Positions 1 through 36,235 of a stretch of 36,235 nucleotides of DNA are shown piece by piece (within the stretch, counting starts at the first letter, position 1; every line of letters starts with the position of its first letter). Origin of the DNA: an uncultured virus (IMG/VR IMGVR_UViG_3300033405_000010) (Duplodnaviria > Heunggongvirae > Uroviricota > Caudoviricetes). The translations under genes were made by a program, and so were the position numbers. The notes under the pieces are model-generated. The model did no database searches. It was given only the letters and a program-made list of their open reading frames with translations, and was not told where the DNA came from. The DNA is taken from IMG/VR virus record IMGVR_UViG_3300033405_000010, one strand, 5' to 3'.

Positions 1-129
1 GACAACAAGACGATGTACCTGAACGGGGCGAGCATCATCGGCGGGCCGTGGCCCACGAGCCGGACGATGGAACTACTGGACCGGTTCGAAATGGACGTCA
101 AGCGGGCAGTCCAGCGGAGGGACGGATGA
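1..129 (+). CDS. 3' end of hypothetical protein (partial)
   Basis: Frame 1 is open from base 1 (DNKTMYLNG...RRDG*); its TGA overlaps the next ATG (ATGA at 126-129). Confidence 0.55.
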   Translation, partial: DNKTMYLNGASIIGGPWPTSRTMELLDRFEMDVKRAVQRRDG

Positions 130-254
130 AGGCCGTCAAGCCCACCAAGGCACAACTCGCCAGGGCCGTCCCCCTGGTCTACTGCAACAAGCCGACCAAG
201 GACGGACCGTGCGACCGCGAACCCGGCCACAAGGGCCGGTGCCGGGGGTTCTGA
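126..254 (+). CDS. small Cys/His protein (MKAVKP...CNKP..GPCDREPGHKGRC)
   Basis: Coupled to both neighbours (ATGA and TGATG); C..C..GH.G.C pattern. Confidence 0.55.
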   Translation: MKAVKPTKAQLARAVPLVYCNKPTKDGPCDREPGHKGRCRGF

Positions 255-541
255 TGGCGCAGGAGACCTTCGTCGAGTACCTGGCGCGGCTCGACCCGCA
301 GACCGGAGGCGCGTTCGGCGGAATCGGTCAGCCGACCGAGTACCGGGACGCGAAGGGCTTCCCGGTCTACCCCGCCGGCGGAGAGGGAGGCTTCCCGCTC
401 GCATGGTGGGGAGCCTCGCTCAAGACCCGCGATACGACCATCTGCTCTCTCACCCCGGAGGAGCTTGGCTGCGACCCCGGCGAACGCCTCGGCCCGGACG
501 AGCGATGGGAGATGGAACTCCCGTACGAGGTGGATGAATGA
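254..541 (+). CDS. hypothetical protein
   Basis: ATG at 254 overlaps the upstream TGA; ends in an ATGA overlap with the next gene. Confidence 0.7.
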   Translation: MAQETFVEYLARLDPQTGGAFGGIGQPTEYRDAKGFPVYPAGGEGGFPLAWWGASLKTRDTTICSLTPEELGCDPGERLGPDERWEMELPYEVDE

Positions 542-918
542 CGCTCGTGCACGCGGTTCCGGACTACGACCTGGCCGAGGGCCTAATCGTGACCGCTCTC
601 GAAGGCGGGTCGAACTACTGGTACTTTCTGCCCGACATCACGATGATACCGAAGCTGGTCGACCGCCCGAACGGCGACTGCTTGAGCATCCGAATCGCCA
701 AGGCGGTATGGGACGGCGCCACGGTCCCGGTCCAGGACATCGAGGACCGGAGCCCGCTCGGGTCCATCACGAAGGACGGAATCCTCGCCGCGCTCGACCG
801 CATGTACGCATCCAAGTACACGCAGTGCGCGAGCCGAATCGTCGCCGAGGATTACGACGCGGACGACGCGGACGCTTGGTTCCAGTGTGCGGTGATGGGG
901 AAGGTGGTGTACGGATGA
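538..918 (+). CDS. phage-type hypothetical protein (ALEGGSNYW...DADDADAWFQ...GKVVYG)
   Basis: Coupled ORF; the motif pattern resembles a widespread uncharacterised virus protein family (recalled, not searched). Confidence 0.75.
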   Translation: MTLVHAVPDYDLAEGLIVTALEGGSNYWYFLPDITMIPKLVDRPNGDCLSIRIAKAVWDGATVPVQDIEDRSPLGSITKDGILAALDRMYASKYTQCASRIVAEDYDADDADAWFQCAVMGKVVYG

Positions 919-1160
919 CGTGGGTTCAGTACGTCGGAATCGCGTTGGGCGCCATCGGCGTCATCGACTTCGTCGCAAGCGCGACCGCCACGAGCCAGTC
1001 CTGCATCTTCACGGGAGCGCAGTGGGCCTGCCAAACGGTCGCGGACCCATCTACGGTCGGTATGCTCGTCGGCGCCGTGCTGGTCCTTTGCGGAATCATC
1101 TGCATAACGGACAAGCCGAAGAAGGCCGCCCAGCCCGAGGTCCCGCAGGGGGCGGCGTAG
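915..1160 (+). CDS. small two-TM membrane protein
   Basis: ATGA overlap at 915-918; two hydrophobic segments (VGIALGAIGVIDFVA; VGMLVGAVLVLCGIICI) around a Cys-pair loop. Confidence 0.7.
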   Translation: MTWVQYVGIALGAIGVIDFVASATATSQSCIFTGAQWACQTVADPSTVGMLVGAVLVLCGIICITDKPKKAAQPEVPQGAA

Positions 1161-1961
1161 ATGACGTTCGAGGTCGAGCGGGGCTGCGGATACCGCAAGC
1201 CCCACGGCATGTACCTCATCACCCTGGGCCCGGGCGTTTCCTGCGACCGGCTGCCGGTCCCCATCGCTCCATGTGAGTGCTGCGGGTTCGAGCCGAAGCA
1301 GTTCCGCAGTTTCACCTGGGTGCCGGGCAACTGGCTCGGCGACCACCGCGGAGCGGTCGGGACGGTGGACGGCAAGTCCAGCAACCGGCACCGCGGACCG
1401 CGCTGCCCGGACAAGAAGACCGACCCGGTCTGCTCCGGCTCTGGCGAGCCGCGACTGCTCATGTGGGTCGGCCGCAAGTTCTACTCGCCGGACGAGTTCG
1501 CGGCCGAGGCTGCGAAGCTCGGAATCTCGAAGCGCATCCCCGACATCCCGGACGGGCTCGTGGTCGGGAAGACGTGGGTCTTCATGGGTCACCCCGACGC
1601 CTGTCAGGAACCGCTCTCGTGGGCCATGCACTGGCTGTTCGAAGACGGCGAGGTCTACCGGGCGCCCGGCATCTTCCAGGCGTTCGTCCCGCAGGCCATC
1701 GAAATCATCCTGTTCGAGTCCGAGGCGACCGCCGAGCGCATCGCCAAGGAGGAGGCTCGCGGTGTCAAGGTCGTCATCATCCCTGACGGCGCACCGGACG
1801 CGCGAGTGTCCTGGCGGCCCGGGGAGCCGAAGCCGGACCTGACGAATCACGTCCCCATCGACGCACCGCCCCTACCCCCGGTCGCCCCGGTCCCGTCCGA
1901 CCCGGCTGCCGCGAACGAAGGGCTCGCGCCCACCCAGGACTCGACCGCGGAGGTCGAGTGA
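1161..1961 (+). CDS. phage-type hypothetical protein (ERGCGYRKPHGMYL; CECC)
   Basis: Starts immediately after the upstream TAG; 266 aa with Cys motifs and a Pro-rich tail. Confidence 0.75.
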   Translation: MTFEVERGCGYRKPHGMYLITLGPGVSCDRLPVPIAPCECCGFEPKQFRSFTWVPGNWLGDHRGAVGTVDGKSSNRHRGPRCPDKKTDPVCSGSGEPRLLMWVGRKFYSPDEFAAEAAKLGISKRIPDIPDGLVVGKTWVFMGHPDACQEPLSWAMHWLFEDGEVYRAPGIFQAFVPQAIEIILFESEATAERIAKEEARGVKVVIIPDGAPDARVSWRPGEPKPDLTNHVPIDAPPLPPVAPVPSDPAAANEGLAPTQDSTAEVE

Positions 1962-2275
1962 CCATGACCCATCACGATGCCCAGACCCGGAGCCGGGAAC
2001 CTCAGGTCGTCGCTGTCTCTCCGGCGGCGGCCTCTCCACCCCGGCCCCGGGCCGTTACCAAGCGCAAGGGCCACGAGAAGGCCCGGTCCCGGGGCGCTCC
2101 CAAGAAACAACGCCACACCGAAGCGGTCTGCAAAACCTGCGGGAAGCCGGCCGCGCCCGGGACCATCATGTGCGGGATGTGCGTTCAGATGGCGATTCCC
2201 TGGCATAAGTCCCGAGCGCGCAAGAAGAAGGAGATGCTGGTCGAAGAGGAGAATGGAAACGGAGGAGGAAAGTGA
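1958..2275 (+). CDS. basic protein with CxxC..CxxC zinc finger
   Basis: GTGA overlaps on both sides; CKTCGKPAAPGTIMCGMC. Confidence 0.65.
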   Translation: MTMTHHDAQTRSREPQVVAVSPAAASPPRPRAVTKRKGHEKARSRGAPKKQRHTEAVCKTCGKPAAPGTIMCGMCVQMAIPWHKSRARKKKEMLVEEENGNGGGK

Positions 2276-2952
2276 GCGAGCAAGAGAAGCAGAACGAGAC
2301 CGCGCCGAAGTCCCGCGTCCTCGCCCTGGCGCAGCAGATAGACTACGCCAAGCGCGAACAGGACGAGGCCGAGCGCACGCTCGTGAGGTTGAAGACCGAG
2401 TACGAGACGAACCGGCAGAACGCGCTCGCCAAACTCCATCGCGCGCACGACAAGCTCAGCGACCTCTCGAAGGAACTGACGGTCGAGGCAAAGGCGCTGC
2501 ACCAGAGTTTCACGCCGACGCCCGAGCGAGCGGTGGTCCCAGTGAGCGGCGCCGCGCCGCCCGCCAAGCGCCAGAACATGACGAAGGAAGAGGCGGAGCG
2601 CAAGTTCGGACCGGTCACCTGGAAGAAGTCGGCCGGCGACAAGACGCTCTCGCTCCGGCGCGAGTGGTTGCAGTTCATCACCAACCGCCCGGCCACGACC
2701 ATGAAGGAGTTTCAGGAGTGGTTCGTCGCCAAAGGCGGGCCCAGCAAGTCCGCTAGCCCGGTCTTCAACGTACTCAAAGCCTACGCGGAAGAGAAGGGAT
2801 GGCCCGTCACCGGAAAGGGCGGTCGCGGCGACCCGCTGACGATTCGCCACGCCGAGAAGAACGGCATCATCGAGGACCTCGCGGTCGCTGGGACCGCGGA
2901 CAAGGAGCGGCTGATTCAGGAAGCGCGCGCGGCGGAGGAAGCGTCCCGGTAG
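2272..2952 (+). CDS. coiled-coil hypothetical protein
   Basis: GTGA overlap with GGAGG upstream; N-terminal heptad-like helix. Confidence 0.75.
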   Translation: MSEQEKQNETAPKSRVLALAQQIDYAKREQDEAERTLVRLKTEYETNRQNALAKLHRAHDKLSDLSKELTVEAKALHQSFTPTPERAVVPVSGAAPPAKRQNMTKEEAERKFGPVTWKKSAGDKTLSLRREWLQFITNRPATTMKEFQEWFVAKGGPSKSASPVFNVLKAYAEEKGWPVTGKGGRGDPLTIRHAEKNGIIEDLAVAGTADKERLIQEARAAEEASR

Positions 2953-2971
2953 GCGACCGGGGGGTTCGCAG

Positions 2972-3145
2972 ATGCCGACGTTCGCCGTTCAGGCCGAGTA
3001 CGAGGCCCCGGGGAAGTTCAAGACCCTGTGCCTGAAAATCGACTCGATAAGCCTCCATCGGCCCTACGAGGTTCCCGACGTGGTCGAGATTAACGGGGTC
3101 TCCTACTACCGCGTGGTCGTCCGCCCGCCCCAGTTCGGGGTCTGA
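2972..3145 (+). CDS. 57-aa hypothetical protein (MPTFAVQAEYEAPGKFK...)
   Basis: Hand-translated ORF below the track cutoff; fills the gap; G-rich RBS upstream. Confidence 0.55.
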   Translation: MPTFAVQAEYEAPGKFKTLCLKIDSISLHRPYEVPDVVEINGVSYYRVVVRPPQFGV

Positions 3146-3165
3146 CTGGTTCGGGCCGCCGTATC

Positions 3166-3191
3166 AGGTCTCAAATACCGAGGGCCGGGTG
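3166..3191 (+). promoter_or_regulatory. conserved 26-bp putative late promoter, copy 1
   Basis: AGGTCTCAAATA-CCGAGG-GCCGGGTG, followed by 9 nt and the ATG at 3201. Confidence 0.75.
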
Positions 3192-3200
3192 AGCCGGTCG

Positions 3201-4820
3201 ATGAGCGGCTTCCGGCCCCTTCCGCCGCAGAGCGCGCTTACCGGTCAGACCGCCGTCATCGGCAAACCATTTGTCACCGCGTCGCTGACCGGTTACGAGC
3301 AGACCGGATTCGACAACGCGCGGTGCGATTTCGGGCCCGACAGCCCCGGACCGGGGCCTGACGGCTACAGCGTGACGTACGGTCAGGCCGAAGCGGATGC
3401 CTACCTGAACGCCCACGGCACCGGCATCTGCCTCCTGATGAACGGCGCGACCAAGCTCATCGTGCCGTCGACCGGGAACTACTTCCTCACGCCATCGCAG
3501 TTGGGCGCGGCGGCGACATCGCCGCCCTGGAACACGGTTCAGGCCCCGCCGTTCTACACCGTCTCCGCGGTCGGAACCGCGCAGGGCTATCCCAAGAACA
3601 ACTACGCGCAGTACGGGCCCGACAGCGGCGACACCACGAACGGAATCAACTCGGCCCTGGCGAGCGGTTACTCGGTCCTCATCCTGCCCGGCGACTTCAC
3701 CATCTCGGACCCAATCGTCCCCACCACATCGGGCCAGAAGGTCGTGGGCTCCGGGCTTGACTACACCTACATCGGCCTGGCGGACGGTGCGAACTGCGAC
3801 ATGATTGACATCCCGGTCACGGTGGAGGAGACGCTCGTCAGCAGCCTCACGCTCGACGGGACCCGTACGCATCAGAGCGGTGGAACCGCAGCCATCAACG
3901 TCGGTGGGACCGGAGCGGGGGTCGGGAACTGCTGGCGGACGCATCTCCAGGAACTGAAGATTCTGAACGCTTACGGTGACGGCGTCTGGGCCAACAATCC
4001 CGAGGGCGCGTCGAACACCGAGGAACTCCTCCTGGACCACCTCGACATCGAGAACGTCGGCGGCAGCGGAATCGTGGACAACACCGGGGACTCCGACTTC
4101 AACGAGGTCAACATCGGCAGTCCGATGCTGCATGGATGGTACCACACTGGGACGGACGTCCACGCCAGGGACGTCCACGCCTACAACACCGGTGGGAACG
4201 GCTTCCAAATCGAGGGCGGGAACACCGCGCACCTGGTCGACTGCATCGCGGACACCACCGCGAACCACGGCTTCATCATGGACGCCGCGACCGCGGTCCT
4301 CACCAACTGCGTCGCCTACAACTGCGGCTACGCGGCGGCGAACTCGTACAACGCCTACGTCTTCGGCGCGTCGAGCCAGAACAACACGATGCGGGACTGC
4401 ATCGAGACCGACAGCACCGGCAAGACCTGGTACGCGGTCAAGGAGGCCGTCGGCGGCGACTACAATCAGGTTATCGGCGGCAAGATGCAGAACTACACCG
4501 CCGCCAAGGCCGTTGCGCTGACCGGCCTTCACTCCTTCTCCTCGCAGGTCGGCGGTTGGAACCCACAGGGATTCTCGGCTCCCCAGCCCGCGGTCCCGGC
4601 CTCCGCGTCGACGCAGTTCAACTCCTTTGGGTTCAAGACCCGCGTCTCGCTGACCGGTCTGGGCGGCGGGGTCAGCGCGGTCCAAATCACCGACCCGTAC
4701 GGCGGCTCGCGGACGTACACGAATACATGGTACATCGGGGCATGGTGGGAACTTGAGGTCGCCTACGGAATCGCGCTCACGTACGCCGGTTCTCCAACCT
4801 GGGCGTGGGAGGGTCTATGA
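3201..4820 (+). CDS. right-handed beta-helix (pectate-lyase-fold) protein, putative spike/depolymerase
   Basis: DTTNGINSALASG..VLILPGDFTISDPI..GSG followed by Asn/Gly-rich beta-helix rungs. Start 3201 chosen by match to the paralog N-terminus (MSGFRP vs MSFRP). Confidence 0.8.
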   Translation: MSGFRPLPPQSALTGQTAVIGKPFVTASLTGYEQTGFDNARCDFGPDSPGPGPDGYSVTYGQAEADAYLNAHGTGICLLMNGATKLIVPSTGNYFLTPSQLGAAATSPPWNTVQAPPFYTVSAVGTAQGYPKNNYAQYGPDSGDTTNGINSALASGYSVLILPGDFTISDPIVPTTSGQKVVGSGLDYTYIGLADGANCDMIDIPVTVEETLVSSLTLDGTRTHQSGGTAAINVGGTGAGVGNCWRTHLQELKILNAYGDGVWANNPEGASNTEELLLDHLDIENVGGSGIVDNTGDSDFNEVNIGSPMLHGWYHTGTDVHARDVHAYNTGGNGFQIEGGNTAHLVDCIADTTANHGFIMDAATAVLTNCVAYNCGYAAANSYNAYVFGASSQNNTMRDCIETDSTGKTWYAVKEAVGGDYNQVIGGKMQNYTAAKAVALTGLHSFSSQVGGWNPQGFSAPQPAVPASASTQFNSFGFKTRVSLTGLGGGVSAVQITDPYGGSRTYTNTWYIGAWWELEVAYGIALTYAGSPTWAWEGL

Positions 4821-6283
4821 GTTTTCGACCACAGTTCCCACAAAGCACGCTGAACGGCCTGACTGCGGTCATCGGCAAGCCGGTTGTTACGGTCTCCGCG
4901 GTTGGCTTTGACCAGACCGGCTTTGACAACAACCGCTGTGACTTCGGGCCCGACACACCCGGGGCGGGGGACGATGGCTACACCGTGACGAACGGCGTCA
5001 TGGAGGCGGCGACCGCAGCCACCATCGTCGACCTGACGCCCGGGACGTACACGTTCACCGCTCCGGTCGTCCCGCCGCAGCCGGTCAAGTTTTTGGGCAA
5101 GGGCGCCACCGTCGCATGGGACTCCTCCTCGTTCAGCGCGTTCGAGGTCGGTCAGCCGAACGTCGAAATCTACGACCTCGGCTTCAACGGCCTACAGCCG
5201 ACCCCGAGCTACGCGAACGTCGGCTACTACGGCGTCAGCGTCACTGCGAACACCACGAACCTGAAGGTCAAGCGGTGCACCTTCCAGGACATCTACAACA
5301 TCGGAATCGCGGTCGGACGCGACGTCCAGCCCGCCTACCTCCAGAGCGGCGAGTTCACCGCGAACCAGTTCTACGGCGGCAACTCCGCCATCTCCGGAGC
5401 CATGCGGTACTGCCACCTGGAGCGGAACTACATGAGTCAGGTCGGCGTCTTCGCGTTCGAGTTGGACGGCTCGATTGCGGGCGGTTCGTTCGGGAACACA
5501 GTCACGAAGAACACCTTCCTGACGACTGGCTATGGCGCGCCCGGCGGCCTGTACCCGCACGCGGTCCTCGTCTATGAGTCGATGGACAACCTCATCGAAG
5601 GGAACCTCATCGAGGGGACCCTGGGCTCGGCCGGCATCTCGCTCGACCAATCGGCGTTCTACAACCGCATCCTCGGGAACGACGTCAACACCGGGGCGAC
5701 CGATGGCATCTACCTGCGCCAGTGCGACTACGCTATCGTCAGCGGGAACCACTGCTACAACAACGGCCAATCTGGCCCAGGATTCGCTGGCATCCACGTC
5801 GCGTCGGGCGGCGGCTTGAACATCCCCATCCAGTGCGAACTCATCGGCAACGAGCTATTCGATGACCAGGGCCTGCCGACCCACCCGAGCGGTTCGACGA
5901 CCCAGAGTTACGGGGTCACCATCGACTCCGCGTCCGCTGGGCTCCAAATCATCAGCAACAAGTTCTACCACAACCTCACCGCGCCCATCAACAACTATGC
6001 GTACGCGGCGTACGTCGTTTGGAACCAGGGATTCAATCCGCAGGGTTGGGGCATCACGACGCCGTCCCTGCCAGCAGGAACCGGGTCGGCGAACGCGGCC
6101 CCGAACAACAATCCGTTCCCCGTCCGCATCTACTCGAACGGCGGCGTGGACATGCACATCATCGACACGACGCCCGTCGACCACGACATCGGGAGTTCCC
6201 CGGGCGAGGTCACGCTCGACACCGGTTGCTCTATCTACTGGGCAACCGCTGTCCCGGGGACCTGGTCCTGGTACGGGGTCTGA
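4817..6283 (+). CDS. right-handed beta-helix (NosD/pectate-lyase-like) protein, putative spike; paralog of upstream gene
   Basis: ATGA overlap; LTPGTY..; repeated 'NLIEGNLIE', 'NRILGN', 'IVSGNHC' rungs; N- and C-terminal domains shared with 3201-4820. Confidence 0.8.
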   Translation: MSFRPQFPQSTLNGLTAVIGKPVVTVSAVGFDQTGFDNNRCDFGPDTPGAGDDGYTVTNGVMEAATAATIVDLTPGTYTFTAPVVPPQPVKFLGKGATVAWDSSSFSAFEVGQPNVEIYDLGFNGLQPTPSYANVGYYGVSVTANTTNLKVKRCTFQDIYNIGIAVGRDVQPAYLQSGEFTANQFYGGNSAISGAMRYCHLERNYMSQVGVFAFELDGSIAGGSFGNTVTKNTFLTTGYGAPGGLYPHAVLVYESMDNLIEGNLIEGTLGSAGISLDQSAFYNRILGNDVNTGATDGIYLRQCDYAIVSGNHCYNNGQSGPGFAGIHVASGGGLNIPIQCELIGNELFDDQGLPTHPSGSTTQSYGVTIDSASAGLQIISNKFYHNLTAPINNYAYAAYVVWNQGFNPQGWGITTPSLPAGTGSANAAPNNNPFPVRIYSNGGVDMHIIDTTPVDHDIGSSPGEVTLDTGCSIYWATAVPGTWSWYGV

Positions 6284-6292
6284 AGGAAACGC

Positions 6293-6469
6293 ATGAGCAA
6301 GAGACCCGGGCTACTGCGGTCGCTGGCTTGCGCCCTCCTCGGCCATGTGCCGCCCGTCCTCGGGGTCCCAATCGCGGACGAGAACGGCGAGGTCAACGGG
6401 ACGCTGCGGTGGTGTTCCCGTTGCGGCGTTCTCATCGACGCTCCAGGATGGGGCGCGCCGACAGGATGA
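6293..6469 (+). CDS. 58-aa zinc-binding protein (C..LGH...CSRCG; DUF1660-like pattern)
   Basis: Hand-translated MSKRPGLLRSLACALLGH...WCSRCG; AAGGA upstream. Confidence 0.6.
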   Translation: MSKRPGLLRSLACALLGHVPPVLGVPIADENGEVNGTLRWCSRCGVLIDAPGWGAPTG

Positions 6470-6471
6470 GG

Positions 6472-6542
6472 TGCGGGCCGCCGGAATTGCACCGGCCTCC
6501 CTCCGTCTTCAGCGGAGCGTTCTCCTACTGAACCAGGCCCGC
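6472..6542 (-). tRNA. trnF: tRNA-Phe(GAA)
   Basis: GCGGGCC/GGCCCGC acceptor; CTCCG-CT GAA GA-CGGAG; atypical T-loop TGCAATT. Confidence 0.85.
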
Positions 6543-6545
6543 ATA

Positions 6546-6617
6546 TGGGCCCGGCAGGAATCGAACCCGCATCTGACCGGTTAAAGGCCGGCTGCGCGAC
6601 CACTACGCCACGGACCC
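6546..6617 (-). tRNA. trnK: tRNA-Lys(TTT), C33
   Basis: GGGTCCG/CGGGCCC; GCCGG-CC TTT AA-CCGGT; T-loop TTCGATT. Confidence 0.85.
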
Positions 6618-6623
6618 ATGAAG

Positions 6624-6696
6624 TGCTCCCTCCGAGAATCGAACTCGGCCCGCACCGTCGAAGGCGGTGCATCCTCTACCAACAGACTCAGGGAGC
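6624..6696 (-). tRNA. trnE: tRNA-Glu(TTC), C33
   Basis: GCTCCCT/AGGGAGC; CACCG-CC TTC GA-CGGTG; CCGAG-TTCGATT-CTCGG. Confidence 0.8.
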
Positions 6697-6737
6697 GTCT
6701 ACGGTTTGGTAAAGGGCCCGGGGTCACCGAGAATTGG

Positions 6738-6834
6738 GATGTCCACCCGTTCGAGGGGGCCTTCCATCTCCCCGCCGGGGTAGCGGGGTACCACCGGCCG
6801 TACGCCGGGCGACTCGACCGAACGAGCGGACATC
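6738..6834 (-). ncRNA. structured RNA of unknown class upstream of the tRNA cluster
   Basis: 16-bp closing stem GATGTCCGCTCGTTCG/CGAACGGGTGGACATC (its two G-U pairs work only on the minus strand) enclosing two GC hairpins. Confidence 0.5.
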
Positions 6835-6870
6835 GTAAATCCATGAAGTACCTGGGATTTAGCGGTTCCG

Positions 6871-7773
6871 ATGAGACCGCAGGGCATCGTCAACGTCCAC
6901 GAACACTTCCAATCGGTCGCCTGCGTGCCGAAGTACCTGGAGGCGATGGAGGCGGTCGGGGTCAACGCGAGCGTCGCCGTCGGCAGCCCCGAGGCGACCA
7001 TCATGCTCGACCGGTCGGGGTTCGAGCGCGAGACCCACTACAACGAGGTAGTCCTGGAGATTGCGAGGCGGTGGCCGCTGCGGTTCCTCGCCTTCCCGAC
7101 CCTGGACCCGGCCGACACGGACAACGTCGAGCGATTGCGCGGCTACCTCAGGAAGGGCGCCAGTGGCCTCAAGCTGTACGGCGGCCACTCGAACTTTCAC
7201 GGCGAGACGCCCCTCGATTGCCCGTCGATGCTCGGCGTCTACGACCTCTGCGAGAAGGAGGGAATCCCGGTCCTCTTTCACGTCAACTGCGGGAAGTACG
7301 GCGAGGAGTTCCGCCGGGTCCTGTCGGCCTTCCCCAGGATGAAGGTCATCTGTCCGCACTTCTGCCTCTCGACCTCCAACCTCGTCCGCTTCCAGGAGTT
7401 CATGGACAACAACCCAGGGCTCTACACCGACGTGAGCCTGGGGCAGATTGACTTCCTGCGCGATGGGCTCCGCCGCATCTCGAAGAGGCCGCGAGCCTTC
7501 CGCGAGGTGCTCACGAAGTACGCCGACCGCATCCTCTTCGGCACCGACATGGTCGTGACGATGGCGGAGTACAAGACCGCGGCGTGGCTCGCGTGGGTGT
7601 CGGGGACCTACCGGCGGATGATGGAGCGCGAGCACTACCGGTTCGATGGCCTTCGACTGAACGGGCTGGCGCTGGACACGGACGTCCTCATGCAGATATA
7701 CGCCACGAACTTTGACCGCGTTGTTTGGACCGGTTCGCCCCGAGCCACGTCTTATATCGCAACTCCCGGATGA
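6871..7773 (+). CDS. amidohydrolase family (Amidohydro_2-type TIM-barrel metallohydrolase)
   Basis: NVHEH, GLKLY, PVLFH, ICPH, LYTDVS and RILFGTD motifs. Confidence 0.85.
   Translation: MRPQGIVNVHEHFQSVACVPKYLEAMEAVGVNASVAVGSPEATIMLDRSGFERETHYNEVVLEIARRWPLRFLAFPTLDPADTDNVERLRGYLRKGASGLKLYGGHSNFHGETPLDCPSMLGVYDLCEKEGIPVLFHVNCGKYGEEFRRVLSAFPRMKVICPHFCLSTSNLVRFQEFMDNNPGLYTDVSLGQIDFLRDGLRRISKRPRAFREVLTKYADRILFGTDMVVTMAEYKTAAWLAWVSGTYRRMMEREHYRFDGLRLNGLALDTDVLMQIYATNFDRVVWTGSPRATSYIATPG
7747..7772 (+). promoter_or_regulatory. degenerate copy of the 26-bp motif / TATA box
   Basis: ACGTCTTATATC-GCAACT-CCCGGATG has the same bipartite spacing and lies upstream of a leader-bearing gene. Confidence 0.45.
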
Positions 7774-7790
7774 CCGGCACGGGCTAAGCC

Positions 7791-8543
7791 GTGTGGCAGA
7801 ACCTCGTCCGCGTGCGCCGCCGCGACGGCTCGGCGTACCTGGCGTGGGTCCTCCCGAAGTCCAATCCCCTTCCGCAGCAGGTGGAGACACTCCTACTGCA
7901 CGGTCGCAAGGGTCGGAAGAAGGTCGACCGGAACACCTACCTCGTCCAGGAAGGGGATGGCAGCGTCAGCCTCATCCTTCACCAGACGGACGTGGTCCAC
8001 TACTATCCCGACAAACTCGTACTGCGGACCGGGGGCTGGCACACGATGACGACCCGCGACCGCATCGAGCTGGGGCTCCGCCTCGCCCACATCGGCGGCA
8101 GCATCAGCACGACCGGTCGGGGGGTCGGCGGCCCCTGGCTCTACACCGCGACGGATGGGCAGAGGTTCCCGTTCGACGAGGGGCTCGCGCTCGACTACGC
8201 CGGTAAGGTCCTCAACGCGCGCCCTGGCGGTGAAAAGCCCGAGGACACTGCCATCTCCGAGTCCATCGAGCACTACCTGAAGCTGCTGCGGCGAAAGCTC
8301 ATCGACGTCTCCTGGGACCCTGGCACGGACGAGACGCGGTGGACCGGCGACCTGAAGGAGGCCATCGACCGGGATATGTTCCCATACTCGCTCATCATGC
8401 AGGCGATGGAGGACACCGGCTACCGGACGGACTTCTACGGCGACATCCTCCAGGACCCCAACAAGCGCGGTCAGTTCGACGACACGTTCGTCCGCGCGGT
8501 GCGGCGGTACCTGCGGAAGCACATGCTGAGCTTCGCGCACTGA
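7791..8543 (+). CDS. LVRVRRxDG-leader protein carrying a phage-type LHxT...TGGW.T.TT domain
   Basis: N-terminus MWQNLVRVRRRDGSAYLAWVLPKSNP; LHQTDVV..LRTGGWHTMTTRDRI. Confidence 0.8.
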   Translation: MWQNLVRVRRRDGSAYLAWVLPKSNPLPQQVETLLLHGRKGRKKVDRNTYLVQEGDGSVSLILHQTDVVHYYPDKLVLRTGGWHTMTTRDRIELGLRLAHIGGSISTTGRGVGGPWLYTATDGQRFPFDEGLALDYAGKVLNARPGGEKPEDTAISESIEHYLKLLRRKLIDVSWDPGTDETRWTGDLKEAIDRDMFPYSLIMQAMEDTGYRTDFYGDILQDPNKRGQFDDTFVRAVRRYLRKHMLSFAH

Positions 8544-8544
8544 G

Positions 8545-8618
8545 CGGTTCCGCCGGGATTTGAACCCGGACCACGCGGCTGACAACCGCGCATCCTAACC
8601 GGGTTGGACCACGGAACC
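8545..8618 (-). tRNA. trnD: tRNA-Asp(GTC)
   Basis: GGTTCCG/CGGAACC, G73; CGCGG-TT GTC AG-CCGCG. Confidence 0.9.
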
Positions 8619-8624
8619 ATGAGA

Positions 8625-8698
8625 TGCTCCCCGTGGGATTCGAACCCACACACCCCTCGCCGAGAACGAGGTGCGCTTACCGGTTACGCCAGAGGAGC
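8625..8698 (-). tRNA. trnE: tRNA-Glu(CTC)
   Basis: GCTCCTC/GGGGAGC; CCTCG-TT CTC GG-CGAGG. Confidence 0.9.
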
Positions 8699-8745
8699 GG
8701 ACCTATCTCCGGGTCCGCTCGGCCGCTCACGATAGCCGACTGTAG

Positions 8746-8816
8746 TCCGGCCGGCAGGATTCGAACCTGCATGGCTCCGGTCTACAGCCGGGCGCGTCCC
8801 CATCCGCCACGGCCGG
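8746..8816 (-). tRNA. trnY: tRNA-Tyr(GTA), archaeal type
   Basis: CCGGCCG/CGGCCGG (C1:G72), CT GTA GA loop, short variable loop. Confidence 0.9.
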
Positions 8817-8844
8817 ATTGTCATGCGAGCCTTCGAGCCTCCGA

Positions 8845-8917
8845 TGGGCCCGCGGGGATTCGAACCCCGACCTCGCAGGTTAAGGGCCTGGTGCGCTACC
8901 GTTGACGCCACGGGCCC
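8845..8917 (-). tRNA. trnK: tRNA-Lys(CTT), C33
   Basis: GGGCCCG/CGGGCCC; CAGG-CC CTT AA-CCTG; T-loop TTCGAAT. Confidence 0.88.
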
Positions 8918-8950
8918 ATTTCACCTCTGAAGTGGATGAGCGCCGCTGGG

Positions 8951-8960
8951 ATTTAATACT
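8951..8960. promoter_or_regulatory. TATA-like element between divergent tRNA clusters
   Basis: ATTTAATACT, an AT island in GC-rich DNA, about 35 nt from the tRNA-Lys 5' end. Confidence 0.5.
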
Positions 8961-9070
8961 AGTCCCTGCATGGGAAACATACCATGAAGCTCACGCGCCT
9001 TCAGCCACCGCGACCCCTGTCGCGGTCTGGCCGCTCATCGCCGGGATGGCGATAGCGACTCAGGCCGCGA

Positions 9071-9155
9071 GGGCGCGTGGCACAATCCGGTAATGCGGCG
9101 GTCCCGAAAACCGCTCTTCCTCTGGAAGGTGCAGGTTCGAATCCTGCCGCGCCCG
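9071..9155 (+). tRNA. trnS: tRNA-Ser(CGA), C33
   Basis: GGGCGCG/CGCGCCC, G73; GCGGT-CC CGA AA-ACCGC; long variable arm CTTCC-TCT-GGAAG. Confidence 0.88.
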
Positions 9156-9170
9156 CTCAGCATCCGCTTC

Positions 9171-9244
9171 GGGGTCGTCGTCTAACTCGGCTAGGACATC
9201 GGTCTCCAGAACCGCGAATGGGCGTTCGAATCGCTCCGACCCCA
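9171..9244 (+). tRNA. trnW: tRNA-Trp(CCA), intronless
   Basis: GGGGTCG/CGACCCC; CGGT-CT CCA GA-ACCG. Confidence 0.88.
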
Positions 9245-9256
9245 TCCGCACCACGC

Positions 9257-9349
9257 GGGCCTTTGGTGTAACTTGGTAGCACCCGTCGCTTGGGACTGTC
9301 GGAGACAGCAAGAGACGATGAGGTCCGGGTTCAAATCCTGGGAGGCCCA
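9257..9349 (+). tRNA. trnP: tRNA-Pro(TGG) with 20-nt BHB intron at 37/38 (9295-9314)
   Basis: CGTCG/CGATG anticodon stem; central helix CTTG/CAAG flanked by 3-nt bulges GGA and AGA; inner hairpin CTGTC-GGA-GACAG. Confidence 0.9.
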
Positions 9350-9360
9350 TGCGGCGACGG

Positions 9361-9630
9361 ATGGGCGAAGACTCCTGGGACCCAACGATTCCCCGGTCGA
9401 AGGGGACAGTGCCCTTCGAAAAGGGCGCTCTGGGCGAGGTCATTCTCACAGACGGACCGCGCGTCATCATCTGCGCGAACTGCGGAATGACGATTACTGG
9501 ACCGGTCTTCCATCTCAAGCCGGAGACCTATTCGGTCGAGTACGGCGGCTGGGTCTTCTACATCGAGCGCCACATCGGAGTGGCGTGTGGCTGCGCCGCG
9601 AAGCTCGGACTGATGAGCGGCGGATTTTAA
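9361..9630 (+). CDS. small Cys-containing hypothetical protein inside the tRNA array
   Basis: Fills the gap between tRNAs; CANC...H..ACGC. Start may be 9349 or 9361. Confidence 0.6.
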   Translation: MGEDSWDPTIPRSKGTVPFEKGALGEVILTDGPRVIICANCGMTITGPVFHLKPETYSVEYGGWVFYIERHIGVACGCAAKLGLMSGGF

Positions 9631-9637
9631 TAGTAAA
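9625..9637 (+). promoter_or_regulatory. TATA-like element upstream of the second + strand tRNA cluster
   Basis: TTTTAATAGTAAA in a GC-rich context. Confidence 0.45.
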
Positions 9638-9740
9638 GCGTGTATGGGCACCGCGATGACGCGCGAGGACCGTCGGCGAAGTAGTTTGGGCCCGCTCCTC
9701 CTGCGTCGGCTACGGTAAGAACCGGGCGCCTCGGGCGTTC

Positions 9741-9828
9741 GGTGCTGTGGCGGAATCAGGTAATCGCACCTGCCTTAGAAGCAGGCGTGGGGTCAGCCCG
9801 CGTAGAGGTTCAAATCCTCTCAGCACCA
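9741..9828 (+). tRNA. trnL: tRNA-Leu(TAG)
   Basis: GGTGCTG/CAGCACC, A73; CCTGC-CT TAG AA-GCAGG; long variable arm. Confidence 0.9.
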
Positions 9829-9831
9829 CTT

Positions 9832-9909
9832 GGGCTCGTAGCGTAGCCTGGACATCGCGTCAGGTTGCGAACCTGAAGGTCGCGGGTTCAAATCCCGCCG
9901 AGCCCGCCA
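9832..9909 (+). tRNA. trnR: tRNA-Arg(GCG), encoded CCA
   Basis: GGGCTCG/CGAGCCC G CCA; TCAGG-TT GCG AA-CCTGA; the GCG anticodon is the archaeal pattern. Confidence 0.92.
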
Positions 9910-9910
9910 T

Positions 9911-9986
9911 GCGCCCGTCGCCTAACCTGGACATGGCGCCACGCTTCGAACGTGGAACGATGCGGGTTCAAATCCTGCCGGGCGCG
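9911..9986 (+). tRNA. trnR: tRNA-Arg(TCG)
   Basis: GCGCCCG/CGGGCGC; CCACG-CT TCG AA-CGTGG. Confidence 0.9.
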
Positions 9987-9995
9987 CTCCTCATC

Positions 9996-10079
9996 GGTGG
10001 GCTGGCACAGCGGCAACTGCGGGGGCCCCAAGAGCCCCTGGGCGTAGGTCCTTCGTCGGTTCGAATCCGGCGCCCACCA
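9996..10079 (+). tRNA. trnL: tRNA-Leu(CAA), C33
   Basis: GGTGGGC/GCCCACC, A73; GGGGC-CC CAA GA-GCCCC; long variable region. Confidence 0.88.
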
Positions 10080-10083
10080 CTAT

Positions 10084-10169
10084 GGAGGGATGGCCCAACC
10101 CGGTACGGCGCGGCGGTGCTAACGCCGTCTTGCGAAAGCAAGTTGGGGGTTCGAATCCCCCTCCCTCCG
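10084..10169 (+). tRNA. trnS: tRNA-Ser(GCT)
   Basis: GGAGGGA/TCCCTCC, G73; CGGCG-GT GCT AA-CGCCG; variable arm CTTGC-GAAA-GCAAG. Confidence 0.9.
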
Positions 10170-10170
10170 G

Positions 10171-10731
10171 TCACTTGCGACCGGCATATCGAAGCCCGAG
10201 GCGCGCCCGACTGCTCGCGGTGTGAGCCCCGTTGCTGGGAAGCAGGAAGGGGCGGATGATGTGCACGCGGACGCCGGGCGCGAAGCCGAGTCGGAAGTCG
10301 TGCTGCCAGAGTCGCAGGCCCAGGTCGAGGTCCTCGAACAGGACGTCCAAGCGAAATCCACCGACCGCGTCGAAGGCCGCTCGCGTGACCGCGATGAACG
10401 GCCCGATGGTGAACGGGTAGCGGAAGATGCGTGGAATCATGTTGGCCCAGTAGAGGCCAAGGATGGTGTACGGGCGCTTCGCAAAAGGCGTGAACCACTC
10501 CGCGGTCCAGTAATCCGCTCGGGATGGGTCGAGCTTCGAGAGGTCCCCGACAGCGATGGTATCCACGTCGATGAACACGAGGACGTCTCCGGTGGCCTTC
10601 TCCGCGCCCAGGTTCCGGGCGCGCGCCACACCACCGGGCGCCCGCTCGATGATGAGTTGGTCGTATCCCTTAAGGCTGGACGTATCGAAGTGCTGTCCGC
10701 GGCGCGCGGGCACGACCACACTGACCGTCAC
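10171..10731 (-). CDS. GT2 family glycosyltransferase
   Basis: VSVVVPA...GVARARNLGAEKATGDVLVFIDVD...FDAVGGF...FEDLDLGLR; GTG start overlaps the upstream TGA. Confidence 0.85.
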   Translation of the reverse strand: MTVSVVVPARRGQHFDTSSLKGYDQLIIERAPGGVARARNLGAEKATGDVLVFIDVDTIAVGDLSKLDPSRADYWTAEWFTPFAKRPYTILGLYWANMIPRIFRYPFTIGPFIAVTRAAFDAVGGFRLDVLFEDLDLGLRLWQHDFRLGFAPGVRVHIIRPFLLPSNGAHTASSRARLGLRYAGRK

Positions 10732-11267
10732 TTCCGTATCTCCGCCAGTTTGGTCTCGTGGACGATGTTCCAGCGATACCCCGATGCGATGAGCGCGTTG
10801 AGAACGGGAAGGCGCTCGCCCCAGTTGAAATCGTCCACAACGAGCCACCCGCCGGGCTTCAGCACGCGGTAGCCCTCCAGGATGTCGAAGAGGACGTTCA
10901 GGTACTCGTGCGAGCCGTCGATGAAGACCAATCGAAAGCGGTCGTCATCCAGGTACGGGAAGGCGTCCTTCGACTTCTTCCGCAGGACCGTGGTCTGCTC
11001 GAACCGTCCCAGGGACCGCAGGTTGGCCTCGAACGTCTCGTACGTGTTCCGCTCGGGCAGGTCCTCGCCGCCCAGGAACGGGTCGATGCACGTCACCTCT
11101 GCCCCGTCCTCGGTCAGGATGGCGGTCGAAAGCCCGCAGAAGGAGCCCACCTCCAGGATGGGCCCGCCCATCGGTCGCGTCTCCGCGCACCGCCTTCGCA
11201 GGTGAAGGAGGTCCTGGTCAAACATCCACCCCTCGATGGAGGGGTAGATGGCATGGGCGGTTCCCAT
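10728..11267 (-). CDS. class I SAM-dependent methyltransferase (Methyltransf_24-like)
   Basis: ILEVGSFCGLST, CIDPF, LVFIDGSHEY, LKPGGWLVVDD. Confidence 0.88.
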   Translation of the reverse strand: MGTAHAIYPSIEGWMFDQDLLHLRRRCAETRPMGGPILEVGSFCGLSTAILTEDGAEVTCIDPFLGGEDLPERNTYETFEANLRSLGRFEQTTVLRKKSKDAFPYLDDDRFRLVFIDGSHEYLNVLFDILEGYRVLKPGGWLVVDDFNWGERLPVLNALIASGYRWNIVHETKLAEIRK

Positions 11268-11268
11268 G

Positions 11269-11592
11269 TTACTTCCGCAGCCGCAGGTCGAGTTTCGGGT
11301 CCCCGCAGACCGCGTTCATCGGCGTATTGTCCGGCAGCCAGACGAACTCGGTCAGGTTGTAGTACGACTTGCAGGGAGCGCAGAACGTGCCGGTGTAGAA
11401 CCTCGGCGAGGTGGCGTACGTCAGGACGATGTTGGGGTCGTTGATGGAGGTCGTCTTTCCGCAGGCCAGGTGCCGATAGGTGTCGCGGAGCGGCTGGACC
11501 CGTTTCTTCCCGATTTGCACCGGGTGCCGCTCGTACTGACCGCTCGCCGAATCCCGCTCTCCGTAATCGAACACCTGCGCTCCTTGACTCAT
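11269..11592 (-). CDS. small zinc-binding hypothetical protein
   Basis: YRHLACG...TFCAPC; coupled to neighbours. Confidence 0.7.
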   Translation of the reverse strand: MSQGAQVFDYGERDSASGQYERHPVQIGKKRVQPLRDTYRHLACGKTTSINDPNIVLTYATSPRFYTGTFCAPCKSYYNLTEFVWLPDNTPMNAVCGDPKLDLRLRK

Positions 11593-12335
11593 GTCGGCAC
11601 CACCCGAATGGGTTCGCCAGGCCGCCGTCGGACGACGACGGGCTTCGCCGCGCCCGGGCCCGCCATAGCCGCGAGCGAATAGCAGGGGCAGTAGACCCCG
11701 TCCACCCGAATCGGGATGTGCGGATTGTCGGGGTGGCGCGGATGGTTATGCTGCGCCTGGGGGTAGTGGATGTGCGCGGTCAGCCCGAAGAAGTTGGCCT
11801 TGCGAGCAATCCAATCGTCGAGGATGTTCCAGGGGATTTCGTCCCGCGGAGGAGGAATCCTCTCGCGCATGGCCGGTCCCATCTTCGTGCATCCCAGGCC
11901 GACGAGGTCCGCGTGCTCCAACTGCGCCTCCGGAAAGCTGTAGCCCTTCGTGGCGAACTCGTCCTTCGTCCGGTACGAATGTAACGGCATCTCATGCTCC
12001 ATGCAGATGGACGCCACCGCCTTGTCGCCCATGTGGACGACTTCGAGGTCGCAGAGGTGCAGGACGTAGTCGACCGCGCACCAGCACTCGGTGCAACGGA
12101 CCATCTCCTCCATCTGCCCAGGCCCTGGGACGATGTCGCCTTCCAGGACCATGAGGTCCCCATCGCAGGACCAGAGCCGGTTCAGTTCCCGCGCGTAATC
12201 GCCGGGGTCCTCGACCCGTCCTTCGAGCACGACGACCTCCCAGTCCTTCGGGACCGTCTTCAGGTACTCGCGCGACTGCTGCTGCTGCTTCTCGAACTCT
12301 TCGCCGTACCTGCACGCGAAGAGGAGCGTCGTCAC
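11589..12335 (-). CDS. GT-A fold glycosyltransferase-like protein
   Basis: GTGA overlap with the tfb stop; DLMVLEGDIVP (ExD), GLGCTK, late HxH. Confidence 0.6.
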   Translation of the reverse strand: MTTLLFACRYGEEFEKQQQQSREYLKTVPKDWEVVVLEGRVEDPGDYARELNRLWSCDGDLMVLEGDIVPGPGQMEEMVRCTECWCAVDYVLHLCDLEVVHMGDKAVASICMEHEMPLHSYRTKDEFATKGYSFPEAQLEHADLVGLGCTKMGPAMRERIPPPRDEIPWNILDDWIARKANFFGLTAHIHYPQAQHNHPRHPDNPHIPIRVDGVYCPCYSLAAMAGPGAAKPVVVRRRPGEPIRVVPT

Positions 12336-13375
12336 ATCTCGCCGACCAGGGCCGCCCACTGCGGGCAGAATGTAGTGTGCCCTGGGGCGGAGAATCGACC
12401 GTGCAGTGTGGCGGGCGCGTCGGGGTCGATGCCGTTCGCTTTCGCAATCTTGTGGTAGTGGTTTCGGATGGTCACTGCCGTGACGCCGCAAGCCCGTGCC
12501 AGGGTCTCCTGATTAACGCCGATGCCCGTGAGGTTCCGCTGTCGCGCGGCCATGTAGACCGCTCCCCCCGCGACACCCTGGGGCATGTACGGACCTTCAA
12601 GCGGACCGCTGACGTAGCCTGCCGCCTCCCGCGCGACGGCGGTGGGCAGCGAGAACTCGTTGACGAGGTGAGCGATGATTTCGGGAGCCGAGTGCTGGAC
12701 GGGCATGAAGCCCATGTCTCGCTCCATCATGTTCATCGCCTTCAGCGCGGTGAACCGAGAGCGCAGGCCGAAGGCGTGGATGATTCGGCTCGTGCTGATG
12801 AAAAGGTGGTCGCGGCGAGAGATGTAGATGATGACCGCCGCCATCGTGACCTCGACCCTGGGGAGGACGCGGCGCGACTTGCACTCGCGCCACAGGACGA
12901 GGAGCTTGAGCGCCTCGTCGGCCGACCGCGGGGGTAAGCCGAGTTCGAGCGCGACCGACCGGACCTGGTGGGCTCCCGCGAGGAACCGCGAGCGATGCCC
13001 CAGGTCGTGCCGGTCGGCGGCGGCGACTCGGCGCCACTGACGCTTCACCCTCTCGGAGCCCTGTACGCCCTGCCATCCGATGGGGCGATGCGAGGAGAGC
13101 GACCGGAAGCTCGGCGTCGCTGGCCCGTGCGAGAGACCGCTCCCGTGTCGAGCGCCCATCACGTCGTACGTGTTGATGCCGCGCATGTCAACCGGGGAGG
13201 AGTCCAGGACGAGACCGCACTCCGTGCAAATCCGCTCCGACGTGTGCACGTCGGTCACCTGAGACGGGTGCGTACAAGCGGCAGACAAAGTGCCCGCGTT
13301 TGTCATCGAAAGCGTCGTCCCGGTGGCGAAGATGTCTGACGACGAGGTATAGGTCCGAACGGATTTGGCCCCCAT
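12332..13375 (-). CDS. tfb: transcription initiation factor IIB (TFB) homolog, divergent
   Basis: Zn ribbon CTHP...ERICTECGLVL; two cyclin repeats; C-terminal PQGVAGGAVYMAA...QETLARACGVTAVTIRNHY helix-turn-helix. Confidence 0.88.
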   Translation of the reverse strand: MGAKSVRTYTSSSDIFATGTTLSMTNAGTLSAACTHPSQVTDVHTSERICTECGLVLDSSPVDMRGINTYDVMGARHGSGLSHGPATPSFRSLSSHRPIGWQGVQGSERVKRQWRRVAAADRHDLGHRSRFLAGAHQVRSVALELGLPPRSADEALKLLVLWRECKSRRVLPRVEVTMAAVIIYISRRDHLFISTSRIIHAFGLRSRFTALKAMNMMERDMGFMPVQHSAPEIIAHLVNEFSLPTAVAREAAGYVSGPLEGPYMPQGVAGGAVYMAARQRNLTGIGVNQETLARACGVTAVTIRNHYHKIAKANGIDPDAPATLHGRFSAPGHTTFCPQWAALVGEM

Positions 13376-13401
13376 TCGGAGTTGCCGGACGTCATCGGGT
13401 C

Positions 13402-13410
13402 TACTTAAAC
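13402..13410 (-). promoter_or_regulatory. TATA box for the tfb operon
   Basis: GTTTAAGTA about 30 nt upstream of ATG 13375. Confidence 0.55.
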
Positions 13411-13419
13411 GCTGCGTGA

Positions 13420-13441
13420 GGGAAGAAGAGGGGGGAAAGGG
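13420..13441 (-). terminator. polypyrimidine tract, possible archaeal-type terminator
   Basis: CCCTTTCCCCCCTCTTCTTCCC just downstream of the 13470 stop. Confidence 0.3.
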
Positions 13442-13469
13442 TTAGTCCAGAGCGTGCCGCACGGCCCGT

Positions 13470-14024
13470 TCAGGCCGACTTCTTCGCCGCCGACGAGACG
13501 TGGAAGTACGACACGATGATTGCGATGATGGTCGCAATCACTGCGGACAGAGTCGCGCCAGTGTTGTTCGAGTACCACGTCAGGAACGTGACGGCCACGC
13601 CGATGAAGGTCGTGACGTACGTCTCCGCGTAGACTGGCAGGTTCTCGCCCGCGTCCTCCGCGACGTCGGTGGAGATGGTCGACAGCACCACGATGAGCCA
13701 CGCGATGAAGGCGGTCGTCGTGATGTCCCCGTTGCCGGTGAAGTAGCCAATCGCTCCCACTGCCGCGCCGGCAGCGGTCGTGATGACGTACGCCAGCCAC
13801 GTTGGGATACCGTTCGGCGTGTGCGCGGTCGAGTAGTCGTGCGAGAGGGTTGCGAAGAACGCAATCGCAATCGCGCTCAGCCCGTCCGCTCCGTAGCTGG
13901 CCGGCAGAATCTTGGCGACGTAGGCGAGGGCAACGTCACCGATGACCAGGAACAGGTATGCCCAGTAGAGTTGCGTGCTCGTCAGGGTGATGCTGAAGGT
14001 CTTGTTGTTCGATGCCATGTACAT
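13470..14024 (-). CDS. polytopic membrane protein (about 6 TM, three helical-hairpin units); possibly holin-like
   Basis: Repeated hydrophobic hairpins, basic C-terminus (AAKKSA), M-Y-M start. Confidence 0.75.
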   Translation of the reverse strand: MYMASNNKTFSITLTSTQLYWAYLFLVIGDVALAYVAKILPASYGADGLSAIAIAFFATLSHDYSTAHTPNGIPTWLAYVITTAAGAAVGAIGYFTGNGDITTTAFIAWLIVVLSTISTDVAEDAGENLPVYAETYVTTFIGVAVTFLTWYSNNTGATLSAVIATIIAIIVSYFHVSSAAKKSA

Positions 14025-14096
14025 CGCCCCCTACCCGCCGGACCAATCGTTCGGGGCCCGGAGGCAGGCCGCGGGGTTTCTTCGACCTGACAACAC

Positions 14097-14122
14097 AACC
14101 CGGCTGAGGCTATTTGAGCCCT
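14097..14122 (-). promoter_or_regulatory. conserved 26-bp putative late promoter, copy 2
   Basis: AGGGCTCAAATA-GCCTCA-GCCGGGTT. Confidence 0.7.
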
Positions 14123-14131
14123 AGGTTGGGC

Positions 14132-14782
14132 CTATTTCCCGGGCTTCCGGGACTTGACGAAGAACGAGGTGGGCGCCGTAAAGGCGCTCCCGTTGCAAGC
14201 GTTGAACTGGACCGCGTTGCCGTTGGCGTCGTAGACCGCGTAGGAGGAACCCTGTGGCAGGCATACCGTCGCGCTCGCGTTCGTGACCGCGGAGGACCAG
14301 GTCGTGTCGACGGCCGGGGTTGTCGTGATGGTGATGGTCCCCGTCGTGTTCGGCTGGGTTGTGATGATGATTGGAATCGTCCCCGTGCCCGGTGTGAATG
14401 GGCCGGGCCAGTTCGGAGCGGACGGCGGCACGGGCGGGGACGGGAACACCGGCAGTTCGGGAACGCGCTCGATGGGGTCGGGGAGGACCGACAGCCCATC
14501 CCTCTCGCGTTCCTTGGCGATAACCTCCATGTCCTCCCAGTCGAATCCGAGGTACTCGGCCAGGACGCGAAGCATCGACAGTGCGTGGTCCAGCGCCTCG
14601 ACGAGGGGACCCTTCTGACCGCAGCGGTCGAGAAACCGACGGACCGCGTTGCTGAGTTCGATTCCCTCGCCATCCCGCTGAGCGCGGGATAGGGTCGCCT
14701 TCAGTTCGTTGAACAGGTCGGCGATGACTGCGGGCGCTTCTTCATCCAGGCTCTTGACCTCGGGGAGGTCCGCCGCGCGCAC
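14132..14782 (-). CDS. hypothetical protein (helical N-terminus, Pro/Thr-rich C-terminus)
   Basis: 216-aa ORF; CTAAATAG TATA-like element about 22 nt upstream of the GTG. Confidence 0.65.
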   Translation of the reverse strand: MRAADLPEVKSLDEEAPAVIADLFNELKATLSRAQRDGEGIELSNAVRRFLDRCGQKGPLVEALDHALSMLRVLAEYLGFDWEDMEVIAKERERDGLSVLPDPIERVPELPVFPSPPVPPSAPNWPGPFTPGTGTIPIIITTQPNTTGTITITTTPAVDTTWSSAVTNASATVCLPQGSSYAVYDANGNAVQFNACNGSAFTAPTSFFVKSRKPGK

Positions 14783-14903
14783 GAGCCGAGGATAGCTTCG
14801 CGCTATTTAGACGTGCCTTCTCGGCCATCGCTTCCCCGCAGACCCCATCGCAGCCCGGAACCTGCCAGCACTCGCAGAAGAGGCCGGGGAGGCAGTCACA
14901 CAT
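14742..14903 (-). CDS. possible 53-aa Cys-rich peptide (MCDCLPGLFCECWQVPGCDGVCG...)
   Basis: ATG overlaps the phosphatase stop; six Cys in 22 aa; but it overlaps the next gene by about 40 nt. Confidence 0.3.
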   Translation of the reverse strand: MCDCLPGLFCECWQVPGCDGVCGEAMAEKARLNSAKLSSARARGGPPRGQEPG

Positions 14904-15273
14904 GGGAATCCGCGAACCAGACCGACCGGTCCTGCACCTGTGGTCGCCGCGACCGGAGTAGGCTGTAGGCGGCCTCCCATGTCATCCCGTGGCGGGTCAC
15001 GAGGATGTAAGCCACCACGAGCGGGGACCGCTCGATGCCCGCCCCGCAGTGAAAGAGCACCGGACCGAGCCCGTGGTGTCGGTCGTATAGCCCGGCGGCC
15101 TTATCCAGGGCCGTACGGGCCGCCCGGAGCTGTCCATCGACCACGGAGAGGATGGGAACCCATTCGCAGCCTGGGTGGCCGCACGGGGCCTCCAGCACGC
15201 ATACCTTCGCTCCGGGCCATATGGCCCCGTCAGCCATGTCCCCAACATGCAGGTCCGGTAGGATTTCGGTCAA
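14896..15273 (-). CDS. dual-specificity (CX5R) phosphatase
   Basis: LHVG...VLFHCGAGIERSPLVVAYILV...A...RSRRP. Confidence 0.88.
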   Translation of the reverse strand: MTEILPDLHVGDMADGAIWPGAKVCVLEAPCGHPGCEWVPILSVVDGQLRAARTALDKAAGLYDRHHGLGPVLFHCGAGIERSPLVVAYILVTRHGMTWEAAYSLLRSRRPQVQDRSVWFADSHV

Positions 15274-15295
15274 TCCGGGCTCACCAACCGCCCTA

Positions 15296-15374
15296 AGCCG
15301 GGGGCGGGATTTGAACCCGCCTTCCCCGCGGGCTCGGGCGCCCTCCCCCGCGATTCATGGGCCCTCCCCCCGGC
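15296..15374 (-). ncRNA. tRNA-like RNA (acceptor stem and T arm intact, no canonical D or anticodon loop)
   Basis: GCCGGGG/CCCCGGC T; GCGGG-TTCAAAT-CCCGC; internal CGCGGG/CCCGCG stem. Confidence 0.55.
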
Positions 15375-15377
15375 GTT

Positions 15378-15495
15378 GTCCGTCCATGTCTCGGCCGGCG
15401 CCTACGGGGAGTCTGGTCCGGTACCAGCGCCTTGGGAACTCCCCTCACCCCCGGAAGGGCTTTGGTTAACCTGACCGGCATACGAGCGGGCGGAC
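15378..15495 (-). ncRNA. multi-stem structured RNA, unknown class
   Basis: Nested stems GTCCG/CGGAC, CTCG/CGAG, GCCGGT/GCCGGC, GGGGAGT/ACTCCCC, CTGGT/ACCAG. Confidence 0.45.
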
Positions 15496-15505
15496 CCTGA
15501 TTGGG

Positions 15506-15640
15506 CGCCGGGGAGCGGATTTGAACCGCTGACCCCTCCGATTGCTTGGGTCCTAGGCCCCAAGTTGCCGAGTACTGCGGCCTAATGGCCGTCTCCGCGG
15601 CGCCTTTCAGAGGTGCTCTGCCAAGCTGAGCTACCCCGGC
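15506..15640 (-). ncRNA. tRNA-like RNA with a 65-nt structured insert replacing the anticodon loop
   Basis: Perfect acceptor (GCCGGGG/CCCCGGC G), D arm (GCTC-AGCTTGGCA-GAGC) and T arm (AGCGG-TTCAAAT-CCGCT); a 7-bp stem CCTCTGA/TCGGAGG closes two hairpins. Confidence 0.7.
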
Positions 15641-15645
15641 ATCCA

Positions 15646-15933
15646 TCACGGCTGACCCTCTCGACCCATCCGGATTCCTTCCGCGTAGGCTGCGGCGAAC
15701 GCGATGCTGGCCCGATGGCCCCCTAGCCCGATAATCTTGCCGCCCAACCGCTCGAAGAACTCCTGGAGGTGCCCCGGGAGGGTGTCGAAATCCTGCTCCC
15801 ATGTCTCCGCGTCCCCGTCGAACCGGTCTTCGAGCATCTTGACGAACCGTGCATCCAAGCGGTGTTGAGCGGCCTGGTCCATCAGCAACGCGGCGGTCCG
15901 GAACTGCGCCTTCGCGCTCGCGCCGTCGGTCAT
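15646..15933 (-). CDS. hypothetical protein (MTDGASAKAQFR...)
   Basis: ATGA overlap at 15930-15933. Confidence 0.65.
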   Translation of the reverse strand: MTDGASAKAQFRTAALLMDQAAQHRLDARFVKMLEDRFDGDAETWEQDFDTLPGHLQEFFERLGGKIIGLGGHRASIAFAAAYAEGIRMGREGQP

Positions 15934-16136
15934 GGCCCGTTCCAACCGCACTCCCGGCACGGCTTGCCGATGTCCTTCAGCGCGTGGCAGCGGCACCTCT
16001 CGGTGTGCGTCAAATCCATCGCCTCTCGTTGGAGGTCGGCCCAGCCAGTCGTCGCGGGCGGTGCAATCGTCACGGTCCACTCTCGGGACGCGAGGTACCT
16101 CACGAACTCCTCCAACCGCTCGGCCTTGGTCTTCAT
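15930..16136 (-). CDS. small Cys/His zinc-binding protein
   Basis: MKTKAERLEEF...HTERCRCH...PCRECG; coupled on both sides. Confidence 0.65.
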   Translation of the reverse strand: MKTKAERLEEFVRYLASREWTVTIAPPATTGWADLQREAMDLTHTERCRCHALKDIGKPCRECGWNGP

Positions 16137-16462
16137 GGGAGCGCGTCCTCGATGGACTTCCACGTCTTCGGGTGCAGTTCCGCGTACATGGCGAGGCTGG
16201 CGGGGTTGTCGTCGAGGATGACCACGCCCCCGGGATGAATCTCACCGCACTCGGGGCAGGGGCGGTCGACCCAAGTCCGAACGCCAGCGTCCTCCAGGGC
16301 TTCGCGCACCAGGCGCCGGAGCTTCTGACCGATGATGAAGTTCCTCCGCTTCGCGGTCGTTTCGTTCGCGGTTTTCCATGCTGCCTCGATACGTTTCTTG
16401 AACGTCCGAAGCCCCTGGACCTCGCTTACGAGCGCCCGGTGCGCGGGGTCGTCGCAGGTCAC
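16133..16462 (-). CDS. hypothetical protein with CPECGEIH
   Basis: Coupled on both sides. Confidence 0.7.
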   Translation of the reverse strand: MTCDDPAHRALVSEVQGLRTFKKRIEAAWKTANETTAKRRNFIIGQKLRRLVREALEDAGVRTWVDRPCPECGEIHPGGVVILDDNPASLAMYAELHPKTWKSIEDALP

Positions 16463-16680
16463 GGAGTTGCCTCGCGCACGCGGATTTCTCCGCTCTCCTC
16501 TACCGTGTACTCCCAGGTCGAGCCCATACGGAACGGGCAGCCGTTCGAGTTCACGGCGCGCGGATAGCGGAAGTGGACCTTCTGCCGGTTCGGGTCGTCC
16601 AAGTCCTCGACGAGCCGAACGTCGAACATATCGCCGTCCATCGCCACGGACCAGACCTTGAGGGTCTGCGTGTGCCTCAC
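16459..16680 (-). CDS. small beta-rich hypothetical protein
   Basis: Coupled to the downstream gene; 4 nt after the upstream stop. Confidence 0.65.
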   Translation of the reverse strand: MRHTQTLKVWSVAMDGDMFDVRLVEDLDDPNRQKVHFRYPRAVNSNGCPFRMGSTWEYTVEESGEIRVREATP

Positions 16681-16684
16681 GGTT

Positions 16685-16945
16685 CTACACCGTTACGGTC
16701 TTGGCCGAGCCGTCCGGGTTGACGCGCCCGCGAGGAGTCGACGCCAGGACGACGAGCGCCTTCCTCGCCCACTTGCGGTCGTGCTCCTTCTGGTCCTCGG
16801 GGAGGTCCTTGTACGGGACCATCAGGGACTGCCACCGCTTCCGTCGCTCGGCCGAGATGCCGGGCTCGCTGGAGAGGAGCGTCTTCGCCCATGCCATCCA
16901 CTGGTCGTGTTCCAACGCGGCCAACGCTTCGAGTTCCTCTGTCAT
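16685..16945 (-). CDS. RyR-repeat domain protein
   Basis: LAALEHDQW...LMVPYKDLPEDQKEHDR signature; ATGA overlap at 16942-16945. Confidence 0.75.
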   Translation of the reverse strand: MTEELEALAALEHDQWMAWAKTLLSSEPGISAERRKRWQSLMVPYKDLPEDQKEHDRKWARKALVVLASTPRGRVNPDGSAKTVTV

Positions 16946-17091
16946 CTTGGTATCACCGACATCGACTTCGTTTCGCAGGGCCGGTCGTGCCAATACGATT
17001 TGCCATCCGTCACCGCGCGGGTCCCCTTCCGCATCGGCTTCCCACAGACGAAACAGGTCGTGTGCTCGTCGAGGACCACGTAGTGCGGCAT
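16942..17091 (-). CDS. 49-aa zinc finger (CFVCGKPM...WHDRPC)
   Basis: Hand-translated; AAGGTG RBS; strong TATA upstream. Confidence 0.65.
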   Translation of the reverse strand: MPHYVVLDEHTTCFVCGKPMRKGTRAVTDGKSYWHDRPCETKSMSVIPR

Positions 17092-17120
17092 CGCACCTTA
17101 CCCGACGGAAGGCGGTCGGC

Positions 17121-17131
17121 TAAATAAATAA
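17121..17131 (-). promoter_or_regulatory. TATA box (TTATTTATTTA) for the 17091-15646 gene run
   Basis: Pure AT run 30 nt upstream of ATG 17091. Confidence 0.6.
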
Positions 17132-17136
17132 GTTGG

Positions 17137-17904
17137 TCACGGGGACCTGGTCGCGGCCGTCCGAACGAGGCGCACGTTGTCCCTGGGGAACGGCAGGTCG
17201 TCGATTACGTGCAGGAAGACGTAGGCCGCGTAGATGACCTCATCGCGGTCGAAATACGTCTCGTTCTCTTTCTCGATGTACGCCCTGCCACGGTCCTTGG
17301 CGGCCCTCTCGACGCGGTCGGCGAACTCGCTCGGCGAGGTGTCGTACTCGATGCTGTCGGCGAGGTGGCGGCCGTCGGTCCAGTCCCCATAGAGGACGAT
17401 GTCGATGTCGCAGAGACCGGCGCGACCGCAGCCTGCCGTCCAAGCCCCAACCATGTCCTTGGGGTTCTTGTGGTGGTACAACTCGGTGGAACCCCAGAAG
17501 CCGTGACCGCCGGTGATTTTCTGACCGGCCAACCAAATCTCGGCGACACGCGCCTCGTCCGAATCGGGATAGGCTTCCTTGTCGACCTCTGTGACGCACC
17601 GAACGATGGGGACCTCCCTGGGAGGCGCTTTCGGGGTCGGGGCCCGTGGATTCTGCCGGTACTCGCTGGGTAAGCGAAGGGCTTCCTGGGCCCGCAGGAG
17701 AAGAAGCTGTGCCCGAAGGGCTCGCCCCACCATCACCGTGCCGATGGTGCGGTTGTGCGCGATTTTGATGAGCATACCACGAGCGTGGCCGATTTCCTGG
17801 CGCGCTTCGTCGTAGGCGCGCTTGGTATCGGGGTCGAGCGGGTTCCCGACGACCTGTGCGAGGTAGCTCGACCCATCCTTTCGTCGGATGCGGACGAGCT
17901 TCAT
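17137..17904 (-). CDS. LVRVRRKDG-leader protein with NP-delimited modules
   Basis: MKLVRIRRKDGSSYLAQVVGNP; internal RQNP. Confidence 0.8.
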   Translation of the reverse strand: MKLVRIRRKDGSSYLAQVVGNPLDPDTKRAYDEARQEIGHARGMLIKIAHNRTIGTVMVGRALRAQLLLLRAQEALRLPSEYRQNPRAPTPKAPPREVPIVRCVTEVDKEAYPDSDEARVAEIWLAGQKITGGHGFWGSTELYHHKNPKDMVGAWTAGCGRAGLCDIDIVLYGDWTDGRHLADSIEYDTSPSEFADRVERAAKDRGRAYIEKENETYFDRDEVIYAAYVFLHVIDDLPFPRDNVRLVRTAATRSP

Positions 17905-18464
17905 CGGCGCCGGAGCATCCTGGCCGCGGCGTCGACCGACCGCTCCAGCCGCCGCATGTACTGTAGGAGCCCGGCCATTTCCATCGACTCCGGGTCGCCC
18001 GTCGCCACAACCATCCGGGCTGGGGACAGGGCCTCCGCGGCCATCTCGATTTGCGACCGCGCTCGGTCGAGGTGGCCCGCGGCTTCACGCCGGAGGACGA
18101 TGGGGTTCTTCAGGTGACGCGGGTTCTCTTTCCATTCCTTGAGGGCGATGTAGGCGTACTTGAGAACGAGCTTCTTGAACCATCCCGGGAGGCGTTCGAA
18201 GTCCATGCGTGCCACCTCTTTGCTATGCCAGGATGCACCCCCCCGTGCGTACGCTACCCGAGTCGAGGCCATCTCTTGGCGGTCGCCGAGGTTGCTCAGG
18301 TTCCAGTAGGCACGGGCAAACTCCGCCGGTCCTATCGCCACATGGCCGCGTCGGACAACAAGACCATAGGGCAGCGCCTTCCGAACCGTTTGCCGCGGGT
18401 TGGGCTCGACGAGGAGCGCCAGGTACTTGGTGCCGTCCTTGCGGCGGACGCGGACGAGTTTCAT
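17901..18464 (-). CDS. LVRVRRKDG-leader protein
   Basis: MKLVRVRRKDGTKYLALLVEPNP; internal KENP and LKNP. Confidence 0.8.
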   Translation of the reverse strand: MKLVRVRRKDGTKYLALLVEPNPRQTVRKALPYGLVVRRGHVAIGPAEFARAYWNLSNLGDRQEMASTRVAYARGGASWHSKEVARMDFERLPGWFKKLVLKYAYIALKEWKENPRHLKNPIVLRREAAGHLDRARSQIEMAAEALSPARMVVATGDPESMEMAGLLQYMRRLERSVDAAARMLRRR

Positions 18465-18862
18465 CACGCGCTGACCCCTCCTATCTTGTAGTACGCTTTC
18501 AGCGCCAGCCGCGCTCGCGTCATCCCCTCCAGAATCTCGTCCCTGACATCGGACGGAAGGTCCCTTTCCAGGAGCGACTGACGGAGCAGGAACATCTCAC
18601 GAAGCGCCTTCCTGATTGCCTGTGGCGTCCGGCGCCATGCCGCCAGGTACTCCGGGGGAACCTTGAACCCGCGCGCGTACCCCTTCATGGACATCCGCGG
18701 GTTGAATCGGAGGTCCGCCTTGTACTCCTTGACCCCGGCCCGCTTCAGCGCCATCAGCCGCTGCTGAAGGCTCGGCTCGCGGACGCTCGTCCGCGGATTC
18801 GGCCCGATGACCTCGGCCAGATAGCGACTCCCGTCCTTCCGTCGCACTCGTACCAGTTTCAT
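18464..18862 (-). CDS. LVRVRRKDG-leader protein
   Basis: MKLVRVRRKDGSRYLAEVIGPNP; internal RFNP. Confidence 0.8.
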   Translation of the reverse strand: MKLVRVRRKDGSRYLAEVIGPNPRTSVREPSLQQRLMALKRAGVKEYKADLRFNPRMSMKGYARGFKVPPEYLAAWRRTPQAIRKALREMFLLRQSLLERDLPSDVRDEILEGMTRARLALKAYYKIGGVSA

Positions 18863-18864
18863 GT

Positions 18865-19422
18865 CTACTCCAATACCATCGGGATGACCTGCACGCGGCT
18901 GGCGCCCGTCGAGAAGAGGTTCCACCGCTTGTTCCTTGCCCGGTCCGCCGCCTCCTTTGCCAACCGCTCCGAACGGAACGCCCGGTTTCGGAAGACCTTG
19001 GAGGCCAAGCCCTGGAACACCACGAGGTATATCGTCGGCCCGCCCGGGTTCCGCTTCGGGTAGCCTTTGAGCGTGGTCGTGCAGACCGCCCAGGGATTCA
19101 CCGGGCTGCCCGACCGCTTGACCTGCATTACACAGGACTCGAACTTGCGGCGGAAGGAGGCAGTGGCGATTTGACGGTAGTGCGGGTTGTACTGGGTCAC
19201 GTCCTCGTGACGCGCGAGCATCCTCTCCTCGCGCTTCGACGGGGTTCCGTAGTAAGAGACGAAGTTGGGACCCTGGTCCGCGACGCGCAGGCCCCGCGAC
19301 TCCAGGACCTTGGCGGCCTTCTCGACGTCCGAGGTCTTGTCGTAGAAGATGTAGCGGACGACCCGGCCGTTCTTGATGGAACTGAAACCCGTCCGGGGAG
19401 AGGGCATGTGACCGATGGTCAT
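18865..19422 (-). CDS. basic modular protein with internal NP motifs and a KFxxCV...VK...AVC domain
   Basis: ATG 9 nt after motif copy 3; QYNP, PVNP, KRNP. Confidence 0.75.
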   Translation of the reverse strand: MTIGHMPSPRTGFSSIKNGRVVRYIFYDKTSDVEKAAKVLESRGLRVADQGPNFVSYYGTPSKREERMLARHEDVTQYNPHYRQIATASFRRKFESCVMQVKRSGSPVNPWAVCTTTLKGYPKRNPGGPTIYLVVFQGLASKVFRNRAFRSERLAKEAADRARNKRWNLFSTGASRVQVIPMVLE

Positions 19423-19431
19423 CCCTGGGAC

Positions 19432-19457
19432 CACCCGGCCCAGGCTATTTGAGACCT
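19432..19457 (-). promoter_or_regulatory. conserved 26-bp putative late promoter, copy 3
   Basis: AGGTCTCAAATA-GCCTGG-GCCGGGTG, followed by 9 nt and the ATG at 19422. Confidence 0.75.
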
Positions 19458-19464
19458 CAGCCGG

Positions 19465-21570
19465 CTACGTGATGCCCGTGTTGCGGAGGGCCTTCTCCAC
19501 GAGGTCGCGTTGGAGTTCGATGATGAGGTCCGGGACGGCCTCCATGAGCGCCTCGACCGTGCTGCCCGCGGCGGCGTAGTCGTGACCCAGGATGAAGTCG
19601 TCGATGGTCATGTAGGACCCATCCTCGCGCCGGTAGTTGTCGAGTTCCTTGTTCTCCTTCAGCGCCTTGATGGTGCCCGACATCTCCTGGCCGACGACCA
19701 ACAGGAGCGTCGTCACGCCGCTGTTGCTCATCTCCTTGACAGCCGCGACGTACTTCTGCGTGTTCTCGTCCGTCTTGACGTCGGACCAGGCCGCGTCCGT
19801 GATGGTGACGTAGAGCTTGCCGGGGGCCGGGGATTCCTTGAACTGCTTGAGCGCGAACGCGGCAGGCTGCCACGGGCCGGTGCCGCCGAAGTGCATGTCC
19901 AGCGGGTAGTACATCTGACTCTCCTTGACGGTCTGGTGGTCCTTGACCACGTTGTACCAGTTGCGGTCGCCGATTCCCCACCAAATCAGTTCGACCTCGG
20001 AGCCGACGTCCGCGAGCGCCTGGCCCACGACGTACGACATCCCGGCCGTCGCGTGGACGCGGGAGACGTAGGCCGGGATTTCACGTCGGCTCTGGCTGTT
20101 GACCGTGTAGAAGCTCGCGTAGCCCTGTCCGATGTCGTCGTCCCCCGCCGTGCCGCGTCGGGTTCCCTCCATCCACGTCGGCTCGACGACCTCTCCGATG
20201 GCGCGCAGGGCAGCGCCGAGTTGGCTCCAATCGCGGCCTCCGCGCGAGACGAGTTGTGGGTCGATGCCGGCGGGATGGTAGTCCATGACCACGGGGTCGC
20301 CGGCGCCCACGTCCGGCCTTTGCATCGAGCCGCTCAGGTCGGAGGAGATGATGACGAACACGCCGGCTTCGAGCCGGAGGTCGGGGATGGCGCGCTTCCA
20401 GATGCGGGTGTTTCCCCGGTCCCAGGTCATGGCCCGAGGCAGGTCGAGGAATCCGGACAACTGCCGTGGGATTTCCTGGGGCGCGAGACGACCAAGCGCC
20501 TCGTTGAGGATTCGGGCCATCTCCTGGCGGTGGGTGTCCCAGTACGGGGGCGCGGGTAGCCAAATCCCCAACTGCGAGGCCGTTGAGCAGGTATCGCTGG
20601 GGCCGCCGAATTGGGCCTCGACCTCGGCGATGATGTCGGGCAGCGGGGAAAGGACCGCGTCGTCCGATACCCATACCTCGGACTCCACGGTCGTCGTACC
20701 GCCGAGAGGGGCTTTGCCGGTCGGTTTGACGCCGCCTCCGGCGCCTGACCGACTGGGTCCTTTTCCGCCGCCGCTCCGCCCCTGACCTCCCCTGCCCTTG
20801 TGCCGCCGGATGTCGTGGCCAGGCGGCTCTCCCTCGCCCTCGGCTTCCGCCTCCGCTTCGGACTCGGCCTCCGCCTCAGCTTCAGCCTCCGCTTCGGACT
20901 CGGCCTCTGCTTCCGCCTCGGCCTCTGATTCAGCTTCGGCCTCGGCTTCCGCCTCCGCTTCGGCCTCGGCTTCCGCTTCGGCCTCGGCCTCTGCCTCCCC
21001 TTCGGACTCGGCCTCTGCCTCTCCCTCGCCTTCCCCTTCGCCTTCGCCCTCGCCCTCGCCTTCGCCCTCGCCTTCCCCTTCGCCCTCGCCTTCGCCCTCG
21101 CCTTCCCCTTCGCCCTCGCCCTCGCCTTCCCCTTCGCCCTCGCCGCCCTCTCCCTCAGCCTCGGCCTCGGACTCGGACTCGGCTTCGCTCTCGGCCTCGG
21201 ACTCAGCCTCGCTCTCGGATTCGGCCTCGGCTTCCGCTTCTGCCTCCGCCTCCGCTTCTGCCTCGGCCTCGCTTTCGGCCTCGCTCTCCCCTTCGATGCC
21301 TTCGGGCTTCGGGGGTTCCCATTCCTCGATGGGGAAGTCGGGCGGGGGAATCGGACCTTCGCCCTCGCTCTCGCCCTCAGCGCCCACCGGGGGCTTCTCG
21401 GTGACCCGCTCCGCCTTGCCCTTCACGCCCAGGTCGTGCATGATGGCGGCCTGCTCGCTCTGCTCCTTCCGCACTTTGCCGCGGACGGCCGCGAGTTCCT
21501 GGCGGGCTTCGCTGATGGCTTTGGTCATCTCGACCGCGGATGACCGAGCGACGGGGTCCTTGGTCACCAT
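19465..21570 (-). CDS. vWA (MIDAS) domain protein with long acidic EA/EG linker; CobT-like MoxR partner
   Basis: SGFLDLPR (CobT-like), IISSDLSGSM (DxSxS), GGT, VTITDA. Confidence 0.85.
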   Translation of the reverse strand: MVTKDPVARSSAVEMTKAISEARQELAAVRGKVRKEQSEQAAIMHDLGVKGKAERVTEKPPVGAEGESEGEGPIPPPDFPIEEWEPPKPEGIEGESEAESEAEAEAEAEAEAEAEAESESEAESEAESEAESESEAEAEGEGGEGEGEGEGEGEGEGEGEGEGEGEGEGEGEGEGEGEGEGEGEAEAESEGEAEAEAEAEAEAEAEAEAEAEAESEAEAEAEAESEAEAEAEAEAESEAEAEAEGEGEPPGHDIRRHKGRGGQGRSGGGKGPSRSGAGGGVKPTGKAPLGGTTTVESEVWVSDDAVLSPLPDIIAEVEAQFGGPSDTCSTASQLGIWLPAPPYWDTHRQEMARILNEALGRLAPQEIPRQLSGFLDLPRAMTWDRGNTRIWKRAIPDLRLEAGVFVIISSDLSGSMQRPDVGAGDPVVMDYHPAGIDPQLVSRGGRDWSQLGAALRAIGEVVEPTWMEGTRRGTAGDDDIGQGYASFYTVNSQSRREIPAYVSRVHATAGMSYVVGQALADVGSEVELIWWGIGDRNWYNVVKDHQTVKESQMYYPLDMHFGGTGPWQPAAFALKQFKESPAPGKLYVTITDAAWSDVKTDENTQKYVAAVKEMSNSGVTTLLLVVGQEMSGTIKALKENKELDNYRREDGSYMTIDDFILGHDYAAAGSTVEALMEAVPDLIIELQRDLVEKALRNTGIT
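20828..21293 (-). repeat. hexamer low-complexity repeat encoding (EA/ES)n-(EG)n-(EA/ES)n
   Basis: GAGGCC/GAAGCG/GAGTCC and GAGGGC/GAAGGC/GAAGGG units; about 155 codons with Glu at nearly every second position. Confidence 0.9.
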
Positions 21571-21571
21571 G

Positions 21572-22603
21572 CTACGGTGTCTTCCCTCCCTTCGGGATGA
21601 CCTGCGGTTCATCCACGACCTGCCACAGGCCGGTCGGCTTGCCGTGAAAGTCGAGCAGCTTCTTGATGGTCGGGGGCTTCCAGATGTTGCCGGCGGCTTC
21701 GGTCTCCTGCTTCTCCAACTGCCACCGCGTGAGGACCTCGCGGAGCTTCTGGAGGCTCATGTACGTCCCCTCGGTCATCATCACCGAGTAGCGGTACTTA
21801 CCGAGTTGCTCCTCCATGCTTTTCATCAGGTCCCGAACCTTCTGCTCGCTCGGCTTCTGGGTCGGGCGGTCGCCCGCGAGACCGAGAAGCGTGGCCGCGA
21901 TGATGGCCTTTTCCTTGATGGGAAGTGCATCGACCTTCGGCCACAGGTCGAGCGTCGCGTTCCGGCACGCGATTACGACCGCTTCCATGCCCTCGGGGTC
22001 CTTGGGCGGGAAGAGTTTCATCGCCGTTTCCAAGAGGTGCCCGACGGGGTCCTCCTCGTCCTTTAGCGCGTCCGCGTACCGCGGGTCGTTCGTAGAGTTC
22101 GCCGAGGCCCATAGGCCGATTACGTCGTTCGTGACGAGGAGGGCCTTCAGCGTTGCGGGGAAGGACGCGGCGAAAGCGGGGCTCTCGCGCATCATCTCCT
22201 CCAGAATCGGGACGAAGTCGTCGATGGCCTTGATGGGGTGCAAGCCCTTGCCCTGCGCGAGCGCGGCGAGCTGGCCCTGCGCCTCGTTGAGGTTGTCGAT
22301 GACGGAGGGCTTCTCTGGGGCCTCCTCCCCTGGGGCCGGCTTCTTCGGCTGAACCCCGGAAGCCTGCGCCTTCATCAGTTCCAGCGCGACCTCACGCTCG
22401 AATGGGGTCTGCTCGGCGAACAGGTCGCCGATGCCAGCCGCCATCTCCGCCAACTCCTCGTCGGAGAGTGGGAACGGAACGGTCTCCTCGCCAGTCGGGG
22501 TCGTAGGCACGGCAGGAGCGCCGGGCAGTGTGGCCCGGCGCGCGACCCGCATCTTCTTGCCCTTCCGCCGTCGGGGCGACATGACATCGGTCGCGGGAGT
22601 CAC
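21572..22603 (-). CDS. helical hypothetical protein within the MoxR/vWA operon
   Basis: GTGA overlap with the upstream stop and a GGAGGTGA RBS; alternative ATG at 22582. Confidence 0.75.
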   Translation of the reverse strand: MTPATDVMSPRRRKGKKMRVARRATLPGAPAVPTTPTGEETVPFPLSDEELAEMAAGIGDLFAEQTPFEREVALELMKAQASGVQPKKPAPGEEAPEKPSVIDNLNEAQGQLAALAQGKGLHPIKAIDDFVPILEEMMRESPAFAASFPATLKALLVTNDVIGLWASANSTNDPRYADALKDEEDPVGHLLETAMKLFPPKDPEGMEAVVIACRNATLDLWPKVDALPIKEKAIIAATLLGLAGDRPTQKPSEQKVRDLMKSMEEQLGKYRYSVMMTEGTYMSLQKLREVLTRWQLEKQETEAAGNIWKPPTIKKLLDFHGKPTGLWQVVDEPQVIPKGGKTP

Positions 22604-25200
22604 GAGAAGGTCGTCACCTCCATGTGCTTGACGGGCCCGGGGCTGTAGCCCGGGGCTGTGGCCCACACGTCGACTTCGAACTTCGTGCCCTTCGGCAGGT
22701 CGTAGATGTCCACGGTGATGGGGTAGAACGTGTTCTGGGTCACCGGCTTCAGCGAGAAGTCAACTCCGCGCGAGATTCCGGCGCCTGTGATGTTGACGTG
22801 CCCCGTCGTCCCCTTGTCCGGGGCATCTGCCCCAGCGTTCACAGTGACGAGGACACGCTGATTCCCGGGAATCGCCAGCACCTTAAGTTCCAGGTCCTTG
22901 GATGCCTGCTTGTTGGTCGGCAGGGTCCGAGCCGGCGGGGAGTTCGGGCCGAGCGTCGGCACGCCCGGAAGCATCACCGGGGCCTGGGCCACGGGTACGG
23001 GGGCGACCGGTCCCGAGGGGGTGGGCCCGCCGGGCGCGGTCGGTGGAGCTACCGCGACGGGCGGAGGCGGGGCGGGGGCCTGTGGCAGCTTGAGCGGTTT
23101 GGTAAGCGGCTTGGTTTCGGGCAACTCGACCGGTGGCAGGTTCAGGTCGTCCATCACGGAGTGGACCGCGGCGCGGCGGCGTACCCACCGCGCCATGCCA
23201 TCGAGGAGGCCGGCCAGGACCTTCCGCTGCGCGTCGAACGGGTCCGGGCTTTCCTCCATTTGGACCTTCACAATCTTCTGCGCGCGCTCTTTCGCGCCCT
23301 TGGTGGCCGCCTCTTTGTCGCTCGCGTGATGGACGCCCGTCGGCACGGGCGCGTCGATTTTGATGATGTCGCCGGGTTCGATGCCCGACGTGAGCGGCGC
23401 GAGCAGGTCCCTCTCGGTCGGCCAAAAGATGCGCTCCACGAGGTAGGAGAACGCCTGGATGTGGCCCATGAGGGCGACGTCGTTCGGCTCGTCCTTGCCG
23501 CGAGGGGACGTCAGCGGAACGTAGACGGCGGCGATGGGGCCCATCCACTCCAGCATCCCCTCGATGGGCGGCTTCGTCGCGTCCGACCGGCCCGTCGCAC
23601 GGGTCGTCTCCTGGTCCGTGCTCAACTCTTTCGGGTCGAGGAAGAAGCGCCCCGCGGTGAGGCCGTAGCGGAAGTTCGGGTCGAAGACCTTCGCCACGTT
23701 GTAGGTGAACCACCGCGGCAGCCCGGCGCGCATCTGCGATAGCTGCGTTTCGAGCCGCTGGTCCTCGATGAGATTGCGCTGCATGGCGAACTGCATCATC
23801 ACCGAGTTACCGTTCGGAGCCTCGGACTGCACGAGCATGACCCAGTTGTTCCCCGCCGTGTCGCTCTGGCTCTGGCTCTCCGCGACGCCGATGGCGCGTT
23901 CGAGCAGCGTCTCGAAGTTCTTGGCGACCTGCGCCGCGCCGACCTTCGGGGGCAGCGTCATCGTCGGCAGCACCTCGTTGAAGAGCGCGACGATGCGCTC
24001 CTTCGCCGCCTCGTGGGGCAGGGTGGTGGCGGGCTGGTACCTTACCACGCAGCCCTCGCTGGGCCTCGACCGGTCGTACCGCATGACGTTGACCATCATC
24101 TCCTGGAACAACTCCATGATGTCCCGCTCGGACTGCTGCTCGTACTCCTCGCCCTTGACCTGCTTCAGCGTCCGCGCGTTGTTCAGCGCCTCGACCATCT
24201 GACCGCCGTGACCCGCGTCGGAACGGACCTGGCTCAGTTCGTTGTTGAGCGATACGATGCGTCGGGCGGCGAGGTCCACGTCGGCCTTGAGGGTGACCTC
24301 CTGAGTGCTGTGGCGCCGGGCGACGCGCTTCGAGACGCCCTTCTTGTCCATGTCGGCCTGAATCTTGTCGTACTTCGCTTTCTCGGCGGCGACGAACGTG
24401 TTCAGTTGCGCCTGCTTCTGGTCCATCTCGGCCTGAATCTTCTCGACTTGCTTCTCCAGGTCCTCGACCTTCTTGACCATCTCCGGCGAGGTTCCGAACG
24501 TGTTGATGAAGTCCTCCACGGCTCCGAGTCGCTCCGGACCGGGCACGTAGTCGAGCCGCTCCGTCAGCCAGGGGTGGATGATTTCCTCCATCCGTCCGGA
24601 CAGGCGCGCCATGACGGGCTGAAGCTGAAGGGCCTTCCGCGTCTCCTCGTCGATGACGCTCGCGTCCAGGTAGGAGGCCATCATGTAGTAGAGGAAGACG
24701 AACTCCATCGCGTCACTCGGCGCGATGCTTTCGAGGTAGGTCCGCAGCGACACCAGGTTGTCGCGCAGCGCCAGGGCTGCGGCCGGGAAGTCGTCCACCC
24801 ACCGTGGGGTGAGCATGATGTGGCCCATCTCGTGGTAGACGAGCCCGCCCATCATCTTCCAGATGCCCGAGGTGTCGGGAACGGCGTGCCCCGAGGAATC
24901 GGCGCTGATGTTCCGCGCGATGACCTCGTTGCCGTTGATGAAGACGCGCGACCGGTCCCCCTCGGTCTTCGTGTAGGCGAGCTGGTCCGCGTGCTCCGGC
25001 TCGACCTTGAGCGACATCGGGATTTGCTGGCCCGAGATGATGAACGCCAACTCCCCGAGCGCGCGCGCGACGATTTGGAGACGGTGCTGGAGCATCGGCA
25101 GCCCGTCCAGGTCGGTGCGGACTTGATGCGCGACGGCGACGACCCGCCCGGCCGAGGTCGTGGGCATCACGGTCCGGGCCGCGGACCCGGACAGGGCCAT
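22600..25200 (-). CDS. large HExxH metallopeptidase-like (CobT N-terminal type) protein with coiled coil and C-terminal beta domain
   Basis: GGLVYHEMGHIMLT and distal NLIEDQRLE; TAATG overlap with the ATPase stop. Confidence 0.75.
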   Translation of the reverse strand: MALSGSAARTVMPTTSAGRVVAVAHQVRTDLDGLPMLQHRLQIVARALGELAFIISGQQIPMSLKVEPEHADQLAYTKTEGDRSRVFINGNEVIARNISADSSGHAVPDTSGIWKMMGGLVYHEMGHIMLTPRWVDDFPAAALALRDNLVSLRTYLESIAPSDAMEFVFLYYMMASYLDASVIDEETRKALQLQPVMARLSGRMEEIIHPWLTERLDYVPGPERLGAVEDFINTFGTSPEMVKKVEDLEKQVEKIQAEMDQKQAQLNTFVAAEKAKYDKIQADMDKKGVSKRVARRHSTQEVTLKADVDLAARRIVSLNNELSQVRSDAGHGGQMVEALNNARTLKQVKGEEYEQQSERDIMELFQEMMVNVMRYDRSRPSEGCVVRYQPATTLPHEAAKERIVALFNEVLPTMTLPPKVGAAQVAKNFETLLERAIGVAESQSQSDTAGNNWVMLVQSEAPNGNSVMMQFAMQRNLIEDQRLETQLSQMRAGLPRWFTYNVAKVFDPNFRYGLTAGRFFLDPKELSTDQETTRATGRSDATKPPIEGMLEWMGPIAAVYVPLTSPRGKDEPNDVALMGHIQAFSYLVERIFWPTERDLLAPLTSGIEPGDIIKIDAPVPTGVHHASDKEAATKGAKERAQKIVKVQMEESPDPFDAQRKVLAGLLDGMARWVRRRAAVHSVMDDLNLPPVELPETKPLTKPLKLPQAPAPPPPVAVAPPTAPGGPTPSGPVAPVPVAQAPVMLPGVPTLGPNSPPARTLPTNKQASKDLELKVLAIPGNQRVLVTVNAGADAPDKGTTGHVNITGAGISRGVDFSLKPVTQNTFYPITVDIYDLPKGTKFEVDVWATAPGYSPGPVKHMEVTTFS

Positions 25201-26810
25201 TACTCCTCCGTGGACTCCGAAGGCCACTGGATGTTGATGTTCGCGGGGATGATGTTCGAGATGATGCCCTTGACGAGGTTGCGCTCCTTGATGGTCTCGA
25301 ACAGGTAGACCAGGGAGATGAACGCGGGCGAGGGGCCGGCGCCGGTTCGGTCGCCGAGCTTCAGGAGTTTGAAGAAGTGGCCCATGTCGCGCGACGAGAC
25401 GGGGTAGTGGACGCGGCCGGGGAGGAAAGCGGTGCGAAGGTCGCCGAACATCCGGTGGACCCACTCGTTGCGGATTTGCCCAATCATCTCGTGGGGCGGG
25501 TAGGTCTTCTCCTCGTACTTGGTGTTCCAGATGTACCAGAAGACCATCGAGAACCGGGACCGCAGCGCGATGTTCAGCGGCTTGACGGCGATGTAGCCAG
25601 GGCCGACCGGGTTGCCCGCGCCGATGAACCAGAACTTTGGGTGGGCCGGCACGATTTCGCCGTTGCGCTGCGTGAGCGTGAGGAAGTGCTGGTCATCGAG
25701 GAGGGAGTTGACCGCGGCCAGGACGTCCGCCGACGTCATGTTCAATTCGTCCGCGATAAACGTGCCGCCGTACCGGACCATCTTCGTCAGCACGCCGTCG
25801 ACCCACACGAACGCCGGGACCTTGCCCGTCTTGTCCGGCGAGGCGTTCTCGTTCGGAATCCACTGCCCGATGATTTGCTCGGGCGTCATCGAAGACATGA
25901 TGGCACGGTAGACACGAGGGGCCTCCCAGGGCCGCGCGCCGTTCATCGCACGCTTGTTCGCGTCCAGCTTGGGGTCGCCCAGGGCGGCGAAGACCGAGTG
26001 CGTCTTCCCGGTTCCCGAGTGGCCCATCATCAGGACCGGACCGGGGCCTTCGGTGAACGGGTGCCCCGGCTCCTGCTTCGGCTCGAACATCTGCTGGAGC
26101 AGCCACACGTCCGTGCCGACCTTCGGGTCGATGGGCGAGGGGGTACCAATCAACTGAGGGGTGTACTGCTTGGTCGCCACCTCGGTCGGGATGAGGACGT
26201 CCCAGGTGTCGCCGTAAGGATGGGCCTTCTTCCGCGGGTCGGCCTTCCAGATGACGGTCCACTTTTGGGAGTAGGCGTCGCTCCCGACGTCGCGGGGCAT
26301 CCAGTACGAGCCCTCGAACAGCGTATCGTCGCCGTTGTACTTCTTGACCTCCTCAATCCGGACGCCTTCGGGCAGAACGAAGTCGACCTCCTCCGGCGTC
26401 AGCGGAGGGGAGGGAGGGACGTCCGGGACCGGCTCGGGCTCGGGCGGGGCCTGCGGCGGCGCCTGGACGGGGCCGGCCTTCTCGGCCTGAACTGTCTGCT
26501 CGGCCACCGGTTCGGGGCCCGCGGGCGGGGATTGTACCGCAACCGTCGGCGTGGTCGTCTGTGCGGACGGGGCCGTGGCAGGGACTGCACCGGCTCCACG
26601 GAAGAAGTAGCGACGCGTGCCTCCGACCATCTGGCTCTCTAGGAGCCTCGACCGCCAGTAGTCGACCGTTCCTCTTGCAACGGTGGACCCGGTATCGGCC
26701 TGGTACTTCTGCATCACCGCGTCGCTGAGCGCGGTGCCGCCGATGGTTCCGCCCGTGGAGTCCAGGACCTCCTGGAACCACTGCTTCCATTTCGGCTCTT
26801 CAATCGCCAT
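25200..26810 (-). CDS. MoxR/CbbQ/CobS-type AAA+ ATPase
   Basis: Walker A GHSGTGKT, WVDGVL, Walker B FIADELN, GAGNP..Y..LNIALRSRF, SSRD. Confidence 0.92.
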   Translation of the reverse strand: MAIEEPKWKQWFQEVLDSTGGTIGGTALSDAVMQKYQADTGSTVARGTVDYWRSRLLESQMVGGTRRYFFRGAGAVPATAPSAQTTTPTVAVQSPPAGPEPVAEQTVQAEKAGPVQAPPQAPPEPEPVPDVPPSPPLTPEEVDFVLPEGVRIEEVKKYNGDDTLFEGSYWMPRDVGSDAYSQKWTVIWKADPRKKAHPYGDTWDVLIPTEVATKQYTPQLIGTPSPIDPKVGTDVWLLQQMFEPKQEPGHPFTEGPGPVLMMGHSGTGKTHSVFAALGDPKLDANKRAMNGARPWEAPRVYRAIMSSMTPEQIIGQWIPNENASPDKTGKVPAFVWVDGVLTKMVRYGGTFIADELNMTSADVLAAVNSLLDDQHFLTLTQRNGEIVPAHPKFWFIGAGNPVGPGYIAVKPLNIALRSRFSMVFWYIWNTKYEEKTYPPHEMIGQIRNEWVHRMFGDLRTAFLPGRVHYPVSSRDMGHFFKLLKLGDRTGAGPSPAFISLVYLFETIKERNLVKGIISNIIPANINIQWPSESTEE

Positions 26811-26812
26811 CT

Positions 26813-27283
26813 TCACTCCGTGGAGAACGCAATCGTCTCCGCCTTGCGCCACCGTGGGCCGCTGTTAGGGGGGTAGAGGACCCATCGCTCGGCCTCCCAC
26901 TTCCCGCGCCCCTTGGCGCGGGTAATCCAAATCTCGCCCTGGCCGACGAGGGGGCCGGCCATGCGGTTCTCTCCGTAGTCGAACCGCCGGCGCCGCAACT
27001 CCTCGCTGTCCGGAAGGTCGCCCGGGATGTAGCCGATGGGGATGGTCAGGTAGTCGCCCTTCTCGACCTCGAATCGGGTGATGATGGCGAAGTACGGTTG
27101 GTCGGGGTCGTCGATGCCCCTGGGGATGATGGGCTTCACGCTCCACTCGCGCTCGTAGTAGTACTTGGCGATGGCAAGCGCGATGGGGTCGTTCGTCTGG
27201 AACTTGTCCGTGGGCCGGTCGTCGTACGAGTCCATCGGCACCACCGGATTCGACTTGAGCTTTGGAGGAAGTTGCTCGCGCAT
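26813..27283 (-). CDS. hypothetical protein, N-terminus MREQLPPKLKSNP
   Basis: 156-aa ORF in the operon; GAGGGT RBS. Confidence 0.7.
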   Translation of the reverse strand: MREQLPPKLKSNPVVPMDSYDDRPTDKFQTNDPIALAIAKYYYEREWSVKPIIPRGIDDPDQPYFAIITRFEVEKGDYLTIPIGYIPGDLPDSEELRRRRFDYGENRMAGPLVGQGEIWITRAKGRGKWEAERWVLYPPNSGPRWRKAETIAFSTE

Positions 27284-27297
27284 GGTGCTCGGACCCT

Positions 27298-27540
27298 CTA
27301 CCCACCTCCGGCTACTTGAGGATGCACACGAGCGTAGCAGACGTCCATCGAGACGGGGCGATAGGGCCAGATGCGGCCTTCGAGGCCGTCCAGCACGCGC
27401 ACGACCTGTTCCTCGGGGAGTCGGACCGCCTGAGCCACCTTCGCGGCGTCGATGCCGTCCCACCCGCCGCGCTCTATCTCGTCCATGTGGTGGAGGGTCA
27501 GGTGGCGGACGACGATTTCCTCCGCTCTACAGTCCATCAT
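27298..27540 (-). CDS. small winged-HTH-like protein
   Basis: IDAAKVAQAVRLPEEQVVRVLDGLE. Confidence 0.55.
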   Translation of the reverse strand: MMDCRAEEIVVRHLTLHHMDEIERGGWDGIDAAKVAQAVRLPEEQVVRVLDGLEGRIWPYRPVSMDVCYARVHPQVAGGG

Positions 27541-27865
27541 GGTGCTTCCCCTGCCGGGCCGCGTAGATGGCCAGGGCCGCAACCGCTGCCCCCGCGAGGT
27601 ACTCCGCCGTGTCGAGCAAGCTCGCCTCGTAGGTGTCCCCCTCGTAGATGGTGTCGTAGATGGGGTCCTTGATGGTGGCGAAGGCGAAGACCGCGAAGAT
27701 GCCCGCGGGTATCGCGTCCGGGCGTTTCGGCCAGAACACGGCCGCCGCCGTCACGACGAGGGCGCCGAACGAGAGGTGGAGCAGGTCGGCGACCAGCCGA
27801 AGGCTCGGCGGGCTCACCGGCATCTCGTTGGAGGGAGGCCAGACGATTGGGAGTTGCCACTGCAT
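27527..27865 (-). CDS. three-TM membrane protein
   Basis: Three hydrophobic segments; DLLH...KDPIYD...DTAEY pattern. Confidence 0.7.
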   Translation of the reverse strand: MQWQLPIVWPPSNEMPVSPPSLRLVADLLHLSFGALVVTAAAVFWPKRPDAIPAGIFAVFAFATIKDPIYDTIYEGDTYEASLLDTAEYLAGAAVAALAIYAARQGKHHDGL

Positions 27866-27881
27866 ACCCCCTCAACACACC

Positions 27882-28874
27882 TCAGTGCACTTCCGCAATC
27901 ACGTCGATGGCCGACTCGGCCGCCTCCGCATCGTCCGCCGCAGTCGCCGCGTAGATGTCCGCGAACGACGAGTAGGTCGCCGCCAGGTCGGACTCGCTCG
28001 TCGCGGCAGCGAGGTCCGTGAACGACGCGCTGAGGCTGTCGGCGCTCGCAATCGCAGGGTCGCCCGAAGCCATCGTCCGCAGCGCCGTGCTCGCGTCGTC
28101 GGCGCTGGTCGCGCCGCTGTCCACGTCCGTGATGGCCTTGGCCTGAGCCCCGGCCTGCCCGGCCGCTCCGGGACTGAAGTCGTCCCCGACCTCGACGTCG
28201 TCCGGGTCCTCGGGCGGGTTGCCCTTTCCGTTCTTGGCCGAGTAGACTTTGCTCCACACGTAGGCACGGTAAGCGAAGGCGCCGACGCCGATGGCCGCTA
28301 GGCCACCCGCGAAGAGAGCGAACGCCCAGCCGACCTCCTTCAGGGTGTTGTCGAGGGTCTGACCCGGGGTAGGAGCCGACGGTCCGCAGGCCGCGGCCAT
28401 CTGCGACTGCACCGTCGCGGCCTGGCTCTGGAGGGACTGGATTTCCGCCTGCTGCTGGGAGGTGTACGAACCCCCGACCTTGTAGGCCGCGAGGTTGACG
28501 TTGTTGATTTGCGTGTAGAGGGATGCGAGTTCGCTGGTCAGTTGGTTGCAGGCCGCGGGGTTGTTCGCGGGCGGGTTGAGGGCCCCGGCGACCGTGCCGA
28601 CGAGGTAGTAGAGGACGACCCCGACCACTCCGACCACGGCGGCGACCCCTGCGGCGATGAGGACCGTCTTGCCGTGCTTCTCGAACCATGTGCCCTTGGT
28701 CGCCTTCTGCGCTGCCGCGGTGGTCTTCGTCTTGACCGTCTGGTACGTCGCACGAACGCGCTGACGCACCGTCTTCTTCTTGGCCGGGTTCGTACGGACG
28801 CGGAGGACCGGAACGTAGACGACCTTGTTGTTCACCAGTCGCGGAACCTTCTTCGGCCTCACTTTCACGTACAT
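27882..28874 (-). CDS. two-TM coiled-coil protein with basic N-terminus ending RTNP and acidic Ala-rich tail
   Basis: VPVLRVRTNP; TM VLIAAGVAAVVGVVGVVLYYL; Cys-closed coiled-coil hairpin; second TM. Confidence 0.8.
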   Translation of the reverse strand: MYVKVRPKKVPRLVNNKVVYVPVLRVRTNPAKKKTVRQRVRATYQTVKTKTTAAAQKATKGTWFEKHGKTVLIAAGVAAVVGVVGVVLYYLVGTVAGALNPPANNPAACNQLTSELASLYTQINNVNLAAYKVGGSYTSQQQAEIQSLQSQAATVQSQMAAACGPSAPTPGQTLDNTLKEVGWAFALFAGGLAAIGVGAFAYRAYVWSKVYSAKNGKGNPPEDPDDVEVGDDFSPGAAGQAGAQAKAITDVDSGATSADDASTALRTMASGDPAIASADSLSASFTDLAAATSESDLAATYSSFADIYAATAADDAEAAESAIDVIAEVH

Positions 28875-29851
28875 GAGCACCCGTTGTCAACTCCTGTGTT
28901 GTCGCAACACATATCGACGCTCGCGGCCACGACGATTTGAGTCTGAATGGACGTCCCCGATACGGTCACGGTGATGGTCCCTACCTGACCACCGTCCACC
29001 TCCGAGCACTGCGAGCCCTGCCCGTTGCCGCCGCAGAGATTCGAGATGCAGTTGGTGTACGGCGGGTTGCCTCCGTTCTGGAAGGACGTCGGGACGGTGC
29101 CCATCTGCACGGGAACGAGAGCGTAGCCGTCGGAGTTGGTCGTTCCGGAGGTCTCAGAAAGGCTCGCCTGCCCGTTAATCGTGTAGCTCAGGAGGACGCC
29201 CGCCATCGGGAATCCGTACTGGTCAAGCACGCGGACGTTCGTCGCCGCGCTGCCGCCCTGGTAGCTGAAGTTGCATGGCCCCGCGCTCGTGCAGTCGAAG
29301 ACCCAGTAGCACTCGGTGTAGCTGTAGTTCGCCGTGGTGGGAATCGTGATGGAACTGTCCTGCGCCGTGAGGCTCGTTGCCACCGGGACGTAGCAGGCAC
29401 CCTGGTTGCAGGAGAAATCCTGCGAGCCGAGGCAGCCACAGTCGCTCTGGCAGGAGGCTCCGTTCGCGCAGGTGCAGGTTCCCGCGCAGCCCGTCCCCTC
29501 GACGCAGTAGCCGTTCTGGCAGGTCTCTCCCGCCATGCACTCGCTGTTGTTCGTGCAGGCGACGCCGGCACTTATGCAGGTGCCTCCCGAGCACTGCTCA
29601 CCCGAAGGGCACTGGGAATCGCTCGTGCACCCACCGCCGCCCCCGCCTCCCCCGTAGGTCTTGATGAGGTAGTAGACGCCAACGCCCGCCGCCGCGGCGA
29701 CCGCGCCGCCGATGGCGAGGGGAATCCATACCGACGTCTTCTTGGGGGGCGCCGGGGCAGGAGCCGCCGGGTTCGTTCGATGCCGAACGACGGGGATGGG
29801 TCGAACCCGAAGGGGCGCTACCCTGGCTCGAACGGGGGCCGGACCACTCAT
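28865..29851 (-). CDS. membrane-anchored Cys-rich protein with Ig-like (Big_1-type) domain
   Basis: PLRVRPIPVVRHRTNP, TM, repeats CTSDSQCPSGEQC..G.C, VLDQYGFPMAGV...TTNSDGYA. Confidence 0.82.
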   Translation of the reverse strand: MSGPAPVRARVAPLRVRPIPVVRHRTNPAAPAPAPPKKTSVWIPLAIGGAVAAAAGVGVYYLIKTYGGGGGGGGCTSDSQCPSGEQCSGGTCISAGVACTNNSECMAGETCQNGYCVEGTGCAGTCTCANGASCQSDCGCLGSQDFSCNQGACYVPVATSLTAQDSSITIPTTANYSYTECYWVFDCTSAGPCNFSYQGGSAATNVRVLDQYGFPMAGVLLSYTINGQASLSETSGTTNSDGYALVPVQMGTVPTSFQNGGNPPYTNCISNLCGGNGQGSQCSEVDGGQVGTITVTVSGTSIQTQIVVAASVDMCCDNTGVDNGCSCT

Positions 29852-29859
29852 GGCGGCCC

Positions 29860-30486
29860 TCAGACCGATGTCGGCCCGTTTCTGCTGCTCGGCCCGTTCG
29901 TCTTCGGCCCGTTCGAGGAAGCGAGGGAGACCGTCACCTGGACGGTGTTGCTCGAAGCGCCGGCCGACGTGTCCTGGGCCACGATGTTGTACGTTGTCAT
30001 CATGTTCGCGGGCAGAGACGACGTCAGCAGGAGACGTGGGTTGGGGACGGGCCCGTTCGGGTTCAGGCCGAAGATGGTGCTGGCGTTGAAGTTCCCGTTC
30101 TGGTCGAACGTCCCGGCTGCGATGGTCGTGGTCGAGCCCATGTTCGTGCCGGAAATGACCGCCGAGTTGATGACGACCGCGTCGCCGGGCTTGCCGTTCG
30201 TCACCGCGATGGGCACCGTGATGCCCGGCATGACGTTGGCCAGGCCCGTGTCACCGTTGACGGTCAGCGTCGGGCCAGGCGAGCCCGTGCCGGTAACGAT
30301 GGACCCGTTGCCGCTCGCGGGCTGCTTTCGAGTGAGGTAGTAGGCGAGGCCGATGACGGCGGCGGCGGCGAGCCCAAGCCCCAGTGCGATGCCCAACTGC
30401 TTCTTCTTCTTCGCGGCCATCGGGTTCGGCTTGATGCCTAGTTTCGACGGCTGGAGGCGGATTTTCAGCTTCGGTTTGGTCGCCAT
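29860..30486 (-). CDS. membrane-anchored Ig-like beta protein
   Basis: KLKIRLQP..IKPNP, KKKK, TM, Thr/Asn-rich beta domain ending SNTVQVTV. Confidence 0.8.
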   Translation of the reverse strand: MATKPKLKIRLQPSKLGIKPNPMAAKKKKQLGIALGLGLAAAAVIGLAYYLTRKQPASGNGSIVTGTGSPGPTLTVNGDTGLANVMPGITVPIAVTNGKPGDAVVINSAVISGTNMGSTTTIAAGTFDQNGNFNASTIFGLNPNGPVPNPRLLLTSSLPANMMTTYNIVAQDTSAGASSNTVQVTVSLASSNGPKTNGPSSRNGPTSV

Positions 30487-30488
30487 TT

Positions 30489-31691
30489 TCACACCATGTT
30501 CACTCGGTTCTTGTAGTAGGTGAAACCGTAGTCCTGGCCGTTCCCGTTGTCACCCGTCGGGTAACGGTCACTGCGGATGGTCCCGCCACGGCCCGCGGCA
30601 GCAATCGCGGGGAAGGCCGTCTCGCGCGCCGGGAAAGCCTTGCCGCAGCAGGCTTTGTTCCCGCCCGCGCCGTACTGCCGGACCAACGGGCCCGGACCGG
30701 TCATCGTGACGTTGTCCATGATGGAGAAGGCGAGACCGCCGCCGCCCGCACCGTACTGGCGCACGCGCGGACCGGGGCCCGTCATCGTCACGTTGTCCAT
30801 GATGGTGTAGACCCTCGGGCGCGTGGGGAGGGGACGCGAGCCGATGACCGGCATGGCGATGCCGGTACCGCCCGCGCCGTACTGGGCGACGCGAGGGCCG
30901 GGCCCGGTCATGGTCACGTTGTCCATGATGGTGTAGACCTTCGGTCGGGCGTAGAGCGGGCGCGCGCCAATCACGGGCAGGACTACCTGCATGTTGTTTC
31001 CTCCGATGTTCCCAAACTGAGCGCCGTAGTCACCGATGCGAGACGGGACGGCGGGCGCGGCGTAGGTCCTTCCGGACTGGTAGATTCGCTGACCGGTCCC
31101 TCCACCGCCCGCTCCGTAGCTCGGCATGGGAGCGCGGGGCGAGACGATGCCGGAGCCGGTGCGCGGACCCCAGTAACCGTACTGCAACGGAATCTTGGTC
31201 CCTGGGATGACGGGCGCGGCCCTCGCGGGCCACACGCCATGCCCGACCGTTCCGATTTCCTTGAGTTGGGGAATCGTCGGCATCATCTGCGGAAGCGGCT
31301 TCGTCACGTACGGACCCCATGTTTCGAGGCCGCCGGCGCCAACCTTTCCGCCGTAGGCGGGAGGGGACTGGACGGCTGGGACGGGCTCGATTCCGGGGGG
31401 CGTCGAGGCCCATGCCGAGGGGCCGGACGACTGGGGCACCTGTTGGCCCGCGACGGTGGCCGACGGGTTGACTCCTACGTTCTGCGTCGAGGTCGAGCCC
31501 GGCATGACGGGCGAGGCTGGCGACCCGCCGCCCGAGGACTGCTTCGTGACGACGTAGAGCACAGTGGCCCCGACAGCTACGGCTCCGAGCCCGCCCACCA
31601 CGATGGCCAGGTCCCGAGACGAGGGGTTCGGCTTCGAAGACTTTGCCGCGATGGCACGGACCTTGAGGGGTGCTACCTTCACGGGGGGCAT
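30489..31691 (-). CDS. membrane-anchored Gly/Pro-rich repeat protein
   Basis: ATG 9 nt after motif copy 4; PLKVRAI..KPNP, TM, three IMDNVTMTGPGP.V.QYGAGG repeats. Confidence 0.8.
   Translation of the reverse strand: MPPVKVAPLKVRAIAAKSSKPNPSSRDLAIVVGGLGAVAVGATVLYVVTKQSSGGGSPASPVMPGSTSTQNVGVNPSATVAGQQVPQSSGPSAWASTPPGIEPVPAVQSPPAYGGKVGAGGLETWGPYVTKPLPQMMPTIPQLKEIGTVGHGVWPARAAPVIPGTKIPLQYGYWGPRTGSGIVSPRAPMPSYGAGGGGTGQRIYQSGRTYAAPAVPSRIGDYGAQFGNIGGNNMQVVLPVIGARPLYARPKVYTIMDNVTMTGPGPRVAQYGAGGTGIAMPVIGSRPLPTRPRVYTIMDNVTMTGPGPRVRQYGAGGGGLAFSIMDNVTMTGPGPLVRQYGAGGNKACCGKAFPARETAFPAIAAAGRGGTIRSDRYPTGDNGNGQDYGFTYYKNRVNMV
30661..30980 (-). repeat. intragenic repeats: 3x IMDNVTMTGPGPxVxQYGAGG and 2x PVIGxRPLxxRPxVYT
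   Basis: Protein-level repeats with synonymous differences; GTTGTCCATGAT occurs three times on the + strand. Confidence 0.85.
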
Positions 31692-31700
31692 CCCTAGAGC

Positions 31701-31726
31701 CACCCGGCTCAGCCTATTTGAGCCCT
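31701..31726 (-). promoter_or_regulatory. conserved 26-bp putative late promoter, copy 4
   Basis: AGGGCTCAAATA-GGCTGA-GCCGGGTG, followed by 9 nt and the ATG at 31691. Confidence 0.75.
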
Positions 31727-31736
31727 AAGTCGAGCG

Positions 31737-31919
31737 TCACCACTTCCCGATGGGGCAGTGCTGGTTCGGCATCCGCGTTTTGAGGTTCATCCAGCACTTG
31801 CAGATGTGGCACTGCAACTGCCCGGCGGGGTAGACAATCGCGTTCTCGCAGTCGAGGCAGATGTTGAACCGTTGCTGCGCGTTGGACGACTGACCGGGGA
31901 AGTGCAGCGTGAAGCTCAT
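31737..31919 (-). CDS. small Cys-rich protein (R..IC..C...C..C.C...KT....CP..KW; DUF6171-like pattern)
   Basis: RFNICLDC..QCHICKCWMNLKTRMPNQHCPIGKW. Confidence 0.75.
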   Translation of the reverse strand: MSFTLHFPGQSSNAQQRFNICLDCENAIVYPAGQLQCHICKCWMNLKTRMPNQHCPIGKW

Positions 31920-31920
31920 G

Positions 31921-32244
31921 TCACTGCTCGATGACGGTATTCTGCGTCAGTAGAGAATACCTTCGGATGACGTCCTGGCCCAAGGCCGTCACCGTCGAGG
32001 GCACGAGGAGGAACTGAACCGGCATCGCCGGACCGCCGTGGAAGGAGACCATAACGGTCGCCATCGGAATCATCGTCGGCCCGTTCGCCGTCTCGATGGG
32101 GACCTCCTGGTACGGCTGGATGTTGAGTTCGGCGGCGATGTCCTGTGGGAGCAGCGACCACGAGGCGAGCGTGTCGAGCGCGAAGTCCAGTGTCACGTTC
32201 CCGTAGTCGGTGATGAGCGTGGCACGCTCCGTGAAGGGCTGCAC
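31921..32244 (-). CDS. retropepsin-like (clan AA) aspartic protease homolog with DTL in place of DTG
   Basis: FALDTLASWSLLP..IA..L, ETANG flap, ALGQD; 107 aa. Confidence 0.75.
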   Translation of the reverse strand: MQPFTERATLITDYGNVTLDFALDTLASWSLLPQDIAAELNIQPYQEVPIETANGPTMIPMATVMVSFHGGPAMPVQFLLVPSTVTALGQDVIRRYSLLTQNTVIEQ

Positions 32245-32601
32245 CTACGCTACCTTCCTGGGTGCGATGGACTTGAGGTATTCGACGGCGGGCGGTGGCG
32301 GGTAGCTCGGAGGCTGCGGGACCCGACGCGTGAGCATCGGAGGGACGCCGGCCGTGCCGGGGGTGGGGAAGACGTGGTCCATGAGACCGCGCCGTGCGAG
32401 ACGGTAGTTCTCGCGGGAGTCACGGTAGTGGATGTTGCGGCAGTGCATCTCCATGTCGTACTTCATCTCCTCGATGTCGCGGCCGACGGAGACGAAGTGG
32501 CAGCCGGGGAACGTGCACGGACTCCCCATCTTCCGCTCGCGGAACGGGGCGTCAAGTTTCACCGGCATCGGGCGCACGAATCCGGGCTCTTCAATCGGCA
32601 T
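32245..32601 (-). CDS. C2H2-like zinc finger protein
   Basis: CTFPGC...MEMHCRNIH; TAATG overlap. Confidence 0.7.
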   Translation of the reverse strand: MPIEEPGFVRPMPVKLDAPFRERKMGSPCTFPGCHFVSVGRDIEEMKYDMEMHCRNIHYRDSRENYRLARRGLMDHVFPTPGTAGVPPMLTRRVPQPPSYPPPPAVEYLKSIAPRKVA

Positions 32602-32993
32602 TACGACCCCACCCACGCCATGCCGACCGGCATAGCGTGGTACCTAAAGTCTTCTCCGGCGCGATGCGGACGCCCCTCTTTGCACGCCGGGCAGCCGGAG
32701 GCCGCACCGACCTTGGCGACATCCTCCCGGAGGTCCTTGTAGGGGTACCTCCGCTCGTTCATCTTGGAGCCGCGGAAGATTCCCTTCAACTGCTCGGGCG
32801 TGTGCTTGTGGGCGTGGAACTTCAGCGAGCCCTTGGCGTGAACGTGACGGTGCTTGTGCTCGAACTGAATCATCCCCTTGCCCTTCACAATCATCCAGTG
32901 CTTGTGGGGATGGTCGTGGGTCGTCGCGGGGTTCTCCATGACCTCGGCCAGGTACTTCGTCCCGTCCTTGCGGACCACACGGACCAGCGTCAT
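32601..32993 (-). CDS. LVRVRRKDG-leader protein, His-rich
   Basis: MTLVRVVRKDGTKYLAEVMENP; HDHPHKH, HKHRHVH, HAHKH, CPAC..PH. Confidence 0.8.
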   Translation of the reverse strand: MTLVRVVRKDGTKYLAEVMENPATTHDHPHKHWMIVKGKGMIQFEHKHRHVHAKGSLKFHAHKHTPEQLKGIFRGSKMNERRYPYKDLREDVAKVGAASGCPACKEGRPHRAGEDFRYHAMPVGMAWVGS

Positions 32994-34471
32994 GCCCTCA
33001 CCACGTTGTAGCCGTAGGCGAGCATCGCCGGTGGGCTCACGTTAGACGGCGAGCCGGAGGTCGAGTGGCAAGTCCCCGAGCCGCCCTTACCGGTCTGGCA
33101 GGAGCAGCCCGCTGGGCACCCGGCGTCCTTCCCGCAGCCGTACTGGGTGCACGAGTCGGGGAGCGTGCAGCCGCCGGCGACCGAGACCGTCACCTGGTTC
33201 GAGGTCGTGCCTGAGGTGTTGTCCTTGACGTAGAAGGTGAGGTTCTCGGCGGTGTACTGCTGGTCCACGCACGCCTTGAAGCTCGCCACGCCGCTGGAGT
33301 TCGCGTTCGTGCTGCCCCAGTACGTGCCGCCCGTGTCGTAGACCTCGATGTTGTCGCCCGAGTCGGCGCCGGTGACGCTCACGGTGAAGCAGCCCGAACA
33401 GCTTGAGCCCGAAGGGGTCAACGACGAGGGCGAGACCGTGATGGTCGGAGTCGCCGCCGTGACAACCTTCGTGCAGCAGCAGTTGGTGCAGGTGTAGCCG
33501 GTCGTGCAGTCGTCCACGGTGCGGCAGTACGCCTCGGGCTCGGTGTTGGGGCATCCCGACGGGATGGCGGATTCGCAGCAGTTCATGCCGGGAATCTGCT
33601 TCGTGCAGTTCGGGCACTTCCCGCTGACGAAGCCCGTGTTCGGCGACAGGCACTGGGCCGTGCAGCAGTCCGGGTATTGGCCGTCCGGGTACCGCGTCGT
33701 GCCCGAAGGACAGGAGCTTCCGGCCGCGGCGTAGACATCGTCGGTGCTTCCACAACACGCACCTCCGCTGATGCAGGTACCCGACGTGCACGTCCCCTTC
33801 GTGCAGGACGGCGAGCAAGCGCCGCAGCTTGGCGCGGTCGACATGCAGCAGGTCAGGTTGTTCGGGTCCCGATAGGGGTAGCCCGGCGGGCAGGTGTCCG
33901 CGTAGACGTTAATCATCTCCTCGCCCGGTGGGCAGTTGACCTTGGTCACGCACATTCCGGGCGACTGACAGACCTGACCCGAGGGGCAGGGCCCGTCGTA
34001 GCAGTTCGGACCCCCGCACGCCGTGCAGCCGCATTTCCCGTTGATGCAGGTCTGCCCAGCGAGGGAGCAGGTTCCGTTAGGGCAGGAGGACGAGCAGGCA
34101 CCGCACGCACCGCCGGAGCAGACGCCGTTTTGGCAGGTGCCCGAGGTACAGGTGCCGTTGGGGCATGTAGAAGAGCAGGGCGACGTGGACGTGCATCCCG
34201 TGGATGGCATACAGCAGCCGGTGCTGCTCGGGTCGGCCACGTAGCCCGACGGGCAGATGCCGCTCGTCGTCATCGGCATGTCCGGCGATTCGCACGCCGT
34301 GCCTCCGGGCTTCGACGTCAGGTACCACACGAGGACGCCGATGCCGATTCCGGCGGCCGTGACGCCGCCGATGATGGCGACGTTCCCAGCAGCCGAGGGG
34401 TTCTTCTTCTGGGGCCGCGGCCGGAGTACCGGTCTAACGAGGAGTTTCGGGGACTTTCTCGGAGGGACCAT
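32990..34471 (-). CDS. membrane-anchored, extremely Cys-rich protein with Ig-like domain
   Basis: PKLLVRPVLRPRPQKKNP, TM, many CP.G.C and CC repeats, beta domain ending SNQVTVSV. Confidence 0.85.
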   Translation of the reverse strand: MVPPRKSPKLLVRPVLRPRPQKKNPSAAGNVAIIGGVTAAGIGIGVLVWYLTSKPGGTACESPDMPMTTSGICPSGYVADPSSTGCCMPSTGCTSTSPCSSTCPNGTCTSGTCQNGVCSGGACGACSSSCPNGTCSLAGQTCINGKCGCTACGGPNCYDGPCPSGQVCQSPGMCVTKVNCPPGEEMINVYADTCPPGYPYRDPNNLTCCMSTAPSCGACSPSCTKGTCTSGTCISGGACCGSTDDVYAAAGSSCPSGTTRYPDGQYPDCCTAQCLSPNTGFVSGKCPNCTKQIPGMNCCESAIPSGCPNTEPEAYCRTVDDCTTGYTCTNCCCTKVVTAATPTITVSPSSLTPSGSSCSGCFTVSVTGADSGDNIEVYDTGGTYWGSTNANSSGVASFKACVDQQYTAENLTFYVKDNTSGTTSNQVTVSVAGGCTLPDSCTQYGCGKDAGCPAGCSCQTGKGGSGTCHSTSGSPSNVSPPAMLAYGYNVVRA

Positions 34472-34487
34472 CTGCTATCCCTCCCAT

Positions 34488-34784
34488 CTACTCGCGGTGC
34501 AGGTGCGCCCCGATGCACACTGGACTGTTGATTCCGTGACGGTGGGCCGCGTGACAGATGCGGTATAGCCCTCCGGGGCACTTCAGCGTCCGCTTCTGGC
34601 GGTAGCGGGCGAGCGCGTTCCGAACGTGCGCGGCATCGTTGATGGGGTACTTGCGCTGGAGCGGGCACGCGAACGAACTCGTCCGCAGCCTCTGACGCTT
34701 CGCGTAGGAGAGGCGCGGGTTCTCTTCGATGACCTCGGCGAGGTAGGACGTTCCGTCTTTGCGGCGCACTCGTACTAGCTGCAT
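34488..34784 (-). CDS. LVRVRRKDG-leader protein with DUF6582-like domain
   Basis: MQLVRVRRKDGTSYLAEVIEENP, then RQRL..SSFA.P..RKYPINDAAHVRNALAR. Confidence 0.8.
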   Translation of the reverse strand: MQLVRVRRKDGTSYLAEVIEENPRLSYAKRQRLRTSSFACPLQRKYPINDAAHVRNALARYRQKRTLKCPGGLYRICHAAHRHGINSPVCIGAHLHRE

Positions 34785-34785
34785 T

Positions 34786-34986
34786 TCATGCCCCCTTGCC
34801 CAGCAGGTATCCGAAGAGCAATCCGACTGCTCCGACCGCGCCGACCTGCCACAGCGCGTACTCTCTCCGCGTGACGGCCCCGAACGCGGCGTGCTCCAGC
34901 CGCTGGACACGGTATCCCGGATTGCTGCTCACGACCTGCGCGAGGTAGCTCGTTCCATCCTTTCGGCGTACGCGGACTAGCTGCAT
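34786..34986 (-). CDS. LVRVRRKDG-leader protein with C-terminal TM
   Basis: MQLVRVRRKDGTSYLAQVVSSNP...ALWQVGAVGAVGLLFGYLLGK. Confidence 0.8.
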   Translation of the reverse strand: MQLVRVRRKDGTSYLAQVVSSNPGYRVQRLEHAAFGAVTRREYALWQVGAVGAVGLLFGYLLGKGA

Positions 34987-35243
34987 CGGAACATCCCCTT
35001 GTGCATGGCCCTCAGACTGCGAATGTCACCCCTCAGGGCCTTGAGTTCAGGGCCGGCGCGGCGAATTGCGCCCGCGCTCAGCATGACGGCAATCCGATTC
35101 CAACGGTGCTCCATCGTCCTGACCAAGCGCATCTCCGCGCACTCGTGGCGTCGCATCGCGGAGGGCTTGATGTAGGGATTGTCCGCGACCATTTCCGCCA
35201 TGTAGGAGGAGCCGTCCTTCCTGCGGACTCGGACGACCTTCAT
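34977..35243 (-). CDS. LVRVRRKDG-leader protein, basic helical
   Basis: MKVVRVRRKDGSSYMAEMVADNP; ATG 9 nt after motif copy 5. Confidence 0.8.
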   Translation of the reverse strand: MKVVRVRRKDGSSYMAEMVADNPYIKPSAMRRHECAEMRLVRTMEHRWNRIAVMLSAGAIRRAGPELKALRGDIRSLRAMHKGMFRCS

Positions 35244-35252
35244 CGCTTTCCC

Positions 35253-35278
35253 CACCCGGCTCTCGGCTTATGAGACCT
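35253..35278 (-). promoter_or_regulatory. conserved 26-bp putative late promoter, copy 5
   Basis: AGGTCTCATAAG-CCGAGA-GCCGGGTG, followed by 9 nt and the ATG at 35243. Confidence 0.72.
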
Positions 35279-35772
35279 CACACGACCCCGGAGCGCGAGT
35301 ATCCGTTGCCCATGTTGGGGTTGGTGATTTGCGCGTGGGGGCCGAACTCCAGGGCCGGCGAGGCAAGTTGTCCGTAGCCCAATTCGGCGAGCGAGACCAC
35401 GCCGTTCGCCAAGATTCCGGCACCGACCCCGGCGAGGACCGGCATGACGTATCGCTGCTTGGCGCGGAAGTAGTACGCAACTCCGAGGATGGTCCCGCCG
35501 ATTGCGATGGTGATGGCGTCGCTGACGACCGCCGGTAGCCACACGGGTGGCAGGCCACTGCCCGAGGCGCCGGTCGACCCGACGATGAGATTGCCGAGGT
35601 CGCCAATCGGGACGAACCCCCATGCGAAGTAGCCGACCGCGGCTCCCACCGCTCCGAGGAGGATGGGGAACCACTTCGAGTCGACGAACCCGGGGTTCTC
35701 CTCGATGTCGTCGAACGTGTCGAGGTCGTCCGTGTCAAAGCGGCTTCTCAGTTCTGCAAGTACGTCGCTCAT
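35278..35772 (-). CDS. three-TM membrane protein with acidic N-terminus ending EENP
   Basis: Three hydrophobic Gly/Ala-rich helices; ATGA overlap. Confidence 0.78.
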   Translation of the reverse strand: MSDVLAELRSRFDTDDLDTFDDIEENPGFVDSKWFPILLGAVGAAVGYFAWGFVPIGDLGNLIVGSTGASGSGLPPVWLPAVVSDAITIAIGGTILGVAYYFRAKQRYVMPVLAGVGAGILANGVVSLAELGYGQLASPALEFGPHAQITNPNMGNGYSRSGVV

Positions 35773-36044
35773 CCGTGCACCAACGCCGATTTCGGCGCGA
35801 AGAGGCCGCCGAGCCCCTTCTTCCAGGGGCCGAAAGAAACCCGAACGATGGTCCCGCCCTTGAGGGCGTGGAGAACGCTCCGCGTGACGTCGACCTGGTA
35901 CTTCTTGCCGCCCGGGGCGAACCCGGTACCGCGCATCATGTCGATGACAATCCGTCTGTGCTGCGGTCCCGTCATCGGGTTCGCTTCGACTAGTTCGGCG
36001 AGGTAGCTCGACCCGTCTCTCCGTCGGATTCTCACGAGCTTCAC
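35769..36044 (-). CDS. LVRVRRKDG-leader protein
   Basis: GTG start overlaps the upstream TGA: (M)KLVRIRRRDGSSYLAELVEANP. Confidence 0.78.
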   Translation of the reverse strand: MKLVRIRRRDGSSYLAELVEANPMTGPQHRRIVIDMMRGTGFAPGGKKYQVDVTRSVLHALKGGTIVRVSFGPWKKGLGGLFAPKSALVHG

Positions 36045-36223
36045 TTGGGCCTCCACTTGTGCTTCGCCTTCCAGTGCTCGAACAGTTCCTGGTCCGTCCC
36101 GAACGACGAGGCGCATCCGGCCTTGCCGCAGGTGATGGTCCGCTTCGTGTTCTGGACCTGGACGATGGGCACGTCGTTGAACGGGTTCGGCATCAGTACC
36201 ACAGCTCCAGGGTGACGTTGCAC
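36041..36223 (-). CDS. C2H2-like zinc finger protein (start uncertain, possibly partial)
   Basis: CGKAGC...LFEHWKAKH, the same pattern as 32245-32601. Confidence 0.65.
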   Translation of the reverse strand: MQRHPGAVVLMPNPFNDVPIVQVQNTKRTITCGKAGCASSFGTDQELFEHWKAKHKWRPK

Positions 36224-36235
36224 GTCAGGTCGCCG

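Follow-up and report, generated by a model that had tools for sequence, protein, structure and literature searches.

A repeated two-box motif of a peat virus-like element is a probable archaeal core promoter and matches the layout of a Thermoplasmata tRNA-Pro promoter

Archaeal promoters may carry a conserved element that lies past the TATA box, about 10-14 nt ahead of the start site. Examples are the haloarchaeal -10/-11 element and the Thermococcales proximal element, and the elements described so far are, to our knowledge, A/T-rich. Such promoter-proximal elements are named in the available part of PMC5316973. The halovirus HF2 has near-identical intergenic repeat promoters (class I of 58 bp and class II of 29 bp) that head long transcription units and combine a TATA box ~26 nt before the start with a conserved block towards the start; these repeats are A/T-rich, have been proven by reporter assays and primer extension, and the block was shown to be necessary for the promoter (PMC8707807, accessible sections). 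In SIRV2 and further archaeal viruses, the early genes of a genome have a highly conserved promoter core and flank in common, and this core is the same as in host genes with strong expression; the common sequence pairs an A-rich BRE with TTTAWATA and serves early anti-defence genes (PMC11065993, accessible sections). Among bacterial viruses, the SAS/ESAS of Cluster K mycobacteriophages and the Cluster A stoperators are short asymmetric repeats in one orientation, and the SAS lie right before the start codons of unrelated genes at a distance of 3-7 bp, in many cases overlap the stop codon of the gene before, contain AGGAG, and are absent from the host genome as far as the accessible text of PMC3203893 goes. 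In the class of genomes described as frequently leaderless, which includes 11 of 11 Thermoplasmata genomes, the promoter box lies ~22-26 nt before gene starts (PMC6028130, accessible sections).

We analyzed a window of 36,235 nucleotides, the whole stretch of DNA under study, from an uncultured virus (IMG/VR IMGVR_UViG_3300033405_000010), for which a first-pass annotation had proposed a virus-specific late promoter. The 26-nt pattern AGGKCTCAWAWR-N6-GCCGGGTK matches the window five times without mismatch, at 3166-3191 (+, copy 1) and, on the minus strand, at 14097-14122 (copy 2), 19432-19457 (copy 3), 31701-31726 (copy 4) and 35253-35278 (copy 5), and the same five sites are returned with three mismatches allowed. 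By chance 0.03 matches would be expected (mean of 100 shuffles), and none of the 100 shuffles gave five or more; all five sites listed by that annotation are exact. The two halves occur together, the sole other exact GCCGGGTG in the window being intragenic (33117-33124, minus strand). With a weight matrix the copies score 34-40 bits each, the next best site scores 9.6 bits and no site falls between 10 and 34, while the maxima of 20 shuffled windows range from 7.0 to 17.2 bits. A sixth, degenerate copy had been proposed at 7747(+), where a TATA-like box is present; at 9.4 bits this site lies within the range of the shuffled maxima and is therefore indistinguishable from chance as a copy of the motif. 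The part of the window from 16236 to 36235 is carried by four peat DNA runs, with no listed difference at its three motif copies.

The placement of the copies is as regular as their sequence. All five lie in the 10.8% of the window that is unannotated in our own annotation, in short spacers, 0-20 nt past the stop of a same-strand gene and co-oriented with the next gene; in copy 5 the first base is the last base of the preceding stop codon. Hand arithmetic puts the probability of five sites being unannotated and co-oriented by chance at ~5e-7. The motif would have lost its meaning as a promoter, in the terms of the first-pass annotation, had it occurred equally inside genes or in both orientations, and neither was seen in the window. 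Four of the five copies stand exactly 9 nt before an ATG, as had been claimed, with the A at 3201, 19422, 31691 and 35243 for copies 1, 3, 4 and 5. Counting that A as +1, the AAATA run occupies -28 to -24 and the heptamer TCAAATA -30 to -24 in four of five copies, which is the position of a TATA box for a leaderless mRNA, with its center ~26-27 nt ahead of the start, and agrees with the earlier reading of the AT-rich part; in copy 5 this part reads TCATAAG. Copy 2 ends in T instead of G and has no start codon at +9; the nearest ATG is at 14024, 72 nt on, and is preceded by a G-rich, Shine-Dalgarno-like run.

Nearly all proteins of this genome, and most of those encoded downstream of the motif, are without a known family. 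Copy 1 leads 3201-4820 and 4805-6283 (+), both with right-handed beta-helix domains, and copy 2 leads 13470-14024 (-), whose product has several hydrophobic stretches. Copy 3 leads 18865-19422, followed by 18464-18862, 17901-18464 and 17137-17904 (all minus strand), the latter three with a common N-terminal leader; beyond the last gene of this run lies an A/T-rich block (17120-17134). Copy 4 leads 30489-31691 and, after it, three genes (29860-30492, 28865-29851 and 27882-28880, all minus strand) for a run of proteins with a basic N-terminus, Asn-Pro, a hydrophobic helix and then a Cys- or Gly-rich part. Copy 5 leads the leader-bearing gene 34977-35243 (88 aa) and the genes down to 31737 (-). 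The shared leader and the hydrophobic stretches were read by eye. For copies 4 and 5 the ATG is taken as the true start, since the shared leader starts at the same residue in paralogues from other parts of the window. The description of the led genes as spike, membrane and leader-bearing runs fits the beta-helix domains, hydrophobic stretches and shared leader; as for the capsid and packaging genes also expected behind the motif, domain searches recognized no capsid, portal or packaging protein anywhere in the window. An NCBIfam search added no function for the window proteins, and a 400-aa protein had no usable match in the ESM Atlas.

A fixed distance to the ATG also raises the idea of a translation start signal on polycistronic RNA, with GGGUG acting as a Shine-Dalgarno-like site at 9 nt and the upstream half binding a translational factor. 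GGUG can pair with the 3' end of 16S rRNA, the ATG distance is fixed in four of five copies, and the copies closely follow co-directional genes, with no evident T-rich terminator after the genes that precede them, so that read-through RNA would carry the motif. The analogy with the start-associated sequences of Cluster K points the same way, although those lie 3-7 bp from the start and have AGGAG, neither of which is true of the motif (PMC3203893, accessible sections). The motif also differs from them in having a TATA-like box and in preceding a tRNA gene (see below). At +9 of copy 2 there is no start codon, the gene behind this copy has a Shine-Dalgarno-like run of its own, and the A/T-rich part sits at the position of a TATA box. 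A core Shine-Dalgarno word at -18 to -4 was found in 0 of 4 motif-led genes vs ~15 of 39 other gene models. A signal in the RNA could instead be structural, such as a hairpin at which the transcript is processed, terminated or attenuated. Individual copies do allow short inverted repeats to be drawn by eye, among them a 6-bp stem in copy 4, and the fold of copy 3 is more stable than those of its shuffles (z = -2.48). For the other four copies, however, there is no gain in folding over shuffled sequence (z = -0.01 to -0.34), each copy has a different structure, the consensus fold reaches just -4.9 kcal/mol with an unfavorable covariation term, and an Rfam scan of the window returned tRNAs alone, with no family at the motif sites. 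The structured-RNA reading is largely refuted, and we regard it as exceedingly improbable.

Evidence on the choice between promoter and ribosome site comes from cellular genomes. A search of 186 genomes from one Thermoplasmata order with the core WMAWATA-N5-6-GCCGGGTG gave 7 matches vs 1 for the control (6 when one genome flagged as unpublished is left out), and all 7 read TCA[AT]ATA, though eight heptamers were allowed. In three of these genomes (G084, G099 and G134), TCAAATA, 5-6 nt and GCCGGGTG precede the gene for tRNA-Pro(CGG), with the core 14 nt before the mature 5' end of this untranslated RNA. A TATA-like heptamer is present in 31 of 31 distinct upstream regions of tRNA-Pro(CGG), exactly 27 nt before the tRNA in 22 of them, and TCAAATA is the consensus heptamer at this promoter in the order. 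Among 23 diverged regions with a spacing of 26-27 nt, whose footprint columns were counted by eye, a T lies 12 nt after the heptamer in 21, GTG occupies +11 to +13 in 17 and GTGG is found in 16, while the flanks vary. As the boxes are fixed before an untranslated gene and their flanks are not, the proximal block is a transcription element and not a ribosome site. The proposal of a strong proximal element gains from this conservation of T and GTG(G), the concern that GGGTG is partly a Shine-Dalgarno site is answered by it, and a TATA part called weak turns out to be the consensus heptamer of the lineage's tRNA-Pro promoter. A purely translational signal is thus left with the two-box layout before a tRNA unexplained and is in our view highly unlikely; a second role of the motif in translation, on read-through RNA, may exist.

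The match is one of design and not of every base. The conserved T follows the heptamer by 13 nt in the window vs 12 nt at tRNA-Pro, and the bases before the heptamer are AGGK in the window vs mostly CAC-G at the tRNA-Pro promoters. Neither is the layout the host's general promoter: it was absent from 6 of 6 other tRNA upstream regions read, CTCAAATA with an ATG 14-32 nt on has just 6 occurrences in three genomes, and among 401 sampled genomes of the phylum the core is at background (9 vs 7 for the control).

An exact 26-nt copy, followed by 9 nt and an ATG, lies near a broken integrase gene in one Thermoplasmata genome (G001:C12:2958-2983), where the ATG opens just 41 codons; the same genome has a 3-mismatch copy in the opposite direction that adjoins a broken phage-integrase frame, and a second Thermoplasmata genome (G036) has a 1-mismatch copy with an ATG at +8. 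These copies, with the core at cellular tRNA-Pro promoters, leave the idea that the motif is virus-specific unsupported and set it apart from the T4 late and T7 promoter class, in which the motif is absent from the host. With up to two mismatches the 26-nt pattern is no commoner than its control in the order (13 vs 14). A scan with a 25-nt pattern gave 99 single matches in metagenome contigs and 63 in genome contigs; an ATG stood at +9 in 7 of these 162, of which the G001 site (L107) alone was retained. The other six fall in two groups, each of near-identical bacterial sequences, in which the ATG opens just 7-23 codons; by our reading these six are antisense to conserved coding motifs, and they were dropped as chance matches.

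Occurrence of the same 26 nt in otherwise unrelated DNA (the window, G001 and G036), near contig ends and adjoining an integrase fragment, is what would be seen if the motif were a short module for mobility or recombination, placed at the borders of gene blocks and spread among mobile elements by exchange, with no expression role. Such a module does not explain why the ATG follows at exactly 9 nt, why the copies have one orientation or why both boxes are conserved at an orthologous tRNA promoter, and we consider it very improbable. The copies are, on the other hand, far more alike (34-40 bits each) than promoters require, and AGG-type upstream bases recur in mobile-looking DNA (G001, G036 and G264) and are absent at tRNA promoters. 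We therefore considered an operator added to the promoters, in which a regulator of the element or the host binds AGGK and the GCC before GGGTG and switches the five units together; this would supplement the core promoter, and both can hold. The HF2 block, conserved around the start site, is required for promoter activity (PMC8707807, accessible sections), which lends this idea some support. Against it, the G001 and G036 loci have no protein in common with the window, no candidate regulator is shared with either, the conserved block has no clear palindrome, and the full GCCGGGTG stands at three tRNA-Pro promoters without any mobile-element link; an added operator appears doubtful.

The explanation we favor, and think likely on the indirect support of the sequence comparisons, is that the five copies are complete, strong archaeal core promoters that, in four of them, start the mRNA at the ATG. 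Geometry and context fit the leaderless-mRNA promoter put forward by the first-pass annotation, and the same two-box layout precedes the untranslated tRNA-Pro. We infer the binding proteins, transcription start, strength and timing as follows. TBP would bind the heptamer TCAAATA at motif positions 6-12, and TFB would contact AGGK just upstream and the DNA just downstream of it. The G-rich block ending in GGGTG, at -18 to -10, would be a promoter-proximal element bordering the melting region on its upstream side. RNA polymerase would start 24 nt past the final A of the heptamer. In four copies this start falls on the A of the ATG, which would give leaderless mRNAs; copy 2, the gene of which has its own Shine-Dalgarno-like run, would give a leader of ~62 nt. 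Near-identical copies would make the five transcription units fire alike, and with them beta-helix proteins, membrane-type proteins and shared-leader proteins. Because the same design stands before a Thermoplasmata tRNA gene, it suggests a promoter style native to the host rather than a signal confined to the virus; the element would copy a promoter type of one Thermoplasmata order, which is the probable host lineage.

Compared with the described systems, these putative promoters resemble the HF2 repeats in being near-identical intergenic repeats in one orientation that head long transcription units, with a box that precedes the start by ~26 nt and a conserved block in the direction of the start (PMC8707807, accessible sections). 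They differ in that the block is G-rich, transcription would begin at the ATG itself and a cellular tRNA promoter has the same core. The likeness is one of repeat layout: there is no sequence likeness to HF2, megablast of window positions 1-25000 against phage records gave no match, and no relatedness to the HF2 repeats or virus group was found. The SIRV2 type is alike in that many genes of one genome have a single, highly conserved promoter and flank in common, with a viral core that equals the one of strongly expressed host genes, but here the genes look envelope- or spike-like and the boxes differ. The proximal block lies where described archaeal elements lie and differs from these A/T-rich elements in being G-rich with a single conserved T; in the literature searched we found no description of a G-rich proximal element in Thermoplasmata.

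The element looks archaeal since it has its own TFB and an intron-bearing tRNA-Pro. The TFB homologue (12332-13375, minus strand) has a cyclin repeat and a zinc ribbon and is closest, among cellular proteins, to archaeal TFBs; a TATA-like box of its own, at 13402-13409, precedes the ATG of its gene by 26 nt. The tRNA-Pro(TGG) of the window carries a 20-nt intron at the usual site, and the motif copies in Thermoplasmata genomes add to these signs of archaeal host machinery. Relatives of the TFB protein were found at 75% and 67% identity and of the leader protein at 61% and 45%. A TFB query found no close relatives in the 186 genomes of the Thermoplasmata order, and its alignment confirmed no relative in metagenome or genome contigs. 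tblastn of the 400-aa protein and the TFB against phage records gave no match, and IMG/VR scans with the motif, the 400-aa protein and the TFB found nothing. A tRNA-like fragment at ~15290-15375 (-) was tried as an attachment site; its only matches in the Thermoplasmata order, of 24-32 nt, cover the T-arm alone, and it therefore gives no host link.

Other genes of the window have TATA-like boxes 21-26 nt before their starts, and two promoter styles can be told apart. The five copies have AGGK before the heptamer, purine-rich and not A-rich and different from the bases before the tRNA-Pro heptamer, together with the extended GCCGGGTG block; the boxes at 7747(+) and 14804-14811(-) have ACGT before the heptamer, as do several host tRNA-Pro promoters, and are without the block. 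We speculated that the element's TFB could be a reader of the motif promoter class, which is possible and unproven. Virus-encoded TFBs have already been published, with no promoter class of their own assigned to them in the accessible parts of PMC10768690 and PMC13700489. That this TFB favors AGGK promoters and so steers host RNA polymerase to one gene set, in the manner of phage sigma factors in bacteria, we consider unlikely; if true, a general transcription factor encoded by a virus would define a class of archaeal promoters.

No new principle is involved, as archaeal viruses with repeated promoters have been described before, and so have strong host promoters copied by viruses. We know of no cultured virus system for this soil Thermoplasmata order, and the match in promoter style provides a host lead for an otherwise orphan peat element of at least 98 kb. 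It also exposes a conserved G-rich proximal element, GTGG ~11-14 nt behind TCAAATA, in an uncultured Thermoplasmata lineage, seen independently at an orthologous tRNA promoter. Among proteins almost all family-less, the motif would define five co-regulated units and their true start codons, which would aid annotation and later work on the shared N-terminal leader.

The bipartite motif reported in the first-pass annotation is real. The 26-nt pattern, made up of AGGK, an A/T-rich heptamer (mostly TCAAATA) and a G-rich proximal block ending in GCCGGGTK, has five zero-mismatch matches in the window at exactly the positions claimed for it, 3166-3191(+), 14097-14122(-), 19432-19457(-), 31701-31726(-) and 35253-35278(-) (copies 1 to 5), and shuffled sequence gives an average of 0.03. 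Twenty positions are invariant across the five aligned copies, and conservation begins and ends sharply at the 26-nt borders. A weight matrix scores the five copies at 34 to 40 bits and the next best site in the window at 9.6 bits; across 20 shuffled windows the top scores ranged from 7.0 to 17.2 bits. A further, degenerate copy had been proposed at 7747, which at 9.4 bits falls inside the shuffle range and so is not separable from chance, though a TATA-like box is present there. The two halves of the motif are found only jointly in the window, except for a single GCCGGGTG within a gene. Each of the five copies occupies a short spacer, directly after the stop codon of a same-strand gene, and is directed at the next gene. 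An ATG follows exactly 9 nt past the motif in four of the five copies, as had been described (3201, 19422, 31691 and 35243 for copies 1, 3, 4 and 5); the intervening 9 bases are unconserved, and the base before the ATG is G in all four. Copy 2 has no start codon at this distance, its gene starting 72 nt further on, at 14024, with its own G-rich, ribosome-site-like run.

The motif had been called virus-specific, which is wrong as stated, given an exact copy in a Thermoplasmata genome and the presence of its core before a cellular tRNA-Pro gene. Searches of phage records, IMG/VR and metagenome contigs turned up no related DNA. A 25-nt version of the pattern gave 99 and 63 single matches in two large collections, about the chance expectation, with an ATG at +9 in seven of the 162; six of these seven come from two groups of near-identical bacterial sequences in which the ATG opens only 7 to 23 codons, and were set aside. 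The seventh, on contig 12 of G001 (a genome recorded as that of an uncultured Thermoplasmata archaeon), is an exact 26-nt copy with 9 nt between it and an ATG; an oppositely oriented copy with three mismatches lies 1.8 kb away, adjoining a broken phage-integrase frame. The locus (1-11000), which also has genes for two DDE transposases, a deaminase and SMODS, SAVED and TIR domains, sits at a contig end and is a mobile or defence island. Within the same soil order, another genome (G036) has a copy with one mismatch and an ATG at +8, and the likeness of the G001 and G036 copies extends to bases just beyond the 26 nt. No proteins are common to the 36-kb window and either locus; as the homologous part may lie outside these 36 kb, the two loci could be degraded relatives of the element. 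With up to two mismatches allowed, the complete 26-nt pattern gave 13 matches across all 186 genomes of the order, no more than its control (14).

We also searched for the core of the motif, defined as an A/T-rich heptamer (eight heptamers allowed), 5 to 6 nt and GCCGGGTG. In the same 186 genomes this gave seven matches versus one in the control (six without a match from a genome flagged as unpublished), and the heptamer was TCA[AT]ATA in all seven. In three genomes (G084, G099 and G134) the core lies 14 nt ahead of the mature 5' end of tRNA-Pro(CGG), a gene present in 166 of the 186. Reading 32 such loci, with columns counted by eye, yielded 31 distinct upstream regions, every one of which contains a TATA-like heptamer, placed exactly 27 nt before the tRNA in 22. 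Among the 23 regions with a spacing of 26 to 27 nt, a T stands 12 nt past the heptamer in 21, GTG occupies +11 to +13 in 17, and GTGG is present in 16; the corresponding T is 13 nt past the heptamer in the window. Bases around both boxes vary freely, so both are under selection, and as the tRNA gene behind them undergoes no translation, the proximal block belongs to transcription. None of the six other tRNA upstream regions read has the two-box layout, which is thus one promoter type rather than a general one. At the level of the phylum, sampled with 401 genomes, the core was at background (nine matches versus seven in the control), though one match, in G264, looks like a true copy.

The best supported reading of the five copies, and one we consider fairly probable, is that they are promoters. 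If the polymerase starts 24 nt past the heptamer's final A, transcripts would begin with the ATG itself in four copies; at tRNA-Pro(CGG), the same spacing would put initiation at a purine roughly 4 nt ahead of the mature end. Protein-base contacts, promoter strength and firing time are matters that we infer. In the GeneMarkS-2 paper, all 11 Thermoplasmata genomes considered fall in the group of archaea in which leaderless transcription is frequent and the promoter box lies about 22 to 26 nt before gene starts (PMC6028130), and this class fits a start at the ATG. Shine-Dalgarno core words occur at none of the motif-led genes and in about 15 of 39 other gene models, an absence that fits promoters and lends them slight support, because the other 24 models also lack a core word. 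The genes after copies 4 and 5 have paralogues with a common leader that starts at the same residue, which shows that the true start is the ATG and not an in-frame GTG 12 nt upstream. A reading of the motif as an RNA structure was rejected: only one of the five copies folds better than its shuffles, the structure differs for every copy, and the consensus fold is weak, its covariation term being unfavourable. Rfam returned only tRNAs in the window.

TATA-like boxes at 7747-7772(+), preceding 7791-8543, and at 14804-14811(-), preceding 14132-14782, have ACGT just upstream and no GCCGGGTG block; they may represent a second promoter style of the element. ACGT also precedes the heptamer at several host tRNA-Pro promoters. 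The most A/T-rich block of the window, 17120-17134, lies directly after the last gene of the copy-3 unit, is T-rich on the coding (-) strand, and may be a terminator.

Six window proteins, at 34977-35243(-), 34488-34784(-), 18464-18862(-), 17901-18464(-), 17137-17904(-) and 7791-8543(+), have in common an N-terminal leader of about 25 residues (a hydrophobic-basic start, RRKDG, an aromatic residue and Asn-Pro) and unrelated remainders. One of them had only two relatives, at 61% and 45% identity, in a search of 5.8 billion proteins. The leader may be a targeting signal or a cleaved pro-peptide. Five further proteins, at 32990-34471(-), 30489-31691(-), 29860-30492(-), 28865-29851(-) and 27882-28880(-), share a basic N-terminus running to Asn-Pro, one hydrophobic helix and a Cys-, Gly- or repeat-rich part; none has a family match, and this architecture suggests anchored envelope or spike proteins.

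The window has a G+C content of 65% and 15 tRNA genes in two clusters, and family searches, including NCBIfam, assigned almost none of its proteins to a known family. Domain matches identify two right-handed beta-helix proteins, an AAA_5 ATPase, a methyltransferase, a dual-specificity phosphatase, a retropepsin-like protease (31921-32244(-)) and a TFB homologue with a cyclin repeat and a zinc ribbon (12332-13375(-)). The stored TFB protein has 284 residues; the frame from ATG 13375 has 347 and adds the zinc-ribbon match, and this longer form is probably the real one because its ATG sits 26 nt after a TATA-like box at 13402-13409. The tRNA at 9257-9349(+), for which ARAGORN without intron search reported a four-base anticodon, is with intron search a tRNA-Pro(TGG) with a 20-nt intron at the usual anticodon-loop site, and together with the TFB it points to an archaeal host. 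A tRNA-like stretch at about 15290-15375(-) has a clear T-arm and matching acceptor ends and was called by neither ARAGORN nor Rfam; tried as an attachment site, it gave only T-arm matches in the genomes of the Thermoplasmata order. DNA of the window is present in six peat metagenome runs, none recorded as RNA, and contigs bearing the element's proteins reach 98,235 nt. In four peat runs, contigs pile up over 20905-21571 and 28242-28908 to a summed depth of 4 to 10 times the level in adjacent bins, and loose ends and small insertions or deletions are numerous there; these stretches are probably low-complexity or repeat-like coding sequence common to other organisms. The viral nature of the element is plausible, and is not established within the window because no capsid or packaging gene was recognised there.

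The closest known case is that of the intergenic repeats of halovirus HF2. These repeats, of 58 bp and 29 bp, are proven promoters whose TATA box lies about 26 nt ahead of the start, and their activity requires a conserved block surrounding the start site (PMC8707807). In SIRV2 and other archaeal viruses, early genes are described as having one regulatory sequence in common, and its core matches exactly the one found at strongly expressed genes of the host (PMC11065993). Start-associated sequences of Cluster K mycobacteriophages resemble the motif in placement but differ in distance, content and absence from the host (PMC3203893). Virus-encoded TFBs have already been published (PMC10768690, PMC13700489). 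In open-access papers and preprints, we found no account of a G-rich proximal element for Thermoplasmata. Two by-products of this analysis are a useful host lead for the element and a lineage-specific proximal promoter element.

Follow-up and report, generated by a model that had tools for sequence, protein, structure and literature searches.

Why should nine otherwise unrelated genes of one virus-like element open with the same short peptide, and what might become of this peptide after translation? The question is raised by the DNA of an uncultured virus, 36,235 nucleotides in length and hereafter called the window, in which nine open reading frames start with an arginine-rich leader of 22 residues (consensus MKLVRVRRKDGSSYLAEVVxxNP) while their downstream sequences are unrelated. 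The nine copies, eight on the minus and one on the plus strand, were recovered in three ways, namely by a six-frame regular expression scan, by translation and by alignment. The HMM search of the whole window that the original prediction had proposed, carried out with a local profile of 15 leaders against all stop-to-stop frames, returned exactly nine matches (49.7-62.8 bits, i-E 1e-18 to 1.3e-14), the next-best match having at most 2.1 bits; all approaches agree with the nine starts first reported. This nine-fold recurrence is far beyond chance. Residues V4, R5, R8, D10, G11, Y14, A16, N21 and P22 are invariant in the window, and positions 2-9 hold five basic residues.

The single plus-strand gene (7791..8543, 250 aa, 49.7 bits; leader and Asn-Pro at 7791-7868) has three additional residues, V-W-Q, before the leader and carries GGWHTMTT in its cargo, a stretch covered by a match to PHROG_19389 (E 6.8e-6); its ortholog in the related contig L002 is likewise leader-bearing. 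On the minus strand lie 17137..17904 (255 aa; leader 17839-17904; 56.8 bits), 17901..18464 (187 aa; leader 18396-18464; 54.2 bits) and 18464..18862 (132 aa; leader 18794-18862; 55.9 bits), which have additional Asn-Pro pairs (hereafter NP) at residues 85 and 147, at 114 and 120 and at 54, respectively; in the L002 ortholog of the first (L002:976) the leader is truncated to MKLVRIRRKARPNP. The remaining minus-strand genes encode a His-rich cargo (32601..32993, 130 aa; leader 32928-32993; 54.5 bits), a DUF6582 cargo (34488..34784, 98 aa; leader 34716-34784; 62.8 bits; PF20223 at E 4.4e-9), a 66-aa protein with a hydrophobic C-terminal tail (34786..34986; leader 34918-34986; 57.5 bits; orthologs P0023 and L001:9486) and two proteins of 88 aa (34977..35243; leader 35175-35243; 59.6 bits; ortholog L001:9319) and 91 aa (35769..36044; leader 35976-36044; 59.5 bits). 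The DUF6582, His-rich, hydrophobic-tail and GGWHTMTT cargoes are as originally described, and the proteins do diverge fully past the leader. Residues 25-64 of the DUF6582 cargo protein match profile positions 4-43 of PHROG_16160, and its PHROG relatives start at about the position of NP.

The codon pattern indicates that what is conserved is the peptide. Among 19 codons compared over the nine copies, third positions vary in 18 columns, first positions in 14 and second positions in seven, so selection acts on the leader peptide; the 36 pairwise comparisons add up to 252 synonymous and 207 non-synonymous codon differences, and six codon pairs are in use for NP itself. The original count of eight synonymous differences between the first 16 codons of the copies at 34784 and 34986 is correct. 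Start codons (ATG in seven genes, GTG in those at 7791 and 36044) occupy the conserved position in all nine cases, and overlaps of start with stop codons, as in ATGA at 17904, are consistent with translation from the leader starts. With its codons varying in this way, a DNA-level repeat or recombination site is ruled out as the conserved object. The broader alternative, by which the repeat is an element of DNA or RNA, or the real starts lie downstream and leave the leader untranslated, is contradicted by the synonymous variation, by the fixed start position and by the fact that 25 cluster representatives encoded on other contigs retain the peptide; its probability is practically negligible.

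What could such a peptide look like? The AlphaFold2 model of the His-rich protein (32601..32993) has strands at residues 3-7 and 13-17 (pLDDT 93 and 92) and places NP in a loop, in agreement with the β-hairpin that had been proposed; leader residues from about 3 to 17 are thus confidently predicted to form a two-stranded β-hairpin, with NP coming 2-7 residues later. Hydrophobic residues, as read from the sequence, lie on both faces of the hairpin, which would therefore need something to pack against. Two proteins with PAS domains, P0026 and P0034, were matched by the leader profile because the word R-x-R-K-D-G-S-x-F-L-A-E-V recurs inside their PAS fold, in strands that we take to be G-beta and H-beta, and this likeness supports the hairpin conformation. 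It extends over about 10-18 residues, however, and the nine proteins have no PAS match; the full PAS fold of ~100 residues is absent from them, and a PAS ancestry of the leader is ruled out, the resemblance being that of a look-alike. A fold search with the His-rich leader protein gave Z>=2 for 8 of 48,161 chains, with a top value of 2.9, and the ESM Atlas searched with leader residues 1-26 yielded no usable match by features and, by structure, generic hairpins below the bar for naming.

The leader does not belong to a described family, as had been suspected: in Pfam-A, PHROGs v4 and NCBIfam no family covers residues 1-23 of any of the nine proteins, and the same holds for the leader in 11 further proteins (10 database members and L001:10001). 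Profile searching of 1.84 billion protein representatives produced 33 matches, of which 25 are true N-terminal members, with the leader starting no more than six residues from the protein start, and all come from a few related metagenomic contigs. In one of the members, P0028, the first strand is duplicated. The only exception to the N-terminal placement is P0012, which lacks NP and stems from a contig of 1,192 nt. Matches outside the family comprise the two PAS proteins, the low-complexity repeats of P0020 and P0035 and three long proteins, classed without reading their sequences. Related contigs carry five leader copies (L001) or three plus a truncated one (L002), compared with nine in the window. 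IMG/VR scans with the leader and with a conserved capsid-like protein gave pattern matches, none of which was confirmed as a relative, and a genome collection searched with the leader contained no relative. The leader motif strings do not occur in the literature searched, and no counterpart is described in the accessible parts of publications that deal with propeptides of archaeal viruses, with capsid targeting or with retropepsins. We conclude that the leader module itself is new, while its kind is known from the capsid-targeting sequence of phage T4.

The element that carries the leader would be a large, undescribed archaeal virus-like one, belonging to a small clade that had not been annotated before, whose members measure roughly 90-100 kb and are linked to peat archaea of the Thermoplasmata type. 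Its DNA is present in six peat metagenome sequencing runs, two of them possibly its source, and no RNA run is listed with the DNA. The archaeal virus-like context originally suggested is plausible in the light of a TFIIB homologue, 15 tRNA genes and, in a relative, a weak jelly-roll capsid candidate adjoining the leader genes. For this candidate Foldseek found nothing at E<=0.001, and VIA gave Z values of at most 5.7 on a model with pLDDT 52, so that the viral nature of the element is suggested by weak fold matches. In tblastn comparisons with phage records, the TFIIB-like protein had no match and the ATPase only distant AAA matches below 60% identity.

Past the hairpin, the leader has a single invariant feature, its NP. 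All 27 family sequences examined contain it, at a distance of 4-6 residues from YLA (nine in one case) and amid variable flanks; R follows at +1 in 11 of the 27, and TH in none. Across the window, 16 of 49 proteins have NP at residue 10-35, as compared with 21 of 324 internal windows of 26 residues (P 4e-8), and in the proteins other than the nine with the hairpin the count is 7 of 40 (P 0.013). Six membrane proteins, all encoded on the minus strand, have non-hairpin leaders with NP at residue 23-31, directly before the membrane anchor. Five of these leaders are basic: those of 27882..28880 (NP at residue 31), 28865..29851 (APLRVRP...TNP, residue 27, in a protein with weak Big_1 and Cys-rich repeat matches), 29860..30492 (KLKIR...PNP, residue 23), 30489..31703 (PLKVR...PNP, residue 26) and 32990..34471 (KLLVRP...KKNP, residue 24). 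The sixth, in 35278..35772, is acidic; it ends in EENP (NP at residue 26) and precedes the first hydrophobic helix. NP is retained in the orthologs L001:12848 (of 29860..30492) and L001:11605 (of 30489..31703, with different flanks), and EENP in L001:8796 (of 35278..35772). Across eight leader sequences of the membrane proteins, invariance is confined to L, N and P. Judged by sequence, the combination of a basic strand, [KP]L[KRLV][VI]R, with a later NP in front of the anchors of five neighbours may be a reduced form of the hairpin-leader signal. Since these five proteins have the look of paralogs, the number of independent families behind the wider NP pattern is small.

These neighbours, together with the tail-anchored peptide among the hairpin cargoes, could also suggest that the leader acts as a non-classical signal by which machinery of the host or the element inserts proteins into the membrane or exports them, with no part in particle assembly. 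This we hold to be very unlikely, given that most of the nine cargoes, read by eye, have no hydrophobic segment and that the leader matches no known signal family. Tat and Sec signal peptides in particular are ruled out, since no hydrophobic core region follows the RR pair: SSYLAEVVxxNP, past RRKDG, contains a charged residue and no such core.

NP also coincides with the borders of exchanged protein modules, for in three ortholog pairs the deletions or swaps of modules between relatives end at NP codons. L002:692 (P0010), the ortholog of 17901..18464, lacks the segment between NP22 and NP114. The neighbouring minus-strand gene 18865..19434 (189 aa), which has no hairpin leader and contains three NP, shows exchange of its C-terminal module after NP129-130 in a relative, and its nucleotide homology with L002 stops at window position 19044, immediately past the NP codons. 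Altogether, the four genes in 17137-19434 have 11 NP against 1.2 expected. One deletion junction has an overlap of 11 nt, and the repeated AACCCGCG could simply favour recombination there. NP alone is insufficient as a signal, because the conserved capsid-like protein (with an internal ...FPNPAF... in its consensus), beta-helix proteins and others also contain it. As a separate, post hoc and weak observation, three large proteins (715, 364 and 954 aa) have no NP against 3.9 expected, a result obtained in 80 of 5000 shuffles.

If tag and cargo are separated at NP, which enzyme could do so? The only protease candidate in the window is a retropepsin-like (clan AA) aspartic protease homologue of 107 aa (31921..32244, minus strand), located inside the leader-gene cluster. 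It scores 24.7 bits against PF13650 (cut-off 24.3), 27.2 bits against PF13975, just under the cut-off of 28.2, and E 0.0046 against TIGR03698; PF13975 has precomputed matches on P0037 and P0039, and the sole match in a PDB sequence search has E 0.74. The gene is present on four related contigs, all that returned it, and in all four clade members the motif reads D-T-L-A instead of D-T/S-G-A, so the candidate may be inactive, with Leu standing for the Gly of the catalytic motif. A distant relative, L003, has a canonical D-S-G-A homologue at the aligned place, beside capsid-like genes, and a search of its genome at E<=10 returned no hairpin leader, so the link between enzyme and leader is not a specific one. 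Complex prediction with two protease copies and a 45-residue leader alignment scored 0.00, an outcome that counts neither for nor against an interaction. We regard 31921..32244 as a candidate processing enzyme or, alternatively, a candidate leader receptor.

Removal of the leader might require no protease at all if the side chain of Asn attacked its own peptide bond. Experiments described in published work provide precedents both for autocleavage at Asn-Pro (PMC10328401) and for capsid-targeting propeptides at the N-terminus (PMC9026906). Autoproteolytic sites in the periplasmic domain of RsgI, in reovirus mu1 and aquareovirus VP5 (Asn42-Pro43) and in FlhB/YscU (NPTH) likewise have an invariant Asn-Pro that divides an N-terminal piece from the rest of the protein. 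The invariance of NP within variable flanks, the doubtful activity of the protease candidate and the position of NP in a loop between two strands of the AlphaFold2 model, as in RsgI (PMC10328401), all speak for this chemistry. However, the known sites lie in a conserved folded domain that activates Asn, whereas the sequences past NP are unrelated between the leader genes, and the analogy with FlhB/YscU drawn in the original prediction fails at the level of the motif, since NPTH is absent and the surroundings of the site share no conserved fold. Heat-driven cleavage is unlikely as well, because the DNA comes from peat metagenomes. Self-cleavage hence appears rather improbable.

The reading that we tentatively prefer is that the leader constitutes a modular N-terminal tag for docking or targeting, with NP as the junction at which it is cut from the cargo. 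Within a small clade, at least nine unrelated small proteins per genome would have acquired the hairpin module; through it they would all attach to a single partner or place of assembly, the latter probably being the virus particle during its formation or the membrane of the particle, and NP would mark the place where tag and cargo separate, through either a protease in trans or Asn-driven self-cleavage. Of the earlier proposal of a tag cut at NP, the strictly N-terminal module and the invariant junction stand; the cutting is left with a sole protease candidate that has D-T-L-A, and the loading of cargo into virions and its possible ejection are conjectural. The layout recalls the capsid-targeting sequence of T4 (IPI-III and Alt), which PMC9026906 describes as a short N-terminal peptide common to unrelated, fast-evolving small proteins, necessary and sufficient for packaging and cut at a defined site by the prohead protease gp21. 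The leader, too, is a short N-terminal peptide on unrelated cargoes of one virus, here in nine copies. The likeness is one of layout: the T4 peptide has ~10 residues and no hairpin, whereas the leader has 22 and ends in Asn-Pro, and in place of gp21 the window offers only the D-T-L-A protein, in an archaeal and apparently non-tailed context. Precursors of RiPPs (e.g. of the Nif11/NHLP type) also combine a conserved leader, borne by many paralogs in one locus, with hypervariable C-terminal parts; a common partner recognises the leader, which is subsequently cut off. The cargoes of the window differ from these in that they are folded proteins (44-230 residues), and modification enzymes were not seen.

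Alternatively, the leader, and with it the basic strands of the membrane proteins, may be retained as an arm for docking, oligomerisation or nucleic acid binding, attached to the genome, to a matrix or nucleoprotein layer or to other leaders, with NP serving as a turn or hinge rather than a scissile bond. NP acts as a structural turn in the NPxY ligands of PTB domains. The basic residues of the hairpin leader and of the membrane-protein leaders, the two hydrophobic faces of the hairpin, the missing Gly in the protease candidate and the internal NP tolerated by the capsid-like protein fit such an arm. Yet a simple hinge or helix cap would rarely preserve the two residues of NP in every one of the 27 sequences amid variable neighbours; EENP also ends an acidic leader, the module is neither internal nor C-terminal in the 25 members (P0012 being the sole exception) and module swaps stop at NP. 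A retained arm thus seems to us somewhat unlikely. An extension of the cut tag, which we consider unlikely, is an Asn-Pro code that operates throughout the proteome: modules of many proteins of the element would be joined and released at NP, the hairpin would serve as the address by which exchangeable cargo enters the particle, and the D-T-L-A protein would be either an Xaa-Pro-cleaving enzyme or a catalytically silent leader receptor. Such a cleavage code, if true, would explain why modules are exchanged exactly at NP.

The way in which archaeal viruses choose and process the proteins of their particles is known for very few systems. In this element the leader provides a compact and recognisable tag on at least nine cargoes per genome, with a simpler cousin on membrane proteins, and thereby an experimental handle; it also singles out a set of small, fast-evolving proteins with a possible action on the host. 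Were the Asn-Pro code true, archaeal viruses would have their first known system of capsid targeting and propeptides, and it would offer a ready-made means of loading foreign proteins.

A six-frame motif scan of the window returned exactly the nine leader copies claimed in the original prediction, and their translations are, as it also held, wholly different past about residue 23. Alignment of the nine gives the consensus MKLVRVRRKDGSSYLAEVVxxNP, gap-free through residue 19, in which V4, R5, R8, D10, G11, Y14 and A16 are invariant together with the closing Asn-Pro (hereafter abbreviated as NP); the start codon is ATG in seven of the genes and GTG in the other two. Fifteen leaders were used to build a local HMM, which was run on all stop-to-stop frames of the window and of two related leader-bearing metagenomic contigs, L001 and L002. 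It finds nine matches in the window, at 49.7-62.8 bits, with all else at or below 2.1 bits, as well as five matches in L001 and three full matches plus one truncated match in L002. Of 19 leader columns, 18 are variable at the third codon position and 7 at the second, and the minus-strand genes starting at 34784 and 34986 do encode identical first 16 residues with eight synonymous codon differences. It follows from this variation that the conserved object is the peptide and that the leader is translated, so the chance that it is a non-translated artefact is negligible. The leader is thus a real and statistically secure feature whose anatomy, namely nine copies of an N-terminal module with diverging cargoes, had been read correctly. 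It is also undescribed: no Pfam, PHROGs or NCBIfam model spans it, in keeping with the earlier failure to recognise a family, and none of its motif strings was found in the literature searched.

A word-indexed search retrieved 12 leader proteins, seven being the window's own and five coming from other contigs. In a full profile search, which covered 1.84 billion cluster representatives, 33 proteins matched at E<=0.001. The module is N-terminal in 25 of these, beginning at residue 1-6; among them P0028 has its first strand duplicated. P0012, an ORF of 193 aa that has the module close to its end and lacks NP, lies on a contig of 1,192 nt and is probably miscalled. The remaining seven matches are non-members: P0026 and P0034 are confirmed PAS proteins, P0020 and P0035 are low-complexity repeats, and P0027, P0031 and P0033 are long proteins matching 10-12 positions only. 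Members are confined to a few JGI contigs (91,814, 29,497, 24,126/20,538, 10,352, 4,829 and 2,443 nt), each of which bears several leaders; the leader was not found in a scan of IMG/VR, nor in species-representative genomes.

The beta-hairpin proposed for the leader is also predicted by AF2 for the His-rich member (32601-32993, minus strand; alignment of 20 rows), with strands at residues 3-7 and 13-17 (mean pLDDT 93 and 92, respectively). A fold search with this model revealed no similar solved fold (best Z 2.9), and the look-alike word of PAS proteins sits within the PAS fold, which is consistent with a hairpin. As judged from the pairing pattern, hydrophobic residues would occupy both faces, so that an isolated hairpin should need a partner surface. 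In the same model NP lies in a loop, with the cargo after it. The main rival explanation takes the leader for a docking or nucleic-acid-binding arm that the proteins retain, and NP for a turn; we regard this explanation as possible, if doubtful. In the model, the cargo of this member (HDHPHKHW...HKHRHVH...HAHKH) forms a single long beta-hairpin over residues 23-53, behind which comes a tail containing CPxC; this cargo may bind metal.

NP is kept in all 27 family sequences, 4-6 residues past YLA (9 in one), with variable flanks, and is encoded by six different codon pairs. It recurs at a similar distance from the start on leaders that are not hairpins: in five membrane-anchored neighbours the anchor is preceded by a basic leader that fits ...L(K/R)(V/I)R...NP, and in one membrane protein the leader is acidic and ends in EENP. 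Comparison of eight such membrane-protein leaders, drawn from the window and from L001, leaves L, N and P as the sole invariant residues. An NP at residue 10-35 is present in 16 of 49 window proteins versus 21 of 324 internal windows (P 4e-8), and in 7 of 40 once the hairpin proteins are left out (P 0.013). Since the five membrane proteins are probably paralogs, few independent families lie behind this wider pattern. These anchored neighbours are what a membrane or export signal would have in its favour; we consider that explanation very unlikely. The four genes at 17137-19434 contain 11 NP against 1.2 expected. The three large proteins at 19465-25464 have none; one of them (19465-21612, minus strand, 715 aa) has a long acidic Glu/Gly/Ser-rich low-complexity region with spurious matches to SD-repeat adhesins.

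Comparison of the window with L002 places NP at the edges of exchanged segments. Homology of 18865-19434 to L002 stops at window position 19044, immediately past the codons for NP129-130, beyond which the two C-terminal parts are different. The L002 ortholog of the 18464 gene (17901..18464, minus strand) misses all between NP22 and NP114, with a junction overlap of 11 nt. In that of the 17904 gene (17137..17904, minus strand), which reads MKLVRIRRKARPNP, the second strand and a helical domain are lost, NP is kept and the truncated leader resembles those of the membrane proteins. In these three genes the aligned module boundaries coincide with NP. Against a reading in which leader and cargo are separated there, however, the repeated AACCCGCG alone could promote recombination at NP.

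The window has a G+C content of 64-68% and tightly packed, mostly orphan genes; the window proteins are found on a contig of 98,235 nt. A TFIIB homologue (12332-13375; Pfam, and NCBIfam PRK00423 at E 3e-14) points to an archaeal host. Pfam further identifies a MoxR-like AAA_5 ATPase (25200-26852, minus strand; E 2.7e-15), which has a 270-residue N-terminal extension of no recognised type and nearest phage matches below 35% identity, plus a dual-specificity phosphatase, a RyR domain and a methyltransferase. Two adjacent plus-strand beta-helix proteins (3189-4820 and 4805-6283) share a near-identical stretch of about 45 first residues (MSGFRPLPPQS.L.G.TAVIGKP...) and diverge after it, a second instance of a common N-terminal module that is typical of fibre or spike paralogs. 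ARAGORN detects 15 tRNA genes on both strands in two arrays (6470-6696 and 8544-10170), 13 of them confirmed by Rfam, a number unusual for a non-tailed archaeal virus-like element. The 93-nt tRNA at 9257-9349 (plus strand; Rfam 40.8 bits), called with the four-base anticodon 'tggg', resembles, on inspection by eye, a tRNA-Pro(UGG) whose anticodon is followed by an intron of some 19 nt, a common arrangement in archaea.

In L001 the leader genes adjoin the gene of a 267-aa protein that is more conserved in the clade than any other, with 81-82% identity among four contigs, one of them the window's own. AF2 models this protein poorly (pLDDT 52, pTM 0.52); the weak structural neighbours are nearly all jelly-roll capsid proteins, with P23-77 VP17 as best Foldseek match (none at E<=0.001) and VIA Z values of 5.7 for enterovirus VP1 and 5.4 for SPV1 capsid protein, and the nearest Atlas clusters are viral. 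We consider it a jelly-roll capsid candidate, as a lead only. A homologue with 46% identity comes from a Thermoplasmata archaeon MAG, where it lies on a contig of 54 kb (L003), and two neighbouring proteins, about 207 and 267 aa long (L001:5969-6592 and 7404-8207; L003:8588-9247 and 9998-10786) are the genes best conserved between the clade and this contig, at 46% identity each. The pair may represent two jelly-roll capsid proteins, the fold evidence being weak. Six metagenome runs, all from peat, contain window DNA, and two of them are possible sources of it. Considering these runs, the Thermoplasmata homologue and the context, we treat the window as part of a probable, undescribed archaeal virus-like element.

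Few enzymes cut before proline, retroviral-type proteases among them. A retropepsin-like gene lies within the cluster (31921-32244, minus strand), with copies recovered from four related contigs. Its motif in the leader-bearing clade is D-T-L-A (4/4), while the homologue in L003 (12121-12657) has D-S-G-A at the aligned place; D-T-L-A may be an altered or silent active site. The Thermoplasmata genome has no hairpin leader at E<=10, a negative that carries little weight, coming as it does from a single and possibly incomplete genome. Hence the candidate protease lacks the motif Gly and is not restricted to leader-bearing elements, which counts against separation, as does the internal NP kept by the capsid-like protein. 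Small Cys/His zinc-finger-like proteins flank the protease (32245-32616 and 31737-31919), another lying at 36041-36223 (all minus strand); L001 keeps the order zinc finger, protease, zinc ribbon, and each of these three genes is found again in L003.

Cleavage at Asn-Pro is known from independent cases, in one of which the site lies in a turn that separates two strands (PMC10328401). Self-cleavage of the leader, which such cases and the invariant NP would suit, seems to us unlikely. Targeting followed by a cut at NP, the mechanism of the original prediction, is a plausible hypothesis. A strictly N-terminal position, a hairpin needing a partner, unrelated cargoes and an invariant NP fit a modular tag that one common partner would read and that would then be separated from the cargo, with NP as the junction; this is the reading we tentatively favour, at somewhat less than an even chance. 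The capsid-targeting sequence of T4 is a known case of this kind of tag: there, ten N-terminal residues are enough for packaging and the prohead protease takes them off (PMC9026906). As an N-terminal targeting or propeptide tag, the leader would therefore belong to a kind already known, of which this one is undescribed.
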